Made by a program: the position numbers and the translations under genes. The notes under the pieces were generated by a model. It was not told where the DNA came from, did not search any database, and saw only the letters and a list, made by a program, of their open reading frames with translations. Shown in pieces: positions 1 through 64,000 of a DNA stretch of 64,000 nt (positions are counted from its first letter, which is position 1; each line of letters opens with the position of its first letter). This stretch comes from Spirochaetia bacterium (GTDB taxonomy: Bacteria; Spirochaetota; Spirochaetia; CADAEX01), in contig OY759746.1 of the NCBI GenBank assembly GCA_963662795.1, forward strand, positions 2,048,001 to 2,112,000, in the 5' to 3' direction.

Positions 1-221
1 ATAACAGCGGTTCAAGCGCTTCGCTCGGAGTACCTCGCTTGGCCTGCGGCAAACATCGTAGGATTTGAACTACAACTTATAGAAACAAAAAGTTTTAAAA
101 GAAAATAAATAAAAGCTTTGAGTTTTCGATTCATGTTCTACGATGCTTCGCTTAACCGCGGAACGTTATCCACAATGCCCCCCACAAGAGGAAATCGCCC
201 GGACCTCCGGCCGACGGGCGA
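1..221 (+). repeat. Long attC-like composite site (partial), core family I
   Basis: AAC 3-5, GTT 165-167, then arm GTTATCCACAATGCCCCCCAC, AAGA and CGCCCG..CGGGCG hairpin. Confidence 0.85.
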
Positions 222-277
222 GGATATGCAGTATAATATTAAATGTTATATACAATACATTATGAAGGTGTATAAGA

Positions 278-1375
278 GTGAGAAAATTAATTATTATTGG
301 AAATGGTTTTGATCTTTCACATGGTTTTGAGACTAGCTATAAGTCATTTTTGCTTTATTATCTTAATAAAGTACAATTAGAATTCTTTAAGATTCGAGAA
401 AATAACAATGATACAATATATGAGAATCCACTGATTAAGATTAAGACTTCATTAAGTAAAGAAAAAATTATGGAGAGTATAAATAATAAAAAATTATTAG
501 ACTGGTTCCAATTCTATAATGGGATGTCGTATAGTTATCAAATAAAAAAAGGGATTGTCGATGAACAATCAGTTCTTGGTTCAGATAAATATAAAAAAAT
601 AGTTATCTCTATAAAATCAAAACTTTTTGATAAAATATTTGATAAAGTGTCTTTGAATTGGGTAGATATTGAAAATGAATATTTTTCTACAATACTAGAA
701 AATATAGACGATAAAGATAGTTTGAATACAATAAATAATGATTTATCATATTTAAAAGAGCATTTAATTACGTATCTAAAAGAAATAACCCAAAATAATG
801 ATAATATAATCGAAAAAGAATATATACGCAAATTCACAGAAAATAATCCGGATGAAATTATGTTTCTAAACTTTAATTATACTAATACTATTGAAAGATA
901 TAAAAACGCAATAGTATTGAATGAAGGTAATAAATTAAATGAAGATAGTATTAAAATAAATTATATACATGGAAGTTTAGATAATTTACATGGAAAACCA
1001 ATTTTTGGTATTGGTGATGAACATCATAAAAGATATGAAGAATTAAAAAATCATGAGAACTGTTTAGCAGCTTTTAGAAATAGTAAATCAATATGTTATT
1101 TAAAGAATGGTAATTATAAAGATTTACAATATTTTTTAGGGAAATATTATGATGTTGAAATATATGGCCATTCTTGTGGATTGTCAGATCGAACACTATT
1201 GAAATATATATTTCAAAATAAAAATTGTATAAAAATTAGAATATTTCATTACAGGGGAGAAGAAGATTATTCAAATAAAACTATAGAAATATTACGTCAT
1301 TTTGATGATCCACAAATATTTAGAGATAAGGTAGAAACATATAATCCTGGTTACTCTATGAATCTAAAGAATTGA
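278..1375 (+). CDS. abiH: AbiH-family abortive infection protein
   Basis: N-terminal LIIIGNGFDLSHG, plus FLNFNYT, YIHG and YGHSCGLSD motifs typical of AbiH/SIR2-like proteins. Confidence 0.8.
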   Translation: MRKLIIIGNGFDLSHGFETSYKSFLLYYLNKVQLEFFKIRENNNDTIYENPLIKIKTSLSKEKIMESINNKKLLDWFQFYNGMSYSYQIKKGIVDEQSVLGSDKYKKIVISIKSKLFDKIFDKVSLNWVDIENEYFSTILENIDDKDSLNTINNDLSYLKEHLITYLKEITQNNDNIIEKEYIRKFTENNPDEIMFLNFNYTNTIERYKNAIVLNEGNKLNEDSIKINYIHGSLDNLHGKPIFGIGDEHHKRYEELKNHENCLAAFRNSKSICYLKNGNYKDLQYFLGKYYDVEIYGHSCGLSDRTLLKYIFQNKNCIKIRIFHYRGEEDYSNKTIEILRHFDDPQIFRDKVETYNPGYSMNLKN

Positions 1376-1415
1376 AATAGTGTACAGGTAGAATAATTAC
1401 CTGACAGGTTAATGC

Positions 1416-1688
1416 GTCTGGCCTTGGCTCCGCCGTTCGGCCTGGACAAGAAGTGGGGGCACTGGTGGATAACAGCGGTTAAAGCGCTTCGCTCGGATTA
1501 CCTCGCTTGGCCTTCGGCAAACATCGCAGGATTTGAACCACAACTGTATATAGCAACAAGTTTTCAAAAGATAGAAAATACAACTATGTGTTTGTTATTC
1601 TTAATCTACGATGCTTCGCTTAACCGCAGGACGTTATCCACAATGCCCCCACAAGATGCAATCGCCCGGACCTCCGGCCGACGGGCGA
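1416..1688 (+). repeat. Long attC-like composite site, core family I
   Basis: AAC 1471-1473, GTT 1633-1635, flanking arms and hairpins. Confidence 0.88.
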
Positions 1689-1767
1689 GGAATAAGAGAG
1701 TAAATATTTTAATATAGAAAAGCCATGTAATTTAAAATTATTTCCCAAAAAAAAGAAAAAGAAATAT

Positions 1768-1796
1768 TTGACATAATATATATCATGGTATATATT
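1768..1796 (+). promoter_or_regulatory. Putative sigma70 promoter of vapBC with overlapping palindromic operator
   Basis: TTGACA-17 nt-TATATT; inverted repeat ATAATATATA..TATATATTAT. Confidence 0.6.
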
Positions 1797-1814
1797 ATCT
1801 ATAGAGGTAATATT

Positions 1815-2045
1815 ATGAATACAGCTAAATTATTTCAGAATGGTCGATCTCAGGCTGTTCGTCTGCCTAAAGAATTTCAATTTAGTGGAGAAGAGGTTTT
1901 TATACAAAAACATGGAGACGCTGTACTTTTAATTCCTCATGAAAAAGCCTGGGAAGTATTTATGGAAGGTCTTTTAGGTTTCTCAGATGATTTTATGAAA
2001 GATGGTAGGGATCAAGGTGTAAACCAAGAAAGAGAAAGCTTCTAA
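1815..2045 (+). CDS. vapB: AbrB/MazE-type antitoxin VapB
   Basis: [19 protein letters not shown] motif; ATG 1815 follows AGAGG; overlaps toxin start. Confidence 0.9.
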
Positions 2046-2446
2046 TGTACCTTCTTGACACTAATATTTGCATTTATGCAATTAATAGAAAGCCAGAGAA
2101 TGTTCTGGAGGCAATAAAAGAAAAATCTAAAAATGGAATATATATTTCAGCACTTACTGTTGCAGAATTAGAGTATGGAGTGGAAAATAGTAAACAAATA
2201 GAAAAAAACCGAATAGCTTTGTTGAAATTTATTTCAATTTTTAATATTTTAAATTTTGATGATTCAGATGCTATTCCTTATGGGAAATTAAAATCAAAAC
2301 TCAAGAAAGATGGAAAAATAATTGGACCAATAGATATGCTACTTGCAGCACAAGCGATAAGTAAAGATATGATATTTGTTACAAATAATGTTGGTGAATT
2401 TGCAAGAATTGAAGGTTTGAAAATTGAAGACTGGACAAAATATTAA
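2045..2446 (+). CDS. vapC: PIN-domain toxin VapC
   Basis: YLLDTNICI, DMLLAAQA and VTNNVGEF motifs. Confidence 0.92.
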   Translation: MYLLDTNICIYAINRKPENVLEAIKEKSKNGIYISALTVAELEYGVENSKQIEKNRIALLKFISIFNILNFDDSDAIPYGKLKSKLKKDGKIIGPIDMLLAAQAISKDMIFVTNNVGEFARIEGLKIEDWTKY

Positions 2447-2502
2447 GAATTATATTAAAAATATTTTATCAAATTAATTAAAATAGAAGAAAAAGAATCT
2501 AA

Positions 2503-2700
2503 GTCCGACCTTGGCTTCTCCATACGGCCTGAACAAGAAGGGGACGTACAACTGCAAACAGCAATTAATTCGCTACGTTCCCTTCGGTCGCTTGAACTTA
2601 ACTAAAATTCGCAGTTGAAAAGAATAAAAGAATTAAGCAAATTTTAAAAAATACAACAATTATCTGCGATGTTTAGTTTACCAACTATCGTTAAGTGGCA
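2503..2700 (+). repeat. Degenerate long attC-like site next to the recombinase 3' end
   Basis: Decayed left hairpin, arm GGGGACGTACAACTGCAAAC, AAC 2557-2559, GTT 2690-2692; right arm and hairpin missing. Confidence 0.6.
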
Positions 2701-2712
2701 TTGCACTATGCT

Positions 2713-3597
2713 TTATGATGCAAGTGGTAATTCTAATTGCTTTATGACAGTTATTTTGGGAATATCAACGTCGATTGTATCAATTGGACTTTTAATATCT
2801 AAAAGATCAAACCTTTGGGCATGTAAGTATATCATTGTAGAGTTTATTGAAGAGTGCCCTAATAGCCGCATAATATAAAATATATTTACATTATGCTCTA
2901 ATAGATGTGTTGCAAAACTATGTCTTAATGTGTGAACATGTGCTGATTTATTTATATTTGTTTTTCTAAAATATTTTTGAAAAACCTCCTGAATACGCCT
3001 TGATCTCATAGGTATAGCTTTATTTTTAAAATTAAAAAATAAATAATTAATAGGGGCATAATTTAGTATATATTCTTTTAATAATTTAATTGTATTGTCA
3101 CCAATTATTGCATATCTTTCCTTTCTATTTTTTGATTCTGATACAAATATAAGTTTTCTGTTAAAATCTATATCAGTTATTTTAAGATTTAAGCCTTCTG
3201 ATATTCGAAGTCCTGAAGAATATAGTAATGTGAATAAAGTCTTATATCTAAAATCAGAACAGTTATTTAAAAATAGTTTTATTTCTTCCTTTGTCAGAAT
3301 CGTTGGAACTTTAAATACTTTTTTAGGTCTTGGAATGGAAACAATATATTCTTTCATATTGTGAAGAGAAAAGAAAAATAAAAGAGCATTATAATAGCAA
3401 TGAATTGTGGAGAGACTATTCCCCGAATCATATAAATAAAAGAAAAATCGTCTTAACTCCTGTTTTGTTATATCTGTGGGTTTTTTATTGAAAAATAAAG
3501 CAAGTTTATGAACATAAAAGACATATATATTTATTGTTCTTTGGCTATATCCTTGTAAAGTCATTTCTTCTATCATGTGCTCACGTAAATATCCCAT
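2713..3597 (-). CDS. Tyrosine recombinase (integron-integrase-like, lacking the IntI-specific insertion)
   Basis: N-terminal GYSQRTINIY SAM-like domain; catalytic SGLRISE, SKN, HTLRH, LLGH, TMIY; C-terminal SPID; only about 28 aa from the catalytic K to YLF. Confidence 0.9.
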   Translation of the reverse strand: MGYLREHMIEEMTLQGYSQRTINIYVFYVHKLALFFNKKPTDITKQELRRFFFYLYDSGNSLSTIHCYYNALLFFFSLHNMKEYIVSIPRPKKVFKVPTILTKEEIKLFLNNCSDFRYKTLFTLLYSSGLRISEGLNLKITDIDFNRKLIFVSESKNRKERYAIIGDNTIKLLKEYILNYAPINYLFFNFKNKAIPMRSRRIQEVFQKYFRKTNINKSAHVHTLRHSFATHLLEHNVNIFYIMRLLGHSSINSTMIYLHAQRFDLLDIKSPIDTIDVDIPKITVIKQLELPLAS

Positions 3598-3738
3598 AAT
3601 TATCTCCTATAAAAAAAAAGTAATTAAGTATGGAGAATATTTGAAAATATTTAAAGGTATTATGTTATACTTTTAAAATTACACAATAAAATGTGTTAAA
3701 TATTACGAGAAAATAACTGGCAGCAAAATTAACTATAG

Positions 3739-3767
3739 ATTGTACAGGTAGAGTAATTACATGACAA
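3739..3767 (-). promoter_or_regulatory. Putative promoter of the recombinase gene
   Basis: Minus strand TTGTCA-17 nt-TACAAT about 140 nt upstream of ATG 3597. Confidence 0.55.
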
Positions 3768-3775
3768 TGAATGGA

Positions 3776-4048
3776 GTCCGGCCTTGGCTTCCAGCCGTGC
3801 GGCCTGGACAAGAAGTGGGGGCACTGGTGGATAACAGAGGATAAAGCGCTACGCTCGGAGTACCTCGCTTGGCCTGCGGCACACATCGTAGGATTTGAAC
3901 TTCAACATCTAGAAACAACCAGTTTTGAAAGAATAATAAAACAGCTTTGAATATCAATGCTTATCTTACGATGCGTCGCTTATCCTCGGGACGTTATCCA
4001 CAATGCCCCCACAAGAGAACACCGCCCGGACCTCCGGCCGACGGGCGA
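3776..4048 (+). repeat. Long attC-like composite site, core family II
   Basis: AAC 3833-3835, GTT 3993-3995. Confidence 0.88.
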
Positions 4049-4124
4049 GGAGAAGAAGCAGATAAATGATTGATGAATATTCGGAAAAGGATTATTTTGA
4101 AAATATACATAGTAGGAGAAAAAT

Positions 4125-4796
4125 GTGAATAAAAAAGAAAATGAATTATTTGAAGGATGTAAATCAGGGAATATCGAAATAGTAAAAAAAGCTTTAACAA
4201 GTGGAATTTTATCACCAAAAGCAAATGTAAATGTAAAAAATGAAAATGGAGTTACTCCTTTGATGATCGCAGCGCAGAATGGATTTTTAGAAATTGTAAA
4301 TATATTAATTACAAACGAAGCAAGTATTAATGAAAGTAGCAAGGGTGAAATGACAGCGCTCAAAATGGCTGCTTACAATGGAAATGTTGATGTTACCAAA
4401 TTATTGATAGAAAAAGGAGCCACTGGATTTAATAAAATATTGAAAACGGAATTTAAGAATTTTACAGCAAATGCAAAGCATGAATTACTGCAAGTTATAA
4501 ATATAATAAACCAAAAAATATCATCGAAAGATGCTATGCAACATATATTTAATATTGGTTTTAGATTTGATTCACAAATGAAAGGATTATTTGCTGATAA
4601 AAAATGTTATGAAGATGGAATATTTTATATGAGTGAAAATGGACTTTTAGCTCTTAAAAGAGGAGCACAAGGTGAAATAATAGCTATTGATTATATTCAA
4701 ATAAGTAATAACTTTAAAAATAGAATAACATTAATAAAACCAGTTGATGACGAACATGGAGAGATTTTATTCAATGATATAATGGAAAGCTTATAA
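4125..4796 (+). CDS. Ankyrin repeat protein
   Basis: GVTPLMIAAQNGFLEIVNIL and TALKMAAYNGNVDVTKLL repeats. Confidence 0.85.
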   Translation: MNKKENELFEGCKSGNIEIVKKALTSGILSPKANVNVKNENGVTPLMIAAQNGFLEIVNILITNEASINESSKGEMTALKMAAYNGNVDVTKLLIEKGATGFNKILKTEFKNFTANAKHELLQVINIINQKISSKDAMQHIFNIGFRFDSQMKGLFADKKCYEDGIFYMSENGLLALKRGAQGEIIAIDYIQISNNFKNRITLIKPVDDEHGEILFNDIMESL

Positions 4797-4847
4797 AATA
4801 GTTAAAAAAATTAAAATTAAACTTTTAAGTTTTAAATTGGAAAGTAA

Positions 4848-5120
4848 GTCCGGCCTTGGCTTCCAGCCGTACGGCCTGGACAAGAAGTGGGGGCACTGGT
4901 GGATAACAGCGGTTAAAGCGCTACGCTCGGAGTACCTCGCTTGGCCTGCAGCATATTTTGCTGTCATTTAAAAAGAGCGATTAATATATAATTCTTCTCT
5001 GGTTTCGAGAAAAAGTCAGAAGTGTTTTAAATGTTAACTGCAAAACATCGCTTAACCGCGGGACGTTATCCACAATGCCCCCACAAGATGCGATCGCCCG
5101 GACCTCCGGCCGACGGGCGA
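4848..5120 (+). repeat. Long attC-like composite site, core family I
   Basis: AAC 4905-4907, GTT 5065-5067. Confidence 0.88.
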
Positions 5121-5192
5121 GGAAATATGCATAATCAAATATTAGAGATAAATCATTTTTAACTGTACTCAATAGGAATAAATATTTAAAAT

Positions 5193-6467
5193 CATAGGTG
5201 TCCAAAACAAGGACTATTAATTGCCTGAAATCCCAACTATAATGAATTAAGCTTGGACGGCTAATTCTTTACAGGAAAAGGAAATCAGGCAATGAGTTAC
5301 AATAATACCATTTTAAAACAAATTCTACAAATAATTCCGAGACATGAATTTGAAAAATCTGTAAAAAAACATAAAGGGGACTTTGCTTCCAAAGGTTTTA
5401 CCTGTTGGCAGCATTTTGTCTCCATGCTCTTTGCACAACTTTCAGGACAGACCGGGTTAAGAGGCATTGAAAACTCTTTTGAATCAATCAGTAACCACCT
5501 TTATCATATGGGTGTAAAAAAGGTAAAACGCTCTACATTATCTTACGCAAATAATAATAGAAGCTGTGAAGTTTATGAAAATGTTTTCACTGATCTTCTT
5601 GATAAGATATTATCCATGAAGAGAGCGCATAAACATAAATTTAAAAATCCTCTTTACAGTGTTGATGCATCAACTATTGACTTGTGTTTAAATCTCTTTC
5701 CATGGGCAAATTTCAGAAAATATAAAGGCGGAATAAAACTTAATGTAAAACTTGACCATAGTGGATATATTCCAGCTTTTGTATCAGTTACAACTGCAAA
5801 AACACATGAAGTCAATTCCTTGAAAAAAATGGCTTTCAACAAAGGCGATGTCATCACGTTTGATCGTGGTTATACTGACTTTAAATTATTCGCAAATTAT
5901 TGTAATACCGGTATTTATTTTGTTACCAGGTTAAAAAAGAATGCTGATTATAAAATTGTCCAGAGAAAAGATACCTCCTCCTTTAAAAATATTACATCTG
6001 ATCAGATCATAGAAATGAAAGGATTTTACACCAGTAAAAAATGCCCGTTAAAATTAAGACGAATCAGAAGCAGAGATCCTGAAACCGGTAAATATATTGT
6101 AATTCTTACCAATAATTTCCTTTGGTCTCCAACAACAATTGCTGCTGTTTACAAAGACAGATGGCAGATTGAAATATTTTTTAAAACTATCAAACAGAAC
6201 CTCAAGATCAAGAAATTCTTTGGTACTTCCAGAAATGCTGTAATGACACAAATCTGGATTGCCCTAATTGCTTTTCTGTTACTTCAGTTCCTTAAAATGT
6301 TTTCATGTAGAAAATGGACTCATTTTTCACTGATGAAATTGATTCCTGTAATACTGACATCAAGAAAAGATATCTGGACTGTTCTCAATAAACCGCCTTC
6401 AGAACAGACTAAAAAAACTAGTTTCAATCTTCAACTGGAGCTGTTATGATTGTTTTGGACACCTATG
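5193..6467 (+). mobile_element. IS4-family insertion sequence, copy 1 (1275 bp)
   Basis: 18-bp terminal IR CATAGGTGTCCAAAACAA; 9-bp target duplication ATTTAAAAT. Confidence 0.93.
5292..6449 (+). CDS. IS4-family DDE transposase
   Basis: VDASTID, FDRGY and YKDRWQIEIFFK (YREK-like) motifs. Confidence 0.93.
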   Translation: MSYNNTILKQILQIIPRHEFEKSVKKHKGDFASKGFTCWQHFVSMLFAQLSGQTGLRGIENSFESISNHLYHMGVKKVKRSTLSYANNNRSCEVYENVFTDLLDKILSMKRAHKHKFKNPLYSVDASTIDLCLNLFPWANFRKYKGGIKLNVKLDHSGYIPAFVSVTTAKTHEVNSLKKMAFNKGDVITFDRGYTDFKLFANYCNTGIYFVTRLKKNADYKIVQRKDTSSFKNITSDQIIEMKGFYTSKKCPLKLRRIRSRDPETGKYIVILTNNFLWSPTTIAAVYKDRWQIEIFFKTIKQNLKIKKFFGTSRNAVMTQIWIALIAFLLLQFLKMFSCRKWTHFSLMKLIPVILTSRKDIWTVLNKPPSEQTKKTSFNLQLELL

Positions 6468-6577
6468 ATTTAAAATAATTATTAAAATACTTAAATATTA
6501 TAGAAAGAGAGATTGATTAATGACTTTTAAACAGAAAGATTTTTTAAAAACCTATGAAATATCTAGTAAAGTAATTG

Positions 6578-7852
6578 CATAGGTGTCCAAAACAAGGACT
6601 ATTAATTGCCTGAAATCCCAACTATAATGAATTAAGCTTGGACGGCTAATTCTTTACAGGAAAAGGAAATCAGGCAATGAGTTACAATAATACCATTTTA
6701 AAACAAATTCTACAAATAATTCCGAGACATGAATTTGAAAAATCTGTAAAAAAACATAAAGGGGACTTTGCTTCCAAAGGTTTTACCTGTTGGCAGCATT
6801 TTGTCTCCATGCTCTTTGCACAACTTTCAGGACAGACCGGGTTAAGAGGCATTGAAAACTCTTTTGAATCAATCAGTAACCACCTTTATCATATGGGTGT
6901 AAAAAAGGTAAAACGCTCTACATTATCTTACGCAAATAATAATAGAAGCTGTGAAGTTTATGAAAATGTTTTCACTGATCTTCTTGATAAGATATTATCC
7001 ATGAAGAGAGCGCATAAACATAAATTTAAAAATCCTCTTTACAGTGTTGATGCATCAACTATTGACTTGTGTTTAAATCTCTTTCCATGGGCAAATTTCA
7101 GAAAATATAAAGGCGGAATAAAACTTAATGTAAAACTTGACCATAGTGGATATATTCCAGCTTTTGTATCAGTTACAACTGCAAAAACACATGAAGTCAA
7201 TTCCTTGAAAAAAATGGCTTTCAACAAAGGCGATGTCATCACGTTTGATCGTGGTTATACTGACTTTAAATTATTCGCAAATTATTGTAATACCGGTATT
7301 TATTTTGTTACCAGGTTAAAAAAGAATGCTGATTATAAAATTGTCCAGAGAAAAGATACCTCCTCCTTTAAAAATATTACATCTGATCAGATCATAGAAA
7401 TGAAAGGATTTTACACCAGTAAAAAATGCCCGTTAAAATTAAGACGAATCAGAAGCAGAGATCCTGAAACCGGTAAATATATTGTAATTCTTACCAATAA
7501 TTTCCTTTGGTCTCCAACAACAATTGCTGCTGTTTACAAAGACAGATGGCAGATTGAAATATTTTTTAAAACTATCAAACAGAACCTCAAGATCAAGAAA
7601 TTCTTTGGTACTTCCAGAAATGCTGTAATGACACAAATCTGGATTGCCCTAATTGCTTTTCTGTTACTTCAGTTCCTTAAAATGTTTTCATGTAGAAAAT
7701 GGACTCATTTTTCACTGATGAAATTGATTCCTGTAATACTGACATCAAGAAAAGATATCTGGACTGTTCTCAATAAACCGCCTTCAGAACAGACTAAAAA
7801 AACTAGTTTCAATCTTCAACTGGAGCTGTTATGATTGTTTTGGACACCTATG
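6578..7852 (+). mobile_element. IS4-family insertion sequence, copy 2
   Basis: Same IRs; target duplication AAGTAATTG. Confidence 0.93.
6677..7834 (+). CDS. IS4-family DDE transposase
   Basis: Protein identical to 5292-6449. Confidence 0.93.
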   Translation: MSYNNTILKQILQIIPRHEFEKSVKKHKGDFASKGFTCWQHFVSMLFAQLSGQTGLRGIENSFESISNHLYHMGVKKVKRSTLSYANNNRSCEVYENVFTDLLDKILSMKRAHKHKFKNPLYSVDASTIDLCLNLFPWANFRKYKGGIKLNVKLDHSGYIPAFVSVTTAKTHEVNSLKKMAFNKGDVITFDRGYTDFKLFANYCNTGIYFVTRLKKNADYKIVQRKDTSSFKNITSDQIIEMKGFYTSKKCPLKLRRIRSRDPETGKYIVILTNNFLWSPTTIAAVYKDRWQIEIFFKTIKQNLKIKKFFGTSRNAVMTQIWIALIAFLLLQFLKMFSCRKWTHFSLMKLIPVILTSRKDIWTVLNKPPSEQTKKTSFNLQLELL

Positions 7853-8610
7853 AAGTAATTGAATTAATAAATTCAAGTGAAAGTAATATTTATATTATTA
7901 CTCCTTATTTGAAACCGTGGATTCAACTTGAAAGAACTCTTGAAATAGCTGCTAATAAGAAAAAAAAAGTAACCTTTATTTTAAGATCTGGTGAAGAAAA
8001 AAAAGACTTTGTTAAAAAATTGTATCAAAATTATGGTTTTGAAGTTTATATATATGAATATTTACATTTAAAATTATATACTGCAGATAATAAAGCAATT
8101 TTCTCATCTATGAATCTTTATGATAGTTCAAATGAAAAAAATATAGAAATGGGGTTAATAATTAATTTTTCACCAAAAGATTATATAACTTTTAAAAAAG
8201 AATATATTTATGAAAACATTTTTATGAGCAATCCACAATTTTACTTTAAAGGAAATTTTGAAAATGAGTATTTTAAATATCAAAACAATGAAAAACAAGC
8301 GTTAAATGAATTTGGTAAAATTGGATATTGTATAGTTTGTGGTAAGAAAATTGATCATCTCAAAAATTCAAATAAATATGAACCTTACTATACCAGATGT
8401 GAAGAGTGTTATTTCAAAAATCCAAATCTAAATAATTATTATGATAAAAAAGTAAATTATTGTTATATTTGTGGAGAAAAAGGTAATTATATAATTGGGA
8501 AGCCATTTCATGAAAACTGTATTAAAACATTGAAAAGTTTAAGACCTTATTAAATCTATTCATAATAAATATAGGTGTACAGGTAGAGTAATTACCTGAC
8601 AACGCAAGTA

Positions 8611-8886
8611 GTCCGGCCTTGGCTTCCAGCCGTACGGCCTGGACAAGAAGTGGGGGCACTGGTGGATAACAGCGGTTAAAGCGCTACGCTCGGAGTACCT
8701 CGCTTGGCCTACGGCAAACATCGTAGGATTTTATCTACAGCTATTGGGAACATCAAGTTTTAAAAGAAAGAAATATTTAGATTTTTATTTATTATTCTTG
8801 GTCTACGATGCTTCGCTTAACCGCGGGACGTTATCGGCAATGGCTGGGCGAAGAGGACACCGCCCGGACCTCCGGCCCACGGGCGA
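8611..8886 (+). repeat. Long attC-like composite site, core family I
   Basis: AAC 8668-8670, GTT 8830-8832. Confidence 0.88.
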
Positions 8887-8934
8887 AGAAAATATTCAAA
8901 CCAAAACGATTATAAAAATAAAGGAAGTTGAATA

Positions 8935-9333
8935 ATGATTAAAAACTATTATTATTTTGTAGTAGGATTACTTTCAATACTTTTTGCGATTACACATGCA
9001 CTAAATGGACAAGCTGTAATTTTACCTTCTCTTGAAATTGAATTAATAAGCATAGAAATTAAAACTATATTCTTTTATGTGTGGCATATTATATCAGCCG
9101 AGAACATGGTGTTTGGAATATCTTTTTTAATTATGGCATTTTATAAGAAACTGGAAAAAGTCAGATTTACAGCTTTTATTATAGCTGGTTTAATGGTTAT
9201 AAGATGGATTGTAATATTTTATGGAACTTTTCTGTATAACCGTCAAGGACTGGGAAGTATAACAATCGATACTGTTGCAATTATAATATTTACTGCGCTC
9301 ATTATTTTGGGAACAAGAGTTAAAGATAAGTAA
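8935..9333 (+). CDS. Hypothetical integral membrane protein
   Basis: Four hydrophobic segments; conserved paralog at 51237-51638. Confidence 0.8.
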   Translation: MIKNYYYFVVGLLSILFAITHALNGQAVILPSLEIELISIEIKTIFFYVWHIISAENMVFGISFLIMAFYKKLEKVRFTAFIIAGLMVIRWIVIFYGTFLYNRQGLGSITIDTVAIIIFTALIILGTRVKDK

Positions 9334-9410
9334 AATATTAGAAATTGAAAACAACATGAGTTGAAAGGAAATAGAACAGTATTTATGATTATGGCAGAGA
9401 AGAGGATAAA

Positions 9411-9962
9411 ATGAATACAGCATTGATAATTATTGATGTTCAAAATGATTATTTTACTGGCGGAAGAAAAGAACTAAAAGGAAGTCTTGAAGCTTTAGGA
9501 AATATTCAAAAAGTTATTAAAAATTGCAGAGAAAAAGATTATAAAATCATCTTTATCAAACATATAGCAATTAAACCAACAGCAACATTTTTTATAAATG
9601 GAACAAGTGGAGTTGAAATTCATAAAGGAATAGAGCCCGAAGAAAATGATGAGATCATAATAAAAAATTATCCTAATAGTTTTCGAGAGACAGTTTTAAA
9701 AGAAGTGTTAAGTAGAAATCAGATTACGGATTTAGTTTTTACTGGAATGATGACTCAAATGTGCGTAGATACAACAGTCAGGGCAGCTTTTGATTTAGGA
9801 TATAGCAGTATTTTAATTTCAGATTGTTGTGCAACATTGGATTTAACCTACGAAAATGAAATGATTAAAGCCAAAGAAGTTCAAAATGCATATCTTGCAG
9901 CTTTGAATGGAACATTTTGTAAAATAAAGACAACAGAAGATTTTATAGAACAAAATAAATAA
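9411..9962 (+). CDS. Isochorismatase-family cysteine hydrolase
   Basis: ALIIIDVQNDYF, K..PNSF and GMMTQMCVDTTVR motifs. Confidence 0.9.
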   Translation: MNTALIIIDVQNDYFTGGRKELKGSLEALGNIQKVIKNCREKDYKIIFIKHIAIKPTATFFINGTSGVEIHKGIEPEENDEIIIKNYPNSFRETVLKEVLSRNQITDLVFTGMMTQMCVDTTVRAAFDLGYSSILISDCCATLDLTYENEMIKAKEVQNAYLAALNGTFCKIKTTEDFIEQNK

Positions 9963-9996
9963 ATTCTGGTTTGAAGAAGAATTTACGAAAGAAGAA

Positions 9997-10287
9997 GTCC
10001 GGCCTTGGCGGTGCCGTGCGGCCTGGACAAGAAGCCCAGCCACAGCCGATAACAGCGATTATTTCGCTGCGCTCCTTGTGGTCGCTTGGGCTCCTGCCAG
10101 TTGAGCTGGCAGATCGCCATATTTTGTTTTCATAAAACCGGAACAACATGTGTTTTATGCTTTTCAAGTTTGTAAAACCCAAATAAAAGTATTTTAGAGT
10201 TTAGTCACAAAACATCGAATAATCGCGAGACGTTATCCACAATATCATCGCAAGATGACACCGCCCGGACCTCCGGCCAACGGGCGA
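9997..10287 (+). repeat. Long attC-like composite site, core family III
   Basis: AAC 10051-10053, GTT 10232-10234. Confidence 0.88.
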
Positions 10288-10352
10288 AGAGTAGAAAAAG
10301 ACATAATGGTTAACCAATTAAACCGATACATTCAAAGAAAGCAGAGGAATAT

Positions 10353-10700
10353 ATGAAAAAAGAAATTGTTAAAACACAAAAAGGAGAAATAACAGTTTAC
10401 AGCGATATTGAAGTACCAATATCAGATGCATCAGATTTTCTTGATCTGCTTGCAAATACAAATACTAAAACAATATCACTGGATAAAGAATATTTAGATA
10501 ATAGATTTTATGAATTAAGCTCTGGTCTAGCAGGAGAAATACTTCAGAAAGTATCAAATTATAGAAGAAGCGTGATAATTATAGGAGATTTTATCAATAT
10601 CAATAAAAAGAGTTTAAAAGACTTTATATATGAAAGCAATAAAACAGGGCAGGTTGTATTTGCCAAAGACTTGGAAGAAGGAATCATTTTGCTGAAGTAA
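10353..10700 (+). CDS. DUF4180-like protein
   Basis: FYELSSGLAGEILQK..NY and SLKDFIYESN motifs. Confidence 0.8.
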   Translation: MKKEIVKTQKGEITVYSDIEVPISDASDFLDLLANTNTKTISLDKEYLDNRFYELSSGLAGEILQKVSNYRRSVIIIGDFININKKSLKDFIYESNKTGQVVFAKDLEEGIILLK

Positions 10701-11132
10701 TTGGAAAAAAGAGGAAAGATTTTGAAGAAAGATTTAATAGCTGCATGTGGAATTAATTGCTCATTATGTACAGGCTATCAAAGAGAAAAGAATAAATGCG
10801 AAGGTTGCAGGAGTGTTGGCAATAAACCAAAGAATTGCTTGAATTGCATAGTAGTAAATTGTAACAAGAGAGAAGGGAAGGAAGATTTTTGCTTTTCATG
10901 CGATACTTATCCATGCCAGAAAATTAAAAAGCTTGCAAAGCGTTATAGTATGCGGTATGGAGTAGATATTTATAAAAATCTTGAAAGAATTAAAGCCAAA
11001 GGAATAAAGGTATTTGTTGAAGAAGAAAATGAAAAATGGAAATGTATAAAGTGCAAAGCTTTATTATGTATGCATAGCAAAAATTGTTTAAAATGTGGTG
11101 AAGTAAATCCATATTATATTGGAACTTTATAA
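10701..11132 (+). CDS. DUF3795-like Cys-rich protein
   Basis: ACGINCSLC, CEGC and FCFSCDTYPC; start codon uncertain. Confidence 0.75.
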   Translation: MEKRGKILKKDLIAACGINCSLCTGYQREKNKCEGCRSVGNKPKNCLNCIVVNCNKREGKEDFCFSCDTYPCQKIKKLAKRYSMRYGVDIYKNLERIKAKGIKVFVEEENEKWKCIKCKALLCMHSKNCLKCGEVNPYYIGTL

Positions 11133-11156
11133 TAGGTCTTTAAAAAGGATAAAGTA

Positions 11157-11567
11157 ATGATTTACCATATAGTACCGGAAAAAGAGTATTTGAAATTAGC
11201 TGCAAAAGAGAAATATATCCCAAATAATTTCAATGATTTCGGATTTGTACATTGTGCTTTTAAAGTTTCGGTTTTATCAGTTGCAGATGACTATTATTCA
11301 AAAGTAAAGGATAAGCTTATTCTTTTGAAAATAAACCCTGAGAAATTAAAGTCAGATGTAAAATATGAGGAAGCAACTCCGGAAGAAGGTTTAGGTAAAG
11401 AGCATTTAAATACTTCAAATGTTTTTCCACACGTATATGGGCCAGTAGATAATGATGCAGTTGAAGGAGTAGGCGAATTGGGGAAGAAAGAGGGAAAATA
11501 TAGCTGGCCAGTTAAATTCATTCCTTTTGCAGAATATTTGGAAACAAATAAGAAGATAAAAGATTAG
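11157..11567 (+). CDS. DUF952-like protein
   Basis: MIYHI, GFVHC and FPHVYGP motifs. Confidence 0.8.
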   Translation: MIYHIVPEKEYLKLAAKEKYIPNNFNDFGFVHCAFKVSVLSVADDYYSKVKDKLILLKINPEKLKSDVKYEEATPEEGLGKEHLNTSNVFPHVYGPVDNDAVEGVGELGKKEGKYSWPVKFIPFAEYLETNKKIKD

Positions 11568-11858
11568 TCCGGCCTTGGCATTGCCGTGCGGCCTGGACAA
11601 GAAGCGATGATACTGGTGGATAACAGCGATTATTTCGCTGCGCTCCCTGTGGTCGCTTGGGCTCCTGCCAGTTGAGCTGGCAGATCGCCATATTTTGTTT
11701 TCATAAAATCGGAATGACATGTGTTTTATGCTCTTCAAGTTTGTAAAAACCAAATAAAAGTATTTTAGAGTTTAGTCACAAAACATCGAATAATCGCGAG
11801 ACGTTCTCCGAAATACCGCCCCAAGAGAACATCGCCCGGACCTCCGGCCAACGGGCGA
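11567..11858 (+). repeat. Long attC-like composite site, core family III
   Basis: AAC 11622-11624, GTT 11803-11805. Confidence 0.88.
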
Positions 11859-11945
11859 GGAAATTGAGTATAAAGTCGTCTTTTACATTGCTATTGAATA
11901 TTATAAGTTCAATCTCTTTTTTTAGGTAAATAAAAGGTTTTGCAA

Positions 11946-12263
11946 ATGATAAATGAAAAAATCGAAACAATGGGATGCTGCGGTGCATACTGTGGAAAGT
12001 GCAAAGAGTTTGAAAAAAAATTATGTGCGGGGTGTAAAATTGGTTATAAGAATATCGAAAGAGATATCAAAAAAGCAAAATGTAAAATTAAAAAATGTTG
12101 CCTTTTGAAAAAGATAAATTCATGTGCTGATTGCTATGAATATGACAATTGCGTAATAATAAATGAATTTTATAGTAAAAATGGTTATAAATATAAAAAA
12201 TACAAAGAAGCATTGGATTTTATAAAAAAGAATGGCTATCCAACATTCTTTAAAAATAATTGA
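11946..12263 (+). CDS. DUF3795-like Cys-rich protein (possible 3' frameshift in an A run)
   Basis: GCCGAYCGKC, CAGC, CKIKKCC and SCADC motifs. Confidence 0.7.
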   Translation: MINEKIETMGCCGAYCGKCKEFEKKLCAGCKIGYKNIERDIKKAKCKIKKCCLLKKINSCADCYEYDNCVIINEFYSKNGYKYKKYKEALDFIKKNGYPTFFKNN

Positions 12264-12304
12264 AAAATGGAATATGCAATATGGAAAGTATTAAGAAAAA
12301 TCAA

Positions 12305-13075
12305 ATGAAAGTAACAGCTTTTATTGGAAGTGCCCGTAAGAAACATACTTACAATACATGTCAAATGTTATTAGAAAAATTAGAATCTTTTAAAAACATA
12401 GAAACAGAAATTATATGTCTGAATAATTACAATTTGCAGGTTTGTAAAGGGTGTAAGGCTTGTCTTGACAGGGGAGAAGAAAATTGTCCTTTAAAAGATG
12501 ATAGAGATATTTTAATAAAAAAGATGAAAGAATCAGATGGAGTAATATTTGCTACACCAAATTATAGTTTTAATGTATCAGCATTAATGAAATTATTTCT
12601 TGATCGGCTTGCATATTTTGGACATAGACCAGCTTTTTTTGGAAAAACTTTTACCAGTGTTGTTGTGCAGGGAATATTTGGGGGAGAAAAAATTGTTAAA
12701 TATTTAGATTTTTTAGGGAATGCCATTGGATATAATGTAGTAAATGGGTCTCTTATAAATTCCCTTGAACCTATGACAGAAACAAATCAAAAGAAGAATG
12801 AAATAGCTATAGAGAAACAGGCTAATAAGTTTTATAAGCAATTAATCAAAAATGAATTTAAAAACCCTACATTACTTGAATTATTTATTTTCAGAATGTC
12901 TAGAAGCAGTATTAAGACAATGCTTGATGAAAATTATAGGGATTATGAATATTATAAGAAAAATGGATGGTTTGATTCAGCTTTCTATTATCCAGTAAAA
13001 ATAAACATATTAGAAAAAAAACTTGGAAATATTTTTGATAAAATATCGGTGAAAATATCTAAAAATCGTAAATGA
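12305..13075 (+). CDS. Flavodoxin-like / NADPH-dependent FMN reductase (iron-sulfur flavoprotein type)
   Basis: AFIGSARK, CKGCKAC..CPLKDD and DGVIFATPNY; ATG 12305 preferred as start. Confidence 0.85.
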   Translation: MKVTAFIGSARKKHTYNTCQMLLEKLESFKNIETEIICLNNYNLQVCKGCKACLDRGEENCPLKDDRDILIKKMKESDGVIFATPNYSFNVSALMKLFLDRLAYFGHRPAFFGKTFTSVVVQGIFGGEKIVKYLDFLGNAIGYNVVNGSLINSLEPMTETNQKKNEIAIEKQANKFYKQLIKNEFKNPTLLELFIFRMSRSSIKTMLDENYRDYEYYKKNGWFDSAFYYPVKINILEKKLGNIFDKISVKISKNRK

Positions 13076-13099
13076 GTTTTATAGAAAGAAATATTTTTA

Positions 13100-13370
13100 G
13101 TCCGGCCTTGGCGTTGCCGTGCGGCCTGGACAAGAAGCGATGATACTGGTGGATAACAGAGGATAAAGCGCTACGCTCGGAGTACCTCGCTTGGCCTGCG
13201 GCACACATCGTAGATTTTGAACACAACTTCTATAAGCAGCCAGTTTTAGAAGATAAATACTGCAACTTTGTAATATTCAATCTTAGACTACGATGCGTCG
13301 CTTATCCTCGGGACGTTATCCACAATATCATCGCAAGAGAACGCCGCCCGGACCTCCGGCCAACGGGCGA
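13100..13370 (+). repeat. Long attC-like composite site, core family II
   Basis: AAC 13155-13157, GTT 13315-13317. Confidence 0.88.
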
Positions 13371-13373
13371 AGA

Positions 13374-13443
13374 AAATAGAATCTTCTGTATAATATACTT
13401 TATTCATAACATATATTGTTTCTAGTTATTTAATATGTTAGAT
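13374..13443 (+). other. Conserved internal leader ending in attI-like crossover (carrier cassette 1)
   Basis: About 65-nt block shared by 6 carrier cassettes; similarity ends at TAGTTATTTAATAT-GTT (13437). Confidence 0.7.
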
Positions 13444-13468
13444 CGACGCTTTTGGCGCGAGGAGTGAA

Positions 13469-14617
13469 ATGAAAAAATCAATTTCAATAATGCTTGATAC
13501 CTCCATCTATAAACAGACGCCCAAACTAAACTCCGAACTATTTAAACGCTTCATAAAATACTCTCAAATAGGTTTTTTTAAACTGTATATATCTGAAATT
13601 ATTGAGAATGAATATATAACTTGGATTAAGAAAGAATCACAAGACGCACATGAAAACGTCGTTAAAAGCACAGAAGCCTTGAACAAGTTCTATGAGAAAC
13701 CTGATTTCTTTGGTTTGAATTTAAGGTACAACATTACAGCAGAAATAGCACAGACTCAAATCAATGAAATACTTAAGAAAGTACTCGAGAATTGGAATAC
13801 CTATAAGAAAGAAACAAAGGCTATTGTGATTCCGATTCATGACACTGATGGTAAACAAGTTATGAATGCATACTTTAACGGGAGCAAACCATTCAAAGCC
13901 GTTAAAAACAGATTGGATATTCCAGATGCCTTTATTTATTTCGCAATTATTCGAATATTAAAAACCGTCGATAAGATGGTATTCATTACACGTGATAAAG
14001 ACTTTTCAAATAGGATTAATAATGAAAGGATCAAAGTTTTTGAGAATCTAACAGAATTATTCTCAAAAGAAGAATATTCATTACAAAATGACTATTTCAA
14101 AGAATTAAACACAAATGACAAGGCATACTTCGTATTACAATACTTCAAGAAAGAAATAACAAGGAAGCTAGAACGACAAATCGAGATTACAGCATTATTC
14201 CCTGATTCGGAGCAAGAGCTAATCGATCACATTATTGGTGAGTATAAAGATTTAACTATAAAAACTAAGAATAGTGTACTGAATCTTAAGACTGTAAGAA
14301 TAATATCTGCCCTTTCGTTTCTCATTGAATTCACATCAGAAGTAGAATACTTGATCTCTTCAAAGGCAACAAAGGCTGACTTAGAATATGCAGGATCAGA
14401 AAGAATAAAAAAACTCAAAGGAAAGGAAATAAACGATGAAGACCTTTTTGATATCATCGAAGAAACTGTGATATCAATCGGTGGTAATATAAGTATTTCG
14501 TTCAAGGATTCCGATCCATTGATGTGGTCAGAGAAAGTAGTTAGTAACAATATTTTTCCAATAACTGAATTAGAGGAAATTAATATTGTTATAGAAGATT
14601 TTAAAAGATTGACCTAA
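13469..14617 (+). CDS. PIN-domain protein (DUF4935-like), nested cargo
   Basis: MLDTSIY, KPF..DIPDAFIY and FITRDKDF motifs. Confidence 0.7.
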   Translation: MKKSISIMLDTSIYKQTPKLNSELFKRFIKYSQIGFFKLYISEIIENEYITWIKKESQDAHENVVKSTEALNKFYEKPDFFGLNLRYNITAEIAQTQINEILKKVLENWNTYKKETKAIVIPIHDTDGKQVMNAYFNGSKPFKAVKNRLDIPDAFIYFAIIRILKTVDKMVFITRDKDFSNRINNERIKVFENLTELFSKEEYSLQNDYFKELNTNDKAYFVLQYFKKEITRKLERQIEITALFPDSEQELIDHIIGEYKDLTIKTKNSVLNLKTVRIISALSFLIEFTSEVEYLISSKATKADLEYAGSERIKKLKGKEINDEDLFDIIEETVISIGGNISISFKDSDPLMWSEKVVSNNIFPITELEEINIVIEDFKRLT

Positions 14618-14670
14618 CAATCGGTTCAACTTGATTCAGCTACGCCTCACAAGTTAAGCTAATGTTATAA
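14612..14670 (+). repeat. Short canonical attC site (59 bp)
   Basis: ACCTAAC-aatcgg-TTCAACTTG...CAAGTTAA-gctaat-GTTATAA with an extrahelical base. Confidence 0.85.
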
Positions 14671-14694
14671 AAATCAAAGATAGAAACGGGGGAA

Positions 14695-14949
14695 GTCCGG
14701 CCTTGGCGTTGCCGTGCGGCCCTGGACAAGAAGCGATGATACTGGTGGATAACAGCGAATGACCGGTTCCGGCTGTTTCTAAGGAAACAGCCTCCACCTA
14801 AATTGCCGAAATAATACATGTTAAGAATAATGGAAAAGAGTATAAACTTTTGGAGTGAAAACACCATCGGCAACTTCGGTCATTCGCGGGACGTTAGCAG
14901 CAATACGTCCCCAAGAAGACAATCGCCCGGACCTCCGGCCGACGGGCGA
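14695..14949 (+). repeat. Long attC-like composite site, core family IV
   Basis: AAC 14751-14753, GTT 14893-14895. Confidence 0.88.
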
Positions 14950-15036
14950 AGATAGTAATATATAAAAAATCAAATACTAAATATACCATCTCGAAGCTCT
15001 TTGAGAATAAACACAATGCAAATATGAGGATAAAAT

Positions 15037-15777
15037 ATGAGATATAAAATGAAATATTCAGAATATTCAAAATATTATTCATCAATTATTAATAAAAGTC
15101 GTTATGGTTTTGATAAACGTTCAAAGTATTTTCTGAAATATTTAGAAAAAACAAGTAATGAAAAAATATTAAAATTACCTTATGATTTTGAATTATTCCG
15201 AACTCAAAGAGGACATGTTGAAATTGAAGACAACTTTCAAATAACAATATCGCCATATAATAAAGAAAGAATGCTACCTAAAGCTGAAAAAATAAAAAAT
15301 GGACGTGTAAATCCAACTGGGATTCCAGTTTTATATCTATCTGATGATTATTTAACAGCAATAGCAGAAATTAGGCCATGGTTACAAGAAACAATTAGTA
15401 TTGCAAACTTTAGAACTACAAGAGAACTTTCATTGATTGATGTTTCAAAATATCGGAAAATATCAAGAATATTTATTAAAGAACCTAAAGATCCAATGAT
15501 TATTAAAGATAAAATATGGTCAGATGTTGGGCATGCTTTTTCACAACCAGTAACTATTGATGATCAGGAAATTGCTTATATTCCTACTCAAGTAATTAGT
15601 GAATACTTTAAAATGCTTGGATTTGATGGAATTTGTTATAAGAGTTTTCTAGGAAAAGGTAAAAATTATGCCTTATTTGATCTTGAATCAGTAGAAATAA
15701 AATATGGATTTGTTGTGGAAGTAAATGAAATTACAATAAATACGGAAAAGATTTGCAATCCCATACGCATACTATAA
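15037..15777 (+). CDS. RES-domain protein
   Basis: GRVNPTGIPVLYLS, TAIAEIRP, YIPTQVISE and DGICYKS motifs. Confidence 0.85.
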   Translation: MRYKMKYSEYSKYYSSIINKSRYGFDKRSKYFLKYLEKTSNEKILKLPYDFELFRTQRGHVEIEDNFQITISPYNKERMLPKAEKIKNGRVNPTGIPVLYLSDDYLTAIAEIRPWLQETISIANFRTTRELSLIDVSKYRKISRIFIKEPKDPMIIKDKIWSDVGHAFSQPVTIDDQEIAYIPTQVISEYFKMLGFDGICYKSFLGKGKNYALFDLESVEIKYGFVVEVNEITINTEKICNPIRIL

Positions 15778-15856
15778 AAAAGATTAAAAAGTTAAGATGC
15801 AATAGAAAACATAAAAACGGTTTGTTAATAATACTTAATTCTAAATAAGGTGAATT

Positions 15857-16441
15857 ATGTCTTGGAAAAAATTTGGATCTTTTATTGAAGGAATTACGGC
15901 TGCACAATTTTTAAAAAATAGGGCTGGAGAAAAAGGTTGTTTTATTGAATATCTATGTCTAAGCGCAACAATAACTGATGCAATACTACGAACTGCAATT
16001 ATATTAACAAATCAAATTAATAATTCTAATAAAGAAATTGATAGTAAATTATGTTATCAGGATAAACTTAAAAATAAAATCACAGAAAGAGAAATATATA
16101 GAATATCATATAAAATGAATATTATAGATAAAAAGCTATTTGATAAACTTAATAATATTTATGATAACAGAAATGAATCAATACATAGATATGCGATTAC
16201 TGAGATTAAATATAATGATATATTATCTTATTGTGAAATATATGACACAATCATTAAAGAATTAAATAGTATATTATATGGTATTGAAAAATTACAAATA
16301 GAAAAAGAAATTGGAATAACAGTATTAGGCCCAGAATGTACAGCTGCGGAATTATTTGATACATATGCAAAGGAAAAAATAAATAATGATTCAATTATAA
16401 AAGAAATTAAGGAAAATAAATACTTTAAGTCCAAAGACTGA
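15857..16441 (+). CDS. Hypothetical protein, possibly HEPN-like
   Basis: ORF with RBS; RNESIH matches Rx4H. Confidence 0.6.
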   Translation: MSWKKFGSFIEGITAAQFLKNRAGEKGCFIEYLCLSATITDAILRTAIILTNQINNSNKEIDSKLCYQDKLKNKITEREIYRISYKMNIIDKKLFDKLNNIYDNRNESIHRYAITEIKYNDILSYCEIYDTIIKELNSILYGIEKLQIEKEIGITVLGPECTAAELFDTYAKEKINNDSIIKEIKENKYFKSKD

Positions 16442-16480
16442 AAAACATTGTAATTTAATTATTTCCTATTAATATAAAAA

Positions 16481-16752
16481 GTCCAGCCTTGGCTCCGCCG
16501 TGCGGCCTGGACAAGAAGGGGACGTACAGCTGCTAACAGAGGATAATTCGCTTCGCTCGGAGTACCTCGCTTGGCCTGCGGCACACATCGCAGGTTTCGA
16601 ACTACAACTTATATAAGCAACAAGTTTTTGAAAAATAAATACTGCAATTTTGAAATATTTATACTTTGGATGCGATGCGTCGCTTATCCTCGGGACGTTA
16701 TAAGCAATGTTCCCGCAAGAGAACATCGCCCGGACCTCCGGCCGACGGGCGA
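16481..16752 (+). repeat. Long attC-like composite site, core family II
   Basis: AAC 16535-16537, GTT 16697-16699. Confidence 0.88.
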
Positions 16753-16853
16753 GGAAAAGTTGATCTGCTGAATAATAACCTATATTCATAAAATATATAG
16801 TTTTCTGATTATTTAATATATTATGCTGCCCTTTGGGCAGAGGAGGTAAAATA

Positions 16854-17723
16854 GTGTATAAAGCAACAGTAATTGAAACATTCATTGCCACGCCTAGTGA
16901 TATTGTTCAAGAAAGAGCATTCATTAGAGAAATTATTAATGAATGGAATATTGTAAATTCTAAAACTAGAAATGTAATTTTGAAGGATCTGGGCTGGGAA
17001 AATGATATTTATTCATCTTTTTCAGATGGGCGACCTCAAGAAAGCATAAACAAACAAATCTTAGAAGACGCTGACTTATTAATCGGTGTTTTTTGGACAC
17101 GAGTTGGAACCCCTACAGGTGATTATATCAGTGGTAGTGTTGAAGAAATTACAAAACATATTAATGCTCATAAACCAGTATTACTTTTCTTTTCAGATAT
17201 GCCAGTTAGACTTGATAGTGTTGATCAAAATCAATATCAAAAATTATTGGATTTTAAGAAATGGTGTCAAGAAATTGGAATTTATAATTCATATGACAAC
17301 CCAGAAGATTTTGTAAAAATATTTACAAGACAATTAGGTTTAGTTATGAATTCAGAAAAAAAAATACTTGATTTAATAGGATCTCCAGATCGTGTAGAAT
17401 ACTATGAAAATGAGTACAGAAATACAATCAAATTATCTGATAATGCAAAACAACTATTAAAAGAAATATCATTAGATCGTAGTGGCCAATTAATCGCAAT
17501 TATGACTTTAGGAGGTTATAATGTACAAACAAATGGCAAGAGCTTCGGATCTAAAAGAAATGATGCAAGAGCGAAAGCAGAGATAGATTCTGCGATTGAA
17601 GAACTTGAATCATTAAATTTGATTCGATCAAATCCCAAAAGAGAAATATTTACTATAAATGCAAAGGGGTATGAAATTGCAGATGAAATAACCCTCAAAA
17701 ATTATTTTGAAATCAATGAATAG
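16854..17723 (+). CDS. DUF4062-like domain protein with C-terminal winged-helix-like region
   Basis: FIATPSDIVQER, DLLIGVFWTRVGTPT and SGSVEEI; GTG start after GGAGG. Confidence 0.75.
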   Translation: MYKATVIETFIATPSDIVQERAFIREIINEWNIVNSKTRNVILKDLGWENDIYSSFSDGRPQESINKQILEDADLLIGVFWTRVGTPTGDYISGSVEEITKHINAHKPVLLFFSDMPVRLDSVDQNQYQKLLDFKKWCQEIGIYNSYDNPEDFVKIFTRQLGLVMNSEKKILDLIGSPDRVEYYENEYRNTIKLSDNAKQLLKEISLDRSGQLIAIMTLGGYNVQTNGKSFGSKRNDARAKAEIDSAIEELESLNLIRSNPKREIFTINAKGYEIADEITLKNYFEINE

Positions 17724-17907
17724 ATATATGCAATTAATATTCTTTATATTTTTAAAGAGGCAATTAACCAGGCAGCTTGAGGCGATGTTAAATGCACGGA
17801 AATATTCAGTTTTAGAATAACGATGGTTGTGTTAGAATGTATGAGAATAATAAAAATGTCTTATATTCTCGGGACGTTAAACGTAAGATAAAAAATATGG
17901 AACAAAA

Positions 17908-18765
17908 ATGGTTTATGAAGAAATAATAAACAATTTAAATGATATTATTGAAACTAATAAAAAGTGTGAAGATGTCTATAATACGTTCAAATTTTCTCAG
18001 GGTGTTATTAACGACAAACAAGTTTTATTGAAAAAAGATCCTGAAAGAAAAAATATGCTAGATGGATCTACATTTGTAAAGCCTAAAAAGTCAAATAGTA
18101 TTTATATTTATTTTGGATCAAAGTATTTAGATACATATTTAAAAAACAGTACATTACATAACACTATTCTAATACATGAATTAAAGCACTTATATGATTA
18201 TTGCCAAAATAAAGAATCTTTTTTTGAAAGCTCTGTAAAAGAGAAATATTTTTATGAATTTGAGGCAAGAAAAATTGAAGCAAAATTTATAAAATATTAT
18301 CTTGAAGGGAAATATAATTTAACAAAATTAGAACAATTAATGTTGAATAGCTATAATAATGATGGGTTAAATAATTTTATAATTTTATTTCAAAGAGTTG
18401 ATATGAATATCTACTGTATTTTTAAAGAATTGGAAGATGATTTCAATAAAAATATGATTTCTAAAGAAGAAATCATAAAGACATTAATTAATGGAGGGTA
18501 CAAAGTAATTGAAAGCTTTAAAATAGCTAATGAACAAAATAGAAAGTTTGCAAACTATGTTAGTATAATATCTTTTAGAAATTGTCTTGAAGATATTATA
18601 CTAGAAAATGAAAATAGTCATATTGTTTTTGAAGATTTAATTTTAAATGAAGAAATATTAAAAAGCATCTATATTAACTTGTATGAAATAATCGATAATT
18701 TTGAAACTTTTTTTAAAAGATATGCTTATTCAGTGGATATAGATCTTGAAAAAAATTATATGTAA
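17908..18765 (+). CDS. Hypothetical protein with HExxH metallopeptidase-like motif
   Basis: ILIHELKH followed by a downstream EFEA. Confidence 0.65.
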   Translation: MVYEEIINNLNDIIETNKKCEDVYNTFKFSQGVINDKQVLLKKDPERKNMLDGSTFVKPKKSNSIYIYFGSKYLDTYLKNSTLHNTILIHELKHLYDYCQNKESFFESSVKEKYFYEFEARKIEAKFIKYYLEGKYNLTKLEQLMLNSYNNDGLNNFIILFQRVDMNIYCIFKELEDDFNKNMISKEEIIKTLINGGYKVIESFKIANEQNRKFANYVSIISFRNCLEDIILENENSHIVFEDLILNEEILKSIYINLYEIIDNFETFFKRYAYSVDIDLEKNYM

Positions 18766-18827
18766 TAACTCTGTATTCTTCGTTAAACAAAGTGTACAGT
18801 TAGAATAAATATCTGACAGTTTAGGAA

Positions 18828-19083
18828 GTCCGGCCTTGGCTTCCAGCCGTGCGGCCTGGACAAGAAACGGGAACACAGCTTATAACAGCGAATGACCGGT
18901 TCCGGCTGTTTCTAAGGAAACAGCCTCCACCCAAATTGCCGAAATAATACATGTTAAGAATAATGGAATAGAGTATAAACTTTTGGAGTGAAAAACACCA
19001 TCGGCAACTTCGGTCATTCGCGAGACGTTATGCTCAATACCAGCCGCAAGAGAAAGCCGCCCGGACCTCCGGCCCACGGGCGA
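18828..19083 (+). repeat. Long attC-like composite site, core family IV
   Basis: AAC 18884-18886, GTT 19027-19029. Confidence 0.88.
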
Positions 19084-19112
19084 AGATATGAACAAAAACA
19101 GGGAGTGAAATA

Positions 19113-19628
19113 GTGGATGTGAGAATTGAGAAATGCAATTCTGGTGATTTAGATGAAATAATAGAAATAGGAATAAAAACATACTACGATACTTTTCATA
19201 CAAACTGTTCAAAAGAAGTAATGGATAGTTATCTAAAAGAAGCATTTACAAAGAAGAAAATATCTTCAGAAGTAAATAATAAAAACAGCCATTTTTATTT
19301 TGCATATGTAGATAATAAATTAGCAGGTTATATAAAAATAAATACCGACGATGCACAATGTGATTTAAAAGATCAGAATGGACTTGAAATTGAAAGAATA
19401 TATGTGAAGAAAGAGTTTAAGGGAAAGGGTGTAGGCCAAAAACTAATGAATCTTGGAATTGAGAAAGCAAAGGAATTTAACAAGGACTTTGTGTGGCTTG
19501 GGGTATGGGAGATAAATCAGGCAGCAATAGAATTTTATAAGAAAAATGGTTTTACAAAAGCAGGAGAACATAGTTTTAGAATGGGAGATGAAATACAAAA
19601 CGATTATATAATGAAAAAAGCATTGTAA
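19113..19628 (+). CDS. GNAT N-acetyltransferase (PaiA-like)
   Basis: LEIERIYV..FKGKGVG and WLGVWEINQAAIEFY motifs. Confidence 0.88.
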   Translation: MDVRIEKCNSGDLDEIIEIGIKTYYDTFHTNCSKEVMDSYLKEAFTKKKISSEVNNKNSHFYFAYVDNKLAGYIKINTDDAQCDLKDQNGLEIERIYVKKEFKGKGVGQKLMNLGIEKAKEFNKDFVWLGVWEINQAAIEFYKKNGFTKAGEHSFRMGDEIQNDYIMKKAL

Positions 19629-19638
19629 ATTAAAAATA

Positions 19639-19998
19639 ATGGATGAATATTATATTCCGAATAATTTCAATGATTTTGGATTTGTACATTGTGCATTTGA
19701 TGTTTCAGTAGTTGCTATTGCAGATGATTATTATTCGAAAGTAAAGGATAAACTCCTTCTTTTGAAAATAAATCCTGAGAGATTAAAGTCAGATGTAAGG
19801 TATGAGGAAGCAGTGCCTGAAGAAGGAACTGGAACAGGACATTTAAATACTTCAAGTATTTTCCCTCACGTATATGGGCCAGTAGATAATGCAGCTGTTG
19901 AAGGAATAGGGGAATTAGGAAGAGAAAGAGGAAAATACAGCTGGCCTGTTAATTTTATATCATTAAGAGAGTATTTAGAAGTAAAAAAAAGAAGATGA
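19639..19998 (+). CDS. DUF952-like protein, N-terminally truncated paralog
   Basis: Similar to 11157-11567 but lacks the MIYHI N-terminus. Confidence 0.7.
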   Translation: MDEYYIPNNFNDFGFVHCAFDVSVVAIADDYYSKVKDKLLLLKINPERLKSDVRYEEAVPEEGTGTGHLNTSSIFPHVYGPVDNAAVEGIGELGRERGKYSWPVNFISLREYLEVKKRR

Positions 19999-20003
19999 GA
20001 GAA

Positions 20004-20259
20004 GTCCGGCCTTGGCTGTGCCGTGCGGCCTGGACAAGAAGCGGCTGGTACTGGAGCATAACAGCGAATGACCGGTTCTGGCTGTTTCTAAGGAAACAGC
20101 CTCCACCCAAATTGCCGAAATAATACATGTTAAGAATAATGGAATAGAGTATAAACTTTTGAAATGAAAAACGCCATCGGCAACTTCGGTCATTCGCGGG
20201 ACGTTATCGGCAATGGCTGGGCGAAGAAAACACCGCCCGGACCTCCGGCCAACGGGCGA
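20004..20259 (+). repeat. Long attC-like composite site, core family IV
   Basis: AAC 20060-20062, GTT 20203-20205. Confidence 0.88.
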
Positions 20260-20294
20260 AGAAAATAATATTATAAAAAAATGGGGGAGTTAAA

Positions 20295-20825
20295 ATGAAT
20301 ATTGTTGTTGTTTCTTATTCTTTAACTGGAAATAATGAAAAACTGGCAGAAAGTATTGCAAAAGTATTATCAGTTAAACACATAAAGATAGAAGAAATAA
20401 AAAAGAGATCATTCGGGACTATTGCATTCGATATGCTTTTTAACAGAAAACCAAAGATTATTATGCAGTATGATGAAAATGAAAAATATGATTTAGCAGT
20501 ATTTGTTGGACCGGTTTGGATGGGATGTGTGGCTTCTCCTTTACGTAATTGCATCAAAAGATTAAAAGAGATAATTGATAAATACGCTTTTATTTCTATA
20601 AGCGGAGGAGCAGATGGACCTAATCCAAAACTGGAAAGTGAGTTGGAGAAAAGAATTGGGAAAAAAGCAATTGCAGTAATTGATTTACATATCGCAGATC
20701 TTTTACCAAAAGAGCCAAAGCCGGAAAGAAAAGATACATCAGTTTATAAGATAACTGATAAAGATTTAAAACAATTAACTGATACTGTTGTAAAGCGCTT
20801 TAATGAGATGAACATTTTAAAATAA
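20295..20825 (+). CDS. Flavodoxin-like protein
   Basis: YSLTGNNEKLA and YDLAVFVGPVW motifs. Confidence 0.75.
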   Translation: MNIVVVSYSLTGNNEKLAESIAKVLSVKHIKIEEIKKRSFGTIAFDMLFNRKPKIIMQYDENEKYDLAVFVGPVWMGCVASPLRNCIKRLKEIIDKYAFISISGGADGPNPKLESELEKRIGKKAIAVIDLHIADLLPKEPKPERKDTSVYKITDKDLKQLTDTVVKRFNEMNILK

Positions 20826-20837
20826 TGGAATAAGATT

Positions 20838-21317
20838 ATGAATAAACAACAGTTTGAAGTTACAAGTACCAATTTTAAAGATGGCGATTGGATACCTTTA
20901 AAGAATACTGCCAGAGGAGATGATCAATCTCCTCAATTTGAATTAAATAATATTACTGAGAAAGCTGTTACTTTATCTATTATCATGGATGATGCATCGC
21001 ATCCACTTTTTCCTGATTATAATCACTGGTTAATTTGGAATATTCCAATAATGAAAAATATTCCTTCTGCAATACCTAGGGGAAAGACCGTTGAATCCTT
21101 AAATGGAGCAAAACAGGGAATAGCCTATGGACGACATAGATATAAAGGTCCTAAACCACCATTTAAATGTATTCATACTTATACATTTAAATTTTATGTT
21201 TTAGATTGCATAATAGATTTATCAGCTAAAAGTAGGAAAAAAGATTTGCTTAGAGTAATGAATGGTCATATATTACAGCAAGCAACTATATCAGGGAAAT
21301 ATCAAAGTAAAAGATAA
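20838..21317 (+). CDS. YbhB/YbcL (PEBP) family protein
   Basis: HWLIWNIP, YKGPKPP and HTYTFKFYVLD motifs. Confidence 0.88.
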   Translation: MNKQQFEVTSTNFKDGDWIPLKNTARGDDQSPQFELNNITEKAVTLSIIMDDASHPLFPDYNHWLIWNIPIMKNIPSAIPRGKTVESLNGAKQGIAYGRHRYKGPKPPFKCIHTYTFKFYVLDCIIDLSAKSRKKDLLRVMNGHILQQATISGKYQSKR

Positions 21318-21343
21318 CTTAAAATAAAAAAGAATTGAGGACA

Positions 21344-21590
21344 GTCCGGCCTTGGCGTTGCCGTGCGGCCTGGACAAGACGCCCAGCCACAGCCGATAAC
21401 AGCGAATGGCCGGTTCCGGCTGTTTCTAAGGAAGCAGCCTCCACCCAAATTGCCGAAATAATAAATGTTAAGAATAATGGAATAGAGTATAAACTTTTGA
21501 AGTGAAAGACACCATCGGCAACTTCGGTCATTCGCGGGACGTTATTTGAAATGCCCCGTAGGAAAATATATCGCGCCGTCCTGGCGCGAT
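21344..21590 (+). repeat. Long attC-like composite site, core family IV
   Basis: AAC 21398-21400, GTT 21541-21543; alternative right hairpin TCGCGCCGTCCTGGCGCGA. Confidence 0.85.
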
Positions 21591-21635
21591 GGGAAATATT
21601 TAAGAATAATGTTAATTGGGAAAAGGAAAAGGCAT

Positions 21636-22046
21636 TTAAAGAGTATTAAGACCAGCTTTAATACAAGCTACTGTTAGTTCTTTATCTAAAGTTCCTATGG
21701 AACCCTGTTTTCTAATTCCAAGTTCCAGATAAGCAGCATCATAAGCACTTAAGTTATAGATCTGAGTGAGTTCCAGAAGTTTTTCAGTATATTCACTACC
21801 ATAATTTAAATCAGTTACAAAATTAAATGAAGAAAGAAGCTTATTAATATTTAGAACATCATTGTGTTTTAAGCGTTTTCTTTTTATGGCAGTTGTTAAA
21901 ACATTACTCATTTCATACCACCAAAGTAGTGGAATATAAACTTCATCATTTTCTTCAATATTTAAGAAAGATTTTTTAATACTTTCTGATTTTTCATCAG
22001 GAAGAAATAGAGATGCACAAAAAGAGCAATCAAGAATATATATCAT
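21636..22046 (-). CDS. vapC: PIN-domain toxin VapC (inverted within cassette)
   Basis: ILDCS, LSAYDAAYLEL and TLDKEL; likely start MIYILD at 22046. Confidence 0.85.
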   Translation of the reverse strand: MIYILDCSFCASLFLPDEKSESIKKSFLNIEENDEVYIPLLWWYEMSNVLTTAIKRKRLKHNDVLNINKLLSSFNFVTDLNYGSEYTEKLLELTQIYNLSAYDAAYLELGIRKQGSIGTLDKELTVACIKAGLNTL

Positions 22047-22047
22047 T

Positions 22048-22278
22048 TCATTTCCTGCCAGATTTAATAGCTTCGAGTATATTAAATTTCTCGTTTGAAG
22101 AGTTTTGATATTGAAATAATTGTGCAATAATATCTTTTCGTAGATGATTATCATCCGAAAAAGGAATTATTTTAGCAACAGGTTTACCTCTTTTTGTTAT
22201 GGTATAGTTTTTACCTTTTTGAACCTCTTCAATTATTTCGGAAAAATGTGTTTTAGCATCGAAAGTGCCAATATTCAT
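22048..22278 (-). CDS. Phd/YefM-family antitoxin
   Basis: DAKTHFSEII..ITKRGKPVAKI motif. Confidence 0.88.
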   Translation of the reverse strand: MNIGTFDAKTHFSEIIEEVQKGKNYTITKRGKPVAKIIPFSDDNHLRKDIIAQLFQYQNSSNEKFNILEAIKSGRK

Positions 22279-22400
22279 AAAGACCTCTTATAGACTAGTA
22301 TAGTAAACCAGTATTAAGAAGTCAATGAATATGTTGAAGAAAATTAGTAATTAAAGAAGTAGAAATATTTAATTTTGTAAGATATAGCGCTAAAGCAAGA

Positions 22401-22663
22401 AAGCCTATAGACGTCCTGTCTATAGGCTTAATACGGGGCACTTCAAATAACAGAGGATAATTCGCTGCGCTCGGTTTCCCTCGCTTGGCCTGCGGCACAC
22501 ATCGTAGGGTTTGAACCACAACTTCAATGAACAACCATTTTTGGGGAAAATAATACAACTTTTAGATTTTCATGGTTATTCTACGATGCGTCGCTTATCC
22601 TCAGGACGTTCTCCGAAATACCGCCCCAAGAAGAGATCGCCCGGACCTCCGGCCAACGGGCGA
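22401..22663 (+). repeat. Long attC-like composite site, core family II
   Basis: AAC 22449-22451, GTT 22608-22610; alternative left hairpin GCCTATAGACGTCCTGTCTATAGGC. Confidence 0.85.
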
Positions 22664-22769
22664 AGATAGGGTGAGATATTAAAGAATACACTATATAATA
22701 TAATAAAAAGTATTGTAAAAACTTGAATAATAGTGCTGTATATCGTATTATATAAAACAGGATGAAACT

Positions 22770-23027
22770 ATGAAGAATATAATAACTGCAAATGATCTAA
22801 AAGTAAGAGGAATCTCAATAATAGATGAGGTAAGCTCTTCTAACCAGGAAGTTGTAATTACTGTTCATGGAAAGGATAAATATGTTGTTTTGCCCATAGA
22901 TGAATACAACCAATTAAGAGAATATGAACTTGATGCGGCGATAAAAGAATCCCAGGAAGATCTTAAAAATGGGAGAATTATTGAAGAATCTGTTGAAAAG
23001 CATATCAAGAGAATAAGAAGTGTATAA
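22770..23027 (+). CDS. Phd/YefM-family antitoxin
   Basis: ITANDLK..VVITVHGKDKYVV; overlaps toxin. Confidence 0.82.
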   Translation: MKNIITANDLKVRGISIIDEVSSSNQEVVITVHGKDKYVVLPIDEYNQLREYELDAAIKESQEDLKNGRIIEESVEKHIKRIRSV

Positions 23028-23292
23028 AATTATATATACAGAAAGCTATGTAAAAAGGGCAAAAAAATTTGCCCAGAAACATCCGGAATTATTAAATCAG
23101 TATAAAAAAACACTCCAATTACTTGAACTAAATCCTTCACATCCATCATTAAGGCTTCATAAGCTGGAAGGAATATTTTCGGAATATTATAGTGTATCAA
23201 TAAATATGACTTACAGAATAACAATAGATTTTCTGATAAAAGAAAAGGAGATTATTCCAATAAATGTTGGAAAACACGAAGAAGTCTATTAA
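23020..23292 (+). CDS. RelE/YafQ-like mRNA interferase toxin
   Basis: NPSHPSLRLHKLEG, SINMTYRI and VGKHEEVY motifs. Confidence 0.85.
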   Translation: MYKIIYTESYVKRAKKFAQKHPELLNQYKKTLQLLELNPSHPSLRLHKLEGIFSEYYSVSINMTYRITIDFLIKEKEIIPINVGKHEEVY

Positions 23293-23316
23293 ATACTCTT
23301 AGCTTTTTTTAACAAA

Positions 23317-23874
23317 ATGAAAATACATATATTAGGTCCGTCAGGATCAGGAACATCGACACTTGGAGAAACAATATCTACAAAATATAATTCTCCATGG
23401 TTTGACTCAGATAATTTCTTTTGGGAGAAAACAGACCCACCATTTTTGAAGAAGCGAACAAAAGAAGATCGCGTAAAATTATTGGAAAAAGAACTTAATA
23501 AAACTGATAGTTGGGTATTGAGTGGTTCAGTAATTGGATGGGGTGATTTTATAAAAGAAAAATTGGATCTGGTAATATATTTGTATATTGAACCCGAGAC
23601 AAGAATAAAACGTTTAATAAATAGGGAGCGGGTTATTTATGGAAATAGAATTGATCCAGGAAATGATATGTATCAAATTCATATTGATTTTATAGAATGG
23701 GCTCTAAGTTATGAAACTGACAACATGAATACGAGAAGTAGAAAAAGTGAAAAAGAATGGATGAAAGATTTGAAATGTAAAATTATAAAAATTGAAGAAG
23801 AAATATCATTGCAGAAAGAAATGGAAATTGTTTCAAAAGAAATTGACTTGTTGTTTATAAATATCGATAAATAA
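23317..23874 (+). CDS. Adenylate kinase-like P-loop NTPase
   Basis: GPSGSGTST, DSDNFFW and WVLSGS motifs. Confidence 0.8.
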   Translation: MKIHILGPSGSGTSTLGETISTKYNSPWFDSDNFFWEKTDPPFLKKRTKEDRVKLLEKELNKTDSWVLSGSVIGWGDFIKEKLDLVIYLYIEPETRIKRLINRERVIYGNRIDPGNDMYQIHIDFIEWALSYETDNMNTRSRKSEKEWMKDLKCKIIKIEEEISLQKEMEIVSKEIDLLFINIDK

Positions 23875-23914
23875 TTATCAGAAAGTTATTTTAATAAAAA
23901 TATTAAATAATTAA

Positions 23915-24205
23915 TCCAAGCCTTGGCGTTGCCGTGCGGCTTGGAAGAGAGGGGCGGTACTTCGGAGAACAGCGATTATTTCGCTGCGCTCCCTATGGTA
24001 GCTTGGGCTCCTGCCAGTCGAACCGGCAGATCGCCATATTTTGTTTTCATAAAACCAGAACTGCATGTATTTTATGCTTTTTAATTTTAAAAAAATTAAA
24101 AAAATGTATTTTTAAAGTTTAGCCGCAAAACATCGAATAATCGCGAGACGTTATCCACAATATCATCGCAAGAAAGCGCCGCCCGGACCTCCGGCCAACG
24201 GGCGA
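23915..24205 (+). repeat. Long attC-like composite site, core family III
   Basis: AAC 23968-23970, GTT 24150-24152. Confidence 0.88.
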
Positions 24206-24207
24206 AG

Positions 24208-24279
24208 AAAGTAGAATCTGCTGTATAATATACTTTATACATAACATATATAGTATACTAGTTATTTAATATGTTATGC
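24208..24279 (+). other. Conserved internal leader ending in attI-like crossover (carrier cassette 2)
   Basis: TAGTTATTTAATAT-GTTATGC, GTT at 24273. Confidence 0.7.
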
Positions 24280-24708
24280 TGCACATAAGAAAAATATACA
24301 ATAATTTAATTTGGAGGAAATTATGAATGTTCATAAACTAAGAATTCTATTGCTAAATGTAATTATTATTTTGATCAGTTGCCAAACAATGAATGGTGGT
24401 GATAAACCTTTCTTATTGCAAGGGCCAAAAGAGACAGTTGTTAAAAAGCAGAATTATATTGCTAACGAACTAAAACGAATATTCTTAACAAATGAGAGAA
24501 TTGCAAATGGTGATTCATCAATTGATGAAATTTATAAAAACTATATTGAATCTGTAAATTCTGTAAAAATAGAAGTTGAGAAAGCTTTAAATGAATTTAC
24601 TTCTAAACCTGGTAACATGAAAAATAACAAAAAAATATATACTTACTTTACAAAATTATCATCTTTGGCTGAACTTCAAAATATATTCAGTGATAGTTTA
24701 AATAAACT

Positions 24709-25983
24709 CATAGGTGTCCAAAACAATCATAACAGCTCCAGTTGAAGATTGAAACTAGTTTTTTTAGTCTGTTCTGAAGGCGGTTTATTGAGAACAGTCC
24801 AGATATCTTTTCTTGATGTCAGTATTACAGGAATCAATTTCATCAGTGAAAAATGAGTCCATTTTCTACATGAAAACATTTTAAGGAACTGAAGTAACAG
24901 AAAAGCAATTAGGGCAATCCAGATTTGTGTCATTACAGCATTTCTGGAAGTACCAAAGAATTTCTTGATCTTGAGGTTCTGTTTGATAGTTTTAAAAAAT
25001 ATTTCAATCTGCCATCTGTCTTTGTAAACAGCAGCAATTGTTGTTGGAGACCAAAGGAAATTATTGGTAAGAATTACAATATATTTACCGGTTTCAGGAT
25101 CTCTGCTTCTGATTCGTCTTAATTTTAACGGGCATTTTTTACTGGTGTAAAATCCTTTCATTTCTATGATCTGATCAGATGTAATATTTTTAAAGGAGGA
25201 GGTATCTTTTCTCTGGACAATTTTATAATCAGCATTCTTTTTTAACCTGGTAACAAAATAAATACCGGTATTACAATAATTTGCGAATAATTTAAAGTCA
25301 GTATAACCACGATCAAACGTGATGACATCGCCTTTGTTGAAAGCCATTTTTTTCAAGGAATTGACTTCATGTGTTTTTGCAGTTGTAACTGATACAAAAG
25401 CTGGAATATATCCACTATGGTCAAGTTTTACATTAAGTTTTATTCCGCCTTTATATTTTCTGAAATTTGCCCATGGAAAGAGATTTAAACACAAGTCAAT
25501 AGTTGATGCATCAACACTGTAAAGAGGATTTTTAAATTTATGTTTATGCGCTCTCTTCATGGATAATATCTTATCAAGAAGATCAGTGAAAACATTTTCA
25601 TAAACTTCACAGCTTCTATTATTATTTGCGTAAGATAATGTAGAGCGTTTTACCTTTTTTACACCCATATGATAAAGGTGGTTACTGATTGATTCAAAAG
25701 AGTTTTCAATGCCTCTTAACCCGGTCTGTCCTGAAAGTTGTGCAAAGAGCATGGAGACAAAATGCTGCCAACAGGTAAAACCTTTGGAAGCAAAGTCCCC
25801 TTTATGTTTTTTTACAGATTTTTCAAATTCATGTCTCGGAATTATTTGTAGAATTTGTTTTAAAATGGTATTATTGTAACTCATTGCCTGATTTCCTTTT
25901 CCTGTAAAGAATTAGCCGTCCAAGCTTAATTCATTATAGTTGGGATTTCAGGCAATTAATAGTCCTTGTTTTGGACACCTATG
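24709..25983 (-). mobile_element. IS4-family insertion sequence, copy 3
   Basis: Same IRs; target duplication AAATAAACT. Confidence 0.93.
24727..25884 (-). CDS. IS4-family DDE transposase
   Basis: Protein identical to copies 1 and 2. Confidence 0.93.
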   Translation of the reverse strand: MSYNNTILKQILQIIPRHEFEKSVKKHKGDFASKGFTCWQHFVSMLFAQLSGQTGLRGIENSFESISNHLYHMGVKKVKRSTLSYANNNRSCEVYENVFTDLLDKILSMKRAHKHKFKNPLYSVDASTIDLCLNLFPWANFRKYKGGIKLNVKLDHSGYIPAFVSVTTAKTHEVNSLKKMAFNKGDVITFDRGYTDFKLFANYCNTGIYFVTRLKKNADYKIVQRKDTSSFKNITSDQIIEMKGFYTSKKCPLKLRRIRSRDPETGKYIVILTNNFLWSPTTIAAVYKDRWQIEIFFKTIKQNLKIKKFFGTSRNAVMTQIWIALIAFLLLQFLKMFSCRKWTHFSLMKLIPVILTSRKDIWTVLNKPPSEQTKKTSFNLQLELL

Positions 25984-26604
25984 AAATAAACTATATAATG
26001 AAAATGGTGGAAAATATAATGTCCTTGGTTCAGATAAGTATGCACAAAATAAACATTATTTTGAAAATGAAGAGCAGTTATTACTATTTTTCAATAATAA
26101 ATATCCTGAAATTGAAAAATCATTTACTATTGTAAATGATGTTTTAGCAACAGTTGATATTGAGAAAGAGAATATTCTTAAGTATTCAAAAGAGCATGAA
26201 TACAGTGAATTGCTAAAATTTGTTGAAGAAAAATATAACAAACAATTAACAATGTCTCTTAGTAAAATAGTTGGTGAAAATACTTTGTTATCTGCAGCGA
26301 TATTTAATAATTACAGCAATGATCGATTGTATTATCTTGGTAATGCATTTGAACAATTACAATTATTAGAAGACGGGATTTTGATTATTGCAACATCAAA
26401 TTTAAATTCATATAGTTTCTTCTTAAAAACAGAAGAAAAGAATCCAGATGGATATAGATTCACTGATAAAGATTTTGTGTTCATTGATGGATTGTATGAA
26501 TATGAAAGCTTAACAGGAAGAAAAACAGTTTATAAATTAATTCATGTAAAAGCACTAAAAGAATACTATTTCATCTAGATAAAAATTAAAAATTGAAGAG
26601 TTCA

Positions 26605-26701
26605 GCATAATATTCAATTGGATCAGACAAACCTACCTGTCATGGTTTTTGCATTCGCAAAAACACACGCCAGTTTACGGTTTGCAGGTCAATTGGGCGT
26701 T
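26605..26701 (+). repeat. Short canonical-type attC site, split at its GTT by IS1182
   Basis: CAGCATAAT (complements cassette start GTTATGCTG, AAC mutated to AAT)..ATTGGATC...GGTCAAT-tgggc-GTT. Confidence 0.7.
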
Positions 26702-28457
26702 GAGGCTGTAGATAAAGTGTAAATTTTCAACAATTGCTTTATATCCAGATATTCCCATGATAAAATTCTATCAGACTGGGAGATTACAAAATGGGTAAAT
26801 ACAAAGAGTATTCTTATGAACAAAAAGTGCTGCTGCCGATAGATTTTTCCGAGCAGGTTCTTCCCGGAACCTTTGAACACACACTCAATTTTCTCATTGA
26901 CCGGGAAATTGATTTAACCATGTTTTATGAAAAACATAAAAATGATGAAAATGGAGCTCCCGCCTACGATCCGGCGATCTTACTGAAGATAATTCTTTTT
27001 GCTTATTCACGGGGAATTATTTCCAGCAGAAGAATTGCCCGATTATGTCGGGAAAATGTCGTTTGCATGTCCCTCTCCGCAGATACCCGGCCGCACTTTA
27101 GCACCATAGCTGATTTTATTTCTACGATGGATAAAGAAATCGCTCCCCTGTTTACCCGGATTCTCTCGGTCTGTTACGCCAATAACGTCATCGATAAAAA
27201 CATGTTTGCCATCGACGGCTGCAAGATTTCTTCCAATTGCTCAAAGGAATGGAGCGGAACGAAAAAAGAACTGCTAAAAAAAGCGGGAAAGATAGAGGAA
27301 TCTATCAAATACCTGTTGGAAAAACATAAACAGGAAGATAAAAGCCGGTATAGTCAAAGTCAGGAAGAGAAAGAAAAGGCTTCGATAGAGAAACTGAAAG
27401 CTAAATCCCAAAAGATCCATGACTGACTGAACTCAAATGACGATAGAATGGGAAGCCAGGGGAAACCAATAAAAAGCAATATTACCGACAATGAAAGCGC
27501 GAAGATGTCCACCTCCCATGGAGTTATCCAGGGTTATAACGGAATTGCGGCGGTTGATGAAAAGAACCAATTAATCGTTTGGGCGGAAGCATTTGGCGAC
27601 AGCAATGAATCCAAACATTTCCCCGAGATTCTGGATGGAATAAAAAACAATTTTAAATCGATTCAGGCATCGGAAGATATCTTGAAAGAAACAGTGATTA
27701 CCGCCGACAGCGGTTTTCATAATGATAATAATATGAAGCTGATTGTGGAAAATAACCTGACAGCCTTTGTCGCGGACAACCAGTTTCGAAAGAGGGATGT
27801 GAGATTTGCATCAGCCCAGAAACATAAACAAAAACCTGTCACGAATTGGGAACCTGCCAAAGGGAAAAAATATTACTCAGTAGATGATTTTATCTATGAT
27901 GAAAATACAAAGAAATTAATGTGCCCAGCTGGTTTCGAAATGAAACTGAAGTGCAGGAACTTTCAAAGCTCTGGCTATAGTGGAACATCCTACATAGGGA
28001 GAAAGGAAAACTGCTTAACCTGTCCGCTAAGAAAGAAGTGTATACGTAAAGAGAGCACGGAAGTCAGACAGGTGACCAGGTTTGATAGTAGTCGGGGAAA
28101 AGAAAAGGTCTCATTTACAGAACGAATGAGGAGAGTCTTTGACGCGCCTGAAGGTCGGAGTATCTACAGTAAAAGAATGGGTACTGTAGAACCGGTGTTT
28201 GGAAATATCCGATCGACACTGGGGTTAAATTATTTTACACTGCGAAGTAAGAATAAGGTAAATGTTCAATGGTTGCTTTTCTGTATTGTGCATAACATTG
28301 GAAAAATACAGAGGTATGCGGAAGCATAGGGGAAAATAGAGGATGAAATGAATCAGGGATTACATTTTGACCTCACAAGACAATCTTATGGACTTTATGA
28401 TCTTGTAGAATGGGAGAAGTAAATGAAGATTGAAAATCGGGGTTTTTCTACAGCCTC
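26702..28457 (+). mobile_element. IS1182-family insertion sequence
   Basis: IRs GAGGCTGTAGATAAA / TTTTTCTACAGCCTC; flanked by GTT on both sides; higher GC than surroundings. Confidence 0.85.
26791..28329 (+). pseudogene. IS1182-family transposase with in-frame TGA at 27424-27426
   Basis: GAPAYDP..LLK, AIDGCKI, ADSGF and RMGTVEPVFGNIR; both ORF halves are in the same frame. Confidence 0.85.
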
Positions 28458-28481
28458 GTTATATCGAAAAAGGTATTAAAA

Positions 28482-29876
28482 ATGATTAGACAGAAAGAAA
28501 TTGAGAGAATAAGACAAAATAGAGTTAAGTGGTTTTGCCATCATGTGAAAATATTCCAGGAAAACATTAAAGATGGAATTTCACTTGAAGGCCATGGAAC
28601 TTTGGAAGTGAATGATAGGGGTAGTCTGTACATCGATTTCATTTGCACAAGGTCAAATATCCGGCCTGATTTTAGGGAATCTATACCAAATGATACACTA
28701 GATACAAATGCTTTACTGATACTTAATGCCGAAACAATAACTGGAATCAAAATTACATCAAAAAATATTATTATAAAGCCTCAATTATTCAATTCAATGC
28801 AACCAGAACCAACATATTATAGAATACCTCTAGACGAAATAATATCAACAACTGAAGATAAGTCATCATATCAAAATCAGTCTATGATTATTGAATGCCA
28901 TGAAAATTTATTAATTCCTTCAAATAAATCGAATAGCATTGTATCAACATTAGGGAATGAATCACATAGTTGGAATGAAACAGAATTAAATATTGCTGAA
29001 AATAAAATCAATATAATAAAGCACGATAATTATTCAGAAATAATTATACGAGGAGAAAGTTTTGAAGAACAAGAATACCTTGAATCAATACTCTTGTATT
29101 TAAAAATAACAAGCGGAAATAATTTACAACCATATTACATATCAGTTCATAAAGAAAATATTATTAATGAAAAAGTTATTAGCATAGACTTAAATAATCT
29201 AAATAAAAGTATACCTTCACCTATTCCAGAAAATGCTGCTGATGTAAAAGGATATAGGTTGGATAACTACCATTATGATTTATTAGAAAATATTATAAAG
29301 ATAAAACAATCTTCGGAACATTATTTTACTACAATAGCATCTCACTGGCATAATATATGGTCAGCATTTCATGTGAAGAATCTATATATACCTAATTTAG
29401 TCTTATCTTTATCAATAGAAGGTATATTAAACGATATATTTATTCCTGTTTTAGAAAAAGTAACAATGGATTCTGAATTTGAAAAAATAAAAAAAGAAAT
29501 AAATTGTAAAATATCAAAAATTGATGGAATAGAAGAAAAGTATATAAAAAATATTAATGATTATGTAAATAGATGGGGAAATATTCATCCTAAAAAAGCA
29601 TTAGAAATTCTACAAGAGAAAGACCTCATTGAGAAAAAGCAAAAAGAGATATGGGAAATTTTAAGAAATAAATCAGCACATCCAAGAAATTCTGATAATC
29701 TTAAAACAATCAGAAAAAAGGATTATGAAAGATTAGTAGTATGCCTTGGATTGTTTTATGTTTTAATTCTAAATGTTTTTAAATTTGAGGGTGCACAATT
29801 TTCTTTTGCAAAAATTAAAGATGAGAAAATAGTGCTAAATCCTTATATAAACATATTGTACAATAATTCGATATAA
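28482..29876 (+). CDS. Hypothetical protein, ApeA/HEPN-like (nested cargo)
   Basis: 464 aa; SIEGIL followed by LRNKSAH (Rx4H) in the C-terminal part. Confidence 0.6.
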   Translation: MIRQKEIERIRQNRVKWFCHHVKIFQENIKDGISLEGHGTLEVNDRGSLYIDFICTRSNIRPDFRESIPNDTLDTNALLILNAETITGIKITSKNIIIKPQLFNSMQPEPTYYRIPLDEIISTTEDKSSYQNQSMIIECHENLLIPSNKSNSIVSTLGNESHSWNETELNIAENKINIIKHDNYSEIIIRGESFEEQEYLESILLYLKITSGNNLQPYYISVHKENIINEKVISIDLNNLNKSIPSPIPENAADVKGYRLDNYHYDLLENIIKIKQSSEHYFTTIASHWHNIWSAFHVKNLYIPNLVLSLSIEGILNDIFIPVLEKVTMDSEFEKIKKEINCKISKIDGIEEKYIKNINDYVNRWGNIHPKKALEILQEKDLIEKKQKEIWEILRNKSAHPRNSDNLKTIRKKDYERLVVCLGLFYVLILNVFKFEGAQFSFAKIKDEKIVLNPYINILYNNSI

Positions 29877-29934
29877 CAATCGCATGAACCAGATTTTCGC
29901 CATGTACGGAAAACAGGTTATGGGGGCGTTATAA
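29871..29934 (+). repeat. Short canonical attC site (64 bp)
   Basis: TTCGATATAAC complements cassette start GTTATATCGAA (28458); ATGAACC..GGTTAT-gggggc-GTTATAA. Confidence 0.85.
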
Positions 29935-29954
29935 AAAAAATAGAAACGGGGGAA

Positions 29955-30200
29955 GTCCGGCCTTGGCGTTGCCGTGCGGCCCTGGACAAGAAGCGATGAT
30001 ACTGGTGGATAACAGCGGTTAAAGCGCTGCACTCGGAGTACCTCGCTTGGGCTTCGCCATAAAGGCGCGAACAAATACAGGTTAGGTCTAGAGTAATCAA
30101 TAAAACTTGTTTATTTTAAAGCAAGTGCGCCTTCATCGCTTAACCGCGGGACGTTAGTAGCAATACCCCGCCAAGAGAGAAGCGTGCCGTCCTGGCACGC
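29955..30200 (+). repeat. Long attC-like composite site, core family I variant
   Basis: AAC 30011-30013, GTT 30153-30155; right hairpin GCGTGCCGTCCTGGCACGC. Confidence 0.85.
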
Positions 30201-30246
30201 AAGAATACAAATATAATTATTTTTAACTAATAAGAGAGAAAGAAAA

Positions 30247-30747
30247 ATGAAAACATTAAATGATTATGTATCAGAGTACAAAAAGCAAATGGAGAAGAGT
30301 GATATTCAAAAAGCCTATAGAGGAATCATTGATTACATGATGAGCCTTAGAACATATTTTGAAAAAAATTATAGTGATTATTTTGTTTCCGGAAGCCTTT
30401 ACAATGGTTATATGGATATGACTTATTTCTCTCTTACACCAGCATTTTTAAAAGAAAAAAAATTAAAAATAGCTATAGTTTTTATACATGAGAATATAAG
30501 TTTTGAAGTTTGGCTTTCAGGATACAATAAAAGCATACAGAAAAAGTATTGGAAGTATTTTAAAGAAAGGAAATGGAATAAATATCTTATACCAGATGAT
30601 ATAAATGGAAAAGATTCAATAATTGAATACATTATTGAAGATAAACCTAATTTCGATAATTTAAACTTTTTAACACGAAAAATAGAGAAAGAAGTCCTCA
30701 TATTTATTAAGGATATAATAAAATTGTTAGAAAAAGAAACTGAATAG
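30247..30747 (+). CDS. Hypothetical protein
   Basis: Intact 166-aa ORF with GYMDMTYF and FEVWLSGYN motifs. Confidence 0.7.
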   Translation: MKTLNDYVSEYKKQMEKSDIQKAYRGIIDYMMSLRTYFEKNYSDYFVSGSLYNGYMDMTYFSLTPAFLKEKKLKIAIVFIHENISFEVWLSGYNKSIQKKYWKYFKERKWNKYLIPDDINGKDSIIEYIIEDKPNFDNLNFLTRKIEKEVLIFIKDIIKLLEKETE

Positions 30748-30802
30748 AAAACTTGATTAATAGTATAAACATAGTATATACTATTAATCAAGGATGATTT
30801 AT

Positions 30803-31039
30803 ATGGAAACTGTAATTAAGAAATGGGGTAATAGCCTGGGAGTAAGAATACCAAGTCTTATGGCTAAAGATTTATCTTTAAAAGACGGCTCATTTGTAGA
30901 AATTGAAGAAGAAGGGGATAAAATAGTCATAAAACAAAAGAAAAAGACTAATTTAAATGAAATGCTAAGGAGCATTGATATTAATAATCTTCATGGCGAA
31001 ATAGATACAAATAGTCCGGTAGGAAATGAAATATGGTAA
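30803..31039 (+). CDS. mazE: MazE antitoxin
   Basis: KKWGNSLGVRIP motif. Confidence 0.9.
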   Translation: METVIKKWGNSLGVRIPSLMAKDLSLKDGSFVEIEEEGDKIVIKQKKKTNLNEMLRSIDINNLHGEIDTNSPVGNEIW

Positions 31040-31374
31040 AGAAGGTCTATATTCCTGAAAGGGGAGATATAATCTGGTTAGATTTTACACCGCAATCAGG
31101 CCATGAACAGATGGGGAAAAGACCTGCAATTGTAGTTTCCCCAAAAGAATATAATGAAAAAGTAGGACTAGGACTATTTTGTCCCATAACAAGTAAAGAA
31201 AAAGGTTATCCATTTGAAGTGAAGATAGAAAATAAGAAAATAGATGGAGTTATATTATCAGATCAGCTTAAAAGTCTTGATTGGAAGAGCCGAAATGCAG
31301 AGTTTATAGTAAAAGCAAAAAAAGAAGAAATAAATGAAGTTATAGAAAAAATCAGTGTATTGATATTTGTATAA
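31033..31374 (+). CDS. mazF: MazF endoribonuclease toxin
   Basis: PERGDIIWLDFTPQSGHEQMGKRPA and DQLKSLDW motifs. Confidence 0.93.
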   Translation: MVKKVYIPERGDIIWLDFTPQSGHEQMGKRPAIVVSPKEYNEKVGLGLFCPITSKEKGYPFEVKIENKKIDGVILSDQLKSLDWKSRNAEFIVKAKKEEINEVIEKISVLIFV

Positions 31375-31390
31375 AAACCCCAGAAAAAGA

Positions 31391-31676
31391 AACCAAGCTG
31401 CCGTCCATGGCATCTTGGTTAAGGCGGGGTACTGCTACTAACAGCGATTATTTCGCTGCGCGCCCGATGGTCGCTTGGGCTCCTGCCAGTTGAGCTGGCA
31501 GATCGCCATATTTTGTTTTCATAAAACCTGAACGATATATGTTTTATGCTTTTTATGTTTGAAAAACCAAATAAATGTATTTTTAGAGTTTAGCCACAAA
31601 ACATCGAATAATCGCGAAACGTTATCCACAATGCCCCCACAAGAGAAAATCGCCCGGACCTCCGGCCGACGGGCGA
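31391..31676 (+). repeat. Long attC-like composite site, core family III
   Basis: AAC 31440-31442, GTT 31621-31623. Confidence 0.85.
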
Positions 31677-31717
31677 AGAAAATAGCTGTACAATATATTT
31701 TATAGAAGGAGTTATAA

Positions 31718-32302
31718 ATGAAACTTTTAAAAAATATTCTAATAATCATACTTTCTATAGTAGTTATATTAATTATTGGATTTGCAGTTTTTAAAGGTGT
31801 TTTCTTTCTGTTTAAATATTTAGATTCATTACAAAAAGAAGTTGCTGCATCAATTATTGCTGGATCTACAACAATAATTGTTTCAGTAATATCAATTACA
31901 TTAGCAAAATATAAAGAAAATAAACGTAGCATTGAATTTGAGATACGAGGTAAAAAAATACCAGTTTATGTTGAATTTATTAATTTTATAATGAAAATAC
32001 TAAGTCAAGATAAAATTGGTGGAAAAAAAATGAATGAAGAGAGCATTACGAAATTTTTTATGGAGTTTACAGAAAAATTGTTAATTTGGGGTTCTGATGA
32101 AGTTATTAAAAATTATACTCGATATAAAGCAAAAATGCTCTCTACATCTACTGAAAAAAATGAAAAAGGAGATGTTTCATCTCTTTTTATCTTAGAAGAA
32201 TTATTACTAGCAATTAGAAAAGATACAGGGCATAAAAATAAAAATATGAAGACTGGTGATATTTTGAGATTATTTATTAATGATATTGATGAATATATAT
32301 AA
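31718..32302 (+). CDS. Hypothetical membrane-anchored protein
   Basis: Two N-terminal hydrophobic segments; RBS AGGAG. Confidence 0.7.
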   Translation: MKLLKNILIIILSIVVILIIGFAVFKGVFFLFKYLDSLQKEVAASIIAGSTTIIVSVISITLAKYKENKRSIEFEIRGKKIPVYVEFINFIMKILSQDKIGGKKMNEESITKFFMEFTEKLLIWGSDEVIKNYTRYKAKMLSTSTEKNEKGDVSSLFILEELLLAIRKDTGHKNKNMKTGDILRLFINDIDEYI

Positions 32303-32373
32303 TAAAATATGGATGAATTGTTTTTAAAAAGTAAAATATCGATTTAATAATAGTTTTGTATATAGGGGTAAAA

Positions 32374-32668
32374 GTCCAGCCTTGGCTTCCAGCCGTGCGG
32401 CCTGGACAAGAAGTGGGGGCACTGGTGGATAACAGCGATTATTTCGCTGCGCTCCCTGTGGTCGCTTGGGCTCCTGCCAGTTGAGCTGGCAGATCGCCAT
32501 ATTTTGCTTTCATAAAACCTGAACAACATGTGTTTTATGCTCTTCAAGTTTGTAAAAACTAAATAAATGTATTTTAGAGTTTAGCCACAAAACATCGAAT
32601 AATCGCGGGACGTTATAGGCAATACCTCCGCGAAGAGGCGATCGCCCGGACCTCCGGCCCACGGGCGA
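32374..32668 (+). repeat. Long attC-like composite site, core family III
   Basis: AAC 32431-32433, GTT 32612-32614. Confidence 0.88.
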
Positions 32669-32705
32669 GGATATGTAGGCAAAGAAAAAGTGCAAGGGAA
32701 AACTC

Positions 32706-33149
32706 ATGGACGAATTAATAATTCGAAAACTTGAAGAGAAAGATTTAGAAGAATTATCACTTCTTTATAAACAGTTCTGGAATGAAGAATCGAATATTGA
32801 AAAGATTAAGGTAAAATACCAAGAGATAAAGAATAATCCAAATTATATAATTTTATCAGCAGTTATTAATGGGAAAATTGTTGGTTCAATTTATGGTGTT
32901 ATGTGTGAAGAATTATATGGATCATGCAGCCCTTTTCTTGTTATGGAAGATTTGATTGTTGATAAAAAAGTAAGAAGAAAAGGAATAGGCAAAGCATTAC
33001 TTGAAAAACTTGAAAACATAGGAAAAGCGAAGAGATGCAGCCAGATAATATTTATTACAGAAACAAACAGAGTTGATGCAGTTTCCTTTTATGAAAAAAT
33101 GGGTTTTAACTCAAAAACACATACTGGCTTTAAAAAACAATTGAATTAG
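32706..33149 (+). CDS. GNAT N-acetyltransferase
   Basis: VDKKVRRKGIGKALL and FYEKMGF motifs. Confidence 0.88.
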   Translation: MDELIIRKLEEKDLEELSLLYKQFWNEESNIEKIKVKYQEIKNNPNYIILSAVINGKIVGSIYGVMCEELYGSCSPFLVMEDLIVDKKVRRKGIGKALLEKLENIGKAKRCSQIIFITETNRVDAVSFYEKMGFNSKTHTGFKKQLN

Positions 33150-33214
33150 ATAATGGACAAAGGTAGAAAAAGGTATTATATTGTAAAAGTACGCTAAGGC
33201 GTACGGAGGGGATT

Positions 33215-33457
33215 ATGGGTGCAATAAATATAACAAATGCAAGGAAAGATTTATATAATATAGTCAAAGCAGTGAATGATTCACATGAGCCAGTGATAAT
33301 TACTGGAAAAAACTCATCTGCAGTAATTGTAGGAGAGAGTGACTGGAGGAATATAGAGGAAACACTTTATCTTGTATCAATACCTGGAATGAGACAGTCA
33401 ATTCTTGATGGAATGAAAGAACCAATAGGAAAATTATCCGAAAAATTAGATTGGTAA
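33215..33457 (+). CDS. yefM: YefM antitoxin
   Basis: ARKDLY..HEPVIITG..EETLYL motif. Confidence 0.88.
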   Translation: MGAINITNARKDLYNIVKAVNDSHEPVIITGKNSSAVIVGESDWRNIEETLYLVSIPGMRQSILDGMKEPIGKLSEKLDW

Positions 33458-33459
33458 TT

Positions 33460-33720
33460 ATGTACAAAGTCTTATTTACCAAGCAAGCACAGAAAGATGC
33501 AAAAAAGCTCTCATCATCGAATTTAAAAAAACAGGCACAAGAGATACTTGAGATATTAAAAGAAAACCCTTTTAAAGAATACCCACCCTATGAAAGATTG
33601 ATTGGGGATTTAACAGGAGCTTTTTCAAGACGAATAAATATCCAGCATAGAATAGTGTATCAGGTGTATGAGGAAGAAAAAATAGTAAAAGTAATCAGGA
33701 TGTGGACACACTACGAGTAA
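33460..33720 (+). CDS. yoeB: Txe/YoeB toxin
   Basis: YERLIGDLTGAFSRRINIQHRIVY..MWTHYE. Confidence 0.9.
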   Translation: MYKVLFTKQAQKDAKKLSSSNLKKQAQEILEILKENPFKEYPPYERLIGDLTGAFSRRINIQHRIVYQVYEEEKIVKVIRMWTHYE

Positions 33721-33739
33721 TTAATAAGAAAAGAAGACG

Positions 33740-34030
33740 CCCAGCCCTTGGCGGTGCCGTGCGGGCTGGAAGACGCGGAGGTACATGCCTATAACAGCGA
33801 TTATTTCGCTGCGCTCCCTGTGGTCGCTTGGGCTCCTGCCAGTTGAGCTGGCAGATCGCCATATTTTGTTTTCATAAAACCGGAACAACATGTGTTTTAT
33901 GCTCTTCAAGTTTGTAAAAACCAAATAAAAGTATTTTAGAGTTTAGTCATAAAACATCGAATAATCGCGAGACGTTATATGCAATACCTCCGCGAAGAGG
34001 AAACCGCCCGGACCTCCGGCCAACGGGCGA
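33740..34030 (+). repeat. Long attC-like composite site, core family III
   Basis: AAC 33793-33795, GTT 33974-33976. Confidence 0.88.
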
Positions 34031-34075
34031 AGATGCTTTTTAAAAAATTACTAAAAGACAAAAGAAGGAGATATT

Positions 34076-35740
34076 ATGAAAAATTTAGCTTCTTTTTCGA
34101 TGATTCACCAAAGAGTTTTAGCAATAAAAGAACAACAAGAATTGGAAAACATCGGACAAGCCTTTGATAGATTAGCGATGAGGGTAATTCTTAGGATTAA
34201 TGATGATGATATTGAGGAATCAATAACAGACGGCTCGAATGATTGTGGTATTGATGGAGTTTTTATTGAAGAAAAAACAATACACATTTTTAATTGTAAA
34301 TATGCATATGATATAGAACAAACTGTAAAAAATTTCCCGGGAGTAGAAATTGATAAAATTATTTCAACTATGAATCTGATATTATCTTCTAATCTATCAA
34401 GAGATTCAGTAAATGATGCCTTATGGGATAAGTATATAGAAATTAAAGAAATGTTTTTATGTGGAAGTGCAAATAAAATAGTTATTCATCTTGTATCAAA
34501 TAAAGAAAAACCGATCCATCATGATAAACAGAAATTAGAAACTGCATTATCGAGATATAAAATAATCGAGTATAAATACTATGACCTAGAAACAATGGTT
34601 ACTATCCTTCTTTCTTCTAAAGAAGAGAAAATCGATTCATCACTATTATTATTGGATGATCAACATTTTGATAAGTCCGATGGTGTTTTAAAAACAGTCA
34701 TTGGTGTTGTTACTGCTGAAGATTATTTAAAAATGCTTTTAGATAATAATGATAAAAATAAATTGATGGAAGGAGCATTTAATGACAATGTTAGACTTTA
34801 TAGACCAAAACATTCGGTGAATAAAGCAATAATAAAATCAGCCCTTTCTGATTTAAATTATCAGTTTTTCTATTTAAATAATGGAGTTACAATATTGTGC
34901 GAAGAATGTAATTATGTTCCACACGTTCGTAATCAGACGATAAGTATTAAAAATATGCAAATAATAAATGGAGGGCAAACAACACATTCATTATTTGAAG
35001 CTTATAAAAAAAACCCTGAGAAAGTTCGTAGCATAGATATTCTTGTGAGAATCTGTATAGCTAAAAAAGATTCAGATTTAACAGATATGATAAGTGAAAG
35101 CACAAATAATCAGATCCCGATAGCCTCACGTGATTTAAAAGCAAATGATATTATACAAAAAATGTTACAAGATGAATTTGAAGCAATTGGATATTTTTAT
35201 GAAAGGAAAAGTAACCAATATACAGAAGTCGATTATAAAAGAGTTTTAAATAATGAACTTTTAGCACAATTATATCTTGCATATGAATTAAACCAACCAG
35301 CAGAAGCTAAAAATAATAAAAATCAAATATTTAGTAGTTTGTACGAAAGTATTTTTGATGAAGAAAAAATATCTGCTAAAAAATTATTAAGTATATATAA
35401 TGTTTATCTACCATTAGCAAAAATAAAACAAGAAATACAAAAAAAGAAAAGGAAAAAAGAATTAGAAAATGAAAAAGATGCTTTTCACTCTAGAGCTATA
35501 TTCCATATTCTATATGGTGTGAAAATAATATTAAAAAATGAAGAAAAGGATATAAATAATAAAAATGATACTGAATATGCAATAAGTAAAAGCATTGATT
35601 ATATTAGAGAGATTGTAGAAAGTGAAATGGACAAAAGAAAAGAATTATATACACATGATAAACTTTTTAAAGAAATTGCTACGAATAGAATTGTTGCAGA
35701 GCATTTTGCAAGTAAATATCCAGGAAGAAGTTGTTTTTAG
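34076..35740 (+). CDS. AIPR-family protein
   Basis: DGSNDCGIDG, NVRLY, FFYLNNGVTI, QIINGGQTT and TNNQ motifs. Confidence 0.88.
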   Translation: MKNLASFSMIHQRVLAIKEQQELENIGQAFDRLAMRVILRINDDDIEESITDGSNDCGIDGVFIEEKTIHIFNCKYAYDIEQTVKNFPGVEIDKIISTMNLILSSNLSRDSVNDALWDKYIEIKEMFLCGSANKIVIHLVSNKEKPIHHDKQKLETALSRYKIIEYKYYDLETMVTILLSSKEEKIDSSLLLLDDQHFDKSDGVLKTVIGVVTAEDYLKMLLDNNDKNKLMEGAFNDNVRLYRPKHSVNKAIIKSALSDLNYQFFYLNNGVTILCEECNYVPHVRNQTISIKNMQIINGGQTTHSLFEAYKKNPEKVRSIDILVRICIAKKDSDLTDMISESTNNQIPIASRDLKANDIIQKMLQDEFEAIGYFYERKSNQYTEVDYKRVLNNELLAQLYLAYELNQPAEAKNNKNQIFSSLYESIFDEEKISAKKLLSIYNVYLPLAKIKQEIQKKKRKKELENEKDAFHSRAIFHILYGVKIILKNEEKDINNKNDTEYAISKSIDYIREIVESEMDKRKELYTHDKLFKEIATNRIVAEHFASKYPGRSCF

Positions 35741-35744
35741 AAAA

Positions 35745-36015
35745 GTCCAGCCTTGGCGTTGCCGTGCGGCTTGGACAAGACGCGGAGGTACTGCATATAA
35801 CATAGGATAAAGCGCTTCGCTCGGAGTACCTCGCTTGGCCTACGGCACACATCGTAGGTTTGATCTGCAACTTTTAAAAACAATAAGTTTTGGATAAAAA
35901 ATATTGTAACTTTGAAATACTAATTCTTTGCCTACGATGCGTCGCTTATCCTCGGGACGTTATAGGCAATACCTCCGCGAAGAGGAGATCGCCCGGACCT
36001 CCGGCCCACGGGCGA
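35745..36015 (+). repeat. Long attC-like composite site, core family II
   Basis: AAC 35799-35801, GTT 35959-35961. Confidence 0.88.
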
Positions 36016-36381
36016 GAGAGTTTGAAAAATTGGATTTGTTTTGAAACAAAACATATTAAGGCAAATAATAAATGGATAAAAATATAGAGATTGAAGCGGA
36101 TAGAAGTATTCAAATAAGTAAAAAAGCCATATTTAAAGCAGAGAATAATTTTAAGATTAAAATACATGATAATGTTGTAGTTGAAGATTTTGTAGAAATA
36201 ATCGCAGATAAATCAGATTGTGAAATAAAAGATTCATTTATTGGAGAAGGATGTAGAGTAAGAAATAGTGTTGTCGAAAAAGTAATGGCTTTACCTGGAA
36301 GCCAGATACTTGAAACAACCATTAAGGTAGATGAAAAGAACAGGCAAACTGGGCTGTACTGACAATAGTGGACACGAATAT

Positions 36382-37245
36382 TTAAGCTGTCCTCTTTTGA
36401 TTTGAAAACCATAGCTCCGCATATCGTGCGGGGGCAATGTTTCCGAGTCCCGAATGCCTACGAATCCGGTTATAAAATACTTCGATATATTCTTGGATTG
36501 CCGCCTTCGCTTCTGCTCTTGTGGCAAATCTTCGATGATAAACAAGTTCCCTCTTGAGGAATCCCCAGAAGCTTTCAGTCGGAGCGTTATCATAACAGTT
36601 ACCTCGGCGTGACATCGATGCCCTCATTCCGGCTGATTGTACCGCCTTTTGATATGACAACGCACAATATTGACTTCCACGATCTGAATGATGAATACAC
36701 CCCGGTTTCGGTTTCCGATAATACAGAGCCTTTCTAAAGGCTTCGTGCACCAGCTCCTTGGTCATCCGATCTCCCATTGCATGTCCGATGATTTCACGTG
36801 ATCCGAAATCTTTGACACCTGCGAGGTAGAGCCATCCCTCACCGGTAGAAATATAGGTAATGTCGGTTCCATACACGACTCCTGGTTCCATTACGCTGAA
36901 GTCCTGCTCCAAAAGATTTGGCGCGACCGGAAGATTATGGTTAGAATTGGTGGTTGCGATAAACTTCTTATTCTGTATGCATTTGATCCCCATTTCCTTG
37001 CGAAGTCGGGCAATTTTATCACGCCCTATAATTACACCATTGTCTGCCAGTTCACTCTGTATACGACGAGGACCATAGGTCTTGCGACTGAACTCATGCA
37101 CAGCCCTGACAAGAGGTTTTATTTTTTCATCATTATTTTTCCGAGCTGACGGAGACCGACGCAGCCAGGCATAGAAACCACTTCTGGATACCGTGAGAAC
37201 TCGTGCCATCAGTTTTACTGGATAATTTGACCGCTCTTTTTTCAT
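36382..37245 (-). CDS. IS3-family transposase OrfB (DDE)
   Basis: TDITYI, HHSDRGSQY and GNCYDNAPTESFW motifs. Confidence 0.92.
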   Translation of the reverse strand: MKKERSNYPVKLMARVLTVSRSGFYAWLRRSPSARKNNDEKIKPLVRAVHEFSRKTYGPRRIQSELADNGVIIGRDKIARLRKEMGIKCIQNKKFIATTNSNHNLPVAPNLLEQDFSVMEPGVVYGTDITYISTGEGWLYLAGVKDFGSREIIGHAMGDRMTKELVHEAFRKALYYRKPKPGCIHHSDRGSQYCALSYQKAVQSAGMRASMSRRGNCYDNAPTESFWGFLKRELVYHRRFATRAEAKAAIQEYIEVFYNRIRRHSGLGNIAPARYAELWFSNQKRTA

Positions 37246-37550
37246 GAACGCGTACCGGGCAGCGATTCCTTGGCAAAGTACGCGGTGGCTTTTTTTAAGA
37301 TTTCCCGCTCCATACGGGCTTCTGCCAATTCCTTTCTTAATCGATTATTTTCAGCAATTAGCTCAGCGTTGGATCGCTCACCGGGTAATGCTGGTATCTT
37401 TCCTAACTTTGCAATTGCCAGCCAGTTCCCGATAGTACCCTTTGGGATCATTAATTGCCTGGCGGCTTCCTCACGCGAGAGCCCTTGTTCGATAACCATT
37501 TTTACGGCCTCGGCTTTCAGTTCTTCACTGTAAGACCTGTTCTCTTTCAT
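37242..37550 (-). CDS. IS3-family transposase OrfA
   Basis: YSEELKAEAV HTH and EREILKKATAYF. Confidence 0.9.
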   Translation of the reverse strand: MKENRSYSEELKAEAVKMVIEQGLSREEAARQLMIPKGTIGNWLAIAKLGKIPALPGERSNAELIAENNRLRKELAEARMEREILKKATAYFAKESLPGTRS

Positions 37551-38157
37551 CGCTACCTTTCCTCTGGTTAGCTTAACATACCGTGTCCATCAAAGTCAGT
37601 ATAGTTCAAACTGGTTACAAGTATTTAATAGTGTTAAAGCCTGGATTAAATTATGATGAGAATAATTTTGCTTTTACAAGAGGAGCTGTAATTAAGAGAA
37701 TAAATGAGTTAAATCTAAATATGCCAATAGAAATACCAGTGGACATTGCCTTATTGAAAAGGAAGAATATTTTAAAATAAAAGAGAAAAACAAAAGAGAA
37801 ATAAAAATTTATAAAGAAGTAGAAGGAAAATATTTTATAATCAATTCCCAGTACTCTCATTCAGAAGCTTATGAGCAGTTTTATAATCCTGAGTATTTTA
37901 ACAAATACGAATACCTTGAAGATATAAATATACATGAATTAAAAGTTGCTGAAAATGAAATAATAATTGATCTAAAACAAATAAGAAAAGAAGAAGGAAG
38001 AAAGGATGTCGATGTTCAAAGAAAAATAAATGATATATTTTCTAAGTGTGTGAATTATAGAAAAATGATTTTTGTGATTGAAGAAAAAAAGATTCTAGTA
38101 GTTGAGTCGTAAACAATATAAGCAGAAGTATAAGAAAAGAAGCCTTGAAAAAGAAAG

Positions 38158-38420
38158 CCAGCCCTTGGCGGTGCCGTGCGGGCTGGAAGACGCGGAGGTA
38201 CATGCCTATAACAGAGGATAATTCGCTACGCTCGGAGTACCTCGCTTGGCCTGCGGCATATTTTACTATCATTTAAACCAGTCAATTTGAATATTATTTT
38301 TTTTAAGTATAGAAAACAGACAAAAAAAATATATAAAGTTTGTGCCGTAAAACATCGCTTATCCTCGGGACGTTATCTGCAAAATCGCCCAAAGAGAATG
38401 AGCGTGCCGTCTTGGCACGC
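38158..38420 (+). repeat. Long attC-like composite site, core family II
   Basis: AAC 38210-38212, GTT 38372-38374. Confidence 0.85.
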
Positions 38421-38586
38421 AAGATAATAATGATATATATTAATTTAACTTATTGGAGGATAATGTGGAAAAAATAAAGATTAAACAAGGGAAAGGGCCT
38501 GATTTTATTAAGTACTTTATTCCTATCCTTGAGGTTTTAAAATCACTTGGAGGTTCTGGAACACCTTCAGAAGTAATAGATTTAAT

Positions 38587-39861
38587 CATAGGTGTCCAAA
38601 ACAAGGACTATTAATTGCCTGAAATCCCAACTATAATGAATTAAGCTTGGACGGCTAATTCTTTACAGGAAAAGGAAATCAGGCAATGAGTTACAATAAT
38701 ACCATTTTAAAACAAATTCTACAAATAATTCCGAGACATGAATTTGAAAAATCTGTAAAAAAACATAAAGGGGACTTTGCTTCCAAAGGTTTTACCTGTT
38801 GGCAGCATTTTGTCTCCATGCTCTTTGCACAACTTTCAGGACAGACCGGGTTAAGAGGCATTGAAAACTCTTTTGAATCAATCAGTAACCACCTTTATCA
38901 TATGGGTGTAAAAAAGGTAAAACGCTCTACATTATCTTACGCAAATAATAATAGAAGCTGTGAAGTTTATGAAAATGTTTTCACTGATCTTCTTGATAAG
39001 ATATTATCCATGAAGAGAGCGCATAAACATAAATTTAAAAATCCTCTTTACAGTGTTGATGCATCAACTATTGACTTGTGTTTAAATCTCTTTCCATGGG
39101 CAAATTTCAGAAAATATAAAGGCGGAATAAAACTTAATGTAAAACTTGACCATAGTGGATATATTCCAGCTTTTGTATCAGTTACAACTGCAAAAACACA
39201 TGAAGTCAATTCCTTGAAAAAAATGGCTTTCAACAAAGGCGATGTCATCACGTTTGATCGTGGTTATACTGACTTTAAATTATTCGCAAATTATTGTAAT
39301 ACCGGTATTTATTTTGTTACCAGGTTAAAAAAGAATGCTGATTATAAAATTGTCCAGAGAAAAGATACCTCCTCCTTTAAAAATATTACATCTGATCAGA
39401 TCATAGAAATGAAAGGATTTTACACCAGTAAAAAATGCCCGTTAAAATTAAGACGAATCAGAAGCAGAGATCCTGAAACCGGTAAATATATTGTAATTCT
39501 TACCAATAATTTCCTTTGGTCTCCAACAACAATTGCTGCTGTTTACAAAGACAGATGGCAGATTGAAATATTTTTTAAAACTATCAAACAGAACCTCAAG
39601 ATCAAGAAATTCTTTGGTACTTCCAGAAATGCTGTAATGACACAAATCTGGATTGCCCTAATTGCTTTTCTGTTACTTCAGTTCCTTAAAATGTTTTCAT
39701 GTAGAAAATGGACTCATTTTTCACTGATGAAATTGATTCCTGTAATACTGACATCAAGAAAAGATATCTGGACTGTTCTCAATAAACCGCCATCAGAACA
39801 GACTAGAAAAAGTAGTTTCAATCTTCAACTGGAGCTGTTATGATTGTTTTGGACACCTATG
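38587..39861 (+). mobile_element. IS4-family insertion sequence, copy 4
   Basis: Same IRs; target duplication AGATTTAAT; a few SNPs near the 3' end. Confidence 0.93.
38686..39843 (+). CDS. IS4-family DDE transposase
   Basis: Differs from the other copies only at TRKSS versus TKKTS. Confidence 0.93.
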   Translation: MSYNNTILKQILQIIPRHEFEKSVKKHKGDFASKGFTCWQHFVSMLFAQLSGQTGLRGIENSFESISNHLYHMGVKKVKRSTLSYANNNRSCEVYENVFTDLLDKILSMKRAHKHKFKNPLYSVDASTIDLCLNLFPWANFRKYKGGIKLNVKLDHSGYIPAFVSVTTAKTHEVNSLKKMAFNKGDVITFDRGYTDFKLFANYCNTGIYFVTRLKKNADYKIVQRKDTSSFKNITSDQIIEMKGFYTSKKCPLKLRRIRSRDPETGKYIVILTNNFLWSPTTIAAVYKDRWQIEIFFKTIKQNLKIKKFFGTSRNAVMTQIWIALIAFLLLQFLKMFSCRKWTHFSLMKLIPVILTSRKDIWTVLNKPPSEQTRKSSFNLQLELL

Positions 39862-40665
39862 AGATTTAATAATAGATAAATATTCAATATCAGAAAAAGA
39901 ATTGGAGAAGAAGAATAAAAATGGCGGATTAACTGTTAAGAATAGAATTGCTTGGGCTAGATTTTATCTTGTAAAAGGCGGTGTCCTAGATTCGTCAAAA
40001 AAAGGAATATGGTTAATAAAAGATAATAGCTTTGAATTAAAGAATGAAGAAGAAGCACATACTTTTTTTAAAAAAGTACATGAAAAATACGAGAAAAAAA
40101 CTATTAGTGATAAACAAATAAAACTTGATATTGATGAAGAAATTGAAGAAAAAGTAAGTGATGAAGATTATAAAGAAGAAATGTTAAAGATATTAAAGAA
40201 TTTAACACCTTCAGGTTTTGAAAATATATGTAAAAGATTACTACGTGAATCAGGATTTACACAGGTAGTTGTTACCGGTCAATCAGGGGATGGTGGAATA
40301 GATGGTTATGGAGTGTTAGAAATAAATCCTTTAATGAGCTTTAAAGTATTATTTCAATCCAAACGCTATAAAGATGTAGTAAGCACAGATAAGGTAAGAG
40401 ATTTTAGAGGATCAATGGCTGGAAGAGCAGATAAAGGAATAATAATAACAACTGGCCGATTTACTCAAGATGCTAAAAATGAAGCAGTTCGAGATGGAGT
40501 TCCTCCAATAGAATTGGTAGATGGAGAAAAACTTGTAAACATGTTCGAAAAATTAGAGTTGGGAATAACTTCAAGAACTGTTTATGATATAGATTATACT
40601 TTTTTTGATGAATATAAATAGTGTGATTAATAATTTTAAAAATTATTGAGTTTAATAAATAAGAA

Positions 40666-40979
40666 AATTGCCTTCGCCATCCATGGCTTAGGCAATTAAG
40701 AATGGGCGATTCAGCAGATAACAGCGATTATTTCGCTGCGCTCCCTATGGTCGCTTGGGCTCCTGCCAGTTGAGCTGGCAGATCGCCATATTTTGTTTTC
40801 ATAAAACCGGAACAACATGTGTTTTATACTCTTCAAGTTTGTAAAAACCAAATAAAAGTATTTTAGAGGTTAGTCACAAAACATCGAATAATCGCGAGAC
40901 GTTATACGAAAAACCGCGCCAAGAGACTATAATTTCGCCCCGGGGAAACGGGGGAAAAGCCCGGCGTCCTGCCGGGCTT
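40666..40979 (+). repeat. Long attC-like composite site, core family III
   Basis: AAC 40720-40722, GTT 40901-40903; extended right part. Confidence 0.85.
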
Positions 40980-41065
40980 AAGAAATTGCGAAAAATATTA
41001 TTAAAAAGACTGGAAAAATAATAACTTGTCAGATGTGAAAATAATTGTGAAAATAATAAGAAAAA

Positions 41066-41094
41066 TTGACTTTAATTCATATGTGTATTATAAT
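41066..41094 (+). promoter_or_regulatory. Putative sigma70 promoter of vapBC with palindromic operator
   Basis: TTGACT-17 nt-TATAAT; palindrome ATATGTGTATTATAATACACATAT centred on the -10. Confidence 0.65.
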
Positions 41095-41113
41095 ACACAT
41101 ATAGAGGTGTATT

Positions 41114-41317
41114 ATGAGAACAAATGTTGTATTGGATGACAATTTAATAGAAGAAGCTTTTAAATATGCTGACAGCATTCGGACAAAGAAAGACTTAATA
41201 GAAGTAGCGCTTAAAGAATTCGTAAAGAATAGAAAAATGAAGAATTTGCGCGATTTAAAAGGTAAAATTAAATTTGCAGATGGATATGATTATAAGAAAA
41301 TGAGAGCAGGCGAATGA
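41114..41317 (+). CDS. vapB: VapB antitoxin (RHH type)
   Basis: MRTNVVLDDNLIEEA motif; overlaps toxin. Confidence 0.85.
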   Translation: MRTNVVLDDNLIEEAFKYADSIRTKKDLIEVALKEFVKNRKMKNLRDLKGKIKFADGYDYKKMRAGE

Positions 41318-41724
41318 TTTTAGTAGATACATCAGTCTTGATTGATTATTTAAAAGGAATTGATAATAAATCAGCAAAAGCATTAGATGAAATACTTGAA
41401 AATGGAATGCCTTATGGAATTAATGATTTTATTTACCAGGAAATATTACAGGGTTCAAGAACAGTAGAAGAATTTCAGAAGCTAAAGGAATACCTTGAAA
41501 CAATAACCTTTTATTCGCTCAATTATGGAAAAGAATCATTTGAAAAAGCAGCATATTTAAATTTTATATGCAAAAGAGCTGGAGTAACAATAAGAAGTAC
41601 AATAGATTTATTGATAGCTGAAACAGCAATCGAAAATGACTTATTTCTTCTGCATAATGATAAAGATTTTAATAACATGAGTAAGATAATTCCAGAACTT
41701 AAAATATATGAATCAAGAAAATGA
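41314..41724 (+). CDS. vapC: PIN-domain toxin VapC
   Basis: LVDTSVLIDY, STIDLLIA and LLHNDKDF motifs. Confidence 0.9.
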   Translation: MILVDTSVLIDYLKGIDNKSAKALDEILENGMPYGINDFIYQEILQGSRTVEEFQKLKEYLETITFYSLNYGKESFEKAAYLNFICKRAGVTIRSTIDLLIAETAIENDLFLLHNDKDFNNMSKIIPELKIYESRK

Positions 41725-41808
41725 ATATTGAATTCATGCATTTTATAAAACCAAAAATATTAAAAAACCTAATTGTAAAAAAGAAAAAAGGAATAGAAAA
41801 GAATTTAC

Positions 41809-42076
41809 CGCTTTCGCACGTCCTGTGCTCAAGCGAAGAGGGGCGAAATTAGGAGAAGAAGGCGCGGTTCATCGTATAACAGCGAATGACCGGTTCCGGC
41901 TGTTTCTAAGGAAACAGCCTCCACCCAAATTGCCGAAATAATACATGTTAAGAATAATGGAATAGAGTATAAACTTTTGGAGTGAAAAACACCATCGGCA
42001 ACTTCGGTCATTCGCGGGACGTTATCCACAATATCATCGCAAGAGAACACCGCCCGGACCTCCGGCCAACGGGCGA
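41809..42076 (+). repeat. Long attC-like composite site, core family IV
   Basis: AAC 41878-41880, GTT 42021-42023. Confidence 0.85.
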
Positions 42077-42077
42077 A

Positions 42078-42150
42078 GAAAATAGAATCTGCTGTTTAAT
42101 ATACTTTATACAGAACATATATAGTTTTCTAGTTATTTAATAGGTTAGGC
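42078..42150 (+). other. Conserved internal leader ending in attI-like crossover (carrier cassette 3)
   Basis: TAGTTATTTAATAG-GTTAGGC, GTT at 42144. Confidence 0.7.
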
Positions 42151-42189
42151 GGACGCCTACACTGAGGCGCTTTTTAGTAGGAGTATAAA

Positions 42190-42777
42190 ATGAAAAAAAT
42201 ATTATTTGTTCTGTTTTTTGGATTTTTTACAAGCTTAATATTTGCTGCTCCATTTGGTTTAAAAATGGGTATGACAATAGAAGAAATTGAAAAAGAATAT
42301 GAAGAAGAACCAACATTCATAGAAAATGATATTTATTTGACAAAACCTATAAAAAGTCATCCTCTTTTTAAGTTTTATGCTGTATATGTAAATGAAAAAA
42401 CTGGTTTGTATCAAATCAGGGCTATTTCTTCAACTATTACGACAAATAAATATGGAGCAGAACTTCAAAGTGCTTTTAATACTGTAAAAGATAGAATCGC
42501 AAAAACTTATGGTAAGCCTGAAATTGTAAACAAAGTAGACCCGAACATATCAGAGTTTAATAAAAAGGATGAATTTTGGTTTATGACTTTAAAAGAAGGT
42601 TCCAGAATTCTTTCTGCTGTTTGGGATGAAAAAATAATATTAATCGATGATTTAGATACAGTAGCATTAGATTGTGTAGCTGATAACGGATATTTAGACG
42701 GAACAGCACATTTAACTCTGTATTACTATTTTAAAAATACAGGTAGTGTTGAAGATGAACAAGATGCAGTTTTTTAA
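42190..42777 (+). CDS. Hypothetical secreted protein (nested cargo)
   Basis: Signal-peptide-like MKKILFVLFFGFFTSLIFA. Confidence 0.7.
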   Translation: MKKILFVLFFGFFTSLIFAAPFGLKMGMTIEEIEKEYEEEPTFIENDIYLTKPIKSHPLFKFYAVYVNEKTGLYQIRAISSTITTNKYGAELQSAFNTVKDRIAKTYGKPEIVNKVDPNISEFNKKDEFWFMTLKEGSRILSAVWDEKIILIDDLDTVALDCVADNGYLDGTAHLTLYYYFKNTGSVEDEQDAVF

Positions 42778-42831
42778 TAGTGTAATTGCAATTATTGAAT
42801 TATCTGTTTACTATAGTTTTGGAATTTTATA

Positions 42832-45804
42832 ATGAAGTTTAGTGTTTTTGCCATTATAGCAATATTTACTATTTTTACAATTTTTTACATAAAAAGGCAA
42901 AAAAAACTATCTAAAGAACTTGAAGTAAAAATACATGAATTCCAAGAGCAAATAAACATTTTCTTCACAGAATATTTTGAATTACGAAAGCAATTTGTTT
43001 CCGAATCAGAAAAAAATAACTTTGCTGAAAAATGGCAAAAATTATATTTGGAAATACAAAAGTATCACATTTCAAAGAAGTTGAGTGCATTTGCGGAAAT
43101 AGAGCAATTTAAGGAAACCTATAAAAATCTTCATAGATATATTTCTGAATCAAATGCAGAAATCAAGCGAAAAGAAGAAATAAAACTTCTTTCACTGCAA
43201 ATATCAGATTTTTTTGCTGAATTGTTTGAAATTATAAATCAATATGTTTCTCATTCTGTAGATATTCAATTTACACAAAAATGGAATGAACTTTCACAAA
43301 AAACTGAAAAATCTAATATTCATAAAGATGACGATGCATTTGCAGAAATTGATCGATTTAAAACTGTTTATAAATCTCTTCATGATTACTTTGCTACTGC
43401 AAATGAAAAATACATTCAAAATGAATCGATGAAATATAACGATTTGTTTTCAAGTATAGATGGAAAAACTTTGGACGAGCAACAGAGAACTGCCGTTATT
43501 ACAGATGAAGATAGAATTCTTGTGCTTGCAGGTGCGGGTAGCGGAAAAACGCTTACAATTTCTGCTAAAGTAAAATATTTATGCGAAGTAAAAAATATAA
43601 ATCCAAAAGACATTCTTCTTATTTCATTTACAAAAAAATCTGCACAGGAAATGACAGAACGAATTCAAAATAAGCTAGGAATTCAGGCCGAAGCGACTAC
43701 TTTTCATAAAATTGGTCTTAATATAATCAAAAATTCTGATGGGCAACGACCAGAAATATCGGATGAGAATGTACTGAATCAATTTGTTCATAACTTTTTT
43801 GAAAGCGATATTTTAAATCATCCAGACTTAATAAAAGCCTTAACTGAATATTTCACTTACTTCCTTGAAATCCCCAACAATATGGAAGATTATTCTTCTC
43901 TTGGCGAATTGTATGAAGAAGAAAAAACAACCGACCTAGAAACATTAAAATCAAAATACGATCGGGAAAAATATATTCGTGAAACAGGTGCAGAAAAAGC
44001 TAAAGCTTATACTACTTTAAACAATGAGAAAGTAAAAAGTCTTGAAGAAACAAAGATTGCAAACTTTCTTTTTATGCACGGCATAAATTACGAATATGAA
44101 AAAATCTACCCCTTTGACAGCGCTGACCCGTTAAGAAAAACCTACCGTCCTGATTTTTATCTTACAGATTATGATATTTATTTAGAGCATTTTGGAATAT
44201 CAAAAGATTTTACCGTTCCGTGGCTTTCTCCTGTAGAAGAAAAAAAATATTTAGACGGAATTCAATGGAAGCGAGCATTTCATCAAGAAAATGAAACTAA
44301 ACTGATTGAAACTTATTCCTATTACAGTTATGAGGGTATACTTCTAAAAAAACTTGAAGAACTATTACTTACAAGTGGTGTTGAATTTAAATCTCGTGAT
44401 TTTACGGATATTTTCAATACTGTCTATGCAAGCAAGAGCAACAAATACTTTTCTGAATTTATAAAATTGTGCTGCACTTTTATCACGCTTTTTAAGTCAA
44501 ATAATTATAAAAATGAAGAAATTGAAAATCTAAAGCAGAAATATATTTTTGAAGAAACAAATGAATTCCTTCGGGATCGAACAAAACTTTTTCTTGATAT
44601 AATAAAAATCATTTTAACGGAATATCAGAATTATCTTTCTTCAAACAATGCAATTGATTTTTCAGATATGATAAATAATGCGACTGATAAAGTGATTTCG
44701 GGTTGTGAAATTCCTTTCTATAAATATGTTATTGTAGATGAATATCAGGACATCTCAAAGTCTAGATTTAATTTCTTAAAAGCAATAGCAGAAAGAATTA
44801 ATGCAAAAATATTCTGTGTTGGCGATGATTGGCAATCCATTTATCGATTTGCAGGAAGCGATATTTCCTTGTTTACTGATTTTGAAAAATATTTCGGATA
44901 TACAAAGATTCTTAAAATAGAAAAAACTTACAGAAATTCTCAAAATATTATAGATGAAGCATCTCGTTTTATTTTGAAGAATCCGCTTCAACTCAAAAAA
45001 GATTTACGCTCTGACAAAAGTTTAGATTACCCGTTTGTGTTTTGGGGATTTGATGACGAGCCGAAACAGGCATTACAATATGCAATTAAAAAAATTGTTT
45101 CAGAATTTGGAATAAAATCTTCCATTTTACTTTTGGGAAGAACCAATTATGATATTGAAATTGCAAAAAAGTCTGGACTTTTCAGAAGTGTTTATAAAAA
45201 CAGGAAAGAGCAGTTGGAATATATTCCAATTCATGAATTACGAATTGATTTTCTTTCAATCCATAAGTCAAAAGGCTTGGAAGCAGATAATGTTATTCTT
45301 CTGAACTTCAAGAATGATAAGCTTGGATTTCCGAACCAGATTGCAGATGATAAGGTATTAAATCTTGTCCTTACAAATGCCGATGATTTTAAGTTTGCAG
45401 AAGAACGCCGCCTTTTTTATGTCGCAATAACCCGAACAAAAAACAGAACTTTCATTCTTGCAGATAACAAAAATCCTTCCCCATTTTTTAAAGAGTTTTC
45501 TGAATCAAACTCAGTTTGTTTTGTATCAATCAAGAAAAATACAAACGAAAATCAGACAAACTGTCCGTTCTGCAAAACAGGAAATCTTTTGAAAGTTGAA
45601 CACGAAGGAAAATATTTTGTAGGTTGTTCAAATTTTCCGAAATGTAAATATACTTTGCACGATGCAACAATTCTTTTGAATCCAAAAAAATGTCCTTCTT
45701 GTGGTGGATTTCTGATAAAACGAAAAGGTAAGAAAGGACATTGGTTCAGTGGTTGCACGAATTATCCGTATTGTGAATATACGGAACAAATAAAAAGAGA
45801 ATAA
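42832..45804 (+). CDS. UvrD/helicase IV-like SF1 helicase with N-terminal TM segment and C-terminal topoisomerase-type Zn ribbons (nested cargo)
   Basis: AGAGSGKT, VDEYQD, VGDDWQSIYRF, HKSKGLEAD and EERRLFYVAITR; two CxxC..GC..PxC repeats. Confidence 0.88.
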   Translation: MKFSVFAIIAIFTIFTIFYIKRQKKLSKELEVKIHEFQEQINIFFTEYFELRKQFVSESEKNNFAEKWQKLYLEIQKYHISKKLSAFAEIEQFKETYKNLHRYISESNAEIKRKEEIKLLSLQISDFFAELFEIINQYVSHSVDIQFTQKWNELSQKTEKSNIHKDDDAFAEIDRFKTVYKSLHDYFATANEKYIQNESMKYNDLFSSIDGKTLDEQQRTAVITDEDRILVLAGAGSGKTLTISAKVKYLCEVKNINPKDILLISFTKKSAQEMTERIQNKLGIQAEATTFHKIGLNIIKNSDGQRPEISDENVLNQFVHNFFESDILNHPDLIKALTEYFTYFLEIPNNMEDYSSLGELYEEEKTTDLETLKSKYDREKYIRETGAEKAKAYTTLNNEKVKSLEETKIANFLFMHGINYEYEKIYPFDSADPLRKTYRPDFYLTDYDIYLEHFGISKDFTVPWLSPVEEKKYLDGIQWKRAFHQENETKLIETYSYYSYEGILLKKLEELLLTSGVEFKSRDFTDIFNTVYASKSNKYFSEFIKLCCTFITLFKSNNYKNEEIENLKQKYIFEETNEFLRDRTKLFLDIIKIILTEYQNYLSSNNAIDFSDMINNATDKVISGCEIPFYKYVIVDEYQDISKSRFNFLKAIAERINAKIFCVGDDWQSIYRFAGSDISLFTDFEKYFGYTKILKIEKTYRNSQNIIDEASRFILKNPLQLKKDLRSDKSLDYPFVFWGFDDEPKQALQYAIKKIVSEFGIKSSILLLGRTNYDIEIAKKSGLFRSVYKNRKEQLEYIPIHELRIDFLSIHKSKGLEADNVILLNFKNDKLGFPNQIADDKVLNLVLTNADDFKFAEERRLFYVAITRTKNRTFILADNKNPSPFFKEFSESNSVCFVSIKKNTNENQTNCPFCKTGNLLKVEHEGKYFVGCSNFPKCKYTLHDATILLNPKKCPSCGGFLIKRKGKKGHWFSGCTNYPYCEYTEQIKRE

Positions 45805-45810
45805 GAAAAC

Positions 45811-45924
45811 GCTTAACAACTGCTTCAAGCTGATTCGGCTATGTCACGATTCTTGCTAGTCGTCGCTACTCATCTCGGTAAGAATTGCGCCATATACGCC
45901 TCGCAGGTTAAGCAAATATTATAA
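45811..45924 (+). repeat. Short canonical-type attC site (R' mutated to ATTATAA)
   Basis: GCTTAAC-aactgc-TTCAAGCTG...CAGGTTAA-gcaaat-ATTATAA; roughly complements cassette start GTTAGGC. Confidence 0.75.
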
Positions 45925-45946
45925 AACAAAAATAGAAACGGGGGAA

Positions 45947-46215
45947 GTCCGGCCTTGGCGTTGCCGTGCGGCCTGGACAAGAAGCGATGATACTGGTGGA
46001 TAACAGAGGATAATGCGCTTCGCTCCCTTTGGTCGCTTGGCCTGCGGCACACATCGTAGTGTTTGAACTACAACATTTATTAACAACGAGTTTTGAAAAA
46101 TATTATATAGCTTTGGAATATTCATTCTTGGACTACGATGCGTCGCTTATCCTCAGGACGTTATCCACAATATCATCGCAAGATGACACCGCCCGGACCT
46201 CCGGCCAACGGGCGA
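45947..46215 (+). repeat. Long attC-like composite site, core family II
   Basis: AAC 46002-46004, GTT 46160-46162. Confidence 0.88.
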
Positions 46216-46280
46216 AGAGTAGAAAAAGACATAATGGTTAACCAATTAAACCGATACATTCAAAGAAAGCAGAGGAATAT

Positions 46281-46628
46281 ATGAAAAAAGAAATTGTTAA
46301 AACACAAAAAGGAGAAATAACAGTTTACAGCGATATTGAAGTACCAATATCAGATGCATCAGATTTTCTTGATCTGCTTGCAAATACTAGTACTAAAACA
46401 ATATCACTGGATAAAGAATATTTAGATAATAGATTTTATGAATTAAGCTCTGGTCTAGCAGGAGAAATACTTCAGAAAGTATCAAATTATAGAAGAAGCG
46501 TGATAATTATAGGAGATTTTATCAATATCAATAAAAAGAGTTTAAAAGACTTTATATATGAAAGCAATAAAACAGGGCAGGTTGTATTTGCCAAAGACTT
46601 GGAAGAAGGAATCATTTTGCTGAAGTAA
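46281..46628 (+). CDS. DUF4180-like protein (duplicate of 10353-10700)
   Basis: One amino-acid difference from the first copy. Confidence 0.8.
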   Translation: MKKEIVKTQKGEITVYSDIEVPISDASDFLDLLANTSTKTISLDKEYLDNRFYELSSGLAGEILQKVSNYRRSVIIIGDFININKKSLKDFIYESNKTGQVVFAKDLEEGIILLK

Positions 46629-47060
46629 TTGGAAAAAAGAGGAAAGATTTTGAAGAAAGATTTAATAGCCGCATGTGGAATTAATTGCTCATTATGTACA
46701 GGCTATCAAAGAGAAAAGAATAAATGCGAAGGTTGCAGGAGTGTTGGCAATAAACCAAAGAATTGCTTGAATTGCATAGTAGTAAATTGTAACAAGAGAG
46801 AAGGGAAGGAAGATTTTTGCTTTTCATGCGATACTTATCCATGCCAGAAAATTAAAAAGCTTGCAAAGCGTTATAGTATGCGGTATGGAGTAGATATTTA
46901 TAAAAATCTTGAAAGAATTAAAGCCAAAGGAATAAAGGTATTTGTTGAAGAAGAAAATGAAAAATGGAAATGTATAAAGTGCAAAGCTTTATTATGTATG
47001 CATAGCAAAAATTGTTTAAAATGTGGTGAAGTAAATCCATATTATATTGGAACTTTATAA
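46629..47060 (+). CDS. DUF3795-like protein (duplicate of 10701-11132)
   Basis: Identical protein. Confidence 0.75.
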   Translation: MEKRGKILKKDLIAACGINCSLCTGYQREKNKCEGCRSVGNKPKNCLNCIVVNCNKREGKEDFCFSCDTYPCQKIKKLAKRYSMRYGVDIYKNLERIKAKGIKVFVEEENEKWKCIKCKALLCMHSKNCLKCGEVNPYYIGTL

Positions 47061-47084
47061 TAGGTCTTTAAAAAGGATAAAGTA

Positions 47085-47495
47085 ATGATTTACCATATAG
47101 TACCGGAAAAAGAGTATTTGAAATTAGCTGCAAAAGAGAAATATATCCCAAATAATTTCAATGATTTCGGATTTGTACATTGTGCTTTTAAAGTTTCGGT
47201 TTTATCAGTTGCAGATGACTATTATTCAAAAGTAAAGGATAAGCTTATTCTTTTGAAAATAAACCCTGAGAAATTAAAGTCAGATGTAAAATATGAGGAA
47301 GCAACTCCGGAAGAAGGTTTAGGTAAAGAGCATTTAAATACTTCAAATGTTTTTCCACACGTATATGGGCCAGTAGATAATGATGCAGTTGAAGGAGTAG
47401 GCGAATTGGGGAAGAAAGAGGGAAAATATAGCTGGCCAGTTAAATTCATTCCTTTTGCAGAATATTTGGAAACAAATAAGAAGATAAAAGATTAG
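47085..47495 (+). CDS. DUF952-like protein (duplicate of 11157-11567)
   Basis: Identical protein. Confidence 0.8.
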   Translation: MIYHIVPEKEYLKLAAKEKYIPNNFNDFGFVHCAFKVSVLSVADDYYSKVKDKLILLKINPEKLKSDVKYEEATPEEGLGKEHLNTSNVFPHVYGPVDNDAVEGVGELGKKEGKYSWPVKFIPFAEYLETNKKIKD

Positions 47496-47786
47496 TCCGG
47501 CCTTGGCATTGCCGTGCGGCCTGGACAAGAAGCGATGATACTGGTGGATAACAGCGATTATTTCGCTGCGCTCCCTGTGGTCGCTTGGGCTCCTGCCAGT
47601 TGAGCTGGCAGATCGCCATATTTTGTTTTCATAAAACCGGAATGACATGTGTTTTATGCTCTTCAAGTTTGTAAAAACCAAATAAAAGTATTTTAGAGTT
47701 TAGTCACAAAACATCGAATAATCGCGAGACGTTATCCACAATATCATCGCAAGAGAACGCCGCCCGGACCTCCGGCCAACGAGCGA
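47495..47786 (+). repeat. Long attC-like composite site, core family III
   Basis: AAC 47550-47552, GTT 47731-47733. Confidence 0.88.
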
Positions 47787-47830
47787 AGATAGGAAATATA
47801 TTAACTTCAAAATTAAGGAACAAATAATTA

Positions 47831-48514
47831 ATGATTACATTCAATGTTTTCGCAAGAGTTTTTAAAATTAAAAGTGGAAATAATATTGGCACTGCTTTTG
47901 CAATTGATTATAGAAAAAAACAATATCTCATAACCGCTTTTCATATAATTTGTAATCCTGCAGAAATAAATTATGTTGAGTTGCAGTATAAAAATGGGTG
48001 GAAAGTTATTGAAGTTGATATTACTGGATTCGGAGACGAAGAAAATGATGTAATTGTTTTGTCCCCTAAGAAGCAAATAGCACCTGAATGGGAATTGCCT
48101 TTATCAAAAGGGAGAATGGTTATAGGCCAAGATGTATATTTTTTAGGATTTCCATATAATATGACATCTGAGGTAAATGATGAAGAATGGCATTTACCAT
48201 ACCCATTAGTTAAGAAAGCTTGTTTATCTGGGAGTATTGATAATAATAAAAAAAGAATATGGTTACTTGACGGGATTAATAATCCGGGGTTTTCAGGTGG
48301 TCCAGTTGTTTTTCACCCTGTAAATTCAAATAATAGTACAGAATTATACATAATGGGATTAATTAGTGGGTTTAGATTTAATGAAGAAAAAATAATACAT
48401 AATGGATATGAAATTGATTCTTACGTAAAAGCAAATACTGGAATTATTTATGCTATATCAGCATCTAATATTCTAGAAATAATTGAAAAAAATGAAAATG
48501 GGTTTAAATTATAG
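47831..48514 (+). CDS. Trypsin-like serine protease
   Basis: LITAFH, NDVIVL and NPGFSGGPV catalytic-triad motifs; no signal peptide. Confidence 0.82.
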   Translation: MITFNVFARVFKIKSGNNIGTAFAIDYRKKQYLITAFHIICNPAEINYVELQYKNGWKVIEVDITGFGDEENDVIVLSPKKQIAPEWELPLSKGRMVIGQDVYFLGFPYNMTSEVNDEEWHLPYPLVKKACLSGSIDNNKKRIWLLDGINNPGFSGGPVVFHPVNSNNSTELYIMGLISGFRFNEEKIIHNGYEIDSYVKANTGIIYAISASNILEIIEKNENGFKL

Positions 48515-48570
48515 TAATACTTAAAAAGAATATTTCTTTTACTTTAAATATTATAAAATATAGAGGTTGT

Positions 48571-49185
48571 ATGATAGATATTTTAAAAGAAGCAATAAAT
48601 AAAATACCAGAGCATTATTATAAATTATATAATCCACGTAAATCAAAAGGCCAACTAGTTGATTATTCTAATGAATATGTTTTTCCTGAAAGAAATTATT
48701 GTACAAATTTATATCATCAATTATTAAATATTATAAATGATACAAATCTCGACATAGGAGAGATGTTTTTTCTTGATGAAGAAATATACAAAAAATATTC
48801 AGGTACATACATTAACGATAAAAGTTTTACAAAAACAAAAAATAGTTTAAAATTCTCTAAACAAGGGTTACGGCCAGATTTAGTCTTACATAAATCTCAG
48901 CAATCAAGAGAGAAAGAGGATCAAAAATTAATAATTGAGTGTAAAACTACTAACAATCTTTTAAAATCAGAATTTTTCAGAGATTTCTTTAAATTAAATA
49001 TTTATAAATCCCAACTGAATTTTCAAAATACAGTATATATTATTGTGAATATGAACAAAGAAATAATTAATAAATATCTAGACGAATATTTAAAAAAATA
49101 TTGGAATATTAAAGAGAATGCTATTTATTTATTGATAAAAGAAAGTTATGGAAGTGAAATAATTGAAATAAAGGTTGAGTACTAA
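48571..49185 (+). CDS. Hypothetical protein, PD-(D/E)xK nuclease-like
   Basis: ER..LYHQL, RPDLVLH and LIIECK motifs. Confidence 0.6.
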   Translation: MIDILKEAINKIPEHYYKLYNPRKSKGQLVDYSNEYVFPERNYCTNLYHQLLNIINDTNLDIGEMFFLDEEIYKKYSGTYINDKSFTKTKNSLKFSKQGLRPDLVLHKSQQSREKEDQKLIIECKTTNNLLKSEFFRDFFKLNIYKSQLNFQNTVYIIVNMNKEIINKYLDEYLKKYWNIKENAIYLLIKESYGSEIIEIKVEY

Positions 49186-49223
49186 TTTATACAGGCAATT
49201 TTTATATAATTTAATAAACATTA

Positions 49224-49498
49224 GTCCGGCCTTGGCGTTGCCGTGCGGCCCTGGACAAGAAGCGATGATACTGGTGGATAACAGCGGTTGAAGCACTACG
49301 CTCGGATTACCTCGCTTGGCCTTCGGCAAACATCGTAGGATTTGAACTACAACTTTTAGAAACATTAAGTTTTTGAAAGACAATAAATAAAAGCATTGAG
49401 TATTCTATTCTTGGTCTACGATGCTTCGCTTAACCGCGGGACGTTATCCACAATATCATCGCAAGAGACCATCGCCCGGACCTCCGGCCAACGGGCGA
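49224..49498 (+). repeat. Long attC-like composite site, core family I
   Basis: AAC 49280-49282, GTT 49443-49445. Confidence 0.88.
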
Positions 49499-49499
49499 A

Positions 49500-49571
49500 G
49501 AAAATGTGATCATTTGTAAATATATTTATACATAGAAATATATAGTTTTCTAGTTATTTAATATGTTATAT
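49500..49571 (+). other. Conserved internal leader ending in attI-like crossover (carrier cassette 4)
   Basis: TAGTTATTTAATAT-GTTATAT, GTT at 49565. Confidence 0.7.
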
Positions 49572-49658
49572 TTAACTCAATTTGAAAAGGAGAGGAAATC
49601 ATAATTATCATATCTAATTGATTTGGGTGTGTTATAATATATCTATTAATAAAAGGAG

Positions 49659-50735
49659 ATGTTTATGAGTGATAATAAGAAATTCCCAAAAGAATTAGAG
49701 ATTCCAAAACCCCCAGAGCGATATAATAAAAATATAAAAGTGAAAATTAGTAAAGATGATGTTGCAAATGTAAATTTATTTATGATGGCATGTGATTGTG
49801 ATGAATATAAAAGTTCGAATAGAAGTGAATATGAAAAATCAGATATTAGAAGAATGTGTCGTCATATCGCAAAATTATATAAGAAAAAAATTAGAACTGA
49901 TAAAATAGATTCAATTAAAACAATGATGATAGAATCTGGTGAAGGGATTAAACCCTCTATAATTTATTTAGAATCAGAAGAATTGGGATATAGTATATGT
50001 ATCGCATTCCAAATAGGATTACCTTGGATAGATGTTTATGCAAAGAATATAAATGGAATTTATAAAAAGCATGTATATAATTATTCAAACAAAGAATGGC
50101 AAGGTAAAATTTCTTATAATAAAGAACTAATAGATGCTTTAGAGTCTTTTATTTTAGAGAATATTCAAGATAATTCAAATGCTAAAGCAAATGAAAAAAA
50201 GAATGGAGAAGAAAGAAATTACCATCAATATGTAGAAATACCAGAACTTAGTGAAGAATATAATAAAGATATCATAGTAAAAGAAGATAATAAGAAATAT
50301 AAATTGAACTTGTTTAAAATGGAATGCTCTTGCAAGGAATTTGATAAGAAAAAACATTATAGGTTAGGTGATTCAAGGAGAATGTGTTTTCATTTAAGAC
50401 GAGAATTTTGGAATACAACAGAGTTTAAGAAATTAAACAAACTCGAGCAAACTCTTATAAAGAATAATTATGGTAATAAAGATAATCTATTTATTTTTGA
50501 ATTAAAAAATGATTTAAGTTTTGCCATTTCATATGATGATGATAGAGAAGAATATTCAAGTTGGTATAATGTAATAGCCAGAAAGAATAATGGGCAATAT
50601 ATCTGTTATGCTTATAATCCTTATAGTAAACGATGGGCAAAAGACAAAAATCCAGAATTATACAAAGAAGAAATTGAGAATTTAGTAAATAGTATTGATA
50701 TTTTCGCTCAGAAAGATATAGACGAAGAATATTAA
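49659..50735 (+). CDS. Hypothetical protein with two tandem SWIM-like Zn-finger domains (nested cargo)
   Basis: Internal duplication NLFMMACDC..RRMCRH / NLFKMECSC..RRMCFH. Confidence 0.65.
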   Translation: MFMSDNKKFPKELEIPKPPERYNKNIKVKISKDDVANVNLFMMACDCDEYKSSNRSEYEKSDIRRMCRHIAKLYKKKIRTDKIDSIKTMMIESGEGIKPSIIYLESEELGYSICIAFQIGLPWIDVYAKNINGIYKKHVYNYSNKEWQGKISYNKELIDALESFILENIQDNSNAKANEKKNGEERNYHQYVEIPELSEEYNKDIIVKEDNKKYKLNLFKMECSCKEFDKKKHYRLGDSRRMCFHLRREFWNTTEFKKLNKLEQTLIKNNYGNKDNLFIFELKNDLSFAISYDDDREEYSSWYNVIARKNNGQYICYAYNPYSKRWAKDKNPELYKEEIENLVNSIDIFAQKDIDEEY

Positions 50736-50741
50736 GAGTAA

Positions 50742-50880
50742 ATATAACAAGAGATTTGGAGTAGTCAAAATTTATTGACACGATTCTGGCTAAAGACGTT
50801 CGGGCAATGGCCCTCACTCCAGAATCGCGCCAATTCCGCGAAGACGCGGACCAATTTTGCTACTCAAATCGTCGTTATAA
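50742..50880 (+). repeat. Canonical-type attC site
   Basis: AAATATAAC complements cassette start GTTATATTT; TTTGGAGTAG...CTACTCAAA-tcgtc-GTTATAA with an extrahelical G. Confidence 0.85.
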
Positions 50881-50897
50881 AAATAGAAACGGGGGAA

Positions 50898-51191
50898 GTC
50901 CGGCCTTGGCGTTGCCGTGCGGCCTTGGACAAGAAGCGATGATACTGGTGGATAACAGCGATTATTTCGCTGCGCTCCCTTTTGGTCGCTTGGGCTCCTG
51001 CCAGTTGAGCTGGCAGAGCGCCATATTTTGTTTTTATAAAACCAGAACAACATGTGTTCTATGCTTTTTATGTTTGAAAAATCAAATAAATGTATTTTAG
51101 AGTTTAACCACAAAACATCGAATAATCGCGAGACGTTATCGGCAATGGCTGGGCGAAGAGAACACCGCCCGGACCTCCGGCCCACGGGCGA
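50898..51191 (+). repeat. Long attC-like composite site, core family III
   Basis: AAC 50954-50956, GTT 51135-51137. Confidence 0.88.
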
Positions 51192-51236
51192 AGAAAATAT
51201 TAAAACCAAAACAATTATTAAATTAAAGGAAGTAGA

Positions 51237-51638
51237 ATGATGATTAAGAATTATTATTATTTTGTAGTAGGAATACTTTCAATACTTTTTGCGATTACAC
51301 ATGCACTAAATGGACAAGCTGTAATTTTACCTTCTCTAGAAATTGAATTAATAAGCATAGAAATAAGAACAATATTCTTTTATGTGTGGCATATAATATC
51401 AGCTGAAAACATGTTATTTGGAATTTCTTTTTTAATTATGGCATTTTATAAGAAATTGGAAAAAGTTAGATTTACAGCATTTGTTATAGCTGCTTTAATG
51501 GTTTTTCGCTGGGTTATAATATTTTATGGAACTTTTATGTATAATCGCCAAGGACTCAGGAATATAACAATCGATACTGTTGCAATTATAATATTTACAG
51601 CCCTCATTATTTTAGGAACAAGGGTTAAGGATAAGTAA
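51237..51638 (+). CDS. Hypothetical membrane protein (paralog of 8935-9333)
   Basis: Highly similar protein sequence. Confidence 0.8.
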   Translation: MMIKNYYYFVVGILSILFAITHALNGQAVILPSLEIELISIEIRTIFFYVWHIISAENMLFGISFLIMAFYKKLEKVRFTAFVIAALMVFRWVIIFYGTFMYNRQGLRNITIDTVAIIIFTALIILGTRVKDK

Positions 51639-51714
51639 AACTTTATAAACTTGAAAAATATGAGTTGAAATAAAATAGAACTGCCTTTATGCTTATGGCA
51701 GAACAGAGGATAAA

Positions 51715-52266
51715 ATGAATACAGCATTGGTAATAATTGATGTTCAAAATGATTATTTTCCCGGCGGAAGAAAAGAACTAAAAGGAAGTCTTGAAGCTTT
51801 AGAAAACATTCAAAAAGTTATTAACAATTGCAGAGAAAAACATTATAAAATCATCTTTATCAAACATATAGCAGTTAAACCAAATGCAACATTTTTTATA
51901 AATGGAACATCTGGAATTGAAATACATAAAGGAATAGAGCCCGAAGAAAATGATGAGATCATAATAAAAAATTATCCTAATAGTTTTCGGGAGACAGATT
52001 TAAAAGAATATTTAAATAGAAATCAGATCACAGATTTAGTTTTTACCGGCATGATGACTCATATGTGCGTAGATACAACAGTCAGGGTAGCTTTTGATTT
52101 AGGATATAGCAGTATTTTAATTTCAGATTGCTGTGCGACATTAGATTTATCATATGAAAATGAAATGATTGAAGCTAAAGAAGTTCAAAATGCATTTCTT
52201 GCAGCTTTGAATGGAACTTTTTGTAAAATAATAACAACAGAAGATTTTATAAAAGAAAAACAATAA
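51715..52266 (+). CDS. Isochorismatase-family cysteine hydrolase (paralog of 9411-9962)
   Basis: IDVQNDYF and GMMTHMCVDTT motifs. Confidence 0.9.
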   Translation: MNTALVIIDVQNDYFPGGRKELKGSLEALENIQKVINNCREKHYKIIFIKHIAVKPNATFFINGTSGIEIHKGIEPEENDEIIIKNYPNSFRETDLKEYLNRNQITDLVFTGMMTHMCVDTTVRVAFDLGYSSILISDCCATLDLSYENEMIEAKEVQNAFLAALNGTFCKIITTEDFIKEKQ

Positions 52267-52300
52267 ACTCTGGTATAACAAAGTACTTGGAATAGAAGAA

Positions 52301-52554
52301 GTCCGGCCTTGGCGGTGCCGTGCGGCCTGGACAAGACGCCCAGCCACAGCCGATAACAGCGAATGACCGGTTCCGGCTGTTTCTAAGGAAACAGCCTCCA
52401 CCCAAATTGCCGAAATAATACATGTTAAGAATAATGGAATAGAGTATAAACTTTTGGAGTGAAAAACACCATCGGCAACTTCGGTTATTCGCGGGACGTT
52501 ATTTGCAATACCTTCGCGAAGAGAAAATCGCCCGGGCCCCTGGCCGACGGGCGA
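52301..52554 (+). repeat. Long attC-like composite site, core family IV
   Basis: AAC 52355-52357, GTT 52498-52500. Confidence 0.88.
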
Positions 52555-52725
52555 GGATGTGCAGGATAATAATGGTATATGTTGAATAGATACTTTAGGT
52601 GTGTGAAAACAGGTATTATCTAAATAAATACATAAAAGGCTTCTGATAGTTTAATGTGTTACCTGTTGATATAAACCAAAAAATGAACTATATTTAATAA
52701 TATAATGGTTCATTTGGAGGTTTAT

Positions 52726-52980
52726 ATGAAATCTATTACCATACATGGAATTGATAATGAACTAGATAAGAAAATTGCAGAAAAGTCTGTAGAATTTGGG
52801 TTAAGCCAGAACCGAACAGTTAAGCATATCCTGAAAAGTTCATTATTTACTGATAAAAAAGTTTCTAAAAAGGATTCCTTTGCTGAGTTATTTGGTAAAT
52901 GGTCAACAAAAGAGAAAGAAGAATTTGATAAAAAAATCAGTGATTTTGAAGTAATAAATGAAATGGACTGGAAAAAATGA
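52726..52980 (+). CDS. Putative antitoxin (RHH-like)
   Basis: MKSITIHGID after GGAGG; ATGA overlap with the PIN toxin. Confidence 0.75.
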   Translation: MKSITIHGIDNELDKKIAEKSVEFGLSQNRTVKHILKSSLFTDKKVSKKDSFAELFGKWSTKEKEEFDKKISDFEVINEMDWKK

Positions 52981-53375
52981 CCAAGATATTACTTGATACA
53001 AATGCTTATAGTGAGTTTATGTCCGGAAACAAGTTGGTATTTGAATATATTATAGAAGCAGAAATAATCTATGTATCAACCATAATGATCGGAGAACTGT
53101 TTGCAGGTTTTCAGGGCGGGAGAAAATATACAGAAAATAAAGAAGATTTTAAGAAATTCATCAGCAAAGATGGAATAAAAATATTGAATGTTACAATTGA
53201 AACATCAGAAATATTTGGAGAAATCAAGGCGGAACTAAGTAAAAAAGGAAAAATGATACCATTAAATGATATTTGGATTGCTGCTCATACAATAGAAACA
53301 GGTTCAAAATTAATCACATATGATTCACACTTTAAACAGATAAATGCTTTAAGAATTTGGGAAGAATATAAATAG
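52977..53375 (+). CDS. vapC: PIN-domain toxin VapC
   Basis: LLDTNAY, IPLNDIWIAA and TYDSHF motifs. Confidence 0.9.
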   Translation: MTKILLDTNAYSEFMSGNKLVFEYIIEAEIIYVSTIMIGELFAGFQGGRKYTENKEDFKKFISKDGIKILNVTIETSEIFGEIKAELSKKGKMIPLNDIWIAAHTIETGSKLITYDSHFKQINALRIWEEYK

Positions 53376-53454
53376 GGAAATTGTCCAATTACTGCTTCAA
53401 TAGAGTCAACACTTTGCTTTTTATAGGTTAAGAAAGTATTAAAAAGAAAAGGAA

Positions 53455-53729
53455 GTCCAGACCTTGGCTCCGCCCTAACGGCCTGGACAAGACGCGAAGG
53501 TACTGCAAATAACAGAGGATAATTCGCTACGCTCGGAGTACCTCGCTTGGCCTTCGGCATATTTTGCTATCATTAAAACAGTTCATATTATGTTTTTACT
53601 CTATTTAAATATATTTCTTAAAAACTATCCTGTTGAAAAAGGTTTTAGCAAAACATCGCTTATCCTCAGGACGTTATTTGCAATACCTTCGCGAAGAGAA
53701 AATCGCCCGGGCCCCTGGCCGACGGGCGA
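53455..53729 (+). repeat. Long attC-like composite site, core family II
   Basis: AAC 53511-53513, GTT 53673-53675. Confidence 0.86.
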
Positions 53730-53915
53730 GGAATACAGTGTAAAGGATTAGAGAATGTTTGAAATCAGGAAGTTTTATAAAGAAAAAGATCTTAATGATT
53801 TACTATTTGTAATTCAGGAATCATTTTTAACTGTCGCTAAAGATTTTAATCTGACAAAAGAAAATGCTCCAACAAATCCGGCATTTATAACAATGGATAA
53901 ATTAAAAGAATCAAT

Positions 53916-54946
53916 TGATGGCCAGAAATTCCTAGCGCAATAAACTAATATTGTGACAGGAGTTTTAAGTGAGTTACAAAAGAATGAATCTCAATGAAAG
54001 AATGGCCATTTTTCAGATGATTTACACCAAAAGATTAAAGCTATCACAAATAGCAAGTAATCTTGGCCGAAGAGCTTCAAGTATTACAAGAGAAATAAAA
54101 CGCGGTACTGATGAAGGATATTACAATCCTTTAATTGCAGAGTATGAGCATTTAAGGCAAAGAAAAAATCAGAGCCCCAAATTAAAAATAGACAACAAGT
54201 CATGGCAGCTTATAAAACCCAAACTCCAACTCCGGTGGTCCCCACAGCAAATTGCCAAATGGCTGGAAATAAATTATCCTTCAGATAAAGTGAGTGATAA
54301 AACAATTTATAACTATGTCCATTTCCACATGAGGGGAGAGCTTAAAAAACTAGCGCTTAAAGATTTAAGGCTCAAGGGAAAGAAAAGAAAGAGTGCAAAT
54401 AAGGACGAAAAACGGGGTAAATTAAAAGATATTACCCTTATAGACGAAAGGCCTGCTGAAATTAACTCACGGAAAGTTCCAGGACACTGGGAAGGAGATC
54501 TTCTCATTGGAAAGGACCATAAATCAGCAATCTGCGTAATAGTTGAACGTAAAACTAGGTTTATCCAGCTTGATCTGTTAAAAACATATGATGCAAATAC
54601 AGTAAGAAAAACAATAGAGAAAAGGTTTAAGAAGATATCTCCTCTTCTAAGAAAATCTCTGACTCTTGATCAGGGTAAAGAGAACAGTGAGTTCAAAAAA
54701 CTCAAAGAAAATCTTAATATTGATGTATACTTTTGCCATCCGGCATCTCCCTGGGAAAAGGGAACATGTGAAAACACAAATGGCTTGATTCGTGATATGC
54801 TTGATGAAGTAGATGATTTCAGAAAGCTTTCGCAGTATGATGTATCACGAGTAGCAAGGCTATTGAATGAGAGGCCAAGAAAAACTCTTGACTTCATAAC
54901 ACCTAAAGAAGCTATTGCCAATTTGCGCTAGGAATTTCTGTGCACA
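53916..54946 (+). mobile_element. IS30-family insertion sequence
   Basis: IR core CAGAAATTCCTAGCGCAAAT at both ends; TG...CA termini; 2-bp AT duplication. Confidence 0.88.
53969..54931 (+). CDS. IS30-family transposase
   Basis: GHWEGDL, TLDQGKE, PASPWEKGTCENTNGLIR and LNERPRK motifs. Confidence 0.93.
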   Translation: MSYKRMNLNERMAIFQMIYTKRLKLSQIASNLGRRASSITREIKRGTDEGYYNPLIAEYEHLRQRKNQSPKLKIDNKSWQLIKPKLQLRWSPQQIAKWLEINYPSDKVSDKTIYNYVHFHMRGELKKLALKDLRLKGKKRKSANKDEKRGKLKDITLIDERPAEINSRKVPGHWEGDLLIGKDHKSAICVIVERKTRFIQLDLLKTYDANTVRKTIEKRFKKISPLLRKSLTLDQGKENSEFKKLKENLNIDVYFCHPASPWEKGTCENTNGLIRDMLDEVDDFRKLSQYDVSRVARLLNERPRKTLDFITPKEAIANLR

Positions 54947-55294
54947 ATTAAAAATAATTTAGATTTTTATATTTTAGCAGAAAGCAATAGAATAATAGGC
55001 TGCATAGGAATACAACCAGGAAAAAAAAGAAAAAGAATATTATATTGAGAGATTGGTAGTTCTTCCTGAATATAGACATTTTGGATATGGCAAAAAGCTA
55101 CTTGATAAAGCATTTAATGAGATAAGAGAAAGAAAAGCAAGATATGTAAGTATAGGTATAATTAATGAAAATACAGTATTAAAAAGATGGTATCTTCAAA
55201 ATGGATTCATAGAATACGAAACGAAAAAATATGATCATCTACCTTTTACAGTGTGTTTGCTGGGTATGGATTTAGAAAAAGAAAAGAAATATAA

Positions 55295-55684
55295 ATGAAG
55301 ATTGCAGAAAAACTAAAAGAAAAATCTAAAAAAATAAAAACCCAGCTTTTAACAGTTTATTATGCATATAAAAATCCGGAAATAAAGCTTTTGCCGAGAA
55401 TTATTATTGGGATTGCGATAGCTTATGCATTAAGTCCAATAGATATAATTCCAGATTTTATTCCTGTAATAGGGTATTTAGATGATTTAATAATAATTCC
55501 TGCATTACTTAGTTTAGCAATAAAAATGATTCCAAAAGAAATAATGGAAGAATCAAGGAAAAGAGCAGAGGATGGATCAATAAAACTAAAACATAATTGG
55601 ACGCTCGCAGTAATATTTATTTTAATATGGATTTATTTGATAGTTATAATTACTAAAATATTGCTAAAATTTATAAATCGTTAA
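55295..55684 (+). CDS. YkvA/DUF1232-family membrane protein
   Basis: YALSPIDIIPDFIPVIGYLDD motif. Confidence 0.9.
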   Translation: MKIAEKLKEKSKKIKTQLLTVYYAYKNPEIKLLPRIIIGIAIAYALSPIDIIPDFIPVIGYLDDLIIIPALLSLAIKMIPKEIMEESRKRAEDGSIKLKHNWTLAVIFILIWIYLIVIITKILLKFINR

Positions 55685-55700
55685 TAAGAAAGGATAAAAA

Positions 55701-55994
55701 GTCCAGACCTTGCCTCCGGCCTATCGGTCAGGACAAGACGCGAAGGTACTGCAAATAACAGCGATTATTTCGCTGCGCTCCCGATGGTCGCTTGGGCTCC
55801 TGCCAGATGAGCTGGCAGATCGCCATATTTTGTTTTAATAAAACTGGAACAACATGTATTCTATGCTTTTTAAGTTTGAAAAAATTTAAATAAAAGTATT
55901 TTAGAGTTTAGCCACAAAACATCGCATAATCGCGAGACGTTATAAGCAATGTTCCCGCAAGAGGAAATCGCCCGGACCTCCGGCCGACGGGCGA
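55701..55994 (+). repeat. Long attC-like composite site, core family III
   Basis: AAC 55757-55759, GTT 55939-55941. Confidence 0.86.
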
Positions 55995-56095
55995 GGAAAT
56001 AAAAATTGCTGTATGATATAATTTATGTACGAGATAAATAATTTTCTTATCATCTTATTGTACTACTGACGCCTTCGGCGTAAAAGAGATAAAAA

Positions 56096-57034
56096 ATGAA
56101 TATTAAATTAAGTGAAAAATTCCATAGGGTTATAATTTCATCTCCAAACTTGTTAACTAAGAAGTATAAATACAAAAATGTCTTTCAATTACTACCACCA
56201 AATAAAAAATGGTATAGAACAGATTTTGTTCAAATTAATTATCCGTTAATATTAGAATTTAATAGCTCTTTTCAAAGAGAATATAATTATAAAAATGAAG
56301 TAAATACAAAGAAAAAAGCTGCTCTTGATTTAATTAATGAGTTTGATACTAGTACATTTAACTTTAAAAAAGAGTTGATCTATTTATTGACAGTATTTAG
56401 TTTTTGCTTTTTTCAGGATAATATCAATCTTGGCAAACATAATCGCGCTTGGTATGGGGAAAAATATTTTATTTCTGATTTTCAAACGCGAAACATTGAT
56501 CAAGTAACCAAAGATGAAATTTATAAGTGTTTTGACGAAAACAAACTGATGGGTTATGAAATTAAATTTCCAATGATTATTGGAGATTTGTTGGATCAAT
56601 ATTTTCTGTTTTCTGGTGAAATACTAGATGTTACTCGTAGAGCAATATTATTGTTCTATAAGTCATTTGAAATAGCACCCTATTCATATAGTATGAGCCT
56701 TGTATCAATGATTTCTGCTATTGAGGCGATTATTCGATTTGAAAATAGTGATATTGAAAATGAAATTTGTAAAGAATGTAAAAATATCAAATATAGAATT
56801 ACAAAACAGTTTAATGATTTCCTAATTAAATATTCAGGTGAAAACAATAAAAGGAAAAAAAAGAAATATATTAACTATCTATATGATTTGCGTAGTAAAG
56901 TTGTACATAATGGGTTTTTGTTTTATACCGATTACTCATTTGATTCAGAAGATAATCTTCTTGATATTAGACTAGAAAACATAAGGTATTTTTTAATACA
57001 TTGTTTTATGAATTGGATTATCTTAAAAGAATAG
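56096..57034 (+). CDS. HEPN (ApeA-like) domain protein
   Basis: ISAIEAI, CKEC and LYDLRSKVVHNG (Rx4H). Confidence 0.7.
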   Translation: MNIKLSEKFHRVIISSPNLLTKKYKYKNVFQLLPPNKKWYRTDFVQINYPLILEFNSSFQREYNYKNEVNTKKKAALDLINEFDTSTFNFKKELIYLLTVFSFCFFQDNINLGKHNRAWYGEKYFISDFQTRNIDQVTKDEIYKCFDENKLMGYEIKFPMIIGDLLDQYFLFSGEILDVTRRAILLFYKSFEIAPYSYSMSLVSMISAIEAIIRFENSDIENEICKECKNIKYRITKQFNDFLIKYSGENNKRKKKKYINYLYDLRSKVVHNGFLFYTDYSFDSEDNLLDIRLENIRYFLIHCFMNWIILKE

Positions 57035-57079
57035 TCGAACAACTTGTACAGGTAGAGTAATTGTCTGACAATTAAAGAA

Positions 57080-57334
57080 GTCCGGCCTTGGCTCCGCCGT
57101 ACGGCCTGGACAAGAAGCGGGAACACTGCTTATAACAGCGAATGGCCGGTTTCGGCTGTTTCTGAAAAAACCAGCCTCAACCCAAATTGCCGGAATAAAT
57201 AGTGGTACAGATTGATGAATACAAAATAAGCTTAAAGGGTAACAAATAACAACGGCAACTTCGGTCATTCGCGGGACGTTATAGGCAATACCTCCGCGAA
57301 GAGAAGATCGCCCGGACCTCCGGTCAACGGGCGA
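57080..57334 (+). repeat. Long attC-like composite site, core family IV variant
   Basis: AAC 57134-57136, GTT 57278-57280. Confidence 0.88.
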
Positions 57335-57388
57335 GGAAGTATCTTTTTATGATAACTGATAATTGATAATGTAAATAAAGATAATATT

Positions 57389-58090
57389 ATGACAAGAACA
57401 GAAAGACTTTTAGAAATCATAGAAATATTAAGGCGAAGCAAATTTGCTGTGACTGCAAATGAACTTTCCAAAAGATTTGAAATAAGCATTAGATCAATAT
57501 ACCGTGATATTTCAATATTGCAGTCACAAGGTGTTCCAATTGAAGGTGGAACTGGTGTAGGTTATATATTACGTAAAGGATATACCTTACCACCATTAAT
57601 GTTTACTATTGATGAAATAGAGGCACTTATCCTTGGCATAAAATGGGTCTCAGTTTCAACAGATGAAAGCTTATCAATGGCTTCAAAAAACGCCTTAATG
57701 AAAATTAGTACTGTTATCCCTAAAGCTTTAAAAAGTAAATATACAACTACCAGTATTTTAATTAATAATAGATATAAGCCAGTAATTGATAATCAACTAA
57801 TTACTATTATCCGTACTGCAATTAAAGAAAACTGGAAGATACAAATTCAATATAAAAATCACCAAGCTATACAAAGTATTCGTACCATTTGGCCAATTGC
57901 AATCGGGTTTTTTGAAAATGCTCAAATAATAGCTGGTTGGTGTGAAAAAAGATCGGCTTTTAGGCATTTTAGAACAGATAGAATTATCAAATGTGTATTA
58001 ATAAAAGAAAAATATCCCATACCTCAAAAAATGCTATTTGCAAAGTGGAAAGAAAGCGAAAAAATAATACTCGATGATATTGAAATATAA
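57389..58090 (+). CDS. YafY-like HTH-WYL transcriptional regulator
   Basis: RSIYRDI HTH, LPPLMFT and WCEKRSAFRHFRTDRI motifs. Confidence 0.9.
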   Translation: MTRTERLLEIIEILRRSKFAVTANELSKRFEISIRSIYRDISILQSQGVPIEGGTGVGYILRKGYTLPPLMFTIDEIEALILGIKWVSVSTDESLSMASKNALMKISTVIPKALKSKYTTTSILINNRYKPVIDNQLITIIRTAIKENWKIQIQYKNHQAIQSIRTIWPIAIGFFENAQIIAGWCEKRSAFRHFRTDRIIKCVLIKEKYPIPQKMLFAKWKESEKIILDDIEI

Positions 58091-58178
58091 TGGTTACTGA
58101 CAAAAACTGACATGTTTCCTTGTTAATATTAATATTAAACAGAGTTGTGTATAAAATATTAGTAAAAGGAGCAGTGCT

Positions 58179-59138
58179 ATGAACAAAATGAAAGCATCAG
58201 TAATCAGAAGATTTGGAGGAGAGAATGAATTAGTAATTGATTATTTACCTATACCAATCATTGATGATAATCAAGTGCTTATTAAATTAGAGTATGCTGG
58301 AGTAGGGGCATGGGACATTTTTGAGCGAGAAGGTGGATATTCAAAAATGCTTGGAATTATACCATCATTCCCTTATATTTTGGGTTCTGAAGGAGCTGGG
58401 ACTGTCATAGAAGTTGGAAAAAATGTGACTAGATTTAAAACCGAAGATAAAGTTTCAGCCGCAGGATTTCTTAATCCCAAAGGTGGTTTTTATGCGGAAT
58501 ATGTTGCAGTAGATGAAGAAGTAGTTTCAAGAATTCCCATTGGTTATAACTTTTGTGAGGCAAGTGTTATATTGGGAGTAGGAATAACTGCATTAAGAGG
58601 ATTAACTGATGTTTTAAAAATAAAAGCAAATGAAAATATTTGTATAGTTGGAGCAAGTGGTGGGATAGGACACATAGCAGTTCAACTAGCAAAAGGTATG
58701 GGTGCAAATATCTGTGCGATTGTGTCCGGAAATGATGGAATTGAATTAGTAAAAAAATACGGTATTGAAATAATTATTGAAAGACAAGAGAGCGATTTAA
58801 TTAATAAAATAAAAAAAATGGGATTTAAATATTTTGATAAAATTCTGCTAACTGCTGGTGGTAATGTGTCTGATAAAATATGTCAAATGGTAGAACCCGG
58901 TGGGTTGGTAGGTTTTCCATCAGGAGTATTTCCAGAACCACAAGAAGGAAAAGATATAATTATTGAAAAATACAATGGAGAACCAGATAGAGATATAATT
59001 AATAGAATAATAAAATTGGTAGAAAAAAATCAAATAAAACCAAATATTCATCGTATTTTTCAATTAAATGAAGCATCGACAGCACATCAATTTATAAAAA
59101 ATCATTACTTGGGAAAAATTGCATTGAAAATATATTGA
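58179..59138 (+). CDS. NADP-dependent oxidoreductase (MDR/quinone reductase family)
   Basis: LGSEGAGTV, GFYAEY and GASGGIG motifs. Confidence 0.88.
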   Translation: MNKMKASVIRRFGGENELVIDYLPIPIIDDNQVLIKLEYAGVGAWDIFEREGGYSKMLGIIPSFPYILGSEGAGTVIEVGKNVTRFKTEDKVSAAGFLNPKGGFYAEYVAVDEEVVSRIPIGYNFCEASVILGVGITALRGLTDVLKIKANENICIVGASGGIGHIAVQLAKGMGANICAIVSGNDGIELVKKYGIEIIIERQESDLINKIKKMGFKYFDKILLTAGGNVSDKICQMVEPGGLVGFPSGVFPEPQEGKDIIIEKYNGEPDRDIINRIIKLVEKNQIKPNIHRIFQLNEASTAHQFIKNHYLGKIALKIY

Positions 59139-59190
59139 TTTTTTTAAAAATAAAAAATAGCTATCAATTAAATTCAATTGTTTAAAGAAA

Positions 59191-59467
59191 GTTCAGCCCT
59201 TGGCGTTGCCGTGCGGGCTGAACAAGACGCGGAGGTACTGCCTATAACAGCGAATGACCGGTTCCGGCTGTTTCTAAGGAAACAGCCTCCACCCAAATTG
59301 CCGAAATAATACATGTTAAGAATAATGGAATAGAGTATAAACTTTTGGAGTGAAAAACACCATCGGCAACTTCGGTCATTCGCGAGACGTTATACGAAAA
59401 ATCGCGCCAAGAGGCTATAATTTCGCCCCTAGGAAACAGGGGAAAAGCCCGGCGTCCTGCCGGGCTT
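59191..59467 (+). repeat. Long attC-like composite site, core family IV
   Basis: AAC 59246-59248, GTT 59389-59391. Confidence 0.86.
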
Positions 59468-59562
59468 AAGAAATGATTTTACAGATATTACACATTAAAA
59501 GTATTGAAAAAATAATAAAAAGTGTGTATAATAAAAGAAAGTAATACACATGGAGAAGAAAT

Positions 59563-59757
59563 ATGCGTACAAATATTGTAATTGATGACATTTTAATGAA
59601 TGAAGCTATAGCATTATCTGGAAATAAAACAAAGAAAGAAACAGTAGAAGAAGCTTTGAAAATATTGATTCAATTTAAGAATCAATCATCAATAAGATCA
59701 TTTAGGGGAAAATTAAAATGGGAAGGTGATCTTGAGAAAATGAGAAAAGACACATGA
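59563..59757 (+). CDS. vapB: VapB antitoxin
   Basis: MRTNIVIDD..RGKLKWEGDL motif. Confidence 0.88.
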   Translation: MRTNIVIDDILMNEAIALSGNKTKKETVEEALKILIQFKNQSSIRSFRGKLKWEGDLEKMRKDT

Positions 59758-60146
59758 TTGTAGCAGATACATCTGTATGGATTGATTATTTCAATGGAGT
59801 CATTGCAGAACATACAGATAGACTTGATTCGGACTTGGAATCGAATAGAATAATCATTGGAGATTTGATAATTGCAGAATTGCTACAGGGTTTTAAAACA
59901 GATAAAGAATATAATTCTGCAAAGAAATTGATTGAAAACCTGGAGTATAGAGATTTTATAGGGAAGGAAATAGCAATAAAAACAGCAGATAATTATAGGT
60001 ATCTTAGGAAAAAAGGGATAACAGTAAGAAAAACAATAGATGTAATAATAGCTACGTTTTGTATAGAGAATAATTATCAGCTTATTCATAATGATAGAGA
60101 TTTTGATGCATTGGAGAAGTATCTAGGTCTTAAAGTAAGAAAATAA
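59754..60146 (+). CDS. vapC: PIN-domain toxin VapC
   Basis: DTSVWIDYF, RKTIDVIIATFC and HNDRDF motifs. Confidence 0.9.
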   Translation: MIVADTSVWIDYFNGVIAEHTDRLDSDLESNRIIIGDLIIAELLQGFKTDKEYNSAKKLIENLEYRDFIGKEIAIKTADNYRYLRKKGITVRKTIDVIIATFCIENNYQLIHNDRDFDALEKYLGLKVRK

Positions 60147-60196
60147 AAAAGAAAAAAATATTAATAATATTTAACTAAAGATACCTTGAAAAGACC

Positions 60197-60466
60197 CACT
60201 TTCGCACGTCCTGTGCTCAAGCGAAGAGGGGCGAAATTAGGAGGAAGACGGCGCGGTTCATCGTATAACAGCGAATGGCCGGTTTCGGCTGTTTCTGAAG
60301 AAACCAGCCTCAACCCAAATTGCCGGAATAAATAGTGGTACAAATTGATGATTACAAAATAAGCTTGAAGGGTAACAAATAACAGCGGCAACTTCGGTCA
60401 TTCGCGGGACGTTATAAGCAATGTTCCCGCAAGAGGAGATCGCCCGGACCTCCGGCCGACGGGCGA
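60197..60466 (+). repeat. Long attC-like composite site, core family IV variant
   Basis: AAC 60267-60269, GTT 60411-60413. Confidence 0.86.
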
Positions 60467-60562
60467 GGACATGCAATTTAATGATTATAATTTTAAATAT
60501 AAAACACTACAAATAAAAATAGTTAATAATGAATATTTTATCGCAAATGTATTGAGATAATC

Positions 60563-61792
60563 ATGAATGACATTAAGTACAAGTATGCTTTAGATGAACA
60601 AAATAATGTAATATCAATATCAAGTATTAATGCAGTTAATTTTAAAAATAATTATATTTGCCCTTCGTGTAATAAAAAGCTAAGGCCCAGAATAGGGAAT
60701 ATTAGAGTACATCATTTTTATCATCCACATAAAAATGATGTATATTCCTGTAGTATTGAAAGTTACTTACATACGATTTCCAAAAAACTACTTTATGAAA
60801 AATTAATAAAATTATTTAATGAAAAAAAATCATATATTGTAAATATTTATAATAAAATTATTGTTTTTGACACAAGCGGCAAAGTTATTAAAACAGAAAT
60901 TAGTAAGGAAAAATCACCTTATGATATTTTAAATAATTCTGTAAAAATATATTTAGAAAAAGTAATTGGAGAATACAAGCCTGATATATTGATTGAATAT
61001 GTAAATATAGAACCACTTTTTCTTGAGATAAAAGTCACGCATAAAAGTTCGATCAAAAAGATAATTAATAATAGAATTATAGAAATAAATATAACTGAAG
61101 AAGCAGATATAAGACGAATACTTAACCACTTAGATGAAAATAAAGACGAATTAATAAATTTTGATAAATATCGTAAAATAATTGAAAAATATATTAGTAC
61201 TGTTTCTGAAATACCTAAGCAAAATGTTACTGAAGAAATAAAAAAGCAAGTAATTAAAATTGAGAGAAAAATCACTTATTCTGAAAAAAAAGAAATATTA
61301 ACTAAAATATGTGAGGATTTTAATAAACATGCTTTAGTACTGTCTGTAAAGTATGTTTTTGATAAAATACTTGGCGGGAATTACAGAGAACGTATTACAA
61401 CAATATTTTTAAGCGATTTTTATAGCAGTATAAAAATTATTGAAAAAGATGCAATATACTGTGAATTAGCAAATATCGATAATAAGAAATTAATTATTGG
61501 TTTTAGTGATTTAAATAAAGAAGTATATAAGAATAATTTATATGTAATACTATATGAAAAAAATACTTTTTATCAAATACTAGATAGTGTAAATGTTATG
61601 AAAAATAATGTTGTTATTGATTTTAACAATTTTAATGATAATTACATTTTTAAAATATCATGCTTTATGCCTAAAGGGCATTATTCATCAATAATTAAAG
61701 AGTTCAAGTATAGTGAATTTATAAAACTTATAAACAAAAATGAAATAGAATTAATAAATATTGAATGCATACGCAAACTACAAAATATATAA
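60563..61792 (+). CDS. CoiA-like Zn-finger / nuclease-domain protein
   Basis: YICPSC..HFYH, ESYLH, KPDIL and LEIKVTH motifs. Confidence 0.7.
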   Translation: MNDIKYKYALDEQNNVISISSINAVNFKNNYICPSCNKKLRPRIGNIRVHHFYHPHKNDVYSCSIESYLHTISKKLLYEKLIKLFNEKKSYIVNIYNKIIVFDTSGKVIKTEISKEKSPYDILNNSVKIYLEKVIGEYKPDILIEYVNIEPLFLEIKVTHKSSIKKIINNRIIEINITEEADIRRILNHLDENKDELINFDKYRKIIEKYISTVSEIPKQNVTEEIKKQVIKIERKITYSEKKEILTKICEDFNKHALVLSVKYVFDKILGGNYRERITTIFLSDFYSSIKIIEKDAIYCELANIDNKKLIIGFSDLNKEVYKNNLYVILYEKNTFYQILDSVNVMKNNVVIDFNNFNDNYIFKISCFMPKGHYSSIIKEFKYSEFIKLINKNEIELINIECIRKLQNI

Positions 61793-61832
61793 AAGGTTAT
61801 ATAGAGCGAGTAATTACTTGATAGTAGTTGGA

Positions 61833-62087
61833 GTCCAGCCTTGGCTTCCAGCCGTGCGGCCTGGACAAGAAGCGGGAACACAGCTTATAACAGCGAATGG
61901 CCGGTTCCGGCTGTTTCTAAGGAAGCAGCCTCCACCCAAATTGCCGAAATAATAAATGTTAAGAATAATGGAATAGAGTATAAACTTTTGAAGTAAAAGA
62001 CACCATCGGCAACTTCGGTCATTAGCGGGACGTTATCCACAATATCATCGCAAGAGGAAATCGCCCGGACCTCCGGCCAACGGGCGA
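61833..62087 (+). repeat. Long attC-like composite site, core family IV
   Basis: AAC 61889-61891, GTT 62032-62034. Confidence 0.88.
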
Positions 62088-62088
62088 A

Positions 62089-62161
62089 GAAAATAGAATC
62101 TGCTGTATATTATACTTTAGACATAACATATATAGTTTACTAGTTATTTAATATATTAGGT
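62089..62161 (+). other. Conserved internal leader ending in attI-like crossover (carrier cassette 5; G mutated to A)
   Basis: TAGTTATTTAATAT-ATTAGGT at 62155. Confidence 0.6.
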
Positions 62162-62189
62162 TCACTTAAAATAAATAAAGCTGGTGGTT

Positions 62190-63179
62190 ATGAAAGCGAG
62201 ATATCAACAGGTATTAGATAAAAGTAAAGCGGCATTATTATCCGCAATTGAGCTTTATAATAAGCCACAGTATCTATATCGTGAAGAATCTTTTGCAATA
62301 TTATGTATAAATGCATATGAATTACTTTTTAAAGCAAAATGGCTTCATCTTCATAATAATAAATTAAACAGCCTATATACTTATGAATATAGAATTACAA
62401 AGAGTGGAAAAAAGTCAAAGAAAAAAACAATAAAAACAACAAGAAGCAATAATCCATTAACCCGCGAAATTAGTTATCTAGCAAATAAACTAATCGAACA
62501 GAAATTTTTAAATGGTATATTATGGGCTAATGTTCAATTACTTTTAGAAATTAGAGATTGTTCAATTCATTATTACAATAAAAATAATGCTTTATTACTA
62601 AAATTACATCAGGTTGCTTTAGCTTCAGTTAAAAATTTTGGAATTTTATTAAGAAACTGGTTTCCTGATGAATTGTCTGATTTTTCTACATCAATATTGC
62701 CAATTGCAATTATGGATAATGTACAGGAGAGTGATATTATTAGTTTAGAAAAAGATGAAGTACAAATAATACAGTTTATCCAAGCATATGAAGAAACCTT
62801 CAATGATGAAGAATCAGAATTTTCAATTTCACTTTCATTATCGTTAAACCTAAAAAAAGCAAAACCTGGTGAAGCCGTGATAGTAAGAATTGGAAATACA
62901 TCAGATATTAAATTACCAACAGTTAGGCTTTCAGATGAGCAAATTAGAGAGAGATATCCAATAACATATAATGAATTGAGTCGGAAATTAAGGTTAAGAT
63001 ATAGTGATTTTAAAATGGACTCTAAGTATCATGAATTGAGAAAGGCAATAACCAATAATAAAAAGTATTGTTATATTAGAGAGCTAGATCCAGGAAATGA
63101 AAAAACTCAAAAAAAACAATTCTATAGTAATGCAATAATTGAATATTTTGACCAAAATTATGAAAAAAAAGGAATCTAA
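62190..63179 (+). CDS. DUF3644-domain protein (nested cargo)
   Basis: LLSAIELYNKP..YREESF..NAYELLFKA and EIRDCSIH motifs. Confidence 0.78.
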   Translation: MKARYQQVLDKSKAALLSAIELYNKPQYLYREESFAILCINAYELLFKAKWLHLHNNKLNSLYTYEYRITKSGKKSKKKTIKTTRSNNPLTREISYLANKLIEQKFLNGILWANVQLLLEIRDCSIHYYNKNNALLLKLHQVALASVKNFGILLRNWFPDELSDFSTSILPIAIMDNVQESDIISLEKDEVQIIQFIQAYEETFNDEESEFSISLSLSLNLKKAKPGEAVIVRIGNTSDIKLPTVRLSDEQIRERYPITYNELSRKLRLRYSDFKMDSKYHELRKAITNNKKYCYIRELDPGNEKTQKKQFYSNAIIEYFDQNYEKKGI

Positions 63180-63229
63180 TAACCTTTCACTGCGTTTGGG
63201 CGCAATTACAGGTTAAGCGAATGTTAAAA
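63174..63229 (+). repeat. Degenerate short attC site
   Basis: ATCTAAT...CAGGTTAA-gcgaat-GTTAAAA; 3' half resembles the sites at 14612 and 45811. Confidence 0.6.
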
Positions 63230-63253
63230 AAAATAAAAATAGAAACGGGGGAA

Positions 63254-63525
63254 GTCCGGCCTTGGCGTTGCCGTGCGGCCTGGACAAGAAGCGATGATAC
63301 TAGTGGATAACAGAGGATACTGCGCTACGCTCGGAGTACCTCGCTTGGCCTGCGGCACACATCGTAGATTTTGAACTAAAACATCTATAAACAACAAATT
63401 TTTGAAGAAAAATACTGCAACCTTGAAATATTAACTCTTAGGCTACGATGCGTCGCTTATCCTCAGGACGTTATCCACAATATCATCGCAAGAGAACGCC
63501 GCCCGGACCTCCGGCCAACGGGCGA
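63254..63525 (+). repeat. Long attC-like composite site, core family II
   Basis: AAC 63309-63311, GTT 63470-63472. Confidence 0.88.
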
Positions 63526-63526
63526 A

Positions 63527-63599
63527 GAAAATAGAATTTGCTGTATAATATACTTTATACATATCATATATGGTTTTCTAGTTATTTAATATGTTATGT
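63527..63599 (+). other. Conserved internal leader ending in attI-like crossover (carrier cassette 6)
   Basis: TAGTTATTTAATAT-GTTATGT, GTT at 63593. Confidence 0.7.
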
Positions 63600-63626
63600 T
63601 TCAAAAAAGTTGGAGGTTAATAATTA

Positions 63627-64000
63627 ATGAGTACTTTAATTATTGATTTATCTCAATTTCCAGAAAGATTCAAAGAAAATAGTAGAAAAATTACAATCAC
63701 CAATAATGTTAATTTTATCTTTGGTAAAAATGGGACAGGAAAGACTACTATTTCAAATGTGATTTCAGATAATTTCTCAAGCAAATATGATATACATGTT
63801 TTTAATGGATTTGATGGAGTCGTTGGCGAGAATTATAGATTAGATGCAGTTTCATTAGGAACGATAAATGCAACAATTCAAAATGAAATTAATACAATTA
63901 CTGAAGAAATAAAAGTGATTTCAAGTAATATTGAAAAACCAATAGATAAAAAAGAAAACCTATTTACGAAATATGAGAAATCAAGAAATGTTTGTGATAA
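63627..64000 (+). CDS. AAA/ABC-type ATPase (RloC/AAA_13-like), runs off the window edge
   Basis: GGAGG then ATG 63627; NFIFGKNGTGKTT Walker A; HVFN motif. Confidence 0.7.
   Translation, partial: MSTLIIDLSQFPERFKENSRKITITNNVNFIFGKNGTGKTTISNVISDNFSSKYDIHVFNGFDGVVGENYRLDAVSLGTINATIQNEINTITEEIKVISSNIEKPIDKKENLFTKYEKSRNVCD

What the first reader, a model, noticed from the sequence alone, without database searches (positions are those of the whole stretch)
165..63472. Every cassette is bracketed by its own pair of complementary ~20-nt terminal arms
Seen: each unit starts GTT-N6-AA-N9 (usually followed by AAGA) and ends N9-C(T/A)[G/T]-N6-AAC. The two arms are reverse complements within one cassette but usually not across a junction. 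Examples: GTTATGCTC-AA-TACCAGCCGC (19027) with GCGGCTGGTA-CTG-GAGCATAAC (20041); GTTCTCCGA-AA-TACCGCCCC (22608) with GGGGCGGTA-CT-TCGGAGAAC; GTTATATGC (33974) with GCATATAAC versus GTTATAGGC (32612) with GCCTATAAC, a compensatory change. I count 14 arm variants and 33 of 34 complete units self-matched. Established: in canonical integrons self-complementarity of cassette ends is limited to about the 7-bp R''/R' boxes. Inference: the outer 9+9-bp helix completes the site only in the excised circle (or by pairing across the whole cassette). It could act as a directionality or identity switch in an undescribed cassette system.
Basis: partly seen in the sequence, partly recalled or inferred. Interest (0 to 1): 0.92.

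Follow-up and report, generated by a model that had tools for sequence, protein, structure and literature searches.

The report
Private matching arms on gene cassettes
Each swappable gene cassette in this bacterium's giant integron-like array carries its own pair of about 20-base complementary ends, which probably extend the folded DNA recombination site well beyond the textbook 7-base box.

Summary
Observation confirmed. In the window, 31 of 33 complete units have self-complementary arms. Across the whole ~332-kb array, 171 of 178 do. That compares with 54 of 172 across junctions and about 11% of random pairs.

There are 43 distinct matched arm pairs, and 13 of 18 stem positions show three or more Watson-Crick pair types. 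The stem is GTT+N6, then an interruption, then N9. Position 11 is A opposite C in 165 of 168 matched cassettes, which is a T.G wobble on the bottom strand.

The system is integron-like: attC-type hairpins with an L box and a bulged base, and crossover at G|TT. Its adjacent recombinase lacks the IntI-specific insertion.

Canonical IntI arrays in three spirochaete genomes self-match for only 7-8 nt. Insert-less arrays from Ignavibacteriota and Gemmatimonadota MAGs show the same extended arms.

Predicted folding gives the complete site in the excised circle, or between same-class neighbours in the array.

I found no printed description. This scan has noted the same feature on other DNA. There is no experimental or read-level proof.

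The parts
165..1473 (+). cassette; arms GTTATCCAC-AA-TGCCCCCCA / GTGGGGGCA-CTG-GTGGATAAC
   Evidence: inner 9/9, outer 7/9 because of a 1-nt slip
1633..2559 (+). cassette with UNMATCHED arms (5' ATCCAC class, 3' ...ACTGCAAAC); followed by a degenerate junction and a reversed recombinase gene
   Evidence: inner 4/9, outer 5/9; sequence
3993..4907 (+). cassette; arms GTTATCCAC-AA-TGCCCCCAC / GTGGGGGCA-CTG-GTGGATAAC
   Evidence: 9/9 + 9/9
5065..8670 (+). cassette, same arm class, holds IS copies
   Evidence: 9/9 + 9/9; ORFs
8830..10053 (+). cassette; arms GTTATCGGC-AA-TGGCTGGGC / GCCCAGCCA-CA-GCCGATAAC
   Evidence: 9/9 + 9/9
10232..11624 (+). cassette; arms GTTATCCAC-AA-TATCATCGC / GCGATGATA-CTG-GTGGATAAC
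   Evidence: 9/9 + 9/9
11803..13157 (+). cassette with UNMATCHED arms (5' CTCCGA class, 3' GTGGAT class)
   Evidence: inner 6/9, outer 5/9
13315..14753 (+). cassette; TATCATCGC arm class
   Evidence: 9/9 + 9/9
14893..16537 (+). cassette; arms GTTAGCAGC-AA-TACGTCCCC / GGGGACGTA-CA-GCTGCTAAC
   Evidence: 9/9 + 9/9
16697..18886 (+). cassette; arms GTTATAAGC-AA-TGTTCCCGC / ACGGGAACA-CA-GCTTATAAC
   Evidence: 9/9 + 8/9
   Evidence: 9/9 + 9/9
20203..21400 (+). cassette; ATCGGC/TGGCTGGGC arm class
   Evidence: 9/9 + 9/9
21541..22451 (+). cassette; arms GTTATTTGA-AA-TGCCCCGTA / TACGGGGCA-CT-TCAAATAAC
   Evidence: 9/9 + 9/9
   Evidence: 9/9 + 9/9
24150..30013 (+). long cassette (5.9 kb), TATCATCGC arm class
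   Evidence: 9/9 + 9/9
30153..31442 (+). cassette; arms GTTAGTAGC-AA-TACCCCGCC / GGCGGGGTA-CT-GCTACTAAC (3' end missed by the HMM)
   Evidence: found with a pattern search allowing at most 1 mismatch
31621..32433 (+). cassette; TGCCCCCAC arm class
   Evidence: 9/9 + 9/9
   Evidence: 9/9 + 9/9
   Evidence: 9/9 + 9/9
35959..38212 (+). cassette; ATAGGC arm class
   Evidence: 9/9 + 9/9
38372..40722 (+). cassette; arms GTTATCTGC-AA-AATCGCCCA / TGGGCGATT-CA-GCAGATAAC
   Evidence: 9/9 + 9/9
42021..46004 (+). cassette, TATCATCGC arm class; holds an inner short attC-like site at about 45811-45912
   Evidence: 9/9 + 9/9; sequence
46160..47552 (+). cassette; TATCATCGC arm class (duplicate of 10232-11624)
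   Evidence: 9/9 + 9/9; duplicate pairs
47731..49282 (+). cassette; TATCATCGC arm class
   Evidence: 9/9 + 9/9
49443..50956 (+). cassette; TATCATCGC arm class
   Evidence: 9/9 + 9/9
51135..52357 (+). cassette; ATCGGC arm class
   Evidence: 9/9 + 9/9
52498..53513 (+). cassette; arms GTTATTTGC-AA-TACCTTCGC / GCGAAGGTA-CT-GCAAATAAC
   Evidence: 9/9 + 9/9
53673..55759 (+). cassette; ATTTGC arm class
   Evidence: 9/9 + 9/9
55939..57136 (+). cassette; ATAAGC arm class
   Evidence: 9/9 + 9/9
57278..59248 (+). cassette; ATAGGC arm class with a CT interruption
   Evidence: 9/9 + 9/9
59389..60269 (+). cassette; arms GTTATACGA-AA-AATCGCGCC / GGCGCGGTT-CA-TCGTATAAC (3' end missed by the HMM)
   Evidence: inner 9/9, outer 8/9 by pattern search
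60411..61891 (+). cassette; ATAAGC arm class
   Evidence: 9/9 + 9/9
62032..63311 (+). cassette; TATCATCGC arm class with a CTA interruption
   Evidence: 9/9 + 9/9
1474..1632 (+). example of the apical junction module ('Block B'): attC-like core between AAC and GTT. L''/L' pairing with one bulged base, a 1-nt versus 5-nt unpaired spacer, and a long AT-rich loop. One such module sits at every junction, 130-180 nt long.
   Evidence: alignment; L''/L' covariation; lengths
1416..1452 (+). example of the GC-rich hairpin at the cassette 3' end ('Block A'), just outside the 3' arm
1657..1692 (+). example of the GC-rich hairpin at the cassette 5' end ('Block C'), just outside the 5' arm

Best explanation
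The arms are the outer part of the cassette recombination hairpin in an integron-like system run by an IntI-related tyrosine recombinase that lacks the IntI-specific insertion.

LAYOUT OF ONE JUNCTION.
- 3' arm: N9, then C-T-(G), then N6-AAC.
- Apical module of 130-180 nt, with an L''/L' box carrying one bulged base.
- 5' arm of the next cassette: GTT-N6, then AA, then N9.

Strand exchange falls at or next to G|TT. Everything after GTT therefore travels with the downstream gene, and everything before AAC travels with the upstream gene.

CONSEQUENCE. The two halves of the 9 + 9 bp outer stem meet when a cassette is excised as a circle. They also meet in the array when neighbouring cassettes are of the same arm class. 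The site then has a stem about 20 bp long beyond the cleavage triplet.

On the bottom strand this stem is continuous except for a fixed T.G wobble at position 11, with or without one bulged C. On the top strand the same place is an A.C mismatch or a 2x3 internal loop.

INFERRED ROLES.
(i) The extension nucleates and stabilises the recombinogenic fold of a very long site in a 30% GC genome.
(ii) The fixed wobble marks which strand is used.
(iii) Junctions between unlike neighbours are poor substrates. That locks most of the array, leaves circles integration-competent, and leaves same-class runs able to exchange.

SHOWN: the anatomy, the covariation, the breakpoints of duplicated cassettes, the missing insertion, the contrast with canonical arrays, and recurrence in other phyla.

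INFERRED: that the stem forms in vivo as DNA, which strand reacts, and the effect on recombination.
For: COVARIATION.
- 171 of 178 cassettes self-match, against 54 of 172 junctions and about 11% of random pairs.
- There are 43 distinct matched arm pairs. 13 of 18 positions have at least 3 Watson-Crick pair types. There are 31 mismatches in 3,024 pairs.

ANATOMY.
- Position 11 is A opposite C in 165 of 168.
- The arm duplex is more stable on the bottom strand in 163 of 178.
- Attc-like core: L''/L' covary across at least 6 classes with a bulged base on the 5' half.

CROSSOVER. In 34 duplicate cassette pairs, similarity ends 2-9 nt upstream of GTT in 23 pairs. In the other 11 it runs 12-76 nt into the upstream module.

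RECOMBINASE.
- A 339-aa recombinase gene ends about 150 nt before the first 5' arm, in the same orientation as the cassettes.
- It scores 200 bits on TIGR02249, whose cut-off is 265, in two stretches.
- 24 of its residues span what is 66 residues in IntI4 (2a3v).

PREDICTED FOLDING, bottom strand.
- Circle junction, n=160: mean dG -42.5; P(AAC:GTT closing pair) > 0.5 in 97%.
- Unlike neighbours, n=117: mean dG -28.7; 54%.
- Like neighbours, n=43: mean dG -41.5; 98%.

CONTROL. In 60 cassettes of 3 genomes with a full IntI, the self-complementary run is mostly 7-8 nt (maximum 11), and the score is at most 10 in all 60.

OTHER INSERT-LESS ARRAYS.
- Ignavibacteriota MAG: 7 of 9 intervals score at least 15, against 1 of 10 junctions.
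- Gemmatimonadaceae MAG: self scores are 8-15 and junction scores are at most 8, with A.C at position 11.
- Their recombinases score 224-251 bits on TIGR02249, also in two stretches.

CLUSTERING. There are 47 adjacent same-class pairs, against 16.2 +/- 3.6 expected. Only 3 of the 47 are of near-equal length.

REPLICATION. The bottom strand is the leading-strand template. Passages of PMC5371416 report the same for 25 of 30 sedentary integrons.
Against: - No circle junction, excision joint or polymorphism was seen. The laid runs are contigs that break at the repeats.
- All folding figures are predictions for naked single strands.
- The bottom-versus-top energy difference for the arms is small: means of -21.2 and -20.7.
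- In the related genome G011 only 5 of 15 intervals reach score 12. In G012 it is 2 of 4. HMMs trained on this genome probably miss sites there, but that was not shown.
- Strict Watson-Crick pairing without wobble tolerance also fits a copying or repair process rather than selection on recombination.
- The apical module does not stay with its cassette in 16 of 34 duplicate pairs. Canonical integron chemistry does not predict this.
- The canonical control comes from one spirochaete family, two genera. Attempts at three more IntI loci gave no usable arrays.
- Arm classes are few and are shared between genera, which hints at descent from common scaffolds.
Confidence: 0.6

Rival explanations
1. 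The arms are an inherited by-product with no role in recombination. Cassettes are built on a small set of palindromic scaffolds (arm plus end hairpins) that are split around a gene. The complementarity persists by descent, or by mismatch repair or gene conversion.
For: - A few arm classes dominate: the top 6 classes cover 118 of 178 cassettes.
- The same classes recur in other genera whose recombinase is only 46% identical.
- The end hairpins co-vary with arm class (by eye).
- The same ends surround unrelated genes.
- Mismatches in the stems show no wobble preference.
Against: - A crossover at G|TT gives a newly excised cassette the 5' arm of its upstream neighbour. Matching would therefore decay without selection or physical pairing.
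- There are 43 distinct matched pairs with two-sided changes.
- The same architecture, with the same position-11 A.C, occurs in unrelated sequences from other phyla.
- Repair-based maintenance would itself require the arms to pair in vivo.
Confidence: 0.15
2. The arms pair across the whole cassette inside the array, with single-stranded DNA looping out about 1.4 kb. This brings the two crossover points of one cassette together, so the arms serve excision rather than the circle.
For:
- Median cassette length is 1,393 nt, of the order of single-stranded gaps at a replication fork (my own knowledge).
- It gives every cassette a private way to be excised whatever its neighbours are.
Against: - Tyrosine recombinases synapse two duplex sites (established knowledge), and one arm duplex is a single site.
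- The L-box halves that would flank such a stem come from two different apical modules, which assort almost independently of the arms, so the site would usually be incomplete.
- Cassettes up to 5.9 kb keep perfect arms.
Confidence: 0.12
3. The arms act in RNA. A stem formed by the two ends of each cassette transcript directs processing (for example by RNase III) or stabilises individual messages cut from a long transcript.
For: - The arms bracket the coding part.
- Most ORFs are on the + strand.
- A 20-bp stem with an internal loop resembles processing stems (my own knowledge).
Against: - The fixed interruption is A opposite C on the sense strand, which is unpaired in RNA, in 165 of 168 cassettes.
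- There is no G.U tolerance: 3 G.T among 3,024 pairs.
- The stem begins exactly at the GTT/AAC recombination triplets.
- No Rfam family was found in the window.
- No RNA data were examined.
Confidence: 0.05
4. Each cassette is an invertible segment: its own inverted repeats are recombined in double-stranded DNA by the Xer-like enzyme.
For: - The arms are 20-nt inverted repeats flanking a segment.
- The recombinase family gives weak matches to tyrosine invertase models.
Against: - All array sites are in one orientation.
- Among 85 interior-to-interior matches of at least 200 nt, the 16 inverted ones are IS-like insertions inside cassettes. The one other case examined is internal to two cassettes with different arms.
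- The asymmetric interruption always has AA on the 5' side (177 of 178).
Confidence: 0.03

Closest known systems
Sedentary chromosomal integrons (IntI, attI, attC cassettes), especially the Treponema-type 'inverted' integrons where intI and cassettes point the same way
   Same: - A one-directional array of mostly promoter-less cassettes.
- A recombinase gene and an insertion point at one end.
- Folded sites with an R box (AAC/GTT), an unpaired spacer, and an L box with a bulged base.
- A cassette boundary at G|TT.
- Toxin-antitoxin-like gene pairs among the cassettes (by eye).
- The bottom strand lies on the leading-strand template.
   Different: - The recombinase lacks the IntI-specific insertion.
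- The stem continues for about 20 bp beyond the cleavage triplet into the cassette, with a fixed A.C/T.G position. Canonical spirochaete arrays stop at 7-8 nt.
- Conserved sequence reaches about 65 nt past the crossover.
- The apical module is exchanged independently of the cassette.
CALINs (clusters of attC sites lacking an integron integrase), as defined for IntegronFinder (passages of PMC9024848)
   Same: Standard tools that require the insertion-specific integrase profile would probably label this array a CALIN.
   Different: A related recombinase gene sits at the head of the array here, and in the other phyla examined. It is therefore not a degraded, orphan array. I did not run IntegronFinder.
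XerCD-mediated integration of CTX-type phage single-stranded DNA through a folded hairpin (recalled from memory, not read here)
   Same: A Xer-type enzyme without the IntI insertion acts on a folded single strand.
   Different: That case is a single phage attachment site at dif, not an array of cassettes, and it has no private arm pairs.
pdif modules of Acinetobacter plasmids (recalled from memory, not read here)
   Same: Gene modules bounded by Xer-type sites that can be reshuffled.
   Different: Those sites are 28-bp double-stranded dif-like sites in alternating orientation. Here the sites are 130-180-nt hairpins, all in one orientation.

Membership tests
Integron (IntI / attI / attC) | Integrase carries the IntI-specific additional domain (I2 helix region) | tested here: not met
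   TIGR02249 scores 200 bits against a cut-off of 265, in two stretches that skip model positions 173-229. Against IntI4 (2a3v), 24 query residues span 66 chain residues.
Integron (IntI / attI / attC) | Cassette sites fold as hairpins with R''/R' (AAC/GTT), an unpaired spacer, and L''/L' with an extrahelical base | tested here: met
   L''/L' covariation across classes, with one extra base on the 5' half. Predicted folds are, and the closing-pair probability.
Integron (IntI / attI / attC) | Crossover at G|TT of R', so the first bases of a cassette match its own R'' | tested here: met
   Left breakpoints of 34 duplicate pairs fall at GRGAC|GTT. The inner N6 matches the cassette's own 3' end rather than the neighbour's. 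Resolution is limited by the conserved GRGAC-GTTAT.
Integron (IntI / attI / attC) | Each attC stays attached to its own cassette | tested here: not met
   In 16 of 34 duplicate pairs similarity ends 2-5 nt after AAC. In 10 pairs it runs through the whole module to the next GTT, and in 8 it ends inside the module. Module class is only weakly tied to the upstream arm (z 2.7) or the downstream arm (z 2.1).
Integron (IntI / attI / attC) | Self-complementarity of cassette ends limited to the roughly 7-bp R box | tested here: not met
   Here it is 9 + 9 bp. In canonical arrays of three genomes it is 7-8 nt. The R-box consensus 5'-RYYYAAC-3' is given in passages of PMC7439510.
Integron (IntI / attI / attC) | Bottom strand is the reactive strand; resolution is by replication | not testable with these tools
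   Only indirect hints: the T.G versus A.C asymmetry and the orientation relative to replication.
Xer/dif-type double-stranded site systems (dif, pdif modules) | A 28-30 bp double-stranded core with two 11-bp arms around a 6-8 bp spacer at module borders | tested here: not met
   The borders are separated by 130-180 nt modules. No short-spacer core is seen at the junctions.
Invertons / shufflon-type invertible segments | The same segment is found in both orientations between fixed inverted repeats | tested here: not met
   No arm-bounded inversion was found among 85 interior matches of at least 200 nt. This covers one genome only.
Transposons / MITEs with terminal inverted repeats | One TIR sequence per element family, recognised by its transposase; target-site duplication | tested here: not met
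   There are 35 different 5' arms in one array. The units abut a fixed hairpin module rather than duplicated target sequence.

The most novel reading that the evidence does not exclude
Insert-less, IntI-related recombinases run a widespread sister system to integrons, seen here in Spirochaetota, Ignavibacteriota, Gemmatimonadota and Flavobacteriaceae. In it the recombination hairpin reaches about 20 bp past the cleavage point into the cassette, and it carries a fixed T.G wobble 11 bases out. That wobble takes over the strand-marking job done in classical integrons by the extrahelical bases and the I2 domain.

Private arms sort cassettes into compatibility classes. Without I2 to block it, the second strand exchange also takes place on hairpins, so apical modules are swapped between junctions.

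If true, this would be a living answer to the 'which came first, attC or the I2 domain' paradox raised in PMC4792948 (passages).
Probability: 0.3. Interest if true: 0.9.

Novelty: new variant of a known kind. Interest (0 to 1): 0.77.

Why it matters
Integron recombination is explained by a 7-bp R box, extrahelical bases, and the integrase domain that reads them.

Here a very large array (about 190 sites over about 332 kb), and arrays in other phyla, keep attC-like hairpins next to a recombinase that lacks that domain. They add a long cassette-private stem with one fixed strand-asymmetric position.

If the stem is functional, it would have several consequences.
- It gives a simple rule for which cassettes can move and which strand reacts.
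- It may explain how huge arrays stay stable.
- It offers a natural test of how hairpin recombination evolved before, or without, the I2 domain.
- It suggests programmable, class-specific structure-based recombination sites.

It also means that current integron finders, which use a 7-bp R-box model and an insertion-specific integrase profile, probably miss or mislabel these systems.

Tried and rejected
- Rfam gathering scan of the window: 0 matches. ARAGORN: 0 tRNAs, so the tRNA-like look of part of the junction module was dropped.

- Read-level proof. The look-up of sequencing runs found 4 holders. Read laying on 8500-18400 returned only Logan contigs that end at the repeats. The listed 'joints' join repeat copies and are assembly effects. 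No circle junction or excision joint could be called. Run X1, a groundwater metagenome, covers only repeats and part of one cassette, and no conclusion was drawn from it.

- A generic attC finder (AAC...GTT plus L-box pairing) recovered only 4 of the HMM-placed sites in the window, plus false hits. It was abandoned in favour of per-array HMMs or patterns.

- Single-sequence nhmmer on the Ignavibacteriota locus missed sites and produced a false mismatch. It was replaced by checked coordinates.

- Further canonical controls (G228, G275, G127) had no repeat families usable to place attC sites. The canonical control therefore rests on three genomes of one family.

- Arrays in Flavobacteriaceae (L088, L101) were read by eye only. 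The inner stem is 9-10 nt, followed by a CA/TCG interruption and a T-run. No count was made.

- The inverton reading was tested and rejected.

- The RNA reading was not tested with RNA data.

- Supplementary files of papers were not seen. Supplementary attC alignments of PMC4889954, PMC8352920 or PMC9024848 could hold long-stem sites that I cannot exclude.

- Structure prediction, complex prediction, build_rna_model and the protein-atlas search were not used.

Full report
WHAT IS THERE

The window is G000:C1:2048001-2112000, from a single-contig 3.93-Mb genome of about 30% GC. I did not verify that name.

The window is filled with a composite repeat of about 270 nt. A profile of the repeat finds 225 matches in the genome. 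All but a few lie in one block, 1,849,024-2,180,723, all on the + strand. That is about 190 junctions over about 332 kb.

Each junction has three parts.
- (A) The 3' end of a cassette: a GC-rich hairpin, then AAGAAG, then N9, then C-T-(G), then N6-AAC.
- (B) An apical module of 130-180 nt. It begins A-G(A/C)GG... and ends ...GRGAC.
- (C) The 5' end of the next cassette: GTT-N6-AA-N9, usually AAGA, then a second GC-rich hairpin.

THE OBSERVATION

I placed the AAC and GTT triplets with two sub-profiles and scored the reverse complement of each 5' arm against 3' arms.

Of 178 cassettes with both ends, 171 score at least 12 against their own 3' arm. Across the junction 54 of 172 do, and about 11% of all non-self pairs do.

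The inner helix (GTT+N6) is perfect in 153 of 178. The outer N9 helix is perfect in 157 of 178. There are 43 distinct matched arm pairs. 13 of the 18 stem positions carry three or more Watson-Crick pair types. Only 31 of 3,024 pairs are mismatched.

In the window itself 31 of 33 complete units match, with 15 different 5' arms.

WHAT KIND OF SITE

Module B is an attC-like core. Its two ends pair (L''/L'), and they covary between at least six classes (for example GAGGATAA/TTATCCTC, GCGGTTAA/TTAACCGC, GCGATTAT/ATAATCGC). One extra base sits on the 5' half. The spacer next to the AAC/GTT triplets is unpaired, 1 nt on one side and 5 nt on the other.

Predicted DNA folds of a cassette's own 3' end, module B and its own 5' end give one long structure: end hairpin, 9-bp outer helix, small interruption, 9-10-bp R helix, spacer, L helix, loop.

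WHERE THE CROSSOVER IS

There are 34 pairs of duplicated cassettes in different places of the array. On the left, similarity ends 2-9 nt upstream of GTT in 23 pairs. This short residue is accounted for by the conserved GRGAC. In the other 11 pairs it runs further (12-76 nt), into the upstream module. I read this as chance sharing of the same module class; that was not checked.

Both arms therefore belong to the cassette, as expected for exchange at G|TT.

On the right there are three outcomes.
- Similarity runs through the whole module B to the next GTT in 10 pairs (160-214 nt; one further pair runs on for 405 nt, past the next GTT).
- It stops 2-5 nt after AAC in 16 pairs.
- It stops inside the module in 7 pairs (15-74 nt).

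Module class is only weakly linked to the arm class on either side: z 2.7 upstream and z 2.1 downstream. Yet L'' and L' of one module almost always match; the listing shows one clear chimera.

So module B behaves as a third, independently exchanged unit. One explanation is that both strand exchanges take place on two folded hairpins, which would swap their apical parts. Homologous gene conversion is the alternative. Neither was tested.

THE ENZYME

A 339-aa tyrosine recombinase gene (G000 1846782-1847801, + strand) ends about 150 nt before the first 5' arm (GTTATACGA-AA-AACCGCGCC). That arm's partner lies about 0.9 kb downstream.

The protein scores 200 bits on the integron-integrase model TIGR02249, whose cut-off is 265. 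The match is in two stretches that skip model positions 173-229. It scores 214.5 bits on the XerA-type model, whose cut-off is 220.

Its best solved relative is IntI4 of Vibrio (2a3v). However, 24 of its residues stand where IntI4 has 66, in the region of the IntI-specific insertion. It aligns without a break to an archaeal XerA-like protein.

The defining feature of IntI is therefore absent.

Close relatives of the protein keep a conserved N-terminal domain of about 50 residues. Relatives at 42-47% identity are common and are often named 'site-specific tyrosine recombinase/integron integrase'.

A frameshifted gene that does match the full IntI model lies far away, at 412 kb.

A FIXED ASYMMETRIC POSITION

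The interruption between the two helices is AA on the 5' arm in 177 of 178 cassettes. On the 3' arm it is C-T, C-T-G or C-A. The base opposite A11 is C in 165 of 168 matched cassettes.

On the top strand this is an A.C mismatch inside a 2x2 or 2x3 loop. On the bottom strand it is a T.G wobble, so the helix is continuous apart from at most one bulged base.

The arm duplex is predicted to be more stable on the bottom strand in 163 of 178 cassettes. The mean difference is only about 0.5 kcal/mol.

CONTROLS AND RELATIVES

Full IntI genes (over the TIGR02249 cut-off) occur in 29 of 301 sampled genomes of the phylum. In the arrays next to three of them (two genera of one family), 60 cassettes show a self-complementary run from GTT of mostly 7-8 nt, with a maximum of 11. 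Across junctions the run is 5-6 nt. The arm score is at most 10 in all 60. This confirms the textbook picture; the R-box consensus appears in passages of PMC7439510.

Arrays next to insert-less relatives show the extended arms.
- An Ignavibacteriota MAG: 7 of 9 intervals score at least 15, against 1 of 10 junctions. The layout is 9-10 bp, then an interruption (A against C, or CA against CGA), then about 9-12 bp.
- A Gemmatimonadaceae MAG: 10 bp, then A.C at position 11, then 5-6 bp. Self scores are 8-15 and junction scores are at most 8.
- Their recombinases score 224-251 bits on TIGR02249, again in two stretches.
- Two Flavobacteriaceae arrays, read by eye only, show 9-10-nt inner stems followed by a CA/TCG interruption.

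Relatives in the same family are mixed. G014 gives 4 of 4. G012 gives 2 of 4, with two more at score 11. G011 gives only 5 of 15, plus 1 of 2 in a second region. Some arm classes are identical across genera. Profiles trained on this genome probably miss sites in G011, but I did not show that, so G011 counts partly against generality.

CONSEQUENCES PREDICTED BY FOLDING

The figures below are for the bottom strand.
- Reconstituted circle junction, n=160: mean energy -42.5 kcal/mol. The AAC:GTT closing pair has probability over 0.5 in 97%.
- In-array junctions between unlike neighbours, n=117: -28.7 kcal/mol and 54%.
- In-array junctions between like neighbours, n=43: -41.5 kcal/mol and 98%.

Same-class cassettes are clustered. 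There are 47 adjacent same-class pairs, against 16.2 +/- 3.6 in shuffles (maximum 30 in 5,000). Only 3 of the 47 are of near-equal length, so tandem duplication does not explain the clustering.

GC skew puts the origin near 1.38 Mb and the terminus near 3.42 Mb. The bottom strand of the array is therefore the leading-strand template. Passages of PMC5371416 report the same for 25 of 30 sedentary integrons.

HOW IT MOST LIKELY WORKS

The arms are the outer part of the recombination hairpin, split by the crossover. They rejoin in the excised circle, or between same-class neighbours.

My inference is that they do three things:
- they stabilise the recombinogenic fold;
- they mark the reactive strand through the fixed wobble;
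- they make junctions between unlike neighbours poor substrates, which would help a very long array persist.

Confidence is 0.6.

The rivals are: inherited scaffolds without function (0.15); pairing across the cassette within the array (0.12); an RNA role (0.05); invertible segments (0.03). The last was tested and found wanting.

COMPARISON WITH WHAT IS KNOWN

It works like an integron. It fails three membership tests: the integrase insertion, attC staying with its cassette, and a 7-bp limit to end complementarity.

Full-text searches and passages of eight papers gave no description of private extended arms, or of attC-type arrays run by insert-less recombinases. [quoted passage not shown] Supplements were closed.

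PMC4792948 (passages) states that the I2 domain reads the extrahelical bases and blocks the second cleavage. It also poses the question of which came first, the domain or the sites. The present system bears on that question.

Earlier notes of this scan report the same extended ends, and an A.C at position 11, in Bacteroidota phages, CPR bacteria and a Dehalococcoidia-like genome. I reached the position-11 result before reading those notes. They are not independent evidence.

LIMITS

There is no experimental or read-level evidence. The folds are predictions.

Noticed in passing
all junctions, e.g. window 1474-1632, 3836-3992, 8671-8829: The apical hairpin module between AAC and GTT assorts almost independently of the cassettes on either side. 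Identical cassettes are followed by different module classes, while the two ends of each module stay matched. This suggests module swapping, perhaps by a second strand exchange on the hairpins.
   Followed up: partly
whole array, G000 1.85-2.18 Mb (order string): Cassettes of the same arm class sit next to each other far more often than chance: 47 adjacent pairs against 16 expected. Their cargo differs. There are runs of 6-8 of one class.
   Followed up: partly
window 2560-3835, ORF 2713-3597 (-): A second Xer-like tyrosine recombinase gene (294 aa, reversed) sits at a degenerate junction, right after one of the two cassettes with unmatched arms. It may be an inserted element.
   Followed up: no
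window 5292-6449, 6677-7834, 24727-25884 (-), 38686-39843: Near-identical copies of a 385-aa ORF (IS-like, about 1.28 kb, 99-100% identical) are inserted inside cassettes in both orientations.
   Followed up: partly
window 42021-46004 (inner site about 45811-45912): This cassette carries a long leader ending in ...TAATAG|GTTAGGCGG and a short, unrelated attC-like site just before its outer 3' end. It matches the 'nested carrier cassette' layout noted by other first readers.
   Followed up: partly
G000 412371-413302 (outside the window; L001/L002): A frameshifted gene matches the full integron-integrase model, including the insertion region, far from the array. Stray copies of the composite site lie at about 450.5 kb, 1.26 Mb, 2.34 Mb (-) and 2.49 Mb (-).
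   Followed up: no
window, each cassette end, e.g. 1416-1452 and 1657-1692: Conserved GC-rich hairpins lie just outside both arms. The 3' one shows A/T against G/C changes on both sides of its stem. Their function is unknown. The 5' one is followed by an AGGA-rich stretch.
   Followed up: no
L088 (Algibacter), L101 (Flavobacterium), L072 (Oceanirhabdus, Clostridia): Related recombinase genes in Flavobacteriaceae are followed by attC-like arrays. The Clostridia locus has a different pattern: repeated units of about 300-700 nt on both sides of the gene.
   Followed up: partly
run X1 laid on window 8500-18400: A groundwater metagenome holds the junction repeats and part of one cassette (about 11719-12664) at 90-99% identity, so related arrays exist in that kind of sample.
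   Followed up: no
G011 region (L048-L051), e.g. interval 41669-42562 of the reversed string: Some cassettes in the related genus have chimeric arms: the outer N9 matches but the inner N6 does not, or the reverse. This hints at exchange at the interruption between the two helices.
   Followed up: no

What the first reader, a model, noticed from the sequence alone, without database searches (positions are those of the whole stretch)
13315..64000. Nested integrons: carrier cassettes hold an internal attI-like site loaded with canonical attC cassettes
Seen: six units of one arm class (starts 13315, 24150, 42021, 49443, 62032, 63470) share a ~65-nt leader whose similarity stops at TAGTTATTTAATA(T/G)-GTT. 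The five complete ones end with a short canonical-looking attC (14612, 29871, 45811, 50742, 63174), followed by the same tail (G)TTATAAAAA..TAGAAACGGGGGAAGTCC. The R'' of each inner attC complements the bases after the inner GTT (GTTATATTT/AAATATAAC, GTTATATCGAA/TTCGATATAAC, GTTATGCTG/CAGCATAAT). The unit at 24150 holds two inner cassettes in tandem. Inference: the empty carrier is leader + G|TTATAA + tail, i.e. a mobile attI. It captures ordinary integron cassettes and adapts them to the long-site system, giving a two-tier architecture.
Basis: partly seen in the sequence, partly recalled or inferred. Interest (0 to 1): 0.92.

Follow-up and report, generated by a model that had tools for sequence, protein, structure and literature searches.

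The report
Integron cassettes nested inside larger cassettes
In an uncultured spirochaete, about one in seven units of a giant gene-cassette array is a carrier whose conserved leader ends at a recombination point holding ordinary integron cassettes, so one cassette system sits inside another, an arrangement I did not find described.

Summary
The window lies inside a ~332-kb array of ~187 co-oriented cassettes. The array sits beside a Xer/IntI-like recombinase that lacks the IntI-specific insertion.

28 of the 187 cassettes, in six arm classes, carry a conserved ~66-nt leader. Seven of them are in the window, not six. Similarity stops at the G|TTA that ends the leader. After it come one or two cassettes, each closed by an attC whose R'' complements that cassette's own first bases (0 of 10,000 permutations reach the observed fit).

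The decisive new result concerns the inner sites. I took 12 attC sites from arrays beside bona fide IntI genes in three related genomes and searched the whole 3.93-Mb genome with them. They hit 11 places, all inside leader-bearing carriers.

So canonical integron cassettes are nested in cassettes of a second, non-canonical system. The 27 carriers compared share no cargo apart from two IS families.

Not shown:
- Any empty carrier: 0 in this genome and 0 of 301 genomes searched.
- Which recombinase uses the leader. This genome's own canonical intI is a pseudogene.
- Promoter activity of the leader.

Overlapping windows of the same genome carry the same first-reader note. The scan lists no follow-up of it and no such note on other DNA. 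Four literature searches found no description.

The parts
13315..14892 (+). Carrier 1 (outer cassette, arm class GTTATCCACAATATCATCGC). 5' hairpin 13345-13370. Leader 13371-13436. Crossover G 13437. One inner cassette 13437-14664 (ORF 13469-14617, PIN_12). Inner attC 14612-14670. Tail 14665-14693. 3' arm from 14694. Outer R'' GGATAAC at 14747. Outer attC runs to 14892.
16697..19026 (+). Leader 16753-16819 ends ATAT|ATTA (G replaced by A). Two inner units are split by an outer-type junction GGGAC|GTTA at 17871-17879. ORFs 16833-17723 (PDC-S60-like) and 17908-18765. 3' arm from 18827 is cognate with the 5' arm (outer R'' TTATAAC at 18880).
24150..30152 (+). Carrier 3. Leader 24206-24272. Crossover G 24273. 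Inner cassette A runs from 24273 to about 26704, with attC from 26603 (R'' CAGCATAAT), and is interrupted by an IS (transposase 24727-25884, minus strand). A second IS at about 26705-28457 (inverted ends GAGGCTGTAG / CTACAGCCTC) sits exactly at the R' GTT of attC A. Inner cassette B 28458-29928 (ORF 28482-29876), attC 29871-29934 (R'' TTCGATATAAC). Tail 29929-29953. 3' arm from 29954.
42021..46159 (+). Carrier 4. Leader 42077-42143 (ends ATAG|GTTA). Crossover G 42144. One inner cassette with two ORFs, 42190-42777 and 42832-45804 (UvrD/GajB-like helicase with zinc ribbon). Inner attC 45811-45924 with R' ATTATAA at 45918. Tail 45919-45945. 3' arm from 45946.
49443..51134 (+). Carrier 5. Leader 49499-49564. 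Crossover G 49565. Inner cassette with ORF 49659-50735. 139-nt inner attC 50742-50880, about 80-90% identical to attCs of the canonical integron of relative G057. Tail 50875-50896. 3' arm from 50897.
62032..63469 (+). Carrier 6. Leader 62088-62154 (ends ATAT|ATTA). Inner cassette with ORF 62184-63179 (DUF3644, PDC-S19-like). Inner attC about 63174-63229 (R'' CTAAT pairs with the ATTAG start). Tail 63224-63252. 3' arm from 63253.
63470..64000 (+). Carrier 7, which runs off the window (whole unit 63470-66135 in window numbering). Leader 63526-63592. Crossover G 63593. Its inner attC, at about 65825-65900, is 91% identical over 75 nt to an attC of the canonical integron of relative G011.

Best explanation
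Each unit is a composite cassette with two tiers.

Outer tier. The unit is a cassette of a non-canonical, integron-like array. It has class-specific complementary arms, two conserved GC-rich hairpins and a long attC-like site. The array lies beside a Xer/IntI-like tyrosine recombinase without the IntI insertion.

Inner tier. Just after the 5' hairpin comes a conserved ~66-nt AT-rich leader. Its last ~28 nt (ATATATAGTTTTCTAGTTATTTAATAT|GTTA) act as a secondary, attI-like double-stranded landing site. Canonical integron cassettes have been inserted at its G|TT one after another, so each carrier holds a mini-array of 1-2 cassettes. These cassettes carry attC families that are typical of bona fide IntI integrons of related Spirochaetia. 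The TATAAT-containing upstream half of the leader probably transcribes them. The carrier as a whole can then be stored, copied and moved by the outer system.

Shown: the anatomy, the cognate joints, the homology of the inner attCs to canonical-integron attCs and their confinement to carriers, and the different loading of every carrier.

Inferred:
- Insertion by site-specific recombination at the leader.
- The enzyme. My split is about 55% a canonical IntI (ancestral or supplied in trans, since this genome's copy is a pseudogene), about 35% the Xer-like array recombinase, and 10% something else.
- Promoter function of the leader.
- Mobility of whole carriers.
For: Array and recombinase:
- The array has 187 cassettes over ~332 kb, all on the + strand.
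- The neighbouring recombinase scores 200 bits against a cut-off of 265 for TIGR02249. It has 24 residues where VchIntIA has 66.

Leader:
- It is present in 28 of 187 cassettes in six arm classes (10, 7, 6, 3, 1 and 1).
- Conservation ends at GTTA.

Cognate joints:
- Mean start/R'' match is 8.15 of 10 for cognate pairs against 6.85 for non-cognate pairs.
- 11 of 27 carriers reach >=9, against 2.8% of non-cognate pairs.
- 0 of 10,000 permutations reach the observed sum.

Inner attCs are canonical:
- 12 attCs from arrays beside IntI genes over the cut-off in G011, G008 and G057 hit the whole genome at 11 places. All 11 are in carriers, and 10 lie 17-92 nt before the 3' arm. All full-length hits are in the same orientation. 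Identity reaches 95% over 138 nt.
- In the reverse search, the 27 terminal inner sites hit 30 places in carriers, 1 in a fossil carrier and 0 elsewhere.
- The attC of unit 42021 has relatives in 6 of 60 other genomes, including inside the canonical arrays of G005 and G008.

Loading and site type:
- No cargo is shared among the 27 inner regions except two IS families.
- The leader does not fold (z -0.36 and -0.12), as expected of an attI-type rather than an attC-type site.
- Canonical attI cores of relatives end TATAT|GTTAT, GTAAT|GTTAT and AATAT|GTTAT. The leader ends AATAT|GTTAT. The array's primary attI ends CTAGGA|GTTAT.

Independent DNA:
- A metagenome contig (L027) spans leader, cargo, canonical attC, tail and 3' arm. 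Another (L026) keeps the ~28-nt site but lacks the TATAAT half.
- Carriers also occur in another genus, in G005 and G008.
- Contigs of runs from two studies cover the leader|cassette and the attC|tail|arm joints (table 8).
Against: - No empty carrier was found: 0 in this genome, 0 of 301 genomes of the class with a degenerate pattern, and both metagenome hits are loaded.
- The leader has no homology beyond the ~10-nt core to canonical attI regions of four relatives. It does not occur beside IntI in five IntI-bearing relatives at <=3 mismatches.
- This genome's only IntI with the extra domain is broken, by a frameshift plus 3 stops, yet this genome has the most carriers.
- 8 of 27 cognate scores are <=7. 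These are multi-cassette carriers or carriers with decayed ends.
- The consensus promoter scan does not flag the leader, and promoter-like sites in the region are no more frequent than in shuffles (98 against 86 +/- 12).
- The short inner sites do not fold better than shuffles.
- Carrier 16697 holds an outer-type junction inside it, so the two tiers are not cleanly separate.
Confidence: 0.7

Rival explanations
1. Off-target hot spot. The leader is only a promoter-bearing AT-rich stretch. Integron cassettes landed at its GTT as they do at genomic 'attG' sites (GWT), and they were kept because a promoter lies upstream. It is not a dedicated attI.
For: IntI1 inserts cassettes at many GWT genome sites. 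Such cassettes are expressed when they lie near a promoter, and they can be excised again (10.1101/2022.09.11.507474, passages read). The leader has no long homology to canonical attI regions.
Against: The same G|TT is used in all 28 leaders, though 5 of them have a mutated GTT. The ~28 nt before it are among the best-conserved columns. They persist in a metagenome copy that has lost the TATAAT half. Carriers of another genus keep the site.
Confidence: 0.12
2. One ancestral capture. A fragment of a canonical integron (attI plus cassettes) became cargo once. Leader and tail then spread among cassettes by homologous recombination or gene conversion. The leader GTT has not been recombined since.
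For: Arms, leader and tail are near-identical repeats that could drive gene conversion. The leader occurs with six different arm classes. This genome's canonical intI is dead.
Against: 27 different first cassettes each start, right after the leader G, with bases complementary to their own R''. Conversion of the flanks would not create that. No cargo is shared between carriers.
Confidence: 0.08
3. One enzyme, two site types. The Xer-like array recombinase itself recombines both the long outer sites and the short canonical ones, and uses the leader as a second attI. No canonical IntI is needed.
For: Both site types share the layout ...YAAC-A...stem...G|TTA. An outer-type junction lies inside carrier 16697. 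This genome has 28 carriers but only a broken canonical intI. Two more recombinases of the same Xer-like type lie inside the array; the one compared is 37% identical to the array recombinase.
Against: Canonical attC families occur nowhere in the outer array except behind a leader. If the array enzyme handled them freely they should also sit directly between outer cassettes. The leader core resembles canonical attI cores, not the array's own attI. Relatives that have carriers also have an intact IntI at another locus.
Confidence: 0.3

Closest known systems
attI x attC cassette insertion in integrons (class 1 attI1 and sedentary chromosomal integrons)
   Same: The crossover is at G|TT. New cassettes stack behind one fixed double-stranded site. 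Each cassette's first bases complement its own R''. A promoter lies upstream of the site.
   Different: The site is not next to an integrase gene. It is present in 28 copies, each inside a mobile cassette of a second recombination system. It shares no sequence with known attI sites beyond a ~10-nt core.
attG: off-target genomic insertion of integron cassettes (Loot et al., bioRxiv 10.1101/2022.09.11.507474; passages read)
   Same: Cassettes sit outside attI and attC, at a GTT, and are expressed if a promoter is near.
   Different: attG sites are many, unrelated and defined only by GWT. Here one conserved 28-nt context is reused in every case.
Promoter-bearing gene-less cassettes of Vibrio superintegrons (bioRxiv 10.1101/2023.11.21.568050; search listing and start of abstract only)
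   Same: The predicted empty carrier would be a gene-less cassette whose content is a promoter.
   Different: Those cassettes are not reported, in what I saw, to contain a landing site that holds other cassettes.
Treponema chromosomal integrons (Wu et al. 2013, PMC3607928; passages read)
   Same: [quoted passage not shown]
   Different: They have a bona fide IntI and simple attC sites. The passages read mention no arms, hairpins, leader or nesting.
DUF1874 motif (Weinberg et al. 2017, PMC5737381; passages read)
   Same: It is a multistem structure recurring in consecutive intergenic regions. The authors proposed it as an unusual, more complex attC with no integrase seen.
   Different: Rfam 15 gave no match to any family in the window, so the outer sites here are not that motif.

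Membership tests
Integron attC site (inner sites) | Inverted cores R'' (..YAAC) and R' (GTT....) that flank an imperfect L''/L' stem, at the 3' end of a cassette | tested here: met
   Read directly in the terminal inner sites of 27 carriers. Lengths are about 60-140 nt. The folds pair the R and L boxes.
Integron attC site (inner sites) | R'' is complementary to the cassette's own first bases (logic of the circular form) | tested here: met
   19 of 27 cognate pairs reach >=8 of 10, against 15.8% of non-cognate pairs. 0 of 10,000 permutations reach the observed sum.
Integron attC site (inner sites) | Belongs to site families used by a bona fide IntI | tested here: met
   12 attCs from arrays beside IntI genes over the TIGR02249 cut-off hit 11 carriers, with up to 95% identity over 138 nt. 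This is direct for about 11-12 of 27 carriers. The short family of units 13315 and 62032 was not matched.
Integron attC site (inner sites) | Passes the IntegronFinder attC covariance model; extrahelical bases on the recombined strand | not testable with these tools
   The model is not in Rfam and not on hand. The side of the unpaired bases was looked at by eye only.
attI site (leader) | Fixed crossover at G|TT, behind which cassettes stack | tested here: met
   28 leaders end at one aligned position (23 GTT, 3 ATT, 1 TTT, 1 GGT). One or two cassettes follow.
attI site (leader) | Lies next to the integrase gene of its integron | tested here: not met
   The leaders lie inside cassettes throughout the array. 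The nearest recombinase genes are unrelated in position.
attI site (leader) | Double-stranded site without attC-like hairpin | tested here: met
   Leader folds are no better than shuffles: z -0.36 on the + strand and -0.12 on the - strand.
attI site (leader) | Is recombined with attC by an integron integrase | not testable with these tools
   Needs a recombination assay.
Integron (outer array, IntegronFinder definition) | Integrase carries the IntI-specific additional domain | tested here: not met
   It scores 200 bits against a cut-off of 265 for TIGR02249, in two stretches. 24 residues stand in place of residues 173-238 of VchIntIA.
Integron (outer array) | Array of co-oriented cassettes joined at G|TT beside a tyrosine recombinase and an attI | tested here: met
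   187 junctions, all on the + strand. The recombinase lies ~150 nt upstream of the first junction ..CTAGGA|GTTA.
attG off-target sites | Many unrelated sites that share only GWT | tested here: not met
   One conserved context is used in 28 of 28 cases.

The most novel reading that the evidence does not exclude
A portable adaptor links two recombination systems. The adaptor is a mobile cassette of a Xer-type, integron-like system. Its whole content is a promoter plus an attI-type site for canonical IntI cassettes. With it the host can capture ordinary integron cassettes, give them a promoter, and file, copy and move them as units of a 332-kb array run by a different recombinase. This would be the first multi-copy, mobile attI. 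It would also be a concrete route by which cassettes are re-packaged between systems.
Probability: 0.55. Interest if true: 0.88.

Novelty: new variant of a known kind. Interest (0 to 1): 0.8.

Why it matters
In integron biology attI is a single, fixed site beside intI. How cassettes are made, re-packaged and expressed deep inside giant arrays is still open.

Here an attI-like site with a likely promoter is itself cargo of a mobile cassette and exists in 28 copies. Each copy heads its own mini-array of canonical cassettes, several of which resemble candidate anti-phage genes.

If the leader is active, three things follow:
- Two tyrosine-recombinase cassette systems would cooperate.
- Distal cassettes of a very large array would have a way to be transcribed.
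- A compact 28-66-nt landing pad could be tested directly in E. coli.

The finding also warns that integron-finding software may call these inner sites as scattered clusters of attC sites without an integrase, and so miss the outer system.

Tried and rejected
- Rfam. No family reached its gathering score in the whole window. At E<=5 on 13100-17000 there were only three chance-level hits. The outer sites are therefore not a curated RNA or DNA motif.
- tRNA scan: none found.
- Leader as a copy of a canonical attI. A short-word BLAST against eight loci around IntI genes gave only 9-17-nt AT-rich matches. A 28-nt pattern at <=3 mismatches found only the known G005 carrier in five genomes. Rejected beyond the core.
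- Leader as a small attC. It does not fold better than shuffles, and its R''-like CATAAC is not conserved across copies. Rejected.
- Reading the array the other way round, with tail + outer site + leader as a cassette inserted into a canonical array. Rejected, because the 5' and 3' arms of one unit are complementary and carriers are mostly flanked by plain outer cassettes.
- My own attC heuristic gave false positives inside ORFs and missed real sites. I did not use it for counts.
- 'Cassette 2' of unit 24150, with a collapsed attC, turned out to be an IS with inverted ends.
- Empty carriers. None in the genome, none in 301 genomes, and none among 2 genome and 2 metagenome hits.
- A joint in run X1 (table 5) goes from 49568, the leader's GTTA, to 57074...AAAGAAGTCCGGCC at the start of a 3' arm. 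It could be an empty carrier. However, only 27 letters lie on its shorter side, the letters between the two sides are 'not known', and both sides are repeats. I count it as a lead only.
- Expression. No RNA holder is listed.
- The consensus promoter scan did not list the leader.
- Shared cargo between carriers and the fetched parts of canonical arrays: only attCs matched (output cut at 3,000 characters).
- I did not use structure prediction, complex prediction or the large protein searches.
- Supplementary files of the papers were not opened. They may hold attI or attC lists that bear on novelty.
- Not found in print: searches (terms integron/attC/attI/nested; integron/Spirochaet/attC/integrase; gene cassette/attI-like/integron; integron-like/tyrosine recombinase/cassette/attC).

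Full report
**Setting.** The window is G000:C1:2048001-2112000 of a 3.93-Mb single-contig genome of 39.7% G+C. The window itself has ~31% G+C.

The junction word GGGACGTTA (<=1 mismatch) occurs 34 times in the window, always on the + strand, against 4.7 expected. Genome-wide such junctions are dense only from 1.84 to 2.18 Mb. With a context filter I count 187 cassettes from the first junction (..CTAGGA|GTTATACG, L001 ~9950) to 2,180,706. Their median length is 1,512 nt and the range is 624-6,003. This count rests on my own regular expression and is approximate.

About 150 nt upstream of the first junction, on the same strand, lies a 339-aa tyrosine recombinase. It scores below the cut-offs for integron integrase (TIGR02249, 200 against 265 bits, in two stretches) and for XerA (214.5 against 220). 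Aligned to VchIntIA (2a3v), it has 24 residues where the crystal chain has residues 173-238, so the IntI-specific insertion is missing. The outer system therefore works like an integron but fails a defining membership test.

I did not see the genome's own name.

**Outer cassette anatomy.** Each cassette has four parts:
- It starts G|TTA followed by ~16 class-specific bases.
- Next comes a conserved linker and the hairpin CGCCCGGACCTCCGGCCRACGGGCG.
- It ends with a second conserved hairpin (AGTCCGGCCTTGGC...GGACAAGAAG) and the reverse complement of its own first ~20 bases ending ..ATAAC.
- Last is a 140-190-nt fold-back site ending ..GGGAC|GTTA.

Folding the computed circular joint gives one long stem through these parts. 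Arms of this kind occur in 8 of 60 related genomes searched.

**The observation.** The pattern is wider than reported.

A leader ending TAGTTATTTAATAT|GTT lies 97-115 nt from the start of 28 of the 187 cassettes. They fall in six arm classes, with 10, 7, 6, 3, 1 and 1 members. Seven are in the window. The extra one is 16697-19026. In the alignment of the 28 leaders, the majority base is held by about 80-100% of copies up to GTTA and by about 40-60% after it.

27 of the 28 have a recognisable 3' arm within the searched span; 16697 was dropped there because its arm lies beyond an internal junction. In these 27 an attC-like site ends 17-92 nt before the arm, in G|TTATAAAA or a variant. An A/G-rich tail that goes with the arm class follows it.

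**Are the inner units real cassettes?** For the 27 carriers I compared the reverse complement of the first 10 bases after the leader G with the 190 nt that hold the terminal site.
- Cognate pairs score 8.15 of 10 on average. Non-cognate pairs score 6.85 (sd 0.76).
- 11 of 27 cognate pairs reach >=9, against 2.8% of non-cognate pairs.
- 19 of 27 reach >=8, against 15.8%.
- None of 10,000 permutations of the pairing reaches the observed sum.

The low scorers are mostly multi-cassette or decayed units. In unit 24150 the first cassette's R'' (CAGCATAAT) is found at 26603 and the second cassette (start GTTATATCGAA at 28458) matches the terminal R'' TTCGATATAAC. Between the two lies an IS with inverted ends, inserted exactly at the GTT. 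A second IS interrupts cassette A. Both IS families are multi-copy in the genome.

**Are the inner sites canonical attCs?** I could not run IntegronFinder's model, so I used an independent route.

TIGR02249 is over its cut-off in 15 of 61 genomes. These include G005, G008, G011 and G057, which also carry the long-site arms but at other loci. Beside those IntI genes lie ordinary arrays of 70-139-nt attCs. In G011, G008 and G057 the first cassette's R'' identifies the attI crossover.

I searched the whole G000 genome with twelve attCs from three of these arrays. They hit 11 places.
- All 11 are inside leader-bearing carriers.
- 10 of the 11 are the terminal site, and one is an internal site 1,096 nt before the arm.
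- All full-length hits are in the orientation that points away from attI.
- Identity reaches 95% over 138 nt.

In the converse search, the 27 terminal inner sites hit 30 places in carriers and none outside the array. One hit fell in a cassette that proved to be a carrier with a deleted leader. The attC of unit 42021 has relatives in 6 of 60 other genomes, including within the canonical arrays of G005 and G008.

So canonical attC families exist in this genome only behind a leader. The short family of units 13315 and 62032 was not matched to any array that I fetched. On their own the short sites fold no better than shuffles, while the 139-nt site gives z = -9.2.

**What the leader is.**
- It does not fold (z -0.36 and -0.12), so it is not an attC.
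- Its last bases, AATAT|GTTAT, equal the attI core of G057. They are close to those of G011 (TATAT|GTTAT) and G008 (GTAAT|GTTAT). The array's own attI reads CTAGGA|GTTAT.
- By eye it holds three direct GTT repeats (aGTTttctaGTTatttaatatGTTa), as canonical attI regions of relatives also do.
- Beyond this there is no homology to canonical attI regions.
- The upstream half holds a conserved TATAAT, but the consensus scan does not list it as a promoter, and no RNA data were available.
- One metagenome contig keeps the last ~28 nt and the loaded cassette but lacks the TATAAT half. The landing part and the promoter-like part are therefore separable.

**Load and spread.**
- The 27 inner regions share nothing with one another except the two IS families. 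Every carrier is differently loaded.
- Of ten inner proteins in the window, five have Pfam families: PIN_12, two transposase pieces, a UvrD-type helicase with a zinc ribbon, and DUF3644.
- Three of the ten match PADLOC models: PDC-S19 over its full length, PDC-S60, and GajB-like.
- The leader pattern occurs elsewhere only in G005 and G008 among one genome per species of the genome collection, and in two metagenome contigs. A decayed copy lies in G011.
- Contigs of runs from two studies cover the leader|cassette and attC|tail|arm joints without differences (table 8). This argues against an assembly artefact.

**What is missing.**
- No empty carrier was found in this genome or in 301 genomes of the class.
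- One joint in run X1 (leader GTTA to the start of a 3' arm) might be an empty carrier. It rests on 27 letters in repeats.
- The genome's only IntI with the extra domain (412,371-413,302) has a frameshift and three stops, and no cassettes beside it.
- So the enzyme that loaded the carriers is open. It could be an ancestral or foreign IntI, or the Xer-like array recombinase. Two more recombinases of the Xer-like type sit inside the array.
- An outer-type junction inside carrier 16697 shows some cross-talk between the tiers. So does a metagenome inner cassette that has decayed copies of the outer hairpins but a canonical attC.

**Comparison with what is known.** The logic is that of attI x attC insertion, but the site is multi-copy, sits inside a mobile cassette, and belongs to a different array system.
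- Off-target attG insertion (10.1101/2022.09.11.507474, passages) explains cassettes outside att sites. It does not explain one conserved 28-nt context used 28 times.
- Gene-less promoter cassettes (10.1101/2023.11.21.568050, listing only) resemble the predicted empty carrier.
- Treponema integrons (PMC3607928, passages) and the DUF1874 motif (PMC5737381, passages) are the nearest published spirochaete or complex-site cases. Neither shows nesting in what I read.
- Four searches found no description.
- Overlapping windows of this genome carry the same first-reader idea. No follow-up of it is listed, and a word search found no such note on other DNA.

**Verdict.** The nested reading is supported in its anatomy and by independent homology. 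Recombination at the leader, the enzyme and the promoter are inferred. It is a new variant of a known kind. Interest is 0.8.

Noticed in passing
G000:C1:412371-413302 (outside the window; L013 ~4371-5302): A canonical integron integrase gene that covers the IntI-specific region (TIGR02249 positions 4-184 and 178-314). It is broken by a frameshift and three stop codons. It lies beside an rRNA operon, and I saw no cassettes next to it.
   Followed up: partly
window 2713-3597 (-), and G000:C1 ~1881755-1882309 (-): Two further Xer/IntI-like recombinase genes lie inside the array on the opposite strand. The one in the window is 37% identical to the array recombinase, also lacks the IntI insertion, and follows a decayed junction at about 2500-2700.
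   Followed up: partly
window ~26705-28457; also inside the carrier at window numbering 97010: A 1.76-kb IS (DUF772 plus DDE_Tnp_1_6, inverted ends GAGGCTGTAG) sits exactly at the R' GTT of an inner attC, with GTT on both sides. The same IS lies in a second carrier and in at least four places elsewhere in the genome. It may prefer attC crossover sites.
   Followed up: partly
window 5292-6449, 6677-7834, 24727-25884 (-), 38686-39843: Copies of a ~1.28-kb IS (385-aa DDE_Tnp_1/DUF4372 transposase) with 17 or more copies in the genome, several of them in the array. In the carrier at window numbering 75233 it sits 8 nt after the leader crossover.
   Followed up: partly
L027 (metagenome contig) ~120-160 and ~2590-2640: An inner cassette closed by a canonical attC also carries decayed copies of both outer-system hairpins around its genes. 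It looks like a hybrid of the two cassette types nested in a carrier.
   Followed up: no
G000:C1:2159450-2161492 (window numbering 111450): A chimeric cassette. It has the 5' arm and the first half of the leader up to ACTTTATA, then unrelated sequence with an IS copy, and a 3' arm of another class.
   Followed up: no
G000:C1:1947999-1949041: A fossil carrier. It has a canonical attC before the 3' arm, but the leader is reduced to ~20 nt after the hairpin.
   Followed up: partly
window 50671-51337 in run X8 (table 2): In a run labelled marine metagenome, the bin that holds the 139-nt inner attC has summed contig depth 97.6, while most other bins are below 6. That attC family seems abundant there without the rest of the array.
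   Followed up: no
G000 array, four 624-nt cassettes (e.g. G000:C1:1891172-1891795): The shortest cassettes (class GTTATGCGAAAGGC, four copies of 624 nt) leave little room for a gene between the arms. They may be gene-less.
   Followed up: no
L001 10168-10789 and window 1785-2446: The first cassette after the array's attI carries a VapC (PIN) gene preceded by a small ORF. A small ORF followed by a 133-aa ORF in the same layout lies in the cassette at 1633; I did not annotate that pair. Addiction modules are known to stabilise large integron arrays (recalled, no call).
   Followed up: no
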